A stretch of 58,860 nucleotides of DNA, counting the filler, from Sphacelaria rigidula (taxonomy: Eukaryota), in the NCBI GenBank assembly GCA_964200075.2. It is 8 parts of 8 records of this genome, joined end to end, with 100 filler letters (N's around TTAATTAATTAA, not from the genome) between each part and the next. Parts side by side here need not be neighbours in the genome. Positions count along the whole stretch, not along the records: positions 1 to 7,271 come from CAXNAA020015687.1; positions 7,372 to 14,642 come from CAXNAA020015688.1; positions 14,743 to 22,012 come from CAXNAA020015689.1; positions 22,113 to 29,382 come from CAXNAA020015690.1; positions 29,483 to 36,752 come from CAXNAA020015691.1; positions 36,853 to 44,122 come from CAXNAA020015692.1; positions 44,223 to 51,491 come from CAXNAA020015693.1; positions 51,592 to 58,860 come from CAXNAA020015694.1. The stretch is one strand, 5' to 3'. The notes beneath the pieces were generated by a model. It was not told where the DNA came from, searched no databases, and saw only the letters and a program-made list of their open reading frames with translations. Shown here piece by piece: positions 1 to 58,860 of the stretch. A program made the position numbers and the translations under genes. Positions within the stretch are counted from its first letter, which is position 1. Every line of letters starts with the position of its first letter.

Positions 1-2373
1 TGCGCCCACATATACCGAAAGGTGTAGACTGGTGCCCAGAATAAATGGGACGACAGCACAAAACACACACTGGCATTGTGCAACTTTTGCGTGGAGAGTT
101 CGCGAGCAATTTCTGAGAGGTGATTCGGTGATGCCGTCTCTCTTGGGTTTGACCAAACCACTTCCGGTGTCCGGTAGCAAGCGAAGACAGGAACGGCGAC
201 GTACCCAGGTTAGGTAATCAATTGTAGATGCAAGTCAAAAACACTACCGGAATAATGATATTTTCCCATACCAACGAAAACGCCCTCCTACGCAAGATCC
301 CGATCTCGATGCCTGTTCAGGGCAGCAACCGGTGTGCGACCATAGCATCCCGATTTCAACAAACCAGTCGTGGGCTAGGGCACGCGCTAATTGGTCAAGG
401 TTATTGCGAGGGGTGTGACGTGCAGTCAGTAAGCATGAACTTAGAACACTGACGCGAGGACACAGAAGAAGAAACAGAAACGCGAACCAAAAGAGGGGAA
501 GGTGGATATATATGATGGCGTTTGCGCTTTCCGCCCCCTACACCTTTTGAAGCGTACCACTACTGTTCAGCGGAGTCATTTGTCGTGAAGATGGTTGACA
601 GAACGTTCTCGGGAGTTTTTGATGATCCGGTCAGAGTGCACTTCAGAAGTCGGAAATGTATTTGTTCTTCATGTCACGTGATACACACCGTATTAATTCA
701 ACTGCTCGAACATTGACAGCGTATGACTATAAAAGCATGCTGCCTTCACCCCGCGGCCGACTGTCCCATCACTGCAGTTGCAAACATTGCGTCATGCCGT
801 GACGCGTGACTACTCACACTTTTTGAGCTGCAAACTGTGCACTAGTATACTAGCCCTCTCGCCCCCCCTAGTTCACAACCACTGCTGTTGCTGGGAGACG
901 CGCCGCCTCCAACACGCGGGATCAAGAGAGCGCGCCGTATTTCGTCACCAATAGGCGGAAAAAGAAAGGGTGCAGCACGTGGCACGAAAGAAGACACAGG
1001 CGGAGCAGCAGCGAGAGAGAGGAAGAAAATAAACGACCAGCGTTGAATACGTGGAGTGAACCATGGGTGTTGTGCTCATTTTATTCTTCTCGGCAACCGT
1101 GATGGTCGCTTGGAACGCGGCTGTCATTACCAAGTTCTGCTATCACGTGAGGAAGAGAGACACTTCAATATGAGTTGTACGTATTGGGGAAGTTGTGTAT
1201 TGGCGCACGATAGGACGGGGTGGGGGTGTAGGAAGAAAGTTGCCGATGGTGGACTCCGAGGACTACACGCATACACACATACACTAAAAACTCAAACTAG
1301 CTGCTGCGTAGGCTGTCGGCCCGTCTTTCGCTTGGGACTTCAAGTAGGCCGGTCAGGGTCGATTATATTCTGTGCATGTGTTGAGTATGCTTGCGCCAAT
1401 AAGATCGGACCTGAGCGATGATGGGTTGCCTGTCCAATGCTGATGTGTGCAAGCCTTTGGGCGTGGGCACATACGAAGAAATGAGGGTCCATGTGATACT
1501 CTGTCGCTGCACACTGCGGCTTTCTTGGACGAAATACAATACATCCCTTGATGACCGACCGGCAAACAGCACCCCGAGGCATGTGGCATTACGCTGCTGC
1601 CGAACAAGACACTGAAAAGGGAGGGAGAGCCTGTCCATTTCCGTTGCCGCTCAGCAAAATAACAACAGCGCAGTAAACAAACAGGCAGACGAAAGACTAG
1701 TGTAGATTTGTCCCTGGCACATGCTCTTACACTCAGAATCGATCTTCTCACTTGACGAGAAGATTTTTTTTTTCGCACCGTATTCCCCATCCACCCCCAC
1801 ACCCCCCACCTCATGGGCTTCAGTTCTCTTCACAGTAGTATTACAGTACTACTAGCGTAGTAGTGGGACGACAGTCGACATCCAACACAGCAGGTAAGCA
1901 TGCCACACAACTGTTCGACTGGTATACGCCCCGTAAATCTAGACGGATGCGCGCTGTAGACACTACCGCGAGCAAGCAGTCCGCGCTCACATGAAGCGGC
2001 GCGGCGTCACTGCTGAACGTGGTGATATTTCATCGAACTTTGGTCACTCGCTCGTATACATTCCGCGAAACCGATAGATTCTCTCCCGTACTACGAGTGG
2101 CATGCTCGGCGCATGGTGATTCTGGAGTACGCTGTACCGTGGCCACAGCAACCCCGAGCAAACATGCCTGTATCGGCGAGGAACGTGTACGCGTGCGCAC
2201 GCGTTTGGCGACACCGCTACCCCCCAGAACCAGAACCCTACTGTTGTCTTACCAACAGATGCAGACCATGCACATTGCCCGGACATGATTGCGGAGCAAT
2301 TGCACTGCTTTTACACAGAGCCTAGGGGCAGGGGGGAGGAGGAAGGAGCGTGTGTCGAAAGCTGTCTCCGTAA

Positions 2374-2551
2374 GGTCGTGTCTACGTATCGATACCGAAA
2401 ACAAAATAGGGAAAAGGAACAATTAAGCGTTCAAAAGCAGCATGTTGATGCGTCGCCGCAACCATAGACCCGCCCGGCGACTAATCAACATGCTGTTTTT
2501 GAACGCTGGTTCCTTTTTCCACTTCGTTTTTTATCCCGACAAGACACGGCC
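2374..2551. mobile_element. Tourist/PIF-Harbinger-like MITE, almost fully fold-back
   Basis: Termini GGTCGTGTCT...AGACACGGCC, flanked by TAA and TGA (imperfect 3-bp TSD). Internal arms AGCGTTCAAAAGCAGCATGTTGAT and ATCAACATGCTGTTTTTGAACGCT are near-perfect reverse complements. Confidence 0.6.
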
Positions 2552-3036
2552 TGAAACTCGCTGAACGAGTCATTTTGGGTTGCCATCGTGTCTTGCCGTG
2601 TACCGTAGCGTTGATGTGTACAAGCAGTTAAAAGTACGGTGACGTGGTCCAGAGCGAAAAGGTGTGCCTGGTGTACTGCATACAGTCACCGTTGACAGAG
2701 GAAGCCACTGAAAAATAACAGTAAGTAGTAGCAGTTTTCCCTTGAAAGGGGTCGCTTCACTTGTCCAAGCGATGTGGTTCCTATCGTTCTTGGTTGAGGT
2801 ATCCTAGCTGATGGTTGGTCGATAGGACACCATAATTATTCTCTCTTCAACCACGCTGTGTGTTCTGCGTTGAAGTTACGAGCTCGTCGGTAGTGTCTTA
2901 TACTACGGCCGTGAGAACATAGACAATTGTCTTGCCGTGTGCCTTCTTATATATTAGTATTAACATTGATCTTTGCTCTGTGGCTTACACAGTGCTGAAA
3001 ACAAGAGCAATGAGCTCTTATACCTCATACAGTGCG

Positions 3037-3345
3037 ATGCCTGTGAGGCCCGCGTGCTTTTTGGATCGCATCGGAGTTCAAAATACCCCAGGATCGGCGT
3101 TTTTCAAGACCGCTCGGGCAAGTCCCTGCAGGGACCGCGCCCCTAACTCAAACCCTATCCCTAACCCTCACCAGAACCTTAACCATGGGGGTGTTCCCCT
3201 TTGACCGCGAGGGTAAGTCCCCCTGCTGCATCGGCATCAGTATTCACTTGAAACGTTTTTGCGTGATGCAGATGGACTACCCGCACCGCGGTCTAAGGGT
3301 TAAGCGACGATACGGCCCAGAAAGCACGCGGTCCTCCCACGCATT
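3037..3345. mobile_element. Non-autonomous TIR element with an internal degenerate (CCCTAA)n tract
   Basis: GAGGCCCGCGTGCTTTTTGG (3045) is inverted to CCAGAAAGCACGCGGTCCTC (ends 3336). Telomere-like tract at about 3140-3185. Confidence 0.55.
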
Positions 3346-3731
3346 ACAACAGTACCGTACCGTGCCTCAGTGACCTCCAACCCATCACATGTTGGTGCCA
3401 CCTGCGTGCTAGATGGCGTAGCAGGGGAGAACAAACGAACCTACTGCTGGCACTGCCGACGACGTTGAACCAATAAAACCCAACACCTAAGCTGGAACTC
3501 CCACGCAATAACCTGTTGAGAGAGTGCACGCGTACACGTGATGGGTTCGACTTATTTCAGCAGAAGAATGCGGACTACGAACGCATGCGCCAAAGTCTAT
3601 GTACCTCACGCGTTTTCTACCGAAAATACTTGCTAACGTCGCTCGGGACCCACCCCGTCCGGCCTCCCCACGCACACCCCATTTGCCTCTGCCCCTCGCG
3701 CCTCGTGATAAATCACCGTAAAAAAAAACAG

Positions 3732-4169
3732 GGGGATGACGAGCCACCGCTCGATTGGCGCTCAAGTGACCTCGTCGTGATCGACGTACCAAACGTTACC
3801 CCGCCGCCGGAGCCCCAATACGAGGCCCTTCACGTGGCGATTGTCCGCCGCCGCATCGCTCGCGAAGCCCAGCGACAGCAACGTCGTCAACAGAAACGCG
3901 AGGACCGCCGATATTTCGACACTATCCACCGACGCTCGTCGGAAAGCTACGGCGACTTCAGCAGGAGCGGCAGGGGCAGATACAACTCGTACTCAAACGA
4001 CGTGGACCCAGGGCAGGAGGTTGGTGCTACCAATAGGGCAGGTGACGGCCCCACCGCCACCGCCACGGCCACGATGAAAACGACTAGGCAGGCTGTGCGC
4101 CGGCCCTTCAGAGCGCACCGAGCATTCGACGCGTTTTACCGCATTAAGAGCAGCGGCACCACCGTGTGA
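3732..4169 (+). CDS. Probable terminal exon of an unassigned gene (GDDEPPLDWRSSDLVVIDVP...FDAFYRIKSSGTTV*)
   Basis: In-frame acceptor AAAAACAG at 3731 inside ORF 3516-4169. GC-rich, protein-like composition with an R/Q/E helical segment. No family recognised. Confidence 0.45.
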   Translation, partial: GDDEPPLDWRSSDLVVIDVPNVTPPPEPQYEALHVAIVRRRIAREAQRQQRRQQKREDRRYFDTIHRRSSESYGDFSRSGRGRYNSYSNDVDPGQEVGATNRAGDGPTATATATMKTTRQAVRRPFRAHRAFDAFYRIKSSGTTV

Positions 4170-4379
4170 CAAAATGTCGATTGATGGGGTGATCAAACTG
4201 ATCAATCCATCGATCGATCGTAAGCGGGACTGGGCGTACGATTTCACTGCGCAGAAGTTAAGTCTTACTGCATGAGTTTTGCACGAAGCGAGGGCGTGGA
4301 GATTGTTGTTGTCTTGGACAGTACATTGTCAAGTGGAAATGCGACAGTGGACGAGAAGACATCCTGGTGGGTGGGGGGG

Positions 4380-4446
4380 CGTACCCATTTGTTGCTTGCC
4401 TTAGTCGTTTGGCCATTGACCACGCATCCCCCACGAGACGGAGCAC
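4380..4446 (-). mobile_element. 67-bp 5'-truncated 3' end of the oligo(C)-ended LINE (family B)
   Basis: GTACCCATTTGTTGCTTGCCTTAGTCGTTTGGCCATTGACCACGCATCC...GAGACGGAGCAC matches the copies at 13293, 21035 and 31912. CTGGTGGG plus a G-run lies on both sides, resembling a TSD. Confidence 0.8.
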
Positions 4447-4871
4447 TGGTGGGGGCGGGAGGGGGGATTGTGCAAAGAAGGGAGAAAGATGAAGCGCGAG
4501 TTTCAAGAATCCCACAATTTCCCGACGAAGGTAGGGAGTAGCTGCAACACACTTTATCGGCTTCGACAGGGTCTCAGCAGCAGTACCTGACCTCGATAAA
4601 TACGCCAATGTACGTAGACGCATGATTTCCTGGGTCGCAAAGGTTTCAGTGACAAGGAGTTGGGAAATAATGTTAGACAAAGGAAATGGCTCATGTCATT
4701 AACTAACTTGCATGTTCTGTATCTTGTGTGCTGCTGGCTGGATATTTATTCGGGCTTGGTCGGCAGCATACGGAACAGCATACGAAGCCCTTTTGAGCCG
4801 TTCTTTTTGGTGATGAGGTGCTACGTTTTACATTTTGCGCTGCGTCGCATCGGGGGCGGGGGGCGGGGGGG

Positions 4872-4970
4872 GTACTCATGATCTTGCATGCCATAGTCAT
4901 CTGGCCACTGACCTCGCATCCCTACAAAGCGGGGACGGAGCACACCGGAATTTCGCCGGATCAGTCAGGC
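4872..4970 (-). mobile_element. Truncated family A (SINE-like) copy between G-runs
   Basis: GTACTCATGATCTTGCATGCCATAGTCAT...GGACGGAGCAC matches copies at 43715 and 54433. G-runs at about 4852-4872 and 4972-4987. Confidence 0.8.
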
Positions 4971-7271
4971 AGGGGGGGGGGGGGGGGTGTGTGGAGGGGG
5001 GTCGCGCTGTGGCGACCGTTTGTATGTGAGACCCTTCGGTTGACGCGGAATCGATCTAGCTAGGGAAATAAGTATGCACACGGAATCATAGTGTGTGTCT
5101 CGTGTCGTGATTACTGTATACCATCGTTCAACGTTTACTTTGTTGTGAATATGCTATGCCGCAGAACGAGCTATTTGTGGTGTGTTGATGTGTTCGTCAG
5201 CAGAGGGTAGAAATTCAGGAAAAGCTGAACGTGAAAAAACGCTCACTCCGTGTTCCTGCAGCGGCGGTCGGTCGAGGGCAATCTCTTTTTTATTCATTTT
5301 TATAGTTGCATTGTTCGACGGGAAACCTAGGCGCCGGCTCTGACCCACCTTTGGGGATTGCCTGCTTTGATTTTTACGCATCACCCTTGCGGTTATTTAT
5401 CGTTTTTTCAGATGAACGTTCGATACACCACCCTGCGCAACAGTTGTAGACCGTGTTGCGCGCAGCAGTGGTATGGTGAGGATCTCACAACTGGTGATGG
5501 AAGAGATCCTTGAGTCGGGAAAAATCCCAGGGTCGACAGACAAGTACCTGGAATTTTCTGCCCAAGAAGGCCCGCGATGTTAAGGCAAAAAGTACAAGGG
5601 AAAAAGCGAAGGACACGGTGTTGAATTTTGAAGACACCGGATACCAGTACAACGGGGAACTATACGGTATGATGAAGGGGGCGGTACGGTGTGGTGTACT
5701 TCCGCATGGAGGGGCAGACAGGGCGCGATGTGGTTGCCGGGAGGTCGAGTACGGTAAATGAGGAATGAGAGCTCTCACTAACATATCGGTAAGCCAGTGC
5801 CGTGCTCGCGCTTTTGTGGAGTGACCCCGGGGTGGTAGACCCTCTTCTCGCCGCATTTGCTTCAAAATATAGCGCGTGATCATTCTTACTTGCGAGGGAT
5901 TAGAGGGACACAAATGCGCGATCGACAACAATCATTTTTGGGTGGTGAGTAACGTACGACGGAAGACAGGCGGTAGAATATTGTAAGCAATAATGCAAGA
6001 GGTACGGCTAGCTATAGTCCTCGCGAGAAGCCTATTGCTGTGGTAGTTGTGGAAGTCTTTGGTTGTGATCGTGGTTGCTGTGGTTGTTGTTGTTATTGTT
6101 GTTGTTTATAATTGTAATGTACAAACCGTCACGCTACAGCATCGGAAATGTGCGTGCGTGGGGGAAAAAGCATCGTGAAAAAGCAACACAGTGCGTTGTA
6201 CATCTACATTGCCAAGATTTAGAGGCGCACGGTGCTGGATAAGGCCTCGCCAGTCTGGTGGGGTTCTGGGGAGCTGTTACGTTTGTTTGGTGGGCGGGTT
6301 TTTATGTCTCCAATACGGTCCCGAGGTGGTCTGTTTTGAATTTTGTACACAAGAAGTGCTCATGTAGAGTGGGAAGTGTCTCGCTCCGGTGCAGCGGCAA
6401 TACGAAAGGACGGTGGGGTAGGGAGGGGGAGGGGAAGAGGGGACTACGGTGCGGTGGTACGAAAACAGAGGACTGAGCACAACTCTTTCCCGACACTGCA
6501 AGCAAATCCATTTTTTAGGTGTGGTTACTTACCGCTGGTCGGTGCTACTAGGATTTGTAAAATTTATCACGAGAGGCGAAGGTGAGGGGCGCAGAGCGAG
6601 GGAGAAGAGAAATGCATGACGGTCGTCATGCACTGTACATAAATACAAACTTGATAAGCATAGTAAGCAACGACTGTATTAAACGGGTGGCTCGTCATCG
6701 CTTGGTGGGTGTGGTAACAAGATCCTAGGTAGCGGACTCAAAATGGGTATGCTCTGCCTGAACGGTACCGTTTTCTTTTCACACACGGTGCTCCGAATGA
6801 GTTAGTTATCTCTTTTTAGACCTATCTCAAGGCAAGCAACCCCGAAGATCGAGATGCTTTGTTTGGGCTAGGGTTTGCCCTAACCCTAAGCAGCACCATG
6901 ACTTGCGTGATTTGTGATGCAAGTTTATATGCGAAACACCACTTCGGTTATTTTGACTGCGCCATGATTACTGCTGACGTCAGTTCCCATTCAGTTCTAA
7001 CTGGGTCCAAGCGAAAAATGTACGCTCAGTACGGTCAGCCAAGGCCTACAGTTTGGTGCGGTTGCTGCTTCATCGCGAGCAGTAGAGGTCGTACGGCGTA
7101 GGTGATAATGCTGTGCGCTCCCTTGCTTCATCTCCCTAGCGGCTCGACTTGGGTCACAACAACACTGCCATGGTGTCACGGATGTCCCCGCACGCCTGCT
7201 CGACCACTTCTGCTCCCACAACTGTGGGGGGGGGGGGGGGGTCTCGGCTTTTTCCTTTCTTTTACAATTCT

Positions 7272-7371
7272 NNNNNNNNNNNNNNNNNNNNNNNNNNNNN
7301 NNNNNNNNNNNNNNNTTAATTAATTAANNNNNNNNNNNNNNNNNNNNNNNNNNNNNNNNNNNNNNNNNNNN
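7272..7371. other. Artificial contig spacer N44-TTAATTAATTAA-N44
   Basis: The same 100-bp spacer occurs seven times and has stops in all six frames. Confidence 0.99.
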
Positions 7372-7446
7372 TTGTAGGGCGGCCCACCCCTTCCACCCAA
7401 GTTGAAATCTAGTTTCCAAAGAAGCAAGAATTCCCCCCCCCCCCCC

Positions 7447-7487
7447 TCAATGGTCTTATGACTATGGCATGCATGATCATGAGTACA
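7447..7487 (+). mobile_element. 41-bp family A 3' end embedded in a C-run
   Basis: TCAATGGTCTTATGACTATGGCATGCATGATCATGAGTACA, with C-runs at 7433-7446 and 7489-7496. Confidence 0.75.
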
Positions 7488-7511
7488 GCCCCCCCCGCCT
7501 CCCCGGGGGGA

Positions 7512-7683
7512 GGACGGGGATAAGATATTTAAAAGGTTTTTGTGTAATGTATGGAAGAGACGTAATGAGCTCCGGAATGTTGGAGGTGGCTCTATTAGGA
7601 GTAGGAACGAACGGTGCTCCGTCTCGAAAGAGATACGTGATCAATGGTCGAGCGACTAAGGCAAGCAACAAATTAGTACAACC
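7512..7683 (+). mobile_element. Family B LINE 3' fragment
   Basis: Reverse-complement match to about 13293-13460. Encodes ...NGAPSRKRYVINGRATKASNK. Confidence 0.75.
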
Positions 7684-7999
7684 GTGGTAAGGTGAATGCC
7701 CTCAATTTTGAAATGGTACAAGACCTGCGGGATATTTTTCATNNNNNNNNNCGTTTTGAAATATCTACTTGTTCTACTGTCGAGCCAAAAAAGCAATTAA
7801 CAAATTTGTCCCCCCCCCCCCCCCCCTCCCCCCCCCCCCCCCCCCCCATAAAAATTTCGAGTGGATGTCACTTTCTACTTCTGTTCTTTTCTTGGCTGCT
7901 TCCGCTTCTTTTTCCGTGTATTGGTGATATAAATATAGTGTCAAAATTTCAACTCCCAACCCGTTGGACTTTTCCCCGGCCTCGGTTCGAGCACTGAGG

Positions 8000-10900
8000 C
8001 CGGGTTGGGCTGGCTGACGGCAGCTGCCCAAGGAGAGACACAGCGTTTTGACTAGTACGGATGATCTAGGACACCTACTGTCAAACTGCTCCGTACCACG
8101 TCCGTGCGGGAGCTGGATTACCCCTCCTTCAAAGTACCCCGGCACGTGCAAGCCATATGGTGATTATCATCCGTGATACAGTCGATACCTTCCCCCGACC
8201 GTAGACCCGAACCGCCGACACCGGGTTTTAGGCCGGCTAAGGCAGCGACTCCTTGAAGAGTGCAACACTCGGCTTGTGCGGAGATTAACTCCTACTATCT
8301 CACTGCTACGCACCACAGTGGGGTGGGTTTGAATGCCCATCGCGCCAGCATTCTTCACGGCACCACACGGTGGTAGCCACCCGTAAACTTACTGTTACAT
8401 GGCGATGATATTGGAACACGCCCTACCCCTGCCGGATGGGGCCGCTAATCCGACTCACCATCGTCACCGCCGAAAGCAGTGTTGCCGTAGCTCTGATAGC
8501 AGACAGCGGCGCGCGTGTAAGCAGAAAGGTCGACCTGGTGGAGGTCGACGTGCGCGAGGTCTGCTGAACCTCGCGCAGCAACGGTGAGGCATGAACCAGC
8601 GTGGCAGAAGAGTGCGTGGAAACAGAGAATAGCACACAAATGCTGGATCAGACACAAACACGAAAGGGACATAGCAAAACGAAGGAAGAGAAGAAGGGGA
8701 AAACCAGCCCGACTAGCCGTCAAGGCTCAGGCTCGCGCCAATCGCACTGCCGCTAGGGCGGAGTCTCGGTCCAAAGGGCTGGTAGTGGCCACCTGGAATG
8801 TACGCACCATGGCCGAGAAAGGGTCTGACGGCACAGGCCACGCAGAGGACCTGCTGCTTTTTTGCGTCCAAATACAACTGTGATTTCGCCGCTCTTCAAG
8901 AAACCCGTGGCGATGGACAAACAACCCTCCACGCACCGGCAGCGGGATACATGGCTCACCGCAGCGGCCACGGCCATGGAGACGGGGGTAAACCGGGAAT
9001 GCTCGGAGTCCGCCTTGTCACCAAGGAGTCTATCGCCAGCACGCTGGGTCCAGACGCCACCGCTCCCGAACACATGAGTACCAGAATCCTGAAGGTACGG
9101 GTATCTTTCCGCCATGAAGTCGCAACAACCTTCATCGTAGAGTATGCTCCTACTGAGACAGCACCAGGTTCTGAAAAGACCACGTTCTGCAAAACCCTCA
9201 AGTGGTTCCATCGCTAAAGTGCCCACTGACGAGCACCTAGTACTCATGATGGATGCCAATGCTCGTAACGGAAAGAGAGGAGGAGGGGATGGATGACGTT
9301 CGGGTATTGGGAGAGTATGGCGGAGACACCCGGAATAATAATCGTAGACGCCTTTTGAAATGCGCTGCGGAATATCAAGTGGCCATCACCAACACATTTT
9401 TTCGCCTACGAACTCGCGGGGAAAACTCGACCGCATACACATATGCGAGGTCGAACGTCTGACACCGCTGGCGCCTGAACTACATCCTAGTACGCCAGCA
9501 AGACCGTAGACGCGTCCGAAATGTCACCGTGCACCCCGAGATGAAATCGGATCATCGTCTGGTCTCTGCCGTCATCCGTCTTCGGACGGAACGCTCCCAA
9601 CCGCCGACCGAAACCGAGAGGCGGGGATAGATAGCGGAGTGCGTGTCGACCGCAAAGCCCTTGCATCCGACCGACGCCGGAGAGCGGCTGTTTCACAGGC
9701 CATTGTCACTAAGCTCCCGAATGCCATTAATTCCCCCGCAGTAATGGACGTCAACGAAATGGCAGCCACCTTCGCCAACGCCCCGCGACAAACGGCCGCG
9801 GATACACTCCCTCGATGCCCCCAAGAAAACCCCACCTAAAGGTTTCAGTGAGTCAACTCAAGCTCAGGATAGCCTCGAAAAGTCGTGGGATCTCAGGGAA
9901 AGTGTATGGAAGAAACTGCGAGTAAACCCCAAAGACGAGCTTTCCTGAAGAAGGCGCTGAAGGTGGCGGACAAAGCGTCTAAGCCGGTAAAGGATGCTGA
10001 ACTGCAGAACTTCGTTTACGAGGTCACAGTTCGAACCGCGGACTTTGTTCCTAAGAAAGATCAAGGAGGACTGTACCAGCATATCATGTCCTTGGAACTC
10101 GAAGGGGAGACGCAGAGCGACGCAACTTATATCAGGAGCGTGACTGGCGAGCTTTTGCGGGACAAGCAAGCTATCCTGCAATGATGGAAGGAATGGTTCG
10201 AAACACTGCTGAACGCAACCTCGCCTACGATCGACCACTCCGTCATCGATCTCATCGAACAGATGCCGGAGCACGCACCACTCGCGGCGGAGCCCTCGAT
10301 GGCAGAAGTGAAGGAAGCGCTGGGCAAACTGGCGAGCGACAAGGCCATTGGGACGGACAACATCTGTGGCAAACTTGTGAAGCTCGGCCGCACCAAAGAC
10401 TGTGCCATTCTGAAGTACCTCCACAATACGGCAGTCAGTATATCGCCGTGGCCACCAAGGTTAGCCTCCTGAAGGCTGAAGTGATCGAGGTAATGCTGTA
10501 CGGCTGTGTGACCTGGACGATCGCACACTACAACTTCGTAGCGTCACGGGAGGCCCGTCGAGGAGTCCTGCTGAGGTGCCTCAACAAGCATACCTCCAGC
10601 CGCAACGCCCATGACTACCACATCATGCTATACCACGAGGTCCTCGAAAGAGCCAGCTGCGAGTGCATCGAGGCCATCGTGATGAAACGGACCCTCCTAC
10701 ACGCCGGCCGCGTTGTGCGCATGCACGTTGACCGCCTTCCCAACATCGTCATGCGTGTTGTGATGGTTGGAGGGAAGATGAGGACAGGCCGACCAGCAAG
10801 GCGCCTACAACACTGCATCATGGGCTACTGTTCGTGCTTGGGAATAAACCCGACATCGTGGACGCAGGGTGCCCAAGATGTGCCCAAATGGTCTCGTGCT

Positions 10901-11365
10901 GTAGAGGAGGGGGCTGAAGGGAGTACATGGCAGCCTGGACCAAAGCACGCCAAGCTAAGGAATTGTTCGCTGTACCACCACCAGAGCTCGCCCAGTGCCT
11001 ACCGAGGACCCTCAAAAAGTAACCAGTAGTCCATCGGGCAGTACAATCTGGTACATCTGCCGTCTTTCCGAACAGCTGCGGTGGTTAGTCTGTGAGGCTG
11101 CCTGTGGTTGTTTTTTGAGTTTGACCCTCCCTTGGTGGCCATGCTAAACCCCTCGTGCCATCTGTTTTTCCTTGTGTTGTCTTTCTTCTCTTTCTCTCTT
11201 TTTTCGATGTACTTTTTCTAGCAGATCTGAAGTTTTTTGCTTGGTTGCTTGTTTTCGCATTTCCCCCGTTGAACTCGAGGAAGCTACTCCTCACATGGTC
11301 TTGTAGCGTCTCTCCCCTTATTTTCATTTGGTAATATTTTCGATGACTTGTGTTTGTTTTTGTAA
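8000..11365 (+). mobile_element. Degenerate RTE-clade non-LTR retrotransposon (APE endonuclease + RT) with the RT core deleted
   Basis: APE motifs VATWNVRT (about 8780), FAALQETR, EYAPTE, MMDANAR, AITNTFF and SDHRLV. RT N-terminus PSMAEVKEALGKLASDKAIGTDNI, then a jump to the thumb region (VMLYGCVTWT...RLPNIVM...RTGRPARR). Several frameshifts and stops, and a T-rich 3' UTR. The 5' boundary is approximate. Confidence 0.9.
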
Positions 11366-11746
11366 TTAATGACGAGGGCTCTGTCTTGTAAGGAATAGCA
11401 GGGGCGGTATTGGAAAGACGAGCCTACGCATGTGACCGCGATTTCGAGAGATCGGACTCACGTGCGCAAATAATAATAATAATGACCCCTGAAACTGAGA
11501 AGAGCAAAAATGTTCAACCGCCAATAGAAACGCTTTGCTAGCCCACCTCATTCTATAGTACCTAGGAGCGCTGTGCTCGACGATGGCTGCTGCTGCTACT
11601 GCAGAAGCAGTGGCTCGTATATGCGCGCGAACAACATATGCCGCGCAGCCGGCGCATGATGTACTTCTGTCGCATTATGCCACTGTACGGGCGGCTGCAG
11701 CGCTTGAGTTGGCCTCCGCTTGGTTCGGAATTTGCTTCACTTTTGA

Positions 11747-11872
11747 CCCTCTTGGGATCGGAGTGGACTAACGAGGGGTGAGTACCCGTTTGTGAATCGG
11801 CATCATTTTCACTCGAAAAACGACTGAAATTGATGCCGATTCACCAATGGACCACCGTTTGCAGTCAAAGGG
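11747..11872. mobile_element. piggyBac-like MITE (degenerate left end)
   Basis: Ends CAAAGGG|TTAA. The internal inverted repeat GTGAATCGGCATCA/TGATGCCGATTCAC is shared with 35532-35671. Confidence 0.65.
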
Positions 11873-12094
11873 TTAAGGCGGTATCCGGCCTCGGAGTGGA
11901 CTCAGCCGGGTCACAGATATGTTGCCGCAGTGCGCACGGTCAACACACCTCCCGCGTTTCGACCCGATGCAACGCAAAATATTGAGATGTCCCGGCCGCA
12001 GACAGCTGTTCGAGCTCAGAGTACAAGTGCTTTGCGCATGCAGCAGAATGCATTCAAGACAAGACCATTGGCCACTGTGCCGTTTCTGCGGTGC

Positions 12095-12410
12095 CGCATT
12101 TTTTTTTGTCGCACTTCGAACCCCTTCCCTTCCTCGGGACGAGTCCGTGGTCTCAACGGATCATCCCATCTCTCCCCCGGTACATGTCGTGCATTTTGGT
12201 CTCGCGGAGTGGGTCATGACTATCAGCACTCCCGCACCGCGTCAACTCACGTCAAACAAACTCAGTCGACCACCTCGTTTACTCGCGTTCTCGCGCTTTC
12301 CACGGTGGAAATCAGATATCACGAAGAAAAACCCAACGCACCGGGAATCGAATCCTCGTTCTCTCCACCCCAATGGCGTCAGTCGGACCATTTACACCAC
12401 CGGGGCGCGG
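12095..12410 (-). mobile_element. tRNA-derived SINE
   Basis: Minus-strand head GCCCCGGTGGTGTAAATGG (A box)...GGATTCGATTCCC (B box), and a body motif GAGACCACGGACTCGTCCCGAGG shared with other copies. Confidence 0.8.
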
Positions 12411-12703
12411 CAGCATTGGGTACAGTAAACCGGATTTTGATGTACGTAGGCTGGCGCGCCCCCTTGGGAGTCTCATGGTATAGCACACGATCAGATCGGA
12501 AAAAATATATATATGGGTTTGAGACGTGCCGTTGCGTTTAGCCCTGGAATGTTTTGACGCCCGTCGTTGAAAACACCAGGACGTACGTGAGTAGTAGCAA
12601 GCACTGTTTGTTTGGCTTATAATGGTGTAGTTGACGAGAGTCGGCTCGGTGCGGAAGGGCTGATTCACTCCGCGATATCAAAATGTAACAAGGCGTGTAT
12701 CTC

Positions 12704-12800
12704 ACCAGGGGAGAAATTGGTGGATCCGTTGAGACGACGGACTCGTCCCGAGGATGGGGTGGGGTGGGGGGGCGTGGAAGTGTGTAAAAAAAAGAATACA
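12704..12800 (+). mobile_element. tRNA-SINE body fragment, inverted relative to 12095-12410
   Basis: GATCCGTTGAGACGACGGACTCGTCCCGAGGA matches the SINE body. Confidence 0.65.
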
Positions 12801-13292
12801 GTAGGTGATTGAACCACGATGCAAGTAGGCCGGTTCCAGTGGTTTGCGATGGTTCATGGTGTAATTCTTTTTAAATCGTCCGGCCCACTGAACCCTTACA
12901 CTGATAAATTGGTTGGTTGGTTGATTGTTGCACGTCCAATAATGGTGTTTGTGATGGTGATAGTGATAGTGGTGGACGAGTGGGGGGGGGGGTGTCGATC
13001 CCCTGGAACTGTACTCATGTAGACTCGTATCGCGGAAGGGAATAGTAAATAAATCAAAATGCCGTATCTGCTGTTAACAGGGAAACACACTTCTTGATCA
13101 CATTTGTTAGCGTGGGGGACGCCATGTCTGTACAAAATATTGGTCCTAACACGGGACATGTCGTGACGTGGTAGTATCGTAAACCCTGCATGAATTTATT
13201 ATTACTGATAATGATGGGCCACGAAAAAGAACACCTTATTTTTTCCTCCGGGAGTCCGAGAACGTCGTTGACTCGAAAAAGTCGTGGGGGGG

Positions 13293-13930
13293 CGTACTCA
13301 TTTGTCGCTTGCCTTAGTCGTTTGACCATTGACCACGCATCCCTTCCGAGACGTAGCACCGTTCCTACTCCTCATAGAGATACGCCTCCAACATTTCGGT
13401 GCTCAATGCGTTTCTCCCATACATTACACAAATCCTTTTACATATCTTATCCCCGTCCCGCCTCAACGCCTGCGGCCACGTTTATCTCTCGTAGTATAGC
13501 CATCGTTTTCCTACTGCCTAATGCATTAAACGATTTCATGCCACCTTCGTTTGCTTCACCGCATTTCCCCTCAAGCATGTCCCGCTCCTCCTTGTATAGC
13601 TCACATTCTGCCACTATATGAGTTCCGCTCTCTATTGCTTTGCTGCAGGGGCAATTCTATGCATCTACCTCCTACTCCTCTCGACTACTGGTACATTTCT
13701 CTTTATTCTTTGTGGCACGCCCAAGTCCCCCACCCGGAATCGCAGCGGGAAGCAAATCTTGGAAAGGAAACGCAGTAAGACTGCTCTGCTAAACTCTCTC
13801 GTCGAAAGGGTCCAGTGCGCATCAAAGCTTGTCTTTCGGAGCCTGGGATGCCGCGATTGTCCTTCACCTCCGGACTATGCAGTACCTTCCTTACCCCTTG
13901 CTCTACTCCCTCCGGCGCAGCCACCTTGTA
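13293..13930 (-). mobile_element. Family B LINE 3' portion including the C-terminal CCHC zinc knuckle
   Basis: The minus strand encodes NCPCSKAIESGTHIVAECELYKEER and ends GCVVNGQTTKASDK* followed by GTACG and a C-run (G-run 13286-13292 on +). Confidence 0.85.
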
Positions 13931-14074
13931 CTACATGATGTACATCGCACCCTAGACAATGTACGACATTGTCAAAAAGTGTACTGCGTCATGGAATCTT
14001 TTGTAAAATGCAATACACGAAATAGTCGATAGTGTGCGCAGTAAGTCCACTTTTTGACAGAGTGACTCATTGCC

Positions 14075-14570
14075 CAGGGTGATACATATCTCAAGGGTAG
14101 GTCGAGTAGAGTATACTCAATACTCAGTATTTTTGAAGAGTCATGCTTTTAGTACTCGAAGTTTGAGTAGGATATTCGAGGTCGTGCTCAACCTACTCAA
14201 TTATTCGAGTAGAGTATTTGAGATCATACTCAGCCTACTCGAAATTTGAGTAGAGTATTGAGGTCATACTCAAGTGATACTCTAAACTCAAGTATTACTG
14301 AGAGTGCTTACTCAAACTCTGAGTAGAGTATTCGAGGCCGTACTCAACGTACTCGGAATTCGAGAAGAGTATTTGTGGCCATACCCTACGTATTCAGAAT
14401 TTGAGTAGAGTATTGAGGTCACACTCGAGTGACACTCTATACTCAAGTATTACTGAGAGTGCTTACTCAATATTTGAGTAGAGTATTTGAGGTCGTACTC
14501 GACCTACTCAAATTTTGAGTAGAGTATCGGAGGCCGTACTCGACCTACTCCAAATTTGAGTAGAGTATTG
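14075..14570. repeat. Array of ~40-bp self-complementary units (GAGTAGAGTATT..GAGG..TACTC..CCTACTC), probably hAT-type subterminal repeats
   Basis: Starts CAGGGTGATACA. About ten degenerate units with a higher-order duplication (about 14245-14330 vs 14400-14490). Confidence 0.75.
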
Positions 14571-14642
14571 GGAATTGGTCTCTGTTCTATGCGACAGTTT
14601 CGATTATCGGCTCACTCGCTGTTACTACTTCGTGTATACACC

Positions 14643-14742
14643 NNNNNNNNNNNNNNNNNNNNNNNNNNNNNNNNNNNNNNNNNNNNTTAATTAATTAANN
14701 NNNNNNNNNNNNNNNNNNNNNNNNNNNNNNNNNNNNNNNNNN
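14643..14742. other. Artificial contig spacer
   Basis: N44-TTAATTAATTAA-N44. Confidence 0.99.
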
Positions 14743-15345
14743 GGGGAAAGCACTGTTTTAGGCTTGAGCCTCATCTCGAAGTTAAACCTCAATTCTCACA
14801 ATTTGTTGTTCCTTGATGATTTTAACAAATTCAGCATCCAACTTAAACGTTCAACCACAATATCTGCATTCTAGAACCCTACATGAATTTGAATTATCCA
14901 CAATCACGAGGATAGTGCCCCCCCCCACAGGACATCTTCCGCATTACTTTGCAAGGCCACTGGCTCCGACCGAGCTGCGGTTTCCGCTACAGTAAAAAGT
15001 GTCTACATGCCCGACGGGTTCATCCCCCAATTAGCTAAGGAATTGTGAGAGTTTGAGATCAACATTTCACCAATCGGCTTCTTCGGACTGTGAGTTTGTT
15101 TCGTGTGGAAGCTCAGAATATCTTCCTGCACTTGCGTCGCTTATAGGACTCAAGCGCTACTAAATCTAGAGGGAGTTGTTACAGCAGGGTGTTCACCCAA
15201 GGAATTCACCAAATACCCATGCTCGGCTCTGCGCGCGTTACATATCCCTCACACCAAAATATGAATCACGCGGCCCAGTTCCTCCAAAGCAAAACCTTCA
15301 CCGGCGCTTCCTAGAACGTCCACCAAAACCCACGCATTATTACCC

Positions 15346-16416
15346 TCAACCGAGCCAAGTTGGCCCTCCTTCTGCCTTTCGACTCTTGGCTGAAGGCACT
15401 TTCGAACCTGACCCGCTCGTTGCCCGGGCCCCTCTATAAAGTTCACTGCTACGCCGAGTGGCCGTAGCTCTGGCTGTCGACGGCCTCCTTCCACTAGCGC
15501 GGGCTTCTCCTTTCGAACCATGAGCGCGTATTTCGCCTCCGGCCGCCGCCGCCGCAGCACCAGCTTCTCCTATCGGCACCCACCCCCCACTCCTACCCAA
15601 GTCTCCCCTAGAACTTCTGTTCCCCCCTGATCCCTCGCCTGACCTCCGTCGGCGCTCGCGCTGTAATGGTGGAGATGAGCTCGAACGATGGTGCTGCTGA
15701 TCCTCGTCGTCTTGACTCGCTCGGCGTTGCCCAGCCAGATACGCAGCCCCGACCGCTACGCCCGCCGCCGCGCCTACCGCGACCCCGGCCGCCGCGCCCA
15801 CCATCAGCCCGGCGGCACCCGCCGCCGCCCCCGCGACCGCCCGTCCTGCCCCCCGGTTTAGTTTCCCCGATGATGACTCGTCGACCGCCCTTGGTGACGA
15901 TCGTGCCTGGCCCGTATTTCGCCGGGCTGCGGATGCGGCTGGTGTAACATCAGCAGCTGACGTCGATCTAGAAGAGCTGCTGCCACCGCCGCCGCCGCCG
16001 CTGTCGCCGCCGTTGCTGGCTCCTGTGCCCCCTCCACCGCCGCCCGCAGTAACCTTCCGGTAATTTTCTTTCACCATCTTCAGGCACTCGGAATGTTCCT
16101 TCATGAAGTAAAAAAGTACGTCCGGCTGGTTTGCCGCTGAATCGCGGTCGGAGGAAGACTTTCGCGACTTTCGCGAGTTGGAGGAGCCGCCACCGCCGGA
16201 CGCGCCGAGACGGGACGATTCTGATTGCTCCATCGTCCTCGAGCTTGACGCCGCGGCGGTGGAGGTGCTGCCCGACCGAGACTTGAAATGGAATACAATG
16301 AGGTCGGCGTGCTTTTTACGGGACGTTATTCTGGAGAGATGTCGAAGGCCTCGGTGCTCCGAAATCACACCTTTCGCGCCGCCCGTCGCCCTCGTTCCCT
16401 CTTCTATGTCATCAAA
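15346..16416 (-). CDS. TBC1D23: Probable last exon of a TBC1D23-like gene (second half of the C-terminal PH-like domain plus a low-complexity tail)
   Basis: Acceptor TTACAG|TTT, phase 0. GVISEHRGLRHLSRITSRKKHADLIVFHFK...LFYFMKEHSECLKMVKENY resembles the TBC1D23 C-terminus as I recall it (KITSKKKHPELITFKY). Confidence 0.7.
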   Translation of the reverse strand, partial: FDDIEEGTRATGGAKGVISEHRGLRHLSRITSRKKHADLIVFHFKSRSGSTSTAAASSSRTMEQSESSRLGASGGGGSSNSRKSRKSSSDRDSAANQPDVLFYFMKEHSECLKMVKENYRKVTAGGGGGGTGASNGGDSGGGGGGSSSSRSTSAADVTPAASAARRNTGQARSSPRAVDESSSGKLNRGAGRAVAGAAAGAAGLMVGAAAGVAVGAAAGVAVGAAYLAGQRRASQDDEDQQHHRSSSSPPLQRERRRRSGEGSGGNRSSRGDLGRSGGWVPIGEAGAAAAAAGGEIRAHGSKGEARASGRRPSTARATATRRSSELYRGARATSGSGSKVPSAKSRKAEGGPTWLG

Positions 16417-16791
16417 CTGTAACCAAAGGACGATAGAAGAAAGCGACGTCTCGATTGGGCCAGCGATGGTATGTATCGTACTACTGAACATATACTCTGG
16501 CTTGGAACGACTTGCTGTCCAACATGAACCGCCGATGCATGCTAAGAACTGAGATATCCGTCATCCAATCAATCACGAGACTCGTCATATCGTGCGTCAT
16601 GTTTCTCTTCACAAGATTTCCCGCGCACACTCTCAGATGCACACACGTAAAAAGCCTGCACGTCACCAAGTATGCATGACAAGCCCACCACGTGCCAAGA
16701 ACCATGACACGCAATCTTGCATGGGCAAACACAAAAACTCCACCGTACACCATCAAGTCATGTTAAACTCCCCCAGGAGTGGGTCTCTTAC

Positions 16792-18093
16792 CTGCGTCAT
16801 ATTCTTCGGGGACACCGCCAGGCGGCATTTCTTCTGCACTTTCCCGTCCACCACCCGCTGCGCCGTGAACATCCTCACGACACCACCGCTCTCCCGTTGC
16901 TCCTTGGCAACCCACTCCGATATTGACACCGGCACTTTCGACGGCACTGTCGGCGCCCCTCTCTCGGTCCGCCGGCCCGCCGTTTCTCCCGCCATCGTTC
17001 CCCCTCCCGTCGCTGCCATCGCTGCCGTCCTCGTCGTTGTCGTTGTCGTTGTCGTCCCTGGTCGACGTGGTCGAACCGATCGCGTCAAAGGTCGATCGGG
17101 CGGACACTCTGGACTCGCAACGGTGGTGGAATCGGCCTCTATGGGCACAGCCACAGCAACAGCCACAGGCAAGGCGTCGGTCGTAACGAAAGGCACTGTT
17201 GAAGGATCGTAGACTGCCGTTGCAGTTACGGGTGCTGATGCTTCTGCTGGTGTTGTGATACCCGTCGCCCCTTCCTCGCTGTACCTATCGCCGCTACTAC
17301 TCACTGCTGCACCGCCACCCGAAGAAACATTCGTTTCTGCTGGGATGCTCGCTGAGGGGACGCTTTCGGCGCGAACGCCATCACCGCCAATGCTTCGCCC
17401 GCCCGCGCCGCCGTTTACGCTTGTCTCGTCAGTGGTAACGGCGTTGCTAGCGGCGTCGCCAGCTGCATCGCTAACTACGTTGACCCTCGCGGCTTGCCTC
17501 CGACCCGGTTCATCCAACGACTCGGTCCGCGTCCGGTCCCCGCCAGCACTGGAACCCGCGCCGTCGTCAGGTATAGCGTCGTCTCGCACGCCGATGAACT
17601 TTGTGATGAAGCGCGTAAAACGCTCGGGGTTGTTCGATCTTGAACCCTTCACCCATGTTCCGCTACCCCTCCGCACCGCGTTCGCTCCCTCATCGTCTCC
17701 AGGCGCCGTCGATGCTCCAGATTGTTCGGCTGCATTGGAAACGGACACGTCCGGATCTCTGAGAGATCCGTTGGCCACAACACCCCTCCCGGGAGTTAGC
17801 CAGGTTCGCCCTTCCGTCGGCAAACGGGAACCCTCTTTCGGTGGAGGCGAGAGTTGTTCCGTGCTTGCTGAATTGGTTGCATCACCACCGCCCCGACCTC
17901 CGTCCTTGTCCGCCTTATCAAAGCGATCCAAAACGCTGCCGAACAGCCGACGCTTCCCGGACTTCCGCTCCTCATCGGCACACTTAAGGCCGTGGTCTGC
18001 GAAGTCTTCGGTGCCCCTCCGACCCATCCCACCCCTCCCTCTCGGCGCGCTGGCGTCCCTCGAATTCACGCTTGAATCGCTTTTGTCCCTTGC
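16792..18093 (-). CDS. TBC1D23: 1302-bp internal exon of the TBC1D23-like gene (long disordered linker plus first half of the PH-like domain)
   Basis: Acceptor TTTTTTGCGCAG|, donor CAG|GTAAGA, phase 0 at both ends. Ends VSISEWV...VVRMFTAQRVVDGKVQKKCRLAVSPKNMTQ and splices in frame to 16416. Confidence 0.75.
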
Positions 18094-19009
18094 CTGCGCA
18101 AAAAATGAAAACCCACACGCACGAGTGTCAGCAAAATGTGGGTCAGTACCATGTGTTAGAAGCCAGCACAAGTGCTGTGAGTCACAAATGACCTCGATAT
18201 TTCCTCCTTCCACGAGGTGCCTCTGGGAAGGTACAAACAGTGGCATTCCACTAGAACCAGAGCAACTACTTCTATACTATTACTGCTCAAGAGGGTTGTG
18301 TATCAATTTTGATGTACCGTATATATACACATGTAAATATCGTACCGTATCGGTCATCAGGACCGACGGGTCGATCGTTTGCCGTTACCGGCGATACGGC
18401 ATAATATATGGGTTACTGTCCGGACGGATACAACCCATCAATCTTACTGCTGTAGTCAGGAGTACTGTTGGTATCATCGGGCATACAAAGTATCGATACA
18501 CCCTTACTTCGTAGAGGACACATATTGCAGGCCAAAATTACATCACTTTTGAACACTGGTGGTGAACATTCCATCGATGTCCTGCTCAGTTTGCGATCCA
18601 ACTAGACACCAAGACACGGGGGAGTTGCAAAGAACAACCGCACGAATCAGACCGCGGCGGGTTGTGTTGGGGTAAGGTCTATTACTTGTGACCCTCCCAT
18701 CCCCATCTGCCGTTGGGTTGTCGGCCGCTTCTGCTCTTCTCCCTCGCGATAGTAGCATATCCATATGTACCACTATTGCTTCCGAAGCTATCTCTCCCAT
18801 CGAGGAATCAGAGGTGCGATCGGCATCGCCGCTCATCTTCTATCACCTCTACTGGTATATTCAATACCCCGATGGTGGGCAGCACTCTGTGCCGAGAACC
18901 GAAATTTAGACACAAATCGGAATCATTATTTGGGGGGTCATCATTCGCCCTCACAATCAAGGTAGTCTATGAAGTGACGTCACGACGTCACGAACGGTCA
19001 ATGTTACTG

Positions 19010-19231
19010 AGATTATACCCAAGTGATAATCTGTACCCGGGTATTGCTGAGATTACTTACCCATATTTGGGGTAGAATATTGAGACCATACCCAACCGCA
19101 CCCAACTTTTGGGTAGAGCACCGAGAATGAACCCAAATCACCCATGATTTAGGTAGAGTAGATACCCTGGAATTATACCCGAGTACTCAGAAGAATATAC
19201 CCTACCCGAGTTGCCCTTGAATCTATCCCAT
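19010..19231. repeat. Degenerate palindromic array related to 14075-14570 (TACCC/GGGTA variant)
   Basis: Units TACCCA..TTTGGGTAGA. The reverse complement of the right end (GGGATAGATTCAAGGGCAACTCGGGTAGGGTATA) resembles the start of the 14075 array. Confidence 0.6.
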
Positions 19232-19389
19232 CATCAACTTTGTGCTTTTTTTCCGGCACACTTACAACTCTTCCCCTTTCTCGAGATGAACCCGCGGTCT
19301 CAATAGATCAATTTAATCATTCCCCTGGTATATGCCTTGCAATATGGTACCCTTTGTTGCTACTCATGCTCTCACGTGTTTAACGATAC

Positions 19390-19503
19390 ACAACGACGGG
19401 AATCAGACTTTTCCCCAAAAAAATCAAAGTGCGTCTGCCGGGGATCAAATCTGTATTAACCCGACCCAATGGTTATAGCGTATCATTACACCACCGGGGC
19501 GCA
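19390..19503 (-). mobile_element. tRNA-SINE head (degenerate)
   Basis: CATTACACCACCGGGGCGC matches the heads at about 12390-12410 and 29575-29592. Confidence 0.65.
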
Positions 19504-19700
19504 GATGAACTCGGGACCGACAAGCAAGAGGCTGCCGCGTTGAGAGACGCTCATAGGATAACCGCCATTGCTGACATAACGACAGTAACAGTTCGCGCCG
19601 AATCCAGAATGGAATGATTTAGAGAGTGGCTTCTCTTGTACCTGATACGGGATGAACGGGAGACGCAGAGGGGGGGGGGGCACGGAAGCTGGCACAAACC

Positions 19701-19764
19701 TGTTTGTTTGGTTTCGTTCCGTTCCGTTTCGGTTTGGTTTGGTTTGGTTTGGTTTGGTTTGGTT
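19701..19764. repeat. (GGTTT)n/(CGTTC)n pentanucleotide microsatellite
   Basis: Read directly from the sequence. Confidence 0.9.
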
Positions 19765-20368
19765 GCTTTGTTTCAAGTTTCATCCTGTAACGGTGCTCTC
19801 GCCCCTATCGAGCCCGTGGGTGAAGAGCATATGCCCAAATGATGTAGTTCTCCATTAGCTTCCAGGGCACTCCTGTTGTTTCGTTTGATTTCGTTCGTTT
19901 TGCTTCGCTTTGTCATGCTTCATTCGTGTCTCTTGCTGCTTGTTCGTACGGCACGGCTTGCCCACCTGACGCCATGCTGCAGGGGCCGCCTGTACCTTCT
20001 TCCTTGTTCGTTATTTACATTATCCTGTCATCCTGTCATCATTTTCATTACGTCACTCTCGTCGAGACCGGTTATTCGTACTCTTCTTCACATTTCATTT
20101 CCGCTCTATTCTCTGCTTCTTTTTTATTTCTTCAATTATTTTCCTGCTTTGTTTTGCCTCTCGATTTTGTTCAGTTTACTCCTGTTATGTCCCTTTTCTC
20201 ACCTTTTTTACAACCATCTTAACTTCACGTCTGGATCCCGCGGAAATCACTCTCTCAGTGTGCTAAAATCAATCAATCAAATACATGAATATTATCGCTG
20301 AATCTTACCACTACCCGACCCTACTGCGCACGCACTTTTTACGTCCTAATAACAAAGGTATATCTTGC

Positions 20369-20513
20369 CTTGCCCCTGCTGGTCCAAGATGCACTCCTCT
20401 CCCTTGCCTCCCCCTCCGTCGCGCCGGCGGCTCCCTTACTCCACTTCGGGAACCCGGCGAACATCCCTTCTGTCTTTTTCTCCGGGCTGCAGTGGGTAAG
20501 CTCCTCGCGTACC
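20369..20513 (-). CDS. Putative upstream exon of the TBC1D23-like gene (VREELTHCSPEKKTEGMFAGFPKWSKG...SRGK)
   Basis: Acceptor GTGCAG|, phase 2 in and phase 0 out at a GC donor (AAG|GCAAGA). Phase-compatible with both neighbouring exons. Confidence 0.45.
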
Positions 20514-20859
20514 CTGCACAATGATTGAACGGGGAGCAGGGGGATGAAGGTGAGCACCATGGTCCACTGCATTGTTCGCCGACAAAGCGGATGAGAGCTG
20601 TCACCTTAGAGCTTACATACCACAAGAGAAAAAACAATGTTTCCGTGAATTACATGTGCTTATTACGCCACATGGCCCGGTGCGTAAATGTAACACTTGG
20701 CGTGACGTCTGCAGACCTTCCAGTACAAGTCCACGATATATAACAGCACATGGTACAAAGCAACATTGTGACATTATCCTGTACAAGAGTACACCCGGAC
20801 AGTACAGCATAATAGTCATTTTTCATCATGTTTTTGGGAACAAGATGACGCGAGTTCAC

Positions 20860-20945
20860 CAAGCGATTGTGTGCTCGGCTGGTGTGCTCGGAGGGACTAA
20901 CGGGCCGTGGTCGCGGGTCATTCGTGGAGCGGGGGAGGTTTGCGC
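20860..20945 (-). CDS. Putative upstream exon of the TBC1D23-like gene (AQTSPAPRMTRDHGPLVPPSTPAEHTIAW)
   Basis: Acceptor TCTCCCAG|, donor TG|GTGAAC. The phase-2 end joins 20513 to read EHTIAW-VREEL. Confidence 0.4.
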
Positions 20946-21034
20946 CTGGGAGACTAGAACTCCTCAATAAACTCCGGTTTGAACTCTTGCCCGCACTCAA
21001 ATCTTCACTCTTCAAACGGGGGCGGTGTTTGAAG

Positions 21035-21918
21035 TCATTCGTTACTTGCCTTAGTCGTTTGACCGTCGACCACGCATCCCTTGCGAGACGGAGCACCGTT
21101 TCTACTTTTCATAGAGAAGCCTTCAACATTTCGGCGCTCATTGCGTTCCTTCCATACATTACACCAAAACCTTCTACATATCTAATCCCCTTCCTGATTC
21201 GTCGTTTGTGGCCACCATCTATCCCCCAGTTTAGCGGACGTTTTCTCGCTACTGACTGTTGCATCAAGGGATTTGATGCCACCTCCGTATACTTTCCACA
21301 TTTCCCCTCCTAAACGTCCCGTTCCTCCTTGTATAGTTCACATTATGCCATTAGATGACTTCTACTCTCTGTTTCGCCACAGGGGCAATTCGGTGCATGT
21401 ACTTCCTCCTCGACTCGAGTGCTCGTATACATTATTCTACTTTCTGGTAGGTCCAGGTCTCCCACCCGATATCGCGGTTTCATCTTTTTCGCGGAGTCCA
21501 TCGCGCGATGCAGATATGTTTTCATCCTTATCCCCTCCATCAACCCCCCGTATATCGTCAGGTATTCTTCCTCGTCTACTTTATGTCTTAGCGTTTTTCT
21601 TTCCCGTATTTTCATCTTGTACCCGCCACATTCACCTATGGATATTATCTCGTCTTTGTTTCCTTCCATGCCCTTCCATACTTTCTCGACCACGCTATCC
21701 CACCTCATTCCAGCCTACTTCCGCCACTTGCCTCCATCACGGCCCTATCAACTATGCCTGGCAACCTCTTTCTTGTCATACTCCTTACGCTGTGTTGCCA
21801 TTTCAGATTTTTCGTGTCTCTATTTATTTCAAGTGGGTACAATCCCACCTCTGCTCTCACTGCTGTATTACTCGCCGTTTTTAAACATCCATGTATTTTC
21901 TCAGCTACTGTCATCTAC
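21035..21918 (-). mobile_element. Family B LINE, longest copy (RT thumb to 3' end, RTEX-like)
   Basis: GCLKTASNTAVRAEVGLYPL...KRLPGIV, RYRVGDLDLP and NCPCGETESRSHL. The 5' truncation point abuts a 21-nt G-run (21919-21939). Confidence 0.85.
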
Positions 21919-22012
21919 GGGGGGGGGGGGGGGGGGGGGCCGGTTGATGCCTTAGCTGCTTGATGTACTCGTGGCCACACCGCCCCCGCGCCCCCCCTTC
22001 GTGCAGTTCATC

Positions 22013-22112
22013 NNNNNNNNNNNNNNNNNNNNNNNNNNNNNNNNNNNNNNNNNNNNTTAATTAATTAANNNNNNNNNNNNNNNNNNNNNNNNNNNNNNNN
22101 NNNNNNNNNNNN
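22013..22112. other. Artificial contig spacer
   Basis: N44-TTAATTAATTAA-N44. Confidence 0.99.
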
Positions 22113-22162
22113 CCCTACAAAGCCGGGACGGAGCACGCCGGGTTCTCGCCGGACCAGGCTAA
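22113..22162 (-). mobile_element. Family A fragment at the contig start, followed by a G-run
   Basis: CCCTACAAAGCCGGGACGGAGCACGCCGGG, with a G-run at about 22167-22182. Confidence 0.75.
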
Positions 22163-22325
22163 GTTTTGGGGGGGGGGGGGGGTTATCGCGGCATCCCTCC
22201 TCGCCCAACCAATGTGAATGGCTCGGGCATCGACGGTGTAGCGAGCAACCGTGCGTTTGCAAACTGTTAATACCATGCCAAAACCATGATTGTGGGTGTA
22301 AACCCCAGTGAAATCGTACAGACTT

Positions 22326-22712
22326 CTAGACAAGCGAGTGAGCTGGCGCTTTCGTTTCTAGCAGACGTTCACGAACACACTGGTGGTGTTTACTTTTCGC
22401 TTTCAAATACCTTATGCGCCTGGAGTATACACGCCTCGCTTTCCTCCCCCTGAAGTATGACTGCAACTTGACTGCTGCCCACTGGCGCGTAGTTTGAATT
22501 TCCTCGTATTTTTTTCTCGCCGCGAACCCACGCCAAGACGTCTGTACTACCACGGCTGCTGGGTCGAATTTCGGTGGATACTGAGCTCGTTCAATCACCA
22601 TCGTCTCTGGTGCTTTTTCTGATTCGCGTTGTTGCTTTTCCGCTTGATCAACAAGCTCTGTGGTATCATCACCATCTCCACCGCCAGAGTGGAATTGATC
22701 CATCGCGGAGAC
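22326..22712 (-). CDS. Exon 7 of the LRR-IQ-Sfi1-like gene, containing two IQ motifs
   Basis: Acceptor GTACAG|GTC, phase 0. Motifs AAVVVQTSWRGFAARK and AAVKLQSYFRGRKARR. The 3' boundary is uncertain (a donor may lie near 22393). Confidence 0.75.
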   Translation of the reverse strand, partial: VSAMDQFHSGGGDGDDTTELVDQAEKQQRESEKAPETMVIERAQYPPKFDPAAVVVQTSWRGFAARKKYEEIQTTRQWAAVKLQSYFRGRKARRVYSRRIRYLKAKSKHHQCVRERLLETKAPAHSLV

Positions 22713-23103
22713 CTGTACCTCAGTGTGGGACCGGCAACGAAGGGAGACAGGATGTACCTTGATCGTGCGGTGTGCGTTACGGACTGTATGTGTGGCCATA
22801 ATTCCGCGAACAGCGAGCGAAGGCAATTGCTCGGCATCATTTTCAGTCATTTTCGAGTCAAAATGATGCCGATGCACAAAAACAATAATCGGCGATGAGT
22901 CCCCCAAGAATTAAGCGAGAGGTGTACTGCTTTGCGTCGCAACATGCAGCGTACGTACAAGTCACGCGGTGGAAGTTGCTGCTCTCCCTTGTAGACTTGT
23001 TTCGCTGAACATATATGTATGGTCACCCTTTTGTGCACATTAATGTCGGTAATATGCATCAGTATATACATTTTCATGTTCGGAGCAGCCAAAGCCCTCT
23101 AAC

Positions 23104-23193
23104 CCTCTCATTTTTCCGCCAGTTTCTCATTTGCTCACGTTCTGAGCCTATCGGTTGCATGCTTCTGCAGAAACCTGGTGGGATCCGTGACAT
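23104..23193 (-). CDS. Exon 6b of the LRR-IQ-Sfi1-like gene (MSRIPPGFCRSMQPIGSEREQMRNWRKNER)
   Basis: CAG| and |GTTAGA boundaries; 90 nt, phase 0/0. Confidence 0.55.
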
Positions 23194-23390
23194 CTGCGTT
23201 CTCTAGCATTGGCCTCGGGAGCCTGCTCTGTGATTGGATAAACTGTCAAGCCGTATCCTCACCTATACTCTCGTGACCCCACCCTTTCATCTTTACAAAA
23301 ATTGCCGCGAGCTAGGAAAGAAAAGTACAAGTACGAGAAATGTGGTGATGTCATTTCACAGCACTTGCACTTCGCAACACAGAGGCATAC

Positions 23391-23511
23391 CTTTACGTCG
23401 TCTCCTCCCCCCCCTCCCTGCTCTTCAGCCTGTGCCAACTTCTGTGCGTCTTCTGGGGGTATGGTCACATTTCTTAGACCCTCGGTTCCCCCTACCCAAA
23501 CTTGAAGTACC
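23391..23511 (-). CDS. Exon 6 of the LRR-IQ-Sfi1-like gene (VLQVWVGGTEG...DDVK)
   Basis: CTCCAG| and AAG|GTATGC boundaries. Phase 2 in matches the previous exon. Confidence 0.65.
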
Positions 23512-23865
23512 CTGGAGCACGTGAAGTAAGGGAGAACAATCAAGCACCCGATGAGGTTTACGTAGGTTACACAGTGGTGGCTCAATACGGCAACGAGATC
23601 TTGCAGTCGTGTATCCCAGAGACACGTGATGCAGAATCGTTGAGCCAACAATCCTCGACACCACCATCTTTGATGGTCATACATCTCAAACGAAGATGGA
23701 CTGCAACGTAACCTTGACAGGGGTTGAAGTATAGCATGGGAAGAAGTAAATAACCCAGATGGCAGCATTAAAAAAAATGTCAAATTTGGACCGCAAACTG
23801 CGACGCACTTCAGCTACCAGGCAGGATGAACGCGACGATTAGTACATAGCTAGACATGCGTGTAC

Positions 23866-24011
23866 CTTGCCATCATCCGCCTTCTGCGGCGGGCCTGGAT
23901 TCCCCGTGTGGCATTCTTGAAGGTGCAGTGCTGCAGCTTCCACGCCATGAAACACGTCTTCTTCATGGTGCTCACAAATTTCGACAGCGCCTTCGCCACT
24001 TTTTTTTTGGC
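23866..24011 (-). CDS. Exon 5 of the LRR-IQ-Sfi1-like gene (AKKKVAKALSKF...CFMAWK...ATRGIQARRRRRMMAR)
   Basis: AAG| and AG|GTACAC boundaries. Contains an IQ-like motif and a FxxW motif. Confidence 0.7.
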
Positions 24012-24565
24012 CTTCCAAAAGTGTGTAAATCATGTTGCATTACGGTTGATGAGGTTTCGAAGAGAGAGCTGACGACAGAAGAAATCAGCGACGATCACTC
24101 CCGCTGAACGTCAGTGCCCCCTGCTGTAACAGCGATGATTACGCGACGCATCCTTCTTTTCGACGTTATCAAGTGTCAGGTTCCATTAACTGTTGAAATG
24201 ATTCTCTGCTCCTCCACCAATCGCCTCACACAACGTACCGAAGATTCTATTCTGCGGTGACAGACCCATCGAAGGGAGCGAACGATTCATTGCTACAGCA
24301 CATAGTACCCCACTACTTGGACATATCTCTCGGAGTCCGTGCAACCCATGCTGCTCTTGACCGTGGATAGAGAGTAATGTATATACAACCGCTGCCGCTC
24401 TAGCAAAAACGTGATGTCCGAGAAATGCTGACCGGATCTCGCGAAACGTGTGACACTCGGGAAGCCAAACCTCATGTTTTAGTCGAACACGTATACGGGC
24501 TACAACGCAATGCACAAGATGCTTCATGAGGATCAACGCACGTACCCTGTGCTGTGTTCATTCAC

Positions 24566-24679
24566 CTCGAGACGTCGACGTGCTCGTTGCTTCAGGGCTT
24601 CAACAAACTTCGTCTGCATCACGTGGTCATGTTGCGTCACTGCTCGGTCGTGAGACAGCTGCAGTAGGCCTCGTATGAC
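24566..24679 (-). CDS. Exon 4 of the LRR-IQ-Sfi1-like gene (VIRGLLQLSHDRAV...KQRARRRLE)
   Basis: CTAG| and GAG|GTGAAT boundaries; 114 nt open, phase 0/0. Confidence 0.65.
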
Positions 24680-25066
24680 CTAGTTACGGACAGCGGAGGT
24701 AGCACCCGCACGCCACCCACGTGCACATCACCAGTACTCACGTTCAGTCCAGTATCAAAACGAAAAAACGTCGAAGCTCAACTTTTCATAATATCAAAAC
24801 TCTTGCACCACACCCTCAGATCCCCTAAACATTTGAATGTGTGCAATACTGCAGCAACTGTTGTGCTTTTTATAATATTTACTGTAGTGTATATGCTTTG
24901 GAGTAGTCTACACGTGATATTCCCCGAATTTGCTGAGTTCACATTGCAATAGTGAGTAGCAATATAATGTCTACGACATAGGAAATTTCAAATTGAATTG
25001 CCCGAGAGCAATGCAACTCAGACACGACATGCACGTACGACTGCGCGTCGTGCATAATTCACACAC

Positions 25067-25342
25067 TTTCTTCTCCGTAGGATGTCGGTGTAGCGCGAAC
25101 CAGCCAGTTTCCATTAGCTTTCGCTTCGCAAATGTATCGGCGCGGGATGTAAGTAGACGAGCCGTTACCGCGGCAGCGCCGGCGGCTTTCATGTTTCGTA
25201 AGACTCTGCGCTGCGTGGATGAAACGGCCACGGTATCCGCCCTGATTTTGGCTTCCCGGCTCCATTTACTGATGACCACCGCCTCGCAAAGCTGGTTCAA
25301 ATTGCGTCTAAGTATACGCGGGCGATTGCGCCTATCGAATAC
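25067..25342 (-). CDS. Exon 3 of the LRR-IQ-Sfi1-like gene (VFDRRNRPRILRR...ETGWFALHRHPTEKK)
   Basis: Pyrimidine tract plus GAAG|, donor AAA|GTGTGT; 276 nt, phase 0/0. Confidence 0.65.
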
Positions 25343-25828
25343 CTTCAACGGAGACACAAATAGGTGGGTACGTGGGTGGACAATACCAAGGCATGCTTGT
25401 GGTAGGTGAGGGAGACAACTGAAACGTGTGGAAGCGTGGACCAGATTCTCAAACGCATCAAAGTCGTTGTAGCCTTGGCGAGCTGTGTGAAGATGCCTCC
25501 CTAAAGGGCGCAACGCCAGAGAAGTGAACGCTTCGCACAGGAATCAAGTGTTTTCAAGTGGGTCAACTGGTGTCCGCGAGACATGGACAAGATCAATGAA
25601 CCACAAAACCCGTGGCAAGGGAGCACCCCGCGAAAAGCGAGGGTTCCACCAGTGACGCAGTAGCCCAGAGCTTTCCTTGAGAACGATTTCACCCTTGTCC
25701 CCACAGTAGAAATAATAACGTATTCCAATTATAGAGCGGAAATACCATATTGCAAAGAACAGATTGTGCCCATTGAGTCAACATTGTCCCTCTTCTATGA
25801 TCGCATGAGTCCTGCCCGAGAAACCAAC

Positions 25829-26416
25829 CTTGTAACGCCGTCTGAGGTCCACCAGATCCGCGTTGAGACTGATGAAAGCCTCCCATGCTTTTGTCTGCGC
25901 ACATCGGCGGTGGTACACTAGTGCAATCCGTGCCCTGGCCTTTTGCGGTGAAGAATTCTCGAACTCTAACGGTAGCATGAATAGCAGCGCCGCAATGGAC
26001 TTCTCTCTTCGCATAACGATGCGGCGGACATTACTTCGCCACAACCGAAAAAGAGACTCTCTCTGTCTCTCCCTACGCCATTTGTCGGCCCTATCACGTT
26101 CTACGGCAGCTTTGGCCATGAAGGGATTCATATATCGGACCCAGCCCCTGAAGCACATCTTCATCAACATGTGCTCAAAGAACAGTTCTCCCCGCTCGGC
26201 AAGCTCGATCGCATCGGCAATCTCTTCTACTACTGAGGCGCGCCAATCCCGAACCATCCGGAGGAGGAGTGCTCGGTCGCCGTGGCGGGCGGCGCGGCGC
26301 CATGTGATGGACTCCAGCGTACGGCGGCGCCACTTGAACACAGAAATCATCAGCCGTGCGCGCCGCATGGCGCGGTGGTGCGCCCTGCGGATTGCGAGGT
26401 AGATGTGGACCATCGA
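25829..26416 (-). CDS. Exon 2 of the LRR-IQ-Sfi1-like gene, basic helical repeats with periodic Trp
   Basis: CCCCTCAG| and AAG|GTTGGT boundaries; 588 nt. Motifs VFKWR, MVRDWR, CFRGWV, LFRLWR and KAWEAF. The junction with exon 1 gives the IQ-like AAMIVQ|SMVHIYLAIR. Confidence 0.8.
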
Positions 26417-26740
26417 CTGAGGGGTGCAAGTAGTGCAATGTAATTCATTGACAAGTGAGAAACACGACGGATTCGGGGATAGGTGCGTGAACAACGTATA
26501 TGGTGTGGTGTCAGCACGAAGGCATGGACCAAGGAACGCTGAATGTACGGAAGTCAACTGTTTGTGCGACAGCTAAGCAGCGCACTAAACTCCGATAAGT
26601 CGTGTTGCAATCCAATCAGTCATCGAAAGAGCTTTTTAAGCCATCGTGAAAGTCGAACCACGCGCTAACACAGGACAGCATAGTCATCGGGGTACGCTCG
26701 ACTGATACGACTGCAGGTTCCTGGATCGAATGCGAGACAC

Positions 26741-28969
26741 CTGAACAATCATCGCCGCCCTGATAATCACGTCCTGCTCCCGTGCGGCCTTTTGCTGCTC
26801 TTTGTTCTTGATTCTGTAGCGCCGGAATGCGTGCTGCACTATCGTCGCCTTCAGATTCTCTGTGCGCGCTAAGTGGGCTACCCCCTCGCGTGCGCGACAA
26901 TCTGCGGCGTTCCCGCAACAAGTGAGACCGTCGAAGCCATCAACTGCAACAGTGGCACAACTCAAACGAAGTTTGAGTGCCGCCTGTTGCGCTAGGCTTT
27001 CGATATTTCCTGCGCTGACACGCTCACAACCGGTAAGGTCCAGCCGTCTCAGTGCTGACAAGGCCTTTATTGCCCTTGTGAGACCGCCCGTAGTAATCCT
27101 TGAGCACCGTGACAAGTCAAGCGTGGCCAGAGCGCTTCTGTTTTGTTCAATCACGGCACACATGGCGCCATCTCTCAGGTCGGGATGATCGGCCAGTTTC
27201 AGATGTCGAAGGGCCTGAAAATCGGTTGCACTTTTCAGCGCACTTGTTGCTCTCTCTTGCTCATCATTATTGCTGTGGCATTTGTCATCGCCACCACCAC
27301 CATGACCACCACCGGCAAAGATGTCACGACAGCCGGACAGCCCTAGAGTCTCTAACCCACGCAACCTGCGCAAGGCAGGAAACGAGGTCCCAGAAAAGCG
27401 CATACAGTAACTCACATCCAAGTCCGTGAGGCGGAGGCACCTCCGCCCTATCAGTCGTACGCCTTCATCGCTCACCATTCCGAGGTGCGTCGCTTGGAGC
27501 ACGGTGAGAGAGGTAAGACCTTTGGAGAGATACCCCAATCCTCGATCTGTAACGCTGACATTCCGATCAAGGCGCAATTGTCGCAGGCTTCGAGCGTTCT
27601 TCGCGATGCACTTGAGGGACACGTCTGTGACCTTCGTGCACCCTGTTAAGCTGAGATGTGTGAGTAGCCGCTTGGGCTGATCAGAGAAGAATTGTCTGAT
27701 ACCTTGGTCGCTGACACGTTGCAAAGAGTCTAGTCGGAGATCCGCCAATTCGCCGAGACCCCCCACTTTTCCCATGGCCTCATCACCGCCGATCAAAGGG
27801 CATGCTTCTACTTCAAGGATACGCAAACGAGGACACACCGCCGTCAGTACCATGATGAATTTGTCGGATACGTAAGTGTTAGAGCCAATGCGGAATGTCG
27901 CAAGCTCCGCGCAATTGTAGTGTCGCCGCATTCCCCACGGAACCACCGTCTCGTGCATGTAGCTTAACCCTTTTTCCGTGAGGCTACTGCACCCTTTGAT
28001 GGACAAGGATGTGAGATTCGTCGCGCTCGTGAAAAGGTGGCGAGCAGCTTCGTCTGTAACTTCGCAGCAGCCATCGAGGGCAACTTCTTCGAGACCATGC
28101 AGGGCACCCATCGCGAACACAGACCTGTCTCTAACGTTTGGACATCCGCTTAGGTCTAGAGACCTGAGGTAGATGCAGTTCTTGGCCAATATCTCGATTC
28201 CATCATCCGTCACGTTTTCACACCCCGGTATGCGCAAGGCAGACAAGCGCGCGCCCTTTTTACGAGCCAGAACCCGCACGGCCGCATCTGTTACACGAGG
28301 ACATTGGGCAGCGGTGATACGCGTGATCGACGGGCACTCGCCCGCCAGCGTCGCAAACCACGTAACATCAATCACGGAGGAGTACGACACATCTATTTCC
28401 TTCACGACGGACCCAAAGTGCCGAGCAACCAACTGCCGCAGATGAGATGCCTCTCGTCTAACTCCACGCAGCGTCAGCTTGGAGAATGTCGGATTACGAC
28501 TCAAAAGATCCTCCGCCGTTGTCCTGCTGAGCTGGTGTTGCCACACGCTCAAGTCTATCATGTCCAGTGGATCGCTGCTGTAAAGCCTGAACACGACACT
28601 ATCAGGTATAGGATTTGGTATCTCGACCTCTTCGAGCTCGGATGGTGCACCATCGCCCGGTATGGCCGACGCCGAGATTCTACGCTCCCTCGGAACGTGG
28701 CGTTGTTCCGTGGAGAGGGCATCCATATCCACGAGGCCAGCTGTTGCTATGGCTGTGCCATCGTGGATTCCTTCGAGTGTACGCACGGGACGGTCTGATC
28801 CCCACGCCATCGCCGCAGGGATAGCTTCGACATTTTTCTTCTTTATTGACGTCGAATTGGGCAGCAAGGCATCGTGCTTCGATGATTCAGGACGGCGTCG
28901 CTTCTTTCTCCGCATCGTGTCTGCTCTCGGCTGCAGGAGTCTCGGGGTAGTCGCTTGAATGTCGAGCAT
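26741..28969 (-). CDS. Exon 1 of the gene: cysteine-containing (FBXL/AMN1-type) leucine-rich repeat solenoid followed by IQ motifs
   Basis: ATG in CACC-ATG context. More than 12 repeats of the type LxxLxLxGCxxVTDxGL. C-terminal ATIVQHAFRRYR. Donor CAG|GTGTCT. Confidence 0.9.
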
Positions 28970-29382
28970 GGTGCTCGTCGTCGACTTGAGAGCGTTTGGA
29001 CCTAGCTTAAGGGCAGTCGATCTCGTTCAAAATCAGCATGGCATGTGTGAGCACCCACCGATACACGAATGCTCATGAATGCCACCTCGATACAACTCGA
29101 TAACCACAGAGTACAATGTAGCAATGTAGTGCAGAGTTTGTGGTGCACGCGGCCGCCTGGCGGCGAAACTGGTTGCGATTGGAACGCGGCGAAACTAGAA
29201 TAAAACAAAAAGTTCCCGACGTTTCAGGCTGTGTCTTATCGAGACGAAAAAAGAATCGAGAAACGAAACGAGCGTCCAAAAGCAACGCGTTGATCAAGGG
29301 GCCGTACAGACTGGAATACGCTATTCACCGCCCCAAATTCCCAAAAACCTCGTTCTGAGCGACGGGTTGGGGGGGGGGGGGG

Positions 29383-29482
29383 NNNNNNNNNNNNNNNNNN
29401 NNNNNNNNNNNNNNNNNNNNNNNNNNTTAATTAATTAANNNNNNNNNNNNNNNNNNNNNNNNNNNNNNNNNNNNNNNNNNNN
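29383..29482. other. Artificial contig spacer
   Basis: N44-TTAATTAATTAA-N44. Confidence 0.99.
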
Positions 29483-29592
29483 TCCACGGTGGAAATCATA
29501 CATTACGACGAAGAAACCCAACGCATCGGGAATCGAACCCCGTTCTCTCCACCCTAATGGCGGAATTCGGACCATTACACCACCGGGGCGCG
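29483..29592 (-). mobile_element. tRNA-SINE head at the contig start
   Basis: Minus strand reads GCCCCGGTGGTGTAATGG...TTAGGGTGGAGAGAACGGGGTTCGATTCCCG, with intact A and B boxes and a loose resemblance to tRNA-Pro. Confidence 0.8.
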
Positions 29593-29855
29593 GCGTAATA
29601 CAGGCGTCTTTGTGGTGGGGACACGGAGTTGATAGCACCAATCTACTAGGCGCAAAAGCGAACATGGATTCCACATATCCACGCAATGCATTATTGCGGT
29701 ACTGTTGTTTTATATGAACATCACCTGGTCACTAGACGCTCATTTGCTCCTCTTGCGCTGTTCATGCCCCCGCCCCTCCCCCCGTCTATCCTCTCATCTG
29801 CATGGAAAACATGTGCTCTCCTACGGCATCGCGACGAAGCCCTGGCACCCATCAG

Positions 29856-30464
29856 GCCGTGTTTCGATCATTAGACGTCGGGATGTCCTTGAACGATGCT
29901 TGTCTGGCGTGGGCATTGACGTGCCAAGATCAGGTATATTGGCAATACTCTCCGCGTCTCACCGCAGATGAAGCGTGTTTACCTTTGGGCGCACGGAGGA
30001 TCGCGTCCTTGTGTAGCCATGGTGACGGCAGCGGGGCAATGGCGGACGGCGAGATAAGTGACGAAATATTGGATGATAAATACTCCGGAGAGCTTGCCGC
30101 CGCAGGTACAAAGACGTTCAATGGATGGGAACTTGTTCACCATGACAACGAAACCTACCGTGGTGGACAAGGAGTATTTGGTGGCGTAGAAATTGGAACT
30201 TGCGGTGTATGTAATAAGGCGTGCTGTGAACGGGGTAGCCAGACGGCGTGTAGTTGCAGCAGCAAGGAACTAAAGCTCAAGGGTGGGACCGCCATTAAGC
30301 AGTGCGGGCGAGAGGAGCGGAGGCACATCCGGCGGCGCGAGGGTTTTCGAGGCTTTTTGTCAACTGGGTTTGCGGACGGAGCAGGTGAAAGGCTCGAAGA
30401 CCAAGAGGCGGGATATGCAACTTTTGTGAGATTCCTCGAGCGTGTGTTGGATCAGATGCCGTGA
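29856..30464 (+). CDS. Probable terminal exon of an unassigned gene with a Cys cluster (CGVCNKACC...CSC)
   Basis: In-frame acceptor CCATCAG|GCC. About 200 open codons with globular-protein composition, ending YATFVRFLERVLDQMP*. Confidence 0.6.
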   Translation, partial: AVFRSLDVGMSLNDACLAWALTCQDQVYWQYSPRLTADEACLPLGARRIASLCSHGDGSGAMADGEISDEILDDKYSGELAAAGTKTFNGWELVHHDNETYRGGQGVFGGVEIGTCGVCNKACCERGSQTACSCSSKELKLKGGTAIKQCGREERRHIRRREGFRGFLSTGFADGAGERLEDQEAGYATFVRFLERVLDQMP

Positions 30465-31206
30465 TGAGTCGCCTAGCCTCTGATTCAGCTCGCTGCGCTG
30501 CGTGTGGGGCACCGGGTGACGGAACGTGGGGGAATCTACGGCTGCAGTGTAAACCATCTCCCTACCCGGATAGTTGCACCCTCCGCTCGCCCTCGTCCGG
30601 GAACGTCAAGGAGCATCATAACATGTAAAATTCCGCAAATATCATCGCGGTCCGTTTCGGACAAATTTAGTCTGTGTGATTCGATTGTGCTATTTACAAA
30701 ATGAAGTCGTCCGAGATTCCTAGAAGCCAGCCGTCTAATGATGCGCGAATAATCCCAGTCTTGAATACTAAATACCTGCAGTTCACGTTTGAAGGCACTG
30801 ATGCTGGTACGTTGTCATCTGCATGTCCAGAACACGTCGTGCAGTTTAGATGTTTTCGATACGAAGTAATCCGCGCACAGCAAGCTGCGTATTTTTCTCT
30901 CTTCCGGTGTAGGTTTTGTTCCATGGCTGTCGGTGTGGCGTTCCGCTCAAAACGTTCGTATAATGGTTTTCAGTTGCCGTTTCAAATAAGATGTAGATAC
31001 GATTTGAAATCATTCCGCTGGGGTCGTGTTACATGTACAATGTTGTCCACATGAGCCGCTAAAAAAATTGTTAATGATTCAGCAGTTGCCGCTCTTCTTC
31101 TTGCTCTCAGCAGTGTGCAAACGAAAAACGCAGAATTTCTTCTTTTTCTTTTCCGACTATGGCGTTGGATGGTCTTCGAAAATACTCTCAGAGGAAGCAT
31201 GATGCA

Positions 31207-31481
31207 TCACAGTATCGCTTTGCCTGGCACGAAGCCGGTGCAACGTAACTTTGCTCCGCGGCCATCAAGTTCCCCCCCCTCGAATTCCAGTCTCAAAGCG
31301 TACAAGCCGCCGGTGATGGTTGATGCATACAACACGATTCTTCCTTCCCTGTGGTTTTCGCTACTCTTGGGTTCACTGCCGTTGTTCCCCACCGCGATGG
31401 CGTTCATTGCGGATCGGTGGTGCACGGCCAGCCCAGTATAGCCGCCGCACCCTGGGTTTGAGAAGTTCACCAGAAGCTTGC
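31207..31481 (-). CDS. WDR31: Last exon of a WDR31-like WD40 gene
   Basis: Acceptor TGCCAG|, phase 1. Reads GKLLVNFSNPGCGGYTGLAV...LYASTITGGLYALRL. Confidence 0.7.
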
Positions 31482-31605
31482 CTGGCAGTGATATGCGTAA
31501 ATTCGAAGGGGACGATCAGGTGGTGTTTCCTCCGAAATTCACAGGCTTGATGAATTGACACATGTCACTCTGCAATCCTCCCCCCCTCCCCCGCTTTTTA
31601 CGCAC

Positions 31606-31783
31606 CGGTCAATCGGTCGTACATCTTGATGGTCTCGTCCTTGGAAGCCGTCGCAATAGCTTTCGAGAAGTCGCATGTTGTACTGCCAAACCCCGCCGTT
31701 TCCGGCAGAAATACACAGGCCGTCGTGTCCTGCGTGTGGCCCGTGAACTCTCGCACTAGTAAGCTATTGCGTAGATCCCACAG
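31606..31783 (-). CDS. WDR31: Penultimate exon of the WDR31-like gene (not in the ORF track)
   Basis: TTTCGTCCAG| and G|GTGCGT boundaries. LWDLRNSLLVREFTGHTQDTTACVFLP...IATASKDETIKMYDRLT is a full WD40 repeat, resembling WDR31 as I recall it (LWDLR..GH...CVFLP..IATSSHD). Confidence 0.8.
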
Positions 31784-31911
31784 CTGGACGAAACGGAAAA
31801 TGTGCGGACGGCAAGGGTAGTGGGGGATGTATTTGGGGGTACCGAAGGACTGCTGCAGTACCTCAAGTTATAAAAAATGCAACCCCCGATATTCGGGAGG
31901 GGGGGGCGGGG

Positions 31912-32068
31912 CGTACTACACTCATTTGTTGCTTGCCTTGATCGTTTTATTATTAACCACGCATCCCTTCTGAGACGGAACACCACTCCTACTCCTAATA
32001 GAGACACCGTCAACATTTAGATGATTGGTACATTTCTTCCACACTACTCGAAAAACCGTTCATATCCC
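31912..32068 (-). mobile_element. Family B LINE 3' fragment in the WDR31-like intron
   Basis: CTCATTTGTTGCTTGCCTTG...CCACGCATCCCTTCTGAGACGG, next to a G-run at about 31895-31911. Confidence 0.8.
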
Positions 32069-32802
32069 AATTTTCGAATTGGTTGTTGTCTTAGGCTATT
32101 CCAGATCCGGCGTTGGATTTCTGCGACAGATGAACGAGTAGAACGTTTCGAGAACTTTTCAAAAAACAAACAAAACTTTTCGAGAACCGCTCGAAACATG
32201 ACCCCATTATCTGGAGTACAGGGTGGTACACTCAGCACAAGACAACTCTGCAGTGGTATATGAAGTGCAGGGTACTACACTGAACACCAGACAACACGGC
32301 AGTTCTGCAGTGTTTTCTAGTTTCAAAACCTGAAGACGGACTGTATATAGTATTACACCGTCACTACTGTACTCTCTGTGCTTGCAGAGTACAGCCTGTC
32401 CTCGGACAGGGGAAGGTGGACAGCATGCTATCACTTGTGGATACGAGCTGGGCCAGCCTAGACACGGATTCAAGCTCTCAAAGCAATATCTCGTGGACAC
32501 CGACGAGTTGGGCCATGATCCGCATATTGTATTAATCTTCCAACCAAGGGGAAGGTGCCCATCTGCTCGAAATTTTGGGCCCATATTTTCTCGTTGATTA
32601 AACCCCATTTCTAGTAATTCCTATACCTAAGGGAGATAGCGTCCATACTAAAATCTCTATGGAATCCCCGATCGATGCATTCAGCGAGTGACGACGAATC
32701 TTGATGTGGACATTCCCTGGAGCACGGGGAGACGATTGATACCCTCACCTTCACCTAATTCGTAATCTATCTGAAGATTTGGCGCACATAACACAGGTGG
32801 CA

Positions 32803-32885
32803 ACTGGGGTGCCTGCAACCTCAAATTTGGACGTACCTTGTGCAACGTCTGTACCGTCCAACTTTGAGGTTGCAGGCACCCCAGT
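32803..32885. repeat. Hairpin with ~33-bp arms
   Basis: ACTGGGGTGCCTGCAACCTCAAATTTGGACG versus CGTCCAACTTTGAGGTTGCAGGCACCCCAGT. Confidence 0.85.
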
Positions 32886-33454
32886 GGCCATCCGTGATGT
32901 TTCCATACTAAAATCAGTATATTACGGGCAGATGCGCTAGATTAGCTGAACCTGGATATCGCGTCTCAGTTTTTGAGAGCTATGCTAAAAATTTCGTATG
33001 GAGAACCGATAGTGCATAATGAAGCTTATAGGCACAGCTTTTTCAATATTTTCTTCATTTTTTTCGGGTTTTTGGGGCAGTTTTGAGGAGAAACGAACAC
33101 TGCTTTGGGCCTTATCTCAATTTTTTAGCTCAATTTTTAGAATTGTAATTTGAAACTCAGCGTGGGGGACCACAGAGGTATCCAAAAAATAAAAAATGAG
33201 GGGGCCTTCCTTTTTTAATTTTGGAGAGGTTCAGGCATTCTCGTGAAAAAATGGTTATTACCAGACTTAAACGTCCTAAACCAATGAAGAGAAAAACAAA
33301 ACAAAAAAAAAACTCACCCACTATGTTTTGTTGATTATGCCCCAGCCACGCCCCACACAAAGTTTTAATACACAAACACCAAACGTGGGCCGGTAAACGG
33401 CCTGTAAAATACAGTTTCAAATTTCTTCTGACACTGTCACTAAACGGCCCACTA

Positions 33455-33703
33455 TACGGCCAATACTTGGAGTTGGAACCTGAAATTTGGTATGGACAAT
33501 GTGTAGGGTAAAATAAAAAAATTACCTGTGCACACAAGGCTTTTTTTTTCATGAGTTAAGGGCAATAATCAGTTTTCAGATATCGGTGAAATGCCCCTAA
33601 CTCATGGGAAAAAAAAACATTGTGTGCACCAGTAAGTTTTTTTATTATGCCCTACTCATTGTTCATACCAAATTTCAGGGTCCAACGCCAAGTATTGGCC
33701 GTA
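33455..33703. repeat. Long imperfect inverted repeat (~110-bp arms), MITE or fold-back core
   Basis: TACGGCCAATACTTGG..TGAAATTTGGTATG..GTGCACACAA..CATGAGTTA mirrored by TAACTCATG..TTGTGTGCAC..CATACCAAATTTCA..CCAAGTATTGGCCGTA. Confidence 0.85.
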
Positions 33704-34139
33704 CAATCGGCCTGCAAACTCCAGAATCGCTTCTCGGCTGGCCACTGCAGTTGCTGGGTATCTTTTATTTGTTATTTTTCGTCGGTGAAAACTTGCACGT
33801 TTTCTATCATGATGGCCATCAGCGACAGAACTGCGTAATACAGTGGGCAACCGAGCTGCGTGCACGCTCATGGATAGTGCAGTCTGTACAAAGCTGCACG
33901 TTGCTGACGTCCTCTTCACGTCGCATTGTAAGCAGGAAGGACTGAGAGTCGTGGGCTCTCTGCACTGCATGTTGCCTGCTTCTCCTTCATATCCTCCTGA
34001 ACAAAACACGCACACACGCACTCAAGACACCCTGCTTGCAAGCGCTGCAGACAGTACAGACCCTGTGTGTATTGCACACGAGTGACCATGTGTCGCGTCA
34101 CGAATTTCAGGCACAGGACCCATGAATAGGGATCATTTA

Positions 34140-34664
34140 ATTTACAACTATTTGCGCGAAGGGCGATCATGTCCGAGCGTTCAACATCGGCACCCTGCAA
34201 ACAGTGAGGGCCTGTTTAAAATCAGCCGAAGAACTAAAACATGGGACATGTCTTGTCTCACTGTACTGCAGCACAAACACACTCACTTCCGCTCTCACAT
34301 GCTGTAGCTATCACTGTTCTGGGGGGTGTTTAGACCTTACGAAGACGGTTTGGTCTCCGCTGAGATTGAGCGTACACACAACAGTCTTTGCTTGACAGCT
34401 TTATTTTACAACTATTTGCGCGAAGGGCGATCATGTCCGAGCGTTCAACATCGGCACCATGCCAATAGTGAGGGCCCGTTTAAAATCAGCCGAAGGACGA
34501 AAACATGGGACGTGTCTTGTCTCACTGTACTGCAGCACAAACACACTCACTTCCGCTCTCATGTGTTGCAGCTATCACCGTTCTGGGGTGTGTTTAGACC
34601 TTGCGAAGACGGTTTTGGTCTCCGCTGAGATTGAGCGTACACACAACAGTCTTTGTTTGACAGC
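34140..34664. repeat. Direct tandem duplication of ~262 bp
   Basis: TTTACAACTATTTGCGCGAAGGGCGATC...CTTTG(C/T)TTGACAGC occurs at about 34140-34399 and 34404-34664. Confidence 0.95.
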
Positions 34665-35022
34665 AAATCGAGCCGTAGCTGCTCATCAGCTGTGCACGTT
34701 GTGCGTGACCTTGCTCACATCTGTTCGGAATTCATTGAGAAATAAATGATGATTTGTGTGAGACGCGCGCGCAGCACACGCTCTCAAAGCGGTCAGCAAC
34801 GGCACGTTTTCGGTTGTTCTTGAAACGCCTGCAGCCGCTATCCGTCCAATACAGAACGGATTTCTGTCAAACAAAGACTGCCGTGTGTAGATCAGCAAGG
34901 GCTCGCAGTGAAAACTAATGCACGTGAGTGGTGGGTATCTGTGCTTGTTTTTTCGAGGCTGGGTGTGTAAGTGTTGTGTTGCCTTGTTGTGTCTTGTCTG
35001 CAGCATTACAGACAAAGACCTT

Positions 35023-35355
35023 CACACGCGGCCACTTGGCTACACCCCAAAATGCCCCCGGAGGGATGGTCGGCCCTCCAGGGGCAAAACAAGTCTCCGG
35101 AGGCCTTCAACCCCTCTGGAGGAAACCACACTCTACCGACCCGAAGGGCCGCGCACCCCTCCGGAGGAATTTGGGGGTATGCGCGGCCCTCCAGAGGCAA
35201 AAATAAGCCTTCCGAGGCGTTTAATTCCTCTGGAGGAAACAAAAAAATCTCCTCTGGAGGGCCACGCACACCTCCGGAGGCGTTTGATTCCTCTGGAGGC
35301 TCGCAAAGTTTACCCGCCTGTTGGAATTTCGGAGAAAGCCAAATGGCCGCGTGTG
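35023..35355. mobile_element. CACTA/CMC-like MITE
   Basis: TIR CACACGCGGCCACTTGGCT / AGCCAAATGGCCGCGTGTG, with TT on both flanks (2-bp TSD) and an internal array of CCTC(C/T)(A/G)GAGG palindromes. Confidence 0.75.
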
Positions 35356-35531
35356 TTGCACCTGCTTGGACTAACCACCACTTTCAGACCCGCCGTGTTT
35401 CTGAACCTGCGTGCAGATCTGGGTTCCAATCTGTACAAAACTGCGTGTCGATAGGACTGGGGACTGGTCGTTATGAGGCCAATCCCCTGTCAAAAGGGGA
35501 TTGTGGAAAAGGGGATTATCCCCTTCATTAA

Positions 35532-35671
35532 CCCTTTGGGAACTAGACCCCCAGGGAGTGCTGATTTTTGTTTTGGTGAATCGGCATCACTTTCACTCAT
35601 TTTTCAAGTCGAACTGATGCCGATTCACAAAGATTCACAAAACAAGAATCAGCACTTGAGTTCCCAAAGGG
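35532..35671. mobile_element. piggyBac-like MITE, intact (140 bp)
   Basis: TTAA|CCCTTTGGGAACT...AGTTCCCAAAGGG|TTAA: perfect 13-bp TIR, TTAA TSD and internal inverted repeats. Confidence 0.9.
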
Positions 35672-35684
35672 TTAAAAAAGGCCC

Positions 35685-35935
35685 AAACGCTCCATTTCCT
35701 AGTGTATTCTAGCGATTTGTCTATCTGTTTCTGCGATCCTTCTGGTGTTCCTGAGATCCCCACAAAACCATCTGTGAACATCAATCCGGACACATTATCT
35801 TTATCCACCTTAGCTCCTTATTCCTTCTATTGCTCATATGAGGGCCATTGATCAATACCTGGAATAATGTGGGTGATAACGTGCATCCTTGTGCAACTCC
35901 TTGTCAAATTCCAATTTCATAAAGTGAATTTGATG
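35685..35935 (-). mobile_element. Degenerate non-LTR reverse transcriptase fragment (domains 4-5)
   Basis: The minus strand reads GVAQGCTLSPTLF...VSGLMFTDGFVGISGTPEGSQKQIDKSLEY across frameshifts, with a decayed FADD motif. Confidence 0.75.
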
Positions 35936-36501
35936 TCTTCTGCAGGTAAAAATTCGACCAAGCCGTTTTTTGCGACTTGATTTTTGCAACTTAATTTTTG
36001 CGACTCGGTTTTTCGACCTTTTATTTGTTAACTAGATTTTTCCACTCTAAATCCCTATTGATTTCGTTTTTTGGGAGAAAGCTTTGTCAAACAGAGACCA
36101 AACGCATGCTGCCCCAAGGGGCACCTGGACACATACCAGTTGCTGCTGCCTATCTGGTATCATCCTCCAAATCGAAGTCTTGAATGACAATGTCCAGTGT
36201 GCAGCTGCTTGACGCGATCACGTTCTGCTACGGACCTTTCCCCACGTACCCGACAGGGGGGCAACATTCCCGTACAGACAGTAGAAATTCTAGCCGATCC
36301 CACGTCCTGACAGTCTAGCAGCCGGCAACGTGGTTATGGCAGTGTTCTTCTAGCGATATATCAACCTACAGTGCACTGGAGCAGAGTTTTCAGGTGAATA
36401 TTTTGGCGATTACCTCACCTGCAGTTCGCCCAGCGACCGTTACGTTGAATTGCGCAGTAAAGAATATATTGCCGACTGAAATTTGTGTAATACAGTGAGC
36501 T

Positions 36502-36752
36502 GGGGCGGCGGCGAAAAATTCCGCTGTATATGTGCTTCGTCGACCTCCAGAAGGCATATGACTCGGTCGACCGAGAGCCTCTGTGGCAGGTACTGGCCCG
36601 AACTGGTATTCCGGATGAGATGATAGCAGTTATCCGCCAATTCCACGACGGTATGCAGGCCCGCGTACGCATGGACGACGGGGAGCTCTCGGAGTGGTTT
36701 GAAGTCACACAGGGACTGCGACAAGGATGTGTACTGTCTCCCCTGCTGTTCA
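36502..36752 (+). mobile_element. RTE-clade reverse transcriptase fragment cut by the contig end
   Basis: PLYMCFVDLQKAYDSVDREPLWQVL...WFEVTQGLRQGCVLSPLLF, uninterrupted. Confidence 0.92.
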
Positions 36753-36852
36753 NNNNNNNNNNNNNNNNNNNNNNNNNNNNNNNNNNNNNNNNNNNNTTAA
36801 TTAATTAANNNNNNNNNNNNNNNNNNNNNNNNNNNNNNNNNNNNNNNNNNNN
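36753..36852. other. Artificial contig spacer
   Basis: N44-TTAATTAATTAA-N44. Confidence 0.99.
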
Positions 36853-37580
36853 CCCCCCCCCCCCTATCGTAGGATGACTACTCCGTGGTGTGCTCCCACG
36901 TGAAGATATATACCTTTCTCTGGCAGGCGCGTGATCACCCTTGTGCAGAGTTTCCACTTGGCTACTTTTTGTCAGACAGTGTGGGTACGAGCCAGGCCGG
37001 CCTCGAAAGTGAAATTCCATTCGCCACACATACCCTAAGAACCGCGGCACTTTGCAGAGTGAACGTACTATTTTGATCGGTATATGGCCACGCGTGTGGT
37101 TCGACTACTGTTAGTTTACTTCATGGTGTTGATACAGTGGGAAACGTGTTGCCCTAAAATATACCATAACCCTAACCCTAACCCATGTGTTAAATTGGAG
37201 GCCGTTTTTGCAATCGCTGCTGCTCGTCTTGTTGATGTACCCCTCTTGTTGCGATATTTTGTGCTAAAATTTCAACGTGGTTATATCTCATGTGCGGAAA
37301 TCATGTTGATGATAATAAATTTCGGCAACGAAGCGGAGAATTGGACTGCGGTTTGTTGCGTGCGTTTTCCACACACCCAATCTAGGTTGTGTCTTCATGC
37401 GATTGCGTTCGCGCGTGATACTAAGCCGCACCAGACTAAAAAGTACATGAGACGTTTATTTAATTTTTGGGGCTCTTCGGTTTTGTTTGATTATTCCTCC
37501 GCGTTTTCTTTGATCATTCTCGGAGAAGGTTTGTGGAGTCTTGAGGGCCCCCCTTCACACCCACAACGGTCTCGAGTACA

Positions 37581-37830
37581 GGGCTCACTGGTGGCCTGAT
37601 GGTCGGACCGTTACCGCCAGGGTGCAGAGAACGAGAGTTTGGTTTCGGTCAATCACGTTTTTTTCCCTTCGATTTCCATCGGCGTGCTATAAACATGAGT
37701 AAGTAAGGAGAGATGAAATGATCCCTTGAGACCATCAGACCAAAAGACCACGGACTGGTCCCGAGGAGGGGGAGGGGATTTAATGTGTGAAGAAAAGGAG
37801 AGTCGTGTGCCAAAAGTGGAAAAAACAAAG
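37581..37830 (+). mobile_element. tRNA-SINE (diverged)
   Basis: GGTGGCCTGATGGTCGGAC...GGGTGCAGAGAACGAG...GACCACGGACTGGTCCCGAGGAGGGG. Confidence 0.65.
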
Positions 37831-37933
37831 GGTCTGGTGCCGTCATATACTAAGTTGAGTACAGTACGTGCCTAAACATTTGACAGAAAGAATGAGCGCT
37901 ATGTTGGGGCGGAGAAATATCAAAGACGCCTGG

Positions 37934-38336
37934 GCAGCGTGAGGTTATCCGCTGGATCGGCGGTATCCGCATGCGCGAGTCCCACACTCGTACCAGGTGC
38001 CCGTTGTACTTCCTGCACTACACCTAGCACTTGCTCGGCTGCCAACACTCTCTTCGGAACAAGGTTATTGTTGGAACGTCATCGTTCATCAAAGCTGTCG
38101 TGGTACGTGGAAAAGTCGCCCTTACTACCCTCTGCAGTGTACCATTTCTGTTCGCAACTCACGTAAGTATTTTGCGATGGGTTCGGCACCACAAATGTCC
38201 CGATATAGTACAGTTCCGAAAAAAGGCGTGGTATCTAGGGAGTGCTCCGTGGAATACAGAAAGTACAAGGCATCTGGTACGAGTGTGGGACTCGTGCACG
38301 CGGATACCGCCGACCCAGCGGGGAATCTCACGCTGC
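37934..38336. mobile_element. MITE with ~80-bp TIRs
   Basis: GCAGCGTGAG..CCGCTGG.TCGGCGGTATCCGC..CGAGTCCCACACTCGTACCAG is mirrored at about 38257-38336. Confidence 0.8.
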
Positions 38337-38489
38337 GGATACGTCCAAGATTTTTCACGGTGCCATCATAGCTACCAGACGTGGCACAATCGTCGGCACT
38401 TCTTTCCTGCCAAATGTTCGAGCACGTGCTGTACTTTATGTGGTACACTCTCTGCACACGATATATATTTTTCTCACTCTTCATCGGTA

Positions 38490-38697
38490 CACTGCTCTTT
38501 TTTTTTACAATACACCCCTTCCCTTCCTAAAGACGAGTCCGTCGTGTTCAGGGATTGACCCATCTTTCCCTCATGTCCTCACCGTTTCGACGGTGTAATC
38601 ATATTTCTGGAAGGACATGAAGTGCGTCTCGTGGGAATCGAACCCACATTCTCTTTACCCTCACGGTGGTAGTCTGACCATTGCACCACCGGGGCAC
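38490..38697 (-). mobile_element. tRNA-SINE (diverged)
   Basis: GACGAGTCCGT...GGGAATCGAACCC...CCATTGCACCACCGGGGC. Confidence 0.7.
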
Positions 38698-39875
38698 TTT
38701 ATTCGTGCCAAAACACTCGAACGATGCGTGCCTCGAATTTTCGAATCTCGGGGTGAAATATTGACGACAGAGAAATCGCACTTAGGCCTACCCTACCCTA
38801 CTCTCCGCTTATAGAGAGAGAAAGAGAGAGAGAGATTTTCTTGCTCACTTTGAGGGATTTGAATCGTCGTAAGTTAGTGTTGGAAAGAAATAATAGGAAG
38901 CCGATGGAGTGACGCGGTGGGCCCAAGTCTTGTTCCTCTGGTGTCAACATGTCACCCCAAGACTCGAAAACTTGAGCCGCGCGTAGCCTGTGGACTGTTG
39001 CCACAGAGCTTTGACCGGCCCAGCTCGTATTTCCTGTTTTTGACCCAAAGACTGAGGTGGTGCAGCAGACGACTTGTCAGCTGTACGTCCACGTACCATT
39101 GATCTCCATTACGCCGGCAGACCCAGAAACGCCATTTCAAAATCCTTTAGACAACAAATGTGAACGGGTAAAATGGTGTCTCTCTTGGAACACAGGTTGT
39201 TGAGGAGCCAGGAGTATCTCATAGTCCATAATCTCAGTTCTCTCCGACTCGTATAATTGTATATGAACGAAGTGTATCGAAGTATCGAAGAAGTATCAAC
39301 GAGAGAAGCGTATCTTTTGCGCAATTCGACCGCATGGAAAGGAGCGTTCGCTCACCATCCCATGCTGAACCGTTGCTCTGTCAGATTCGTATACGACACA
39401 GCTGTCCTTGTCTTTCGTTTTGGATTATATCCCTTGTATACCGCCCTCCTACTATATAAAAGAACGTGCTGGCTATCCTTGTTCCCCAGGTATTTGATGG
39501 GCACAATCGGAAGAAACGCGCACTAACGTAGCAGGGTTCGGACGACTCATCGCCAGTCCGAATAACCAAATCCATGATTTTGCAGGCCTGATTGCTCGAA
39601 AGGAGAAAAAGAAGCTGACCGCTGGTGGACAAGGTCTCCACGCATTTTTCGCGGCATTCCACGTGTCTGTGCTGCACGTACCTGGTTTGCAAAGCTGGAA
39701 TCAAAACCTAAGGACCCCAACCCTAAAAGCCCAATCCTCCGTACGGCTCGAATCAATGACACTAAAATAAGGTAATTTCCAGACCGATCATTAGTTCGTC
39801 CAACCCTAGGAACGTTCACCCACAGTTACTTTCGTTCCCGGTAACTATAGTTGCCAATGATGAACCTGGCAACGA

Positions 39876-41306
39876 TGGGGCTGTGAACTGGCTGCTCTGG
39901 CCACTTGAGTTCAAACTGGAATGTTTTCCAGCTTATCAGCTGCCCTTAACGGCCCGTCCCGGCTGGTGAGGGGGCTCCGCGGGAGCGCCGCCGGATGCGA
40001 CAAGAATTGCATAACTTGGCTTGTTTCATCTCCAAAAATGCGGAAAATTGTAGAAAATGTGACCACTCACATTGAGGATCTGAAAGTCTTCGATGGCACA
40101 GGAATGCCCCCCCAAAACTCTCAGACCTTAAGTTTCCCCCCTCCCCTCCGGCGGTCGTCATTTGTCTTTCTCACGAGAAACACCTAACAAATGGCCATTT
40201 TGGGGCGACTCGAGTGAGGTAGCGTTCATGGTAGTTGGCCCTATCTGCCACCATAAAATGGGACGCACATTGGACGCAAATTGATGGTGCAGAAAGGTGC
40301 GTTCAGCTTGATTGAGCAAGCATTGCAGATTATTGTGGTTTTTGTCTGTTCTTAATCTGTGGTGAAGGTGTGATGTGCGATGTGTTGCCGAAACCCACAA
40401 CTGTAACTTGGCCTTACTTGGCTCCGGAGGCATGCGGAGACTTGGAGCTTCAGGACTCTCTTATGGGAGAGTTTGAAATTTTATTTTGTAAATTCAGGGG
40501 ATGTTTTCTTGTTCGTTGTCATCATGGTGAACAGGCACATAATACACAACTACGACGAACAAAACAAAAAAAATGTTCATAATTATTCCAAGAATATCTA
40601 AACGCTCCCACAAAAGTTGACCTCATGAGCACGAATTTCGAATTTTCATGTACTTTTCAGGTTTTTTTTCGCTTATCAATCCTTATTTCTTATTCATGTT
40701 TGAGATTCAGTGACCCCCCGCCCCCCGACAGACTCCAGGAGGTAAAAAAAGGGGCATTGTGCCTCGGATTGATTGTGTCACTCTCGGATAACATTCAAAT
40801 CCCACTGGAAGCGGTGAGCGAGTCGAAAACCATTCATCTCTAGTATGCAGCAGCAGACTCTCGGTGAGGGGAGGAGGATGCAAACAAGTCAAGGTTGGCA
40901 GCACGCGGGTGGTATAAGAGCGCAAAATGATTCACATGCAGACCCGCAAGCACGCATGCAGTTGAAGTGCAAGCCATGTTTCTTTGTGGTCGCGGATCAC
41001 CGTTCGTTTGCTATTTTTTTATTCCACATGTCGTGCCAGTGAACGACAAACCTGTCATATATCCGCAATATCACTTCGAGGTGTAGTGACCACGAGAACT
41101 GTACTGTACTGTCTCCACCTGTAGTGTTGTCAGGCGCAGACCCCAATCCTACTGTCACAGTGTTTGTAATCATTCAAGCATTTTTTATATGAAGTCACCA
41201 CACTACTTCAAATAAACTGGATAAACTGGAGTACTTCGCACCAGTTCCAGTTGAACTCCAGTTCCAGTTTAACTTCCAGTGCAAACTGGTCCAGTTCACA
41301 GCCCTA
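39876..41306 (+). mobile_element. Non-autonomous hAT transposon (1431 bp) with perfect 8-bp TSD
   Basis: TIR TGGGGCTGTGAACTGG / CCAGTTCACAGCCCTA. TSD GGCAACGA at 39868-39875 and 41307-41314. Subterminal AACTGG/CCAGTT repeats. A possible transposase CxxH-region remnant VRCVAETHNCNLAL lies at about 40375-40420. Confidence 0.9.
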
Positions 41307-41839
41307 GGCAACGATCAACGTGCGGAGGATGTAACTCCGCAGCTTTTTGAGAAGAGTAGTATCTGAGTCTTTTTGCAATCATCGTCAATCACCTAACAAC
41401 GGTGAGCTGATCACGTAGATTGAAAGGCACGGGAGCGTGTCGGCGTGTGCGTGTAGGTATACTGATTGATTTGCGTTCACTCCGTTGACGTCTTGTGTGC
41501 GAAGTTTGGTGCACGTATAATACTCTTGCGTACCACGAAGACTGACCCATCGGAAGATATTTTACGTTTTTGTCGGATTAGAATCAACCAAGTCGTGTCT
41601 GGAGGCACAGGCAACCGACCGCAGGAGTGCTTCACACACAGTTTCGATGCGCGTATTCGCTGTCCGCACCGTACCCTTGCTCAGTATGTATTTTTTGTTC
41701 AGTCAGATAACAAATCCCTCTCCTTGTCTCCCTCGGGACGGGTCCGTAGTGTGATTGAATCAAACGATCTCTGCCTGGTACACGCTGTGTATTGTCGCAT
41801 AAATATTTTGGGGTGAAACGAGCAGTAGCTGTAGAAAAT

Positions 41840-43048
41840 GGTTGGAAGCGTTTCGCACGCGGTAAAATCATGAACACCGCATATACCATGATGCCGGTTT
41901 GGTGAACCCTAACCCTAACCCTAAGAATTCATGCAGGCTATCAGTGACGATCCCGAAATATCAGTGTCCTTGATTTTCTTGAGATTGCTTTGCCTGGCCC
42001 TGGAATTTGGACACGAAATCCGTGCAAATCGTTCATTCACGGCGGAGAATCCGACTCCATCATTTGCAATTCTGTATATATTTTTCTTGTTTGCAGCCGT
42101 TCCCGCCCTCGTTCACGGTTACCGCACGGGTATCGAGTGTCTCGGAGAAAACGGGGAGGTCGTAAACGTCACCCGCCAGGGCAAAATACTACAACGAGCA
42201 AAACATGATGCCAGTTTGGTGACTTTGTGCGGATGATAACGTGACCATCTCGAACATCAATGTTGATTTTTTTCAATTTAAGTTGCCGGGTCCTCAAATT
42301 CGGACGCACGACTCGTGTGAAGCCTTGATTCACTGCGGAGACTGCGTCTCTTGTCCGTTGCAATTTTTGAACATGTTTTTCCTTGTCTGTACAGTCCTTG
42401 TCGCCCTGGTTCACGATTATTGCACGGGTATCAAGTTTTGAGGGGAAAACGGGGAGGTTGTAGAGGTCACTCGTCGGGGCTACATATCGCTCTTGAATTA
42501 TCGAAATTGTGTACTGTTGGAAATCTCTGGTGACATTTTCGCGACGACCAACAGTGCATGCGCTTTTATCCGCATGAAGTAGCTAAGAGTTCCGAAAACT
42601 CGTTTTTCTGTGGGGTCAACTTTCGGTCAGGCTTATAATACGTGAAGCTACTCTTGCTCGTGGCGAAAACGTCGCCGCGAATTTCCTCAATTGTTGGAAC
42701 TTTCCAACAGAAAAGGATCATAGACATGACGAGTGCGTTTCCCCTGTGATTTGACGGCGCAGCCCAGTGACATTTACATTCTTCGGTGCCTCCGTCATGG
42801 AAAATGGTTGTGACACATATGACCGTGCACCGACCATCATCATCATATTCGCAGCCAGTGTGATGGATTTCTATTACTGACGAGCAAACAGGCTGGTGGC
42901 CCACATCCTCCGCCAATGAATAATACTCCCGCACAAACGGATCAAAATCGATAAACCCTTCGACCGGGATGCTATATCTCCTGTTGACGTGACAATTTTG
43001 CTCGAGGAATGAAGACCAGGCCTGAGAGGTGGCGCATACAGCACTCAC
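41840..43048 (-). pseudogene. Decayed intronless gene with two ~100-aa tandem repeats
   Basis: ORF 42566-43048 continues after a frameshift into DLYNLPVFPSKLDTRAIIVNQG...AVNQGFTR..PNLRTRQLKLKKI, then DVYDLPVFSETLDTRAVTVNEG...AVNERFAR..PNSRARQSNLKKI. Confidence 0.6.
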
Positions 43049-43714
43049 TAGTGCAATTCAGTGTTGGTCATTTGCTTATAAGGCTGTCAAATAGGAGCAA
43101 GCATAGCCTAGTCTTCGCATCCTTCAGATCCATCGTTTGTTCAGTCGTTCAGTTAGTAGTCATGGGACGGAGGTTGGGTCTATTTTTCCCGTCAGTCTGC
43201 ATGGATTTCAGCATGAAAAAGGGAAGTAAGAGCGGGGTAAAGAACAAATGTAACTTCTTTGTGTGGGTGTGGTGGGGTTTGGGGGTGTTTTCGTTGTTGT
43301 CGTTGTTTGGTTTTCGGCAAAAGGGGAGGACAAGATGATTCCAGATGCACCAGGTGACATGTGTTGGATCTTCATACCGAACGCAGTACTGCCGTTCCTT
43401 GCGCGTCTTGGGGCAAGTTGGCAAGTTGGATACATCGTGTGCCCATCTCGGTAGTGATGTCCGGAGGGTGTGATACTGCCTACGAGCGCGCTGGCTTCAT
43501 TGTTTGCGGGCTGTCGTTTATCCGTGCCACATGGTTGAGCACGTGCGTGAGATGCTGCTCTCCATTAAAGGGCTGTTTTGAAGGCACCATGGAGGTTCCT
43601 TGTGAAACGCAACATTCACGGGTTCAAACCTGAACCCCTTGGACAGCGAGCCTCGCCACGGAACAGTTTGACAGTACGGAGACACTCGGGGGTTTCCTGT
43701 GGGCGGGGGGGGGG

Positions 43715-44009
43715 TGTACTCATGATCATGCATTCCATAGTCATACGACCATTGACCTCGCATCCCTACGAAGCACGGACGGAGCACGCCGGGTTTTCGC
43801 CGGACGAGGCTCGCACTCGAACCACCAAGCGCGAAGCGCCGTGGTGTGTTCCACGAGTCCCATGGAGGGTGAGCTGCGTCCTGCTAAGATCGTTCGACCT
43901 GAGGCCTACTGATTATCTTGCATTTGGGTGATAGCCTACAATGAGTTGTTTTTATTTTGTGGTATCGCCACTTCCAGAGAGCCACGGCTTTTACACTGCC
44001 TCATGGGTG
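43715..44009 (-). mobile_element. Family A element, apparently full length (~295 bp)
   Basis: Colinear with 54493-54784 throughout, and both stop at ...CTGCCTCATGGGTG. G-run at 43705-43714 and G-rich sequence on the other flank. Confidence 0.85.
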
Positions 44010-44122
44010 CGGGGGTGATTTATAGGGGGAGGGGGAGTCTACCCGCAAAGTAGCTGGGGCTCACCAAGTCAACCGTGTGTGATCGCGAGTTCCCCGCGGA
44101 AGATTCCATGCCAGATACGAGG

Positions 44123-44222
44123 NNNNNNNNNNNNNNNNNNNNNNNNNNNNNNNNNNNNNNNNNNNNTTAATTAATTAANNNNNNNNNNNNNNNNNNNNNN
44201 NNNNNNNNNNNNNNNNNNNNNN
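44123..44222. other. Artificial contig spacer
   Basis: N44-TTAATTAATTAA-N44. Confidence 0.99.
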
Positions 44223-44524
44223 GAGGCTATGTAACACGTGAGTTCTTAATCAACAATCTAACATGGATGAACCTACTTGTGATTGTCCTTGATGGGTGGA
44301 TAGCTAAAGGTCTGTGCGAAGTTGCCCACGTGGGAGCTTGGTGAGTTGGCACTATGGTATCTCCTGGCACTCATACTGAGAGACCCCAGACAGTACATTA
44401 GCTAACTCCCTCTTCATGACAGTATGCAGGTACAAGGTAGGAACGGTCCGAAAGGACCAGATTACCGAGACCTCGTAATGCCACCGATACTAGACAACTC
44501 GGGGTGATGCCAGGAAGAGCCAAA

Positions 44525-44762
44525 ACGTTCTACGATAGCCCCCCTCCCCAAAACCCAGCCGAAACGTGGCACGAAAAAATGGTCATACAGCGCCTGATGT
44601 CTGGGTTCAGGCTGGATGAAGAGGCGACATTGGCAAGAACGAACTCAAGCGTGGGAATTCCCGGCTGCTCATTGTGCTCATTTTTTGTCATCTCGATCTA
44701 CGTGAAGATTTTGCCTCCCAAAACCAGGCACTTTTCTGGGGAGGGAGGCTATCGTAGAAAGT
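44525..44762. mobile_element. MITE-like inverted repeat element
   Basis: TTCTACGATAGCCCCCCTCCCCA versus TGGGGAGGGAGGCTATCGTAGAA. Confidence 0.65.
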
Positions 44763-45085
44763 GTCAGTCAGATCTCAGCGTGACCCCGCATTCCCCGAGG
44801 TAACGGATTACCCCACGATGATCACCTATCGTCTGGCCTACTTCTTGCCTACAGTAGTGAGCGGTCTAACTATTTAGGGGTGTTTTGGGGTTTTCCTCGC
44901 GTACTACTCTTCGATAGAACTCGAAATTGCTAGCGTCGGTAGATTTTGATACAACAAAACAGATCATCTTCGAAACACAGTGCCCAAGTCAGTCTTATTT
45001 GGTGTTATCGGGCAAAACGAGTAAACACCCCGTTCATAAGGAGGGTGTTCTAAACCGTGAAACACGGTTTTTTCGTCCTGTGGCT

Positions 45086-45202
45086 ATTTATAGGCAACCG
45101 ATCAGACTACCGTACAGTCAGCGCTTACTGTACGGTAGTTTGATCGGTTGCCTATAAATCGTCACAAAAGTTAGTCGCTGGTTCGATTTCCGTCGGACGC
45201 AC
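45086..45202 (+). mobile_element. 74-bp palindrome fused to a tRNA-like 3' half (copy 1)
   Basis: ATTTATAGGCAACCGATCAGACTACCGTACAGTCAGC|GCTTACTGTACGGTAGTTTGATCGGTTGCCTATAAAT, followed by ...GTCGCTGGTTCGATTTCC. Confidence 0.75.
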
Positions 45203-45424
45203 TTCCGCTGAAGAAAAAGAGGAAAACCTTACCTTCGGTAAAAAAAAAGAGGGTGATGGGGAAAGCCCAATCCCCGGGTTGACTGCTAGGGATCCCAGTG
45301 CACGCACTTTGGAAATGAGTGGGCGAGACGAGTTACTCAGAATGAATACGTGTGGCAACATTAGGCCGTTACCGTCAGCGCGAACACTTGAACAGCGCTG
45401 GTAAGGGGAGTCACCCTCCTCGGA

Positions 45425-45547
45425 GTGAAAGTGACGGGGATCGAACCCCCACGACCAACGTTTATGACGATTTATAGGCAACCGATTAGACAACCGTACA
45501 GTCAGCGCTGACTGTACGGTAGTCTAATCGGTTGCCTATAAGTCGTA
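45425..45547 (-). mobile_element. Palindrome plus tRNA-like 3' half (copy 2, facing copy 1)
   Basis: Palindrome centred on AGCGCT at 45504-45509. The minus strand continues ...ATCGTCATAAACGTTGGTCGTGGGGGTTCGATCCCC. Confidence 0.75.
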
Positions 45548-46084
45548 ACAAAAAAACAATCTGGGCTGAAACGTGGCAGGACCCCCGATGACCGGCCAGC
45601 TCATAAGTAACTCAATATTGAGTACAGATGATTTTTTCTTCTTGGAATGTGGGACGGATACAGATATCTTGAGATCCCCGATGTGATAAGGGGTGGCGAG
45701 CGAAAAGAGCCCAAGAGAATCGGCAATTACGAAAAAATAAAAATACGCCACGAAATGAACAGTTAGACCGCCCACTACTGTACACGAGAGGAAATCATCG
45801 TCAGACTCAGAATTCCTTCGGCATCAGGGCGACACCTCCAACGACAGTCTCTCCCGTAGGTCTTTGTCTATCCTATCGATATGCCTTCCTCATATATTGT
45901 CGACACCAGAAAAGAACTCAGGCAAGACAGACCGTAGAAATAAAAAACTAGAACGAGAACCGATTGCTCCGACCCCAGAAACACCAGGGATCCTCTAAGG
46001 AATGCTACAGCAGGTGAAACGTATGGATCATGTGCACAATTATTCGAGTCGAGAAATTACAGGGGTCATGTTTTAAGGAAATGC

Positions 46085-46265
46085 GAAATTAGTCCCCTCA
46101 GTGTGCACTATATGTCATCTGGATGGTTAATCAAACAGCGAAACACGAAATCAGCCCCCTCAGTGTGCATTATGTCACCTGAATGGCTAATCAAACATCG
46201 AAACCCGAAATAAGCTCCTCAGCGTGCATTATATGTAACCAGCATGGCTAGTCAAACAGCGAAGC
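46085..46265. repeat. Three tandem copies of a ~60-bp unit
   Basis: CGAAAT.AG.CCCCTCAGTGTGCA.TAT.TGTCA.CTG.ATGG.TAATCAAACAGCGAA repeated three times. Confidence 0.9.
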
Positions 46266-47319
46266 CACATCTATATCAATTCACCTTTCACCGCCATAGC
46301 GCAAAAGGCATGGCGATCAATCAAGCAGAACAATCTCTGGAAACACGTTGACTCCCAACGGCACAAGAGTCATGCTACGATCGGGGTGGGGGGGGGGGTG
46401 GTGGCTTGATTCCACGAAAGAATGGGCTCATAAATGTTTTAGACGACCTGAAACACTCGCGGTGCGCTTGTATTTGGGTAAAAGCGGTGTCACGCACTGT
46501 GGATGAGCGTTATTTATCCGAAGCAAGCGCGTTTAAACAACCGTCAACAGCGAATCCTGAAAAATGAGGCCGACCTCAAAAATGAGGTTCAAGTGGCATA
46601 TTTGTTTTGCAGGGATGACACGAAACAGTAACACAGAGCGAAACCATCTTTCTCCTCAAAACTCTGCAACTATGAATCATCAGTTGTGGCTAAATGATCG
46701 AACCACTGCGGTGTACACGGGTGTCGATGACGATATCACCAAAGAGAGAAGCAACGACAGCGAGGAAGCTCCTCGCCCGTGTCTTTTGTGTGCCCTCGCT
46801 GGGCGATTACCAATCGCTCGAGAGACTGGCATCATGCATATTCCAGACCCGCGGTCGATGATAGCAGAGTTCTTCGCCCAAAATGTCAGAGAAGGCCAGC
46901 ATCTAGACCCTTTTCCCACCCCTACGGTGAAAAACTATGCTCGATTATACTATTTGCTGAAATGCTATGATATTTCTGCTACTTGCTGAAGCATTAGGCT
47001 ATTTATGCTATCAAGGTGGAATTATGCCAGAAATTATGCTGGCATAATAAGTAAAAGCCTAACTGTAGTGACGCTGTACTCTGGTAATTGTATATCTCAG
47101 CAGACTGCTGAATGATGCTGCGTTTGAAAGATGGCTGGCGTCTGCCCCCGCATTGGATCGTTTCGCTGACGGCGGTCATCGCCGGTGCAACAGTATGAAT
47201 GTAATAGGGAGTGGTATGGACAGGACTCCACACACATTCCTTGATAGATCAATGTACTGCGGGCTTGGTAAGGTGCACAAAGTGCAAGGTGTTCGGGAAG
47301 AACAAGCTGCAGATGTGTG

Positions 47320-47322
<3 letters not shown>

Positions 47323-47378
<56 letters not shown>
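47323..47378. repeat. (CA)28 microsatellite
   Basis: Read directly from the sequence. Confidence 0.97.
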
Positions 47379-47381
<3 letters not shown>

Positions 47382-48386
47382 TCTCGTGACTGTTGATCAA
47401 CAGTAGCAAATGAACAAAGGAACTCGAAGGCTTGATATCTTCTAATTCTCACTTGTTATTATCTTGCTCGCCTAGCGTACTGTTCTCACCAAAGGTAAGC
47501 AGTAGGAGCAGAATGGTCCAGCTCGGTGGGCAGCTCAAGCGTGAGCGAGGGTGCATGAGGTACATGCAACGCAACCTATCTGAACTCGACCCGAGAAGGC
47601 GTTTTACCTTCTCGGGGCTAGGGTACACCCGTCTGCACACAGTCTGCACACAGTTCTGCATACCAACCTTCCCCAGAGCCATGGGAGTATTCCCGTGGAC
47701 AGATCGAAATGATCTGTGAGCCAACCTGCCCTAAAATTGTCTGCAGGAACAAATATCGCCTCTCTATCTTCCTCCCTCATGACACTCACCCACCCAGACG
47801 AACCTCTATTTGAGTTGCGATGAAATCTTGAGAGCAACTAAAATTGAGGCTTGTCTCACCCATCAAGTCATGGAGAGACAACGCGAAAACAAAACAAGAG
47901 GGCATGACCAGCCCATGCCCGATCCTCCCACACCTCAAACAAGAAAACCAAAGGTGCCTCAAAAAGCGCAATTACGCAATTGCGGTTGACTGCGCAGTAG
48001 CACCCAATGCTGCTGCGAGCTAGCGAACAGACGGGAAAAAAACACACAATGCTTTGACGCGCTAGCTAGATAAAAAGCAAAGGAAAACCTCGCAAAGGAC
48101 ACAGTGGCAATCTCAAGCAGGGAAACAGAAACTCAAGGACCCGAATTGGGTCGAGTGCCAGCCGCAGAAAGTGGTGGCAGCGTAGAGGCCAATGGAAGGG
48201 GAGGAAGGGGATCCAAAGGAAGTCGTCGAAGGGGCCGATAAGGCCAGAGATGAGCCGCGATAGGAGAGTTATTGTAGGTGAAGCAGTGAAGAAGAGAGCG
48301 TACCTGAGTGTGGACAAGGGAAGTACCGGAACCAAACTGGGGGGGGGGAGAAAAATCGCGATAGAGGGAGTTCAAAGAGATAGGAC

Positions 48387-51300
48387 TCAAGATGTGCATT
48401 CATGTCGTGTGTACGATCGATACTGCTGAAGGCCGCGGCGTGAGCCGTGTGACTTGAAGCGTTGTAGGCACCGAGAATCGCGGGGTGCGGAGGTGCTGGT
48501 CGTGTATAAACTGGGGCGAAGCTTGAGCTGAACGGGCCCAGGGTGGTCGAGGAAACGCACGATGTACGTGTCGGCCGTGATGGCATCGACGGAGTGGATC
48601 TGACCTAGCCACCAGAGGTAATCGCTGCCTTTATACCACAAATAGGCACCTTTATGGAGCGGTTGTTGTTTCGCGCGAATCTTTTCGTCCCATTGTTTGG
48701 TGGGTACGAGTTCGTAACCATCGGCTACAAAACGTAGTCCTTTATCGCGGTGGAGTTTGCGGGCCGCAGCACCGCGTCTCATGTTGCGATATCCCTTGTT
48801 GTCAGCGAGCTGTTGCTGTGGAGATTGTGTCCAATAGAGAAGGATAGTACGACGGTGCAGTTAAAGGTCTGGCTCGCGTTCCCAAGAGGCACGCCGAAGA
48901 CCTTGCCAGTGTGTTTTCTACGTAACAGCATTGTTGCCGCCAGGACTTCGAGTGATTTGGTGGCCGGAAGTGTGGGACACGGCCAAGCGGAGAGGTTGTT
49001 CAGTCACGTCAGCGGTGGTAACGTGGTACGGTGGAGATTTTGTTGAGTAGCTGTTGAGCACGTTTTGAGTGAGACCTGCAGGCAGGTATTGAGGCATGAC
49101 AGTAGTGTCATGCGGGTTCTTGCAAGGCTTGCGACGATGCACAGAGACGCGAGATTTAGCGTCATGTCCGTGGAGGTCACGAGGTAAATCGAGGTAGAGG
49201 AGTTTGTCGCTAGCAGACTTGCCGTCAGGAGACGTCGGTGAGGGTCCGACTATGAGAATTTTGAACGGATCCGTCCAATTGAGGGACAGTTTCGTCTTCA
49301 AGACTGTTGCCTTGGCAGTGCGGCCAGCGCCTTGACGGATGGTGGACAAACTGTTGTAGATCCAGACCCAATCGCCGATTTTCCAAGTAGGGCATTTGTG
49401 CATCAAGTTGTAGAGGGCGATATTGGATCCTTCAAGGCGTGAGGCGTTGATAGCGTGCTGTTTGTGCACCAAAGTGAAAGCCTTGCGCTGACGAGTCCTG
49501 GCGAGGTCGTGGCAGGACATCTGATCCTGTTCCAGACCTTGGTGACCATCGAAGGTATGTCTTTCGAGAACGGTGATGGGCAGGCGAGGGTAGCGTCCAA
49601 GATGCAGCTCGTTGGGCGAAAGACCGGTAGCCGCGTTAGCCGAACTCTTGTAAGACAGCATGACATGCGAAAGATGAAGGTCTCAGTCATTCTGACGGTC
49701 GTTCACGACCATGGATAGCATTTGGGCCATCGTGTGCTTCACACGTTCAGTTCCACCGTTACCGTTAGGGTGGTAGGCGCTCGTGGCAATTTTGCAAATG
49801 CCGAGGAGCTTGTACAAAGCATCCGAGAGTTCGGAGCAAAAGTGTTGACCATTGTCGGAGAGGAGCCGTTTCGGGCAGCCATAGTGCATAATGTAGTCAT
49901 GGACAAGAATGTCTGCTGTGCCGGCAGCATTGAAATCGCTAGCAGTAACAGCGCACATAGCCGCGTGACGGCTGAAGCGATCGGTGAAAAGTAGAATGTA
50001 GGTATTACCATGGTCAGTGTAGAGTGAAGGGCCGAAGTAGTCAAACGATACGAAGTGACCAGGAGCGTTTGGAAGCTCCATGGAAATCACCGGCCATCGT
50101 ACAGTCTGTCGAGAGGTTTTGCGAGCCTGGCATTTGAAACATCGTCGGATCCAAAAACGCGTGAATGCTTCCATGCCGATCCACCAATAAAAGCGTTCGA
50201 AGAGCGCTAACGTGCACGTGACGCCCAAATGGCGGGACAAATCAGAGACCATTGACGCATCATGAGAGGGACATAGATGCGGACAGGGGCATCATGACGC
50301 AGATAGATGGGCGGGAGCGGCAGCTGTTACTGCGGCAGCCGTGCCCAAATGGGAGTTGGGTAGGCGAGCAAGCTCGCGAATATAGTACCTTTGCGTGCCA
50401 GCTCGAGCACTTCAGAGGCGATGAGGGCGGGTAGAGTGCCCACGGGGGTCAGGATCTCAGCCGGGAAAGGGGTGGGGCAGTCAAGCCGTAAGTACCACAT
50501 TGTCGCGCGAAAGAGCAAACCCTATTGTTGGTCGCAAGCCCAATCGCGGTGAGAGTAGCTAGCGAGAAATTCTCGAAGTTGTCCTTCAGCCGGAGAGCCA
50601 ACCAAACATGGTGGCTCAGGGGGGGGTGGCACAGGTGAAGAAGCAGGGGTGCCGACGTCAATATTTTGGTCCGGAAGCGGATCTGACGCATGCGGATCGC
50701 GAGTCACAGACGCAGGTGCGGGGAGATTCCCAGAAGGCTGCGGGGGGGTAGCGCGAACTGGTAAACGTGATCGGCGCGTTGGGTGCGCAAGGGGCGCGGA
50801 CTTTGTCGGTACAACAGTGGGCGCGTGGCCGCTTGTGGTAGGTGGTGTACGGCTCGTGGGGGCACGAGGCGGCGGCGGCGACACATTGCTAGAAGCGGCC
50901 GGCGGCGGCGGCAGTATCACGGCACGCGAACAATTTGCGCGAGCTGCCGACCGAGAACGCGTGTTGTCGGAGATGAGGTAAAGCGTTGGTGGTGGCGGCG
51001 CCGAGATGTTCGCCCGAGAGCCGAAAATGCGGAAGTCGGCAAAGTCAGCAGCTGTGGGCGCTAAGCCATCCAAAACTGCATCAGGGGGCAAAGAGCACCC
51101 CCCCCATGTGTAGACCTGTTTCAGGGCATTGCAGGTCAAGCGCGTAGATGGGCGTAGAAAAACGCCGAGTGGGGTAGATGCCTGGTTCATCAGGTTCGAT
51201 CAAGCGGTAAGCGGGACTAAAATCTACCGCTGTAGGGGGCAGAGGCAATCGCGAAAGAAGGTCGGCATTGCCTTTGGTTTTGCTCGGACGCTGTTTAACA

Positions 51301-51400
51301 GTGTACTGGTAGGCAGTCAAAAACTCCAGCCACCGTTGTACGGGGGGGGTTATGTGTTGGAAATATGCACAGCCTGGCTGTTTGCATTGTGTGAGTTTTT
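48387..51400 (-). mobile_element. Degenerate Ty3/Gypsy LTR retrotransposon pol: RNase H end, proline-rich spacer, integrase, chromodomain and Tudor-like domain
   Basis: VQRWLEFLTAYQYTVKQRP..KGNADLLSRLP; HLGV..FYWWIGM..CFKCQARK; VSFDYFGP..FTDRFSR..LLSDNGQHF..AYHPNGNGGTERV; NAATGLSPNELHLGR; KTHWQGLRRASWEREPDL. Confidence 0.93.
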
Positions 51401-51491
51401 CCTCTAGTAGCAAATTAGCGGGATAACTAGTTGCGGTTCGGGTAGTTGGATAACGACACAAATCTAACCCGAGATTCCGGGTACAAGTACC

Positions 51492-51591
51492 NNNNNNNNN
51501 NNNNNNNNNNNNNNNNNNNNNNNNNNNNNNNNNNNTTAATTAATTAANNNNNNNNNNNNNNNNNNNNNNNNNNNNNNNNNNNNNNNNNNNN
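51492..51591. other. Artificial contig spacer
   Basis: N44-TTAATTAATTAA-N44. Confidence 0.99.
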
Positions 51592-52946
51592 CGTCACGTT
51601 CACGTCACGTGTCACGCTGTGTCACGTGTCACGTATCCCTCCCTGAAAAAGAGCGCTTACTACATCCCCAACAGGTGAAACGTGGCTCATGAGGGCAACA
51701 GCGGCTGTACAGAGTCCAACCGAAACGCGATTACTGTGTTCATGACGGGGCCCTGGAAGCGCTTCCTCCTCGACGTGTCCCTTTCTTCTTCCGCCTAGGG
51801 CGCGCACGGATAAGAGAAGCGTCGTCCGGCCGCGGGTGTCACGAGCAATAAGCGCGCCATGTCCAGTATACAGCGAAAAACAAAGGAGGATTGATTGTTC
51901 AGGCAAAGAAACACCCAGCGGGGTAAACGTATCAGAGCTATATTCGCATAAACCAGAAACCAGATCGTGATCTTCCTTTTGTTCAAATAATGATCCTGCG
52001 TCATTTTGTAGTTCCTACAGTTGGCTCGAATGACGGACTGTACGGTCGATGAACCCCCCCCCCCAGAATGCTGAAGCCTTTACTCGTGGGAACAATATGC
52101 CGTGTCTTTTTCGCCGATGCCGGCGATGAGGTTACAATAGCCTCACATTCGGCTAATTGACAAAATCGAGGCTTTCCTTTGTATTCGCCCACCATAAACT
52201 TTCGATGGAAGTCTGTAACTTGGCGAGGTGCAATGGAATTGTAAAAAATACAGTTGCTCCAACGGGTAAGGGTCTCAACGTTTATTCAGGGTGCGTTGGC
52301 TGAATAAATAGCCCATTTTTCTGGTTAAGACTGCAAAAAACTACCATGTATGGTCCAGGATCTCAAAAAGGGGTTGTGGTCCAGAAATAAGCGTTTCGCC
52401 ACGTGAAACATTTGGAATCTGTCCCAACTGTAAGTGAGTAGTCACGCAGTCAACAACCGAGAGACATGGTGACACTCCAAATTACATGGCATGCTAGTCG
52501 TCGAGATGCTATTTGAACCAGTGCAATGGACCATCAGCTATGTTGTCCATCACGATGACTGCATGGCTCAGAGGTACAAGAGATTGCAAGTAGATCGTGT
52601 AGTATATTGATCTACCCCTGCAAGTGAACTCCCTGCTGGTTACCCTTTCATTGAGACACTCACTGTATGTATGTCTATCGATCGGGTGCTAACTTTTATA
52701 TATACACGCATGTATGAATGCGCTACTCATGCTCTGCGCAGCAGTGCCTCCAGCAGCGTGACAACACGAACTACTGTACAGATCGAAGTCCTGGGACTGC
52801 GTGCTCACCCAAGCGACTCTACTGCCGCGTCCCCGGTGTCCCCTGCCGTCTCAAGACTGCCCCCGTCGCTCCACAAGGCTGGACACGCCTCCTGAACGAT
52901 TTCGAAGCCACCACCAACCATCAGCAACTAGAGGATATGGCGTTGA

Positions 52947-53207
52947 GAGCTATCCTACGATAGGGGGGGGGGTATTTTGGGCCACTTCTTGCACAAAACT
53001 CCAAGTCAAATCATCGTTGAAAGCAGCAACGGATGTTCGAGAGAGCTTGTCAAAGATGGAAAAAAAAAACGCCAATTCATACTGCTTGACACCGTTTTGA
53101 ATCAAATACAAGCGCAACGCGAGTGTGGCAGGTCATCTGACTCACCCATGAACCTCTTTTTTCGTGCAATAAAATACCTTTCCCCTCCCCCTATCGTAGG
53201 ATGACTC
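52947..53207. mobile_element. MITE with 4-bp TSD (TTGA), Kolobok-like
   Basis: TTGA|GAGCTATCCTACGATAGGGG...GGTATTTT and AAAATACC...CCCCTATCGTAGGATGACTC|TTGA. The same right end opens contig 6 (36853-36878). Confidence 0.7.
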
Positions 53208-53721
53208 TTGATAGGAAAAATAAAGGCGTCTTGTAACCCGCGCTCATGCTCGCACACTCCATCATTACGCACATTCGGAAGTTTTTATACTCCCTTGACC
53301 GCGAAGTTAGCATCAGCTGGTTACCATACATATATTATTTGAGGTCGATGGCAACTGTATTTCTAATGGCACTGATGGGGTCGTCAATCGCAGATTTACG
53401 GTTCACGAATCGACCGCCTTCTTCGCACTCGATATTCGGGGACGTACGTAACACCTTAATATCTGTTTTTGTCTCATGTAACTGCTCACCAGGAGTTCGC
53501 CGTATCGGTCACGAACCGGTCGCTTCAGCAGGGACGCCACCAGTTGATCAGAATGCAGAAGGAGGCACGACAAAAGTGACGGGAGGGTTACCCGCTCTCC
53601 CAGTCCCCCTCTTCGCGCCGCCGCTTCGGTCGTACGGCCGTCCATGTACCTTGGTGACGAGCGGGGGTGGTGCGAAGATCGAGGACGAGCGGAATCCAGG
53701 AGACGGGAAACAATGAAGATC

Positions 53722-54420
53722 TGTGATGCCCATTTCGGATATCATATCCTCCATCTAGGATACCATCTCCATCTTGCAATATCGACCGATATCAATCTGA
53801 TTTGTGCACATTCACGTGGGATATCCATGTGGAATGTTCATCTGGGATATCGTCGTTGATGTGGAGTATCCATCTTGGAGTTTGTTCCCCCTGAGGCATG
53901 AAAGATTGATTGTTCTCGTCAACCTCAAGTGAATCTGTGAGTTTGACTCGTTTATTGCTACATCGAAGTCGTATTATTCTGTTTTTTGGTTCGGACATTC
54001 GGCGCGAAACCTTGTGATGGAGGTATAGACAGACAGCCAACACGAGGGTCTATTTTGAGCTGGGTACAGGGTTTTTGTAATAAGAGGACCACCCTTTCCC
54101 GCCTTATGGTTAGGGTTTAAGGATAGGTTTAGGGGTCGGGGTTGGGGTAGGGATGGGAAAATATTCATAGGTAGGTTTCCATCTGGGATATCCCAACTTC
54201 AGATGGACATCCTGTATCGATATCAAACTCCCAGATAAGTATTCCTCAACAGTATCGCAGGCTGATACCCCACATGAGTATCCATATCCCACATAAATAT
54301 CGCATATGAATCTGGCATCCCAGATGGACATTTCAGACGGTTAATCATATCCCAGATGATTGTCGCTATTCCCGATGGAGGTTGCAGGATGATGCAGGGA
54401 TCCCATAAAATATGGGGCAC
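53722..54420. repeat. Repeat element with GATATCC/CATCTGGGA/TCCCAGATG motif arrays and an internal telomere-like tract
   Basis: Recurrent motifs at about 53730-53880 and 54175-54420, with TTAGGG-like sequence at about 54108-54152. Confidence 0.55.
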
Positions 54421-54432
54421 GGGGGGGGGGGG

Positions 54433-54784
54433 TGTACTCATGATCATGCATGCCGTAGTCATAGGACCATTGACCTCGCATGGGGGGCGGGGCACTTATG
54501 ATCTTGCATGCCACGGTCATATGACCATTGACCTAGCATTCCTACAAAGCCGGGACGGAGCACGCCGCATTTTCGTCGAACCAGGCTCACAACAATCGCC
54601 AAGCGCGAAGGGTCGTTATGTGTTCGGCGAGTCGCATGAAGGGTGAGCTGCATCCTGCTCAGATTGTTGGGCCCGAAGCGTACTGATTACGCTGCATGTA
54701 GATGACAGCCTTCAATGAGTTGCTTCATTTTCTGGCATCGTCACTTCCAGAGACAGCCACGGGTTCCACACTGCCTCATGGGTG
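54433..54784 (-). mobile_element. Two tandem family A copies (48-bp stub 54433-54480 and full copy 54493-54784) separated by a G-run
   Basis: G12-TGTACTCATGATCATGCATGCC...GACCTCGCA-TGGGGGGCGGGG-CACTTATGATCTTGCATGCC...CTGCCTCATGGGTG. Confidence 0.85.
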
Positions 54785-55003
54785 TCTCACCATGTAAACA
54801 CTACGTAGTACGATCATCCCCTTTGCGCGGAATCGAGGGCCCCCCCCCCCCGCACAAAAATGATCTAGCTTGACTACCACCATGGTTACCGCAAAAAAAA
54901 AACAAGCGCACATAAAGCAACGGTAATCTGGTTGCCTAGCTTACGCAGTGAGTGGTGTGTTTTACAGCGTCATTGCCAACCGACGCCAACCCATTAGGGG
55001 TTT

Positions 55004-55058
55004 CATCCCTACAAAGCCGGGACGGAGTTCGCCGAGTTTATGCCGGACCAGGCTCGCA
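55004..55058 (-). mobile_element. Family A internal fragment
   Basis: CATCCCTACAAAGCCGGGACGGAG...GCCGGACCAGGCTCGCA. Confidence 0.7.
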
Positions 55059-55189
55059 CCACGGTGGGGGATAACAAAACCCCACCGCACAAGTCCTGGA
55101 GGAGCGAAAACATTAGCTCAAGCTGCGCCAGTCGGTGGTCAGGCTGCCCCTCACCCGCAGTGCGAGCGATCTTTCGCTTGGACGTTATT

Positions 55190-57680
55190 CTGTGGGCCAA
55201 GTATGTCGTCCTTCGCTATGGAAGAACTGACCAGGGAGGATATAGCGGGAGCGAAGGGTCTCCGGCCATTCGCTCGTACGAATGCACCGGTCTCCTCGTC
55301 CGACGGCAGCGGATCATCTGGAGGCTTGCTGCCAGCGGCGAGGAGACTGATGAGTTGTCTTACAAAATTGAGCAAGGGTCAGTCGAGGCACTGGGGCTTG
55401 GGGGGTTGCAAGCGATTTGGCGAGGCGCTGGCTACATTGGTCCGTGCTCGGGCGATGGCGACCATCCTACATTATGTGTAACGGTATGTCGGGCGCTCTG
55501 AGTGTCGCCGAAGGACGTCGGCCAACGACACGAACGGACAGCCTGATGTCTGACGACATCACCAACGCATGAGACTAGTTGGCTCTCTTGGCGGGACCAG
55601 CCGTAGGAAGGGGAACGGCGGCAACTATAGATCGGCCATCGTAATGGCGGAAAGTGAGACAAGACCATCACCCACGGATTGAGGTACGAGCTCTTCAATT
55701 TCTAGGAGCTAGCCACACCGTGGGCGATCACAATGGTGGGGGGTTATCAACTTGCGGGGGTCGATACGGAGCGACCATTAGTAACGCCTGATCTAACTCT
55801 CATGCTTGGTCGTGCCTGGCTTAAAGCGAAAACTGTCCTCTATTAAACAAGCAACCTGAGACGGTGCTGTATCTATTTCCAACATGGATGACCCAAGGCC
55901 GGAGAAAAGTAACGTCACCGTCCCGCCCCAAGAGCTGAAGAACGACGTGTTGTTTCCGACGGACCCCAGGGGCGGTGCGCCGAGACTGGCCATGCAAGCT
56001 GCGGCTACCGCCGCGCTATGGCATTGGTAGATGGGGCACCTCAACCTCAAGAACCTGGACCTCAAGACTAAAACTTGAGATTGGGATGGGCTTCGGTGGA
56101 AAGATACCGGACTGCGACGCTTGCGCCCTGGGGACTAGTCGCCAGCTGGTCCACTCCAAGACGACCGACCACGAGGTTCAGCGTGCATCCCAGCCGATCT
56201 TCACAGACCACCTCGGGAGTACTCGGGGGCTGCTAGTATGTCTACTAGTTCCCCTGCGAGTTCTCCGACGAACGCACCAAGTGGACTGAGGTTTACCTCG
56301 TGAAGGTCAAGGACGGCGTTGTCGATGCATTCTGCTCGTTCGCACAGCCAACAGGGAATTCTAGCAGGGATGGGTGATTGAGGGTTGACAAAGGCAATGA
56401 GTTCCCCGGCAGCAAGTTCAAGGACTACTGCTGTCAGACAGCATTTTTGCTGGAGTACGCTGTCACCAATACGTAACAGCAAACCAGCATGTCAGAGCGC
56501 TTCGGAAGGGCGCTCGCGGGCATGGTCCTGTGCAAGCTTGCCGTGGGCGGACTGCCAACGTTTTCCTGCGGTAAACCGATGTTCATGGCAGCGTACCTGG
56601 AAAAGAGGGTGTGGCATTCCTCACTCAACGTGAAATCCACGTGCGAAGTGCTCAAGGGAACAGACCCAGGCTCGTGGCGCCCGTGTGTGTCATTGGGCCG
56701 AGGGCCTCTGCACACTTCGAGAGGCGCACCACAAAACTCGCACTCCAGGCAGTTGAAGGACGATTGGTTGGGTACAGCAGCGACAGCAACAGCTACTGCG
56801 CTTTCAACCCGGGATATATCATGGCGAGCAACAGGGTTATTATACTTGTCGCGCTGCCGTCACGCCTACTTACCCCGCCATCAGGGGAACCTCAGCTTCT
56901 GATGCAAGGGCTTCCATCCAGCGACGAGAAGCCCGGCGGCAACACAAGCCACAACGACGCCACAGACGACTGCTTCCTGCACGACCTTCGTGGCGAATTT
57001 TAGATGTTGGATCACCCCGCCGACGCCACTACCGATCACGTCAATGCCAGCTGACTTGCGAAGAATCGACAAGGGGGTGGACTTTTGGAGCGAAATCAGC
57101 GATATCACGAAGGGGGGTATACTGCATGGCGGTGTTTTGCCCCCGGGGGGAAGGGTAGCGGGAATTCCGAAGGACGGCAAATCCTCCGAGCAACCCGTGC
57201 CACCTATTCAAGAAGGGGTTTCTGAATAGCCAGAATAACCAATATCCCCTGACATCGGCTTCGGAGAGGCACTTCTGGCCCGATCATCGTCGCCTCACCA
57301 TTAAGGACACCCGCGACACCAAGTGACGCCGGCCTTGACACGTGAGAGCAGCGCAACGAGCTCCTTCAGGCAGAAAAACGCCAGCGACAACTGAACCTCT
57401 ACTCCTCTCGCCGCGATCTCCATGGACGACACGCTATCCGAGCTCGGCGACTGGGCCTCTACGCCAGGGCGTTCTTACTTGGTGCTGTGCACGAAACATA
57501 TCGAGTGGTGTCCTGCGTTGAGTATCTCTGCGCCACGACCAACGTCTAGGACTCTTCGGCGGGGGAGAAGTTGGAGAAACGTTTGAGCACGTCCGAAGTG
57601 GCTACGACCCAGTCGATTACGGCGTTCTGGAAGGCGACCTCCGTCTCGACTGGAAGCGTGGTCACCGGCTTTCGATAGGT
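55190..57680 (+). mobile_element. Degenerate Ty1/Copia LTR retrotransposon (gag/protease remnants and integrase)
   Basis: LWHW*MGHLN (GAG-pre-integrase), CDACALG, TKWTEVYLVK, LRVDKGNEF, SERFGRALAGMV..AAYL, and KLALQAVEGRLVGYSSDSNSY. Many stops and frameshifts; boundaries are approximate. Confidence 0.88.
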
Positions 57681-57721
57681 CTACATAGTCACGGCGAACA
57701 AGTCCTCAGAGGAAGGAACCG

Positions 57722-58211
57722 TTGCCCTCGGATGAGGACAAGTATCCGGCGCCGACAGCGGAAGCACGTCCGCTACGGTCTGCAGGCTTCAGAGCAACAT
57801 GCGCTAGAAGTGAAGTAAAGACTGGAGTATTGGCACCTAACAACAGCATCGCTTCTCTGGACGTCGAAGTTGGGGAAATGGAAATGGAAATGGCGTCCGG
57901 AAAAGGGATTGGCCGATTGGTGTACCATCTCAGCCACCGAGGCGCCAACGAAGTGTGAAAAGCTTTCAGCAGCATGCAATAAAAATGCTGAATGTGCTGT
58001 GCTCAACGTTACGAGACAGCTGCAAGGCCTGGGGATGGAGTTGGCGGCAAGCACGTACATACAAGACCTATGTACAATGCTGAAGGGCGGTTACGGCTTG
58101 TGGGCCATTTGCGAAGCCAGGAGACTGATCGAGGAAATTCCTGTCGAGATCGTGATGAAACTTGGACGTCTCCTGTTGCACGAAAATTGGGCGGTGCAGT
58201 TGACACGTCTT
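57722..58211 (+). pseudogene. Two phase-compatible exon-like segments of an unassigned, probably decayed gene
   Basis: ...GKGIGRLVYHLSHRGANE|GTGTGA...GACAG|LQGLGMELAAS...WAVQLTRL|GTAAGC. Downstream coding-like sequence at about 58465-58745 contains stops. Confidence 0.35.
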
Positions 58212-58860
58212 GTAAGCCTATAGAAAGCAGAAAAGCCACACGGTACGTACATATTAGAAACAATTATTGAGATCAAAACAGAAGAAAAATGACGAACAGT
58301 ATAATGTTTCTAACACAAGGGAGCTAAGGACTAAAACGACGTAACGTGTATTTCTGCTCACACATTTTGCGTCGCGTTGTTGTTCGGCAGAGCAGCCGTA
58401 TTGCCAAAATCGTCAGTTTGTATACGCATACCTCCCCGTGAAATGGAGGCCAACAGATTGTCAGGTGGAAATCACTGGCTAAGTAGTTCAGATGTTATCT
58501 GGTGGTCGTGTTGGCGGGCGAGGATGCGGCCCAGACAAAACAGAGGAAAACCTCGAACGGCAGCGGGAGGAGGGCGATGGCCGACGAACTCCTGAGCGAT
58601 AGCGATAGTGCGGTTCTCAGCAAGGAGTACCACACGTAGATTGCAAAGATGCTTGTCATCACTTTCAAGGGCACCTTCCCGTTATGTACATCAAATGGGG
58701 GCGATTCTCTCGAGCGTGGCGCCAAACATCTCAAGCTATTCGTGTGAGATTACCCCTGCGGAGAATGTTCGTGTTTTGGTCATTTCTACAGTAGCAGATA
58801 TCCTTCGGGATATTGTACGATATCGTTCGGGTCATTGCAGTATCATAACAGAAGAATTAT

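What the first reader, a model, noticed from the sequence alone, without database searches (positions are those of the whole stretch)
4380..55058. Candidate new system: LINE plus partner element with oligo(C) 3' ends that insert at G/C homopolymer runs
Seen: family B (4380, 7512, 13293, 21035, 31912) encodes an RT thumb and CCHC knuckle, and its ORF stops about 5 nt before the terminal C-run (…TKASDK*GTACG-Cn). Family A (4872, 7447, 22113, 43715, 54433, 54493, 55004) shares the last ~70 nt (on +: GTACTCAT..GC.TGCC.TAGTC.T..GACCATTGACC.CGCATCCCT..GACGGAGCAC) and then diverges. About 12 pieces occur in 7 of 8 contigs. No copy has a poly(A) tail, most abut a G/C run at the 3' end, several have runs on both sides, and many are only 40-100 bp. 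Established: non-LTR elements use target-primed reverse transcription, usually end in poly(A) or short tandem repeats, and SINEs borrow the 3' end of a partner LINE. Inference: the endonuclease nicks poly(G) tracts and primes on an oligo(C) RNA end. That would be an unusual targeting rule and could also generate the many G-runs in this genome. I cannot confirm that it is undescribed.
Basis: partly seen in the sequence, partly recalled or inferred. Interest (0 to 1): 0.8.

Follow-up and report, generated by a model that had tools for sequence, protein, structure and literature searches.

The report
Algal LINE with poly-C tail
These repeats are worn copies of a jumping gene (a LINE) and its short hitch-hiker in an alga, both ending in a run of C and sitting between C runs; this kind was already catalogued in the brown alga Ectocarpus, though how it picks its landing sites has not been studied.

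Summary
Twelve pieces of two repeat families lie in 7 of 8 contig pieces. Family B is the 3' part of a single-ORF LINE (APE endonuclease, RT, CCHC). Its stop codon lies inside the terminal TGAGTAC(G), which is followed by a C-run. Family A is a non-coding partner sharing the last ~60 nt. In 8 of 10 readable 3' ends, at least 10 of the next 14 nt are C (background 0.5%). In 9 of 12 5' ends, a C-run lies just upstream (background 2.4%). Contigs of four public runs show the same G-run beside thousands of other copies, so it is not an assembly artefact. Intact relatives elsewhere end the same way (C8, C13). The closest named relatives are from the brown algae Ectocarpus and Sphacelaria. It is not a new kind: the curated Ectocarpus TE library (PMC12477816, supplementary table) lists RTE-X LINEs with "(C)n 3'", "(C)n termini/TSD" and C-rich TSDs, plus non-autonomous RTEX-N elements sharing the 60-bp 3' end. 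Priming on a G-run by an oligo(C) RNA end is a sound inference, supported by nested insertions into older tails, but it is untested. Verdict: new member of a known kind, modest interest.

The parts
21035..21916 (-). Family B, longest copy: decayed 3' part of the LINE ORF (about residues 1061-1360 of the full protein; thumb, CCHC, C-terminus). It is 5'-truncated exactly at the G21 run, and its 3' end is degenerate.
   Evidence: tblastn with P0155/P0163. blastn to L119 4246-5147 at 75.6%. No homology beyond the run.
21919..21939 (-). C21 run (G21 on the + strand) directly upstream of the 5'-truncated B copy
13286..13751 (-). Family B copy (C-terminal ~130-180 codons, CCHC) ending GAGTACG + C7
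7511..7679 (+). Family B copy (last ~50 codons). It ends TTAGTAC with no C-run. Its 5' end abuts the tail of A7447.
4369..4446 (-). Family B, 78-nt 3' end, GGGTACG + C7ACCCACC tail, with a C-rich 5' flank
   Evidence: 91% to L119
31899..32044 (-). Family B copy (last ~40 codons), end GTAGTACG + C4GC8
43701..44009 (-). Family A, longest copy (~309 nt, possibly full length starting CACCCATGAGG), end GAGTACA + C10
   Evidence: No Rfam or tRNA match.
54482..54784 (-). Family A copy (~303 nt, 80% to A43701), tail C4GC6
54421..54481 (-). Family A, 59-nt 5'-truncated copy (95% to A43701) sitting in the tail of A54482, with its own tail A + C12: a nested/tandem insertion
4858..4971 (-). Family A, ~100-nt copy lying between C16 (4972-4987 on +) and its tail C8GC6GC5
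7433..7505 (+). C14 run, a 54-nt family A copy (7447-7500) and its tail AGC8GCCTCCCC, placed directly upstream of B7511
22113..22182 (-). Family A internal piece (the contig piece starts inside it) preceded by C15 (22168-22182 on +)
55004..55059 (-). Family A internal piece lacking the 3' terminus
35687..35904 (-). Internal RT fragment of the same LINE lineage (residues ~868-947), with no 3' end
   Evidence: 73.5% to L119 3680-3901
36518..36751 (+). RT fragment (residues ~809-885) running into the end of the contig piece

Best explanation
Family B consists of 5'-truncated, decayed copies of an autonomous non-LTR retrotransposon. Intact relatives encode one ORF of about 1330-1360 aa with an N-terminal APE-type endonuclease, an RT, a thumb and a CCHC knuckle. 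There is essentially no 3' UTR: the stop codon lies inside the terminal TGAGTAC(G), followed by a (C)n tail. Family A is its non-autonomous partner, at least ~300 nt long, with a head of unknown origin and the same ~60-nt 3' module plus (C)n tail.

Both belong to the lineage curated in Ectocarpus as RTE-X / RTEX-N. That lineage has '(C)n 3'' ends, C-rich TSDs, a shared 60-bp 3' end and tandem copies.

Inferred mechanism: target-primed reverse transcription of the 'stringent' type.
1. The ORF protein recognises the shared 3' module of its own RNA or of A's RNA.
2. The endonuclease nicks the bottom strand in or beside a G-run.
3. The freed G-rich 3' end pairs with the oligo(C) at the RNA's 3' end and primes cDNA.
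4. Frequent early termination gives 40-900-nt 5'-truncated copies.
5. Second-strand cleavage within the same run leaves C-runs on both sides (a C-rich TSD).
6. Each insertion brings a new C-run that can serve as a later target, so the elements both use and multiply G/C runs.

Shown here: the elements' identity and architecture, the C-tail, the C-run flanks on both sides, nesting in older tails, and very high abundance. Inferred: the endonuclease's specificity, the RNA's 3' end, and where the runs come from.
For: Anatomy:
- Searches give the copies, the shared 3' module and the tails.
- ORF pieces of B map colinearly to the C-terminal 40-300 residues of full-length proteins P0155/P0163 (tblastn).
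- Those proteins carry Exo_endo_phos (170-414) and RVT_1 (740-989).

Intact relatives:
- L119 is a 5259-nt contig in another assembly. It holds an open 1359-aa ORF ending ...TKASNK*, then GAGTACG + C13.
- L076 (marine metagenome) ends GAGTACG + C8.
- L119's ORF is 55% identical over 963 aa to an Ectocarpus protein, right to the C-terminus.
- phmmer with the window's 123-aa ORF gave 398 hits at E<=1e-3. Of 10 looked up, 5 are Ectocarpus sp. proteins and 1 is a tiny contig filed under a bacterium. Sphacelaria rigidula also appears.
- A's last 61-67 nt are 82-84% identical to L119's end. The paper gives '60 bp 3' end 83%' for RTEX-N1.

C-run association:
- 8 of 10 3' ends.
- 9 of 12 5' ends.
- B21035 stops exactly at a C21 run.

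Nesting:
- A young 59-nt A copy (95% to A43701) sits in the tail of an older A copy (80%) at 54421-54784.
- A young A copy (93-94%) sits in the C-run upstream of an older B copy at 7433-7679.

Genome-wide:
- Logan contigs of 4 runs from 2 studies were laid on 1-7271. In X1, 31,857 records were laid.
- Summed depth in the two element bins is 0.8-1.4 million, against 25-35 in single-copy bins. The tool warns that this is not a copy number.
- The listed loose ends just outside the 3' termini (before 4369, 4373 and, in X1, X3 and X4, 4865) have consensus runs of about 13-18 G. Each listed row rests on 28-136 records.

Literature: supplementary file 1 of PMC12477816.
Against: - No RT or endonuclease of the element lies in the window. 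The architecture is read from relatives that are 45-60% identical in protein to the decayed B21035/B13286 pieces and 62-81% identical over the short C-terminal stubs of the other three copies.
- Placement in the RTE-X clade was not tested by phylogeny. Repbase and the paper's FASTA library could not be read. The link rests on homology to Ectocarpus proteins plus the fact that RTE-X is the only LINE group in that table with (C)n ends.
- 2 of 10 3' ends lack a C-run and 3 of 12 5' ends have no C-run.
- No empty site was recovered, so it is not shown that the runs pre-existed.
- The predicted hairpin in the shared module is weak: 5 pairs, -2.9 kcal/mol, and one pair with a double change.
- 18 of the 27 G/C runs of 8 or more in the window do not touch an A or B copy.
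Confidence: 0.75

Rival explanations
1. Tail only, no targeting. (C)n is just this LINE's simple-repeat tail, like (CAA)n of RTE or (CA)n of CRE in the same table. The endonuclease has no G-run preference. On this view the 5' C-runs arise because copies land near older tails by chance in repeat-rich DNA, or through microhomology at the 5' junction.
For: - Tails of 7-13 C are seen on all well-kept copies, including intact L119 and L076.
- 3 of 12 5' ends have no C-run.
- No empty site was seen.
- The paper's table lists '(C)n 3'' for RTEX-1 without comment on targets.
Against: - 4 of 12 5' ends abut runs of 14-21 C against a background of 0.135%.
- B21035 is cut exactly at C21.
- There are two nested insertions into existing runs.
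- The curators recorded 'C-rich' in the TSD column and '(C)n termini/TSD' for RTEX-2.
Confidence: 0.15
2. Structure-driven, endonuclease-independent entry. Long G-runs form unusual structures or break during replication, and the oligo(C) RNA end anneals to exposed G-rich 3' ends. The enrichment would then reflect DNA fragility rather than nicking specificity.
For: This is compatible with the same flank statistics. Several contig pieces end at runs (29369-29382, 36853-36864), which shows at least that the runs are hard to sequence.
Against: - Intact relatives keep a full APE endonuclease domain.
- The very high copy number is more easily reached with an active nuclease.
- Nothing here measures breakage.
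Confidence: 0.07
3. Sequencing or assembly artefact. The G-runs would be poly-G noise of two-colour chemistry joined to repeats by the assembler.
For: Some pieces end in runs. Homopolymers are error-prone.
Against: - The same G-run beside the element end appears in contigs of 4 runs from 2 studies.
- It also appears in two unrelated assemblies, L076 and L119.
- It is recorded in a curated library built on a different species' genome.
- The runs lie in a fixed polarity relative to the element.
Confidence: 0.02

Closest known systems
RTEX-1_Ec32 / RTEX-2_Ec32 (LINE/RTE-X of Ectocarpus; PMC12477816, supplementary file 1, read)
   Same: - Single EN-RT ORF, seen here in relatives L119 and P0155.
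- (C)n 3' end.
- C-rich flanks or TSDs.
- Thousands of copies.
- Protein homology of this lineage to Ectocarpus proteins: 55% over 963 aa for L119 against P0173.
   Different: - The host is another alga.
- The copies here are old and 5'-truncated (75-91% nt identity to L119).
- Direct alignment to the Ectocarpus consensus sequences was not possible, because the FASTA supplements are unreadable here.
- The paper's main text does not discuss the C-runs.
RTEX-N1_Ec32 / RTEX-N2_Ec32 (non-autonomous partners, same table)
   Same: - Short non-coding element whose last ~60 nt match the LINE (about 80-84% here; 83% in the paper).
- Head of unknown origin.
- C-rich TSD.
- 'Can be present in tandem', as at 54421-54784.
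   Different: Family A is at least ~309 nt, against 607 and 188 bp. Sequence similarity of the head to RTEX-N1/N2 was not tested.
Stringent-type LINE/SINE pairs with simple-repeat tails, such as eel UnaL2/UnaSINE1 or RTE/Bov-B-derived SINEs (recalled, no call)
   Same: The partner borrows the LINE's 3' module, the tail is a short repeat rather than poly(A), and copies are 5'-truncated.
   Different: The tail here is a C homopolymer, and both flanks are the same homopolymer.
L1 with poly(A) RNA and a TTTT/AA nick site; microsatellite-targeting LINEs such as Dong, Waldo, Mino and Kibi/Koshi (recalled, no call)
   Same: The logic is the same: the primer strand at the nick is complementary to the RNA tail, and the tails seed new simple repeats that can be hit again.
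   Different: The base is different (G:C instead of T:A), the lineage is RTE-X-like rather than L1 or R1, and there is no biochemical evidence here.

Membership tests
RTE-X LINE as curated in Ectocarpus (RTEX-1/2_Ec32) | Single ORF with APE endonuclease followed by RT | tested here: met
   Met in relatives only. L119's ORF is 1359 aa. P0155 and P0163 carry Exo_endo_phos + RVT_1. The window copies hold only the C-terminal 40-300 residues.
RTE-X LINE as curated in Ectocarpus (RTEX-1/2_Ec32) | (C)n 3' terminus | tested here: met
   8 of 10 window 3' ends; L076 has C8; L119 has C13.
RTE-X LINE as curated in Ectocarpus (RTEX-1/2_Ec32) | C-rich target-site duplication or flanks | tested here: met
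   9 of 12 5' ends have a C-run within 24 nt, and 4 of 12 have a run of at least 12 C. Exact TSD limits cannot be read inside homopolymers.
RTE-X LINE as curated in Ectocarpus (RTEX-1/2_Ec32) | RT domain groups with the Repbase RTEX clade | not testable with these tools
   No Repbase references are available. The paper's library FASTA is unreadable and Kapitonov 2009 is not held. The only indirect support is that all named relatives in the RT search are Ectocarpus sp. proteins except one low-ranking MAG-labelled row.
RTEX-N type non-autonomous partner | About 60-100 nt of 3' end shared with the autonomous LINE, the rest unrelated | tested here: met
   A against B: 80% over 60 nt. A against L119: 82-84% over 61-67 nt and nothing else.
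RTEX-N type non-autonomous partner | No recognisable coding capacity | tested here: met
   Stop-to-stop ORFs overlapping the A copies gave no Pfam family.
SINE in the strict sense | Head derived from tRNA, 5S or 7SL with a Pol III promoter | tested here: not met
   No Rfam match at E<=1 on 43600-44122, and no tRNA anywhere in the window. A diverged head cannot be excluded.
   No copy ends in A-runs. The CCHC alone does not decide. The best PDB matches are L1 ORF2p and R2 RT cores at only E~1e-21.
RTE clade proper (Ectocarpus RTE-1/2) | (CAA)n 3' tail | tested here: not met
   The tails are C homopolymers. The table gives (CAA)n for RTE.

The most novel reading that the evidence does not exclude
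The endonuclease of this brown-algal RTE-X lineage is truly specific for G/C homopolymer duplexes. Reverse transcription is primed by G:C pairing with an oligo(C) RNA end, and slippage lengthens the run. The element would therefore create its own future targets. This feed-forward loop would be the main source of the roughly 100-fold excess of long G/C runs in these genomes. No main-text description or experiment on this was found: searches turned up only a curators' note in a supplementary table.
Probability: 0.4. Interest if true: 0.55.

Novelty: new member of a known kind. Interest (0 to 1): 0.3.

Why it matters
If the targeting is real, this would be a natural LINE whose landing sites are set by a G:C homopolymer rather than by A/T. 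It would be a useful contrast case for how tail-to-primer pairing and nuclease preference co-evolve in target-primed reverse transcription. It would also offer a plausible explanation for the many long G/C runs, and the resulting assembly breaks, in brown-algal genomes. As it stands, the finding mainly extends a catalogued Ectocarpus family pair to another alga. It also documents junction statistics that the published table only summarises as 'C-rich'.

Tried and rejected
- No whole genome is held for the window, so genome-wide logos could not be made.
- Pfam gave nothing for the B ORF pieces. The first word-indexed protein search with the decayed 123-aa ORF found none.
- The Atlas search gave only unnamed clusters and a weak zf-RVT lead (15% of members).
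Only 1 of the 118 (L076) is a true copy by blastn; the rest are chance 16-mers.
- The record behind L076 is not held, so its RT part could not be fetched. The viral-contig scan found no relative.
- A tblastn extension of P0163 across the C21 run suggested that B21035 continues upstream. Protein and nucleotide alignments against L119 showed no more than shuffles give (score 7 against a shuffle mean of 8.6). I rejected this.
- Read laying showed a joint 4872->4968 that skips the A copy, in X1, X3 and X5. Only 20 letters lie on the shorter side, inside G-runs, so it is not usable as an empty site.
- The consensus hairpin in the 3' module has too little support to claim.
- Earlier-findings look-ups gave nothing relevant.
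- Kapitonov 2009 (the RTEX definition) is not held. The Repbase overview (passages) and the gastropod paper (passages) give no structural definition of RTEX.
- 'poly G' in PMC3956500 concerns L1 EN inhibition (passage). 'poly C tail' + non-LTR gave one unrelated methods paper (listing).

Full report
**What the window is.** The window holds 58,860 bases made of eight pieces of about 7.27 kb joined by N44-TTAATTAATTAA-N44 spacers. G+C is about 51%. No whole genome is held for it. Public runs that hold the first piece are labelled only as a coded organism and as 'algae metagenome'.

- The repeat finder and a blastn self-comparison recover five B copies: 4369-4446, 7511-7679, 13286-13751, 21035-21916 and 31899-32044.
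- They also recover seven A copies: 4858-4971, 7447-7500, 22113-22160, 43701-44009, 54421-54481, 54482-54784 and 55004-55059.
- That is 12 pieces in 7 of 8 contig pieces.
- Read in the sense of the element, which is the minus strand for all but the two in 7433-7679, well-kept copies end ...AATGAGTAC(G/A). A run of 7-12 C follows, then further C blocks broken by single G, A or T.
- A and B share only the last ~60 nt (80% over 60 nt; alignment).

**More than chance.**
- In 8 of 10 readable 3' ends, at least 10 of the next 14 nt are C. Background is 0.475% of windows; P about 1e-17. The misses are B at 7679 and the degenerate end at 21035.
- Of 12 5' boundaries, 9 have a run of at least 5 C within 24 nt upstream (background 2.4%). 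Four have runs of 14-21 C (background 0.135% for runs of 12 or more). The misses are B13286, B31899 and A54482.
- The window holds 18 G/C runs of 10 or more against 0.10 expected from base composition. It holds only 4 A/T runs of that length.
- Nine of the 27 G/C runs of 8 or more touch an A or B copy.

**What B encodes.**
- Its ORF pieces gave no Pfam hit and no hit in the first word-indexed search.
- phmmer over 1.84 billion representatives gave 398 hits at E<=1e-3 and 75 at E<=1e-10. Ten of these were looked up: 5 are Ectocarpus sp. proteins, 1 is a 330-nt contig filed under a bacterium and 4 are unnamed. Two of the eight hits scanned against Pfam (both Ectocarpus proteins) carry RVT_1.
- A pattern scan of metagenome contigs gave one true copy among 118 matches (L076). 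Its ORF end is intact...GCVVNGQMTKASNK*, followed by GAGTACG + C8.
- Searching with that ORF found 19 longer proteins. These include full-length P0155 (1360 aa) and P0163 (1328 aa), and a Sphacelaria rigidula protein.
- P0155 and P0163 have Exo_endo_phos at about 170-414 and RVT_1 at about 740-989. The thumb, a CPCG...H....C knuckle and the same C-terminus follow.
- tblastn places the window's B copies colinearly on residues 1061-1360, or shorter stretches.
- A contig in another assembly (L119, 5259 nt) carries an open 1359-aa ORF that ends ...TKASNK*, then GAGTACG + C13. This ORF is 55% identical to an Ectocarpus protein over 963 aa, up to the last residues.
- The stop codon lies inside the terminal TGAGTAC. 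The element therefore has virtually no 3' UTR, and the module shared with A is the end of the ORF itself (L119 5101-5165).
- The closest solved structures are L1 ORF2p and R2 proteins, matched at the RT core only (E about 1e-21).

**What A is.**
- The two long copies align over ~305 nt and both start at CACCCATGAGG.
- ORFs over A have no Pfam family.
- There is no Rfam match at E<=1 on 43600-44122 and no tRNA in the window.
- Only the last 61-67 nt resemble the LINE.
- A is thus a non-autonomous partner whose head is of unknown origin.

**Abundance and the G-runs are not an artefact.**
- Logan contigs of four runs from two studies were laid on 1-7271.
- Single-copy bins have summed depth 25-35 in X1. 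The two bins with the elements reach 1.36 million and 0.79 million, and 31,857 records were laid. The tool states that this is no copy number, so I take it only as 'very many'.
- The listed records matching a 3' end and then running off the stretch do so before 4369, 4373 and, in X1, X3 and X4, 4865. Each listed row rests on 28-136 records.
- Their consensus for those loose letters ends in about 13-18 G.
- Together with L076, L119 and the published table below, this rules out a local assembly or poly-G chemistry artefact.

**Evidence that runs are targets, not only tails.**
- B21035 aligns to L119 down to window position 21916 and stops at the G21 run. The 73 nt beyond it score no better than shuffles.
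- At 54421-54784, a 59-nt A copy that is 95% identical to A43701 sits in the C-tail of an A copy that is only 80% identical.
- At 7433-7679, a 54-nt A copy (93-94% identical to other A ends) lies between C14 and its own tail, directly upstream of an older 5'-truncated B copy.
- Both cases look like younger insertions into C-runs left by older ones.
- No empty site was recovered. The only candidate joint has 20 letters on one side, inside G-runs. Pre-existence of runs at virgin sites is therefore inferred, not shown.

**Comparison with what is known.**
- The Ectocarpus TE paper (PMC12477816) was read as passages. Its supplementary file 1 was searched across all three parts, and part 1 of 3 was read in full.
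- The annotation table lists RTEX-1a/1b_Ec32 ('single EN-RT ORF; (C)n 3'', 5.5-5.9 kb) and RTEX-2_Ec32 ('(C)n termini/TSD'), with 'C-rich' in the TSD column.
- It also lists non-autonomous RTEX-N1 (607 bp; '60 bp 3' end 83% RTEX-1/RTEX-2'; 'can be present in tandem'; head unknown) and RTEX-N2 (188 bp).
- In that table the other LINE groups have (CAA)n (RTE) or (CA)n (CRE) ends.
- The main text says RTEX-N1 is the most abundant family and shares its 3' end with RTE-X. It does not mention C-runs or targeting.
- The Saccharina genome paper (passages) also reports an RTEX-1.
This window adds another host and explicit junction statistics.
- I could not align to the Ectocarpus consensus sequences, because the FASTA supplements are not readable here. 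I could not place the RT in a tree with Repbase references either. Clade membership therefore rests on protein homology to Ectocarpus and on the shared, otherwise unusual, anatomy.

**Literature on the mechanism.** Full-text searches found no paper that describes a LINE with a poly(C) tail or G/C-run targeting in its text. The only record found is the supplementary note. Supplements of other papers, and bioRxiv supplements, were not searchable.

**Mechanism.** The best reading is stringent-type target-primed reverse transcription.
- The protein binds the shared 3' module, nicks the bottom strand at a G-run, and primes on the RNA's oligo(C).
- Early stops give the many 40-900-nt copies.
- Cleavage of the other strand within the run gives C-rich duplications.
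- Each event leaves a new run.
- The steps from 'nicks at a G-run' onward are inference. The rivals are a tail without targeting, structure-driven entry, and artefact; they are weighed in their own sections.

**Verdict.** This is a new member of a known kind (an RTE-X-type LINE with an RTEX-N-type partner). Interest is modest, with an open and testable question about homopolymer targeting.

Noticed in passing
window 46388-46515, 53064-53206, 52952-52972, 36853-36879: A third repeat has a C-run in its middle. A ~130-nt block (...CAAATACAAGCGCA.CGCGAGTGT...) ends in a C-run, and a conserved TATCGTAGGATGACTCTTG follows. The part after the run recurs at four places. It may be another C-run-associated element or a preferred landing site.
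   Followed up: partly
window 7752-7847: A C17-T-C20 run is preceded by ...GCAATTAACAAATTTGT. By eye this resembles the B terminus GCAAGCAACAAATGAGT (about 72% over 32 nt). It may be the end of a diverged sister family with a 38-nt tail. A 9-N gap lies just upstream (7743-7751).
   Followed up: no
window 12120-12176, 19267-19323, 38514-38570, 41719-41775, 12766-12810: A dispersed ~57-nt repeat (ACCCCTTCCCTTCCTCGGGACGAGTCCGTGGTCTCAACGG...) occurs here, once directly after a C7 run. It is unclassified.
   Followed up: no
window 49686-50291 (-), 56575-57000 (+): LTR-retrotransposon remnants: Integrase_H2C2 + rve, and a retroviral-polymerase SH3-like domain.
   Followed up: no
window 1-31, 2431-2673, 2917-3402: Other very high-copy repeats lie in the first contig piece. 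Summed contig depth is 1,800 to 430,000 against ~30 for single-copy DNA. There are many joints around 3144-3325.
   Followed up: no
window 14153-14569; 34136-34615; 46078-46263; 45079-45553: Tandem repeats of ~155 nt, ~264 nt and ~60 nt, and a ~100-nt palindromic pair (MITE-like).
   Followed up: no
window 29369-29382, 36853-36864, 7226-7241: Contig pieces end or begin exactly at G/C runs of 12-16, or within 30 nt of one. This suggests the assembly breaks at these homopolymers.
   Followed up: no
L119 (whole), L120, proteins P0001 and P0157: Intact or partial copies of this eukaryotic LINE sit in contigs filed under bacterial genomes or MAGs. Examples are a 5259-nt contig holding the full 1359-aa ORF and a 330-nt contig of a Hyphomonas assembly. 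These are most likely algal DNA carried into bacterial bins.
   Followed up: partly
L119 462-530: Upstream of the LINE ORF lies an inverted stretch resembling the shared 3' module (...TTGCCATTGACC...GAGACGGAGCAC). It may be an older, opposite-strand copy of a related family (by eye).
   Followed up: no
window 26687-29026 (-), 22329-22910 (-): Host-like ORFs: a 780-aa open frame with leucine-rich repeats, and a frame with IQ calmodulin-binding motifs.
   Followed up: no
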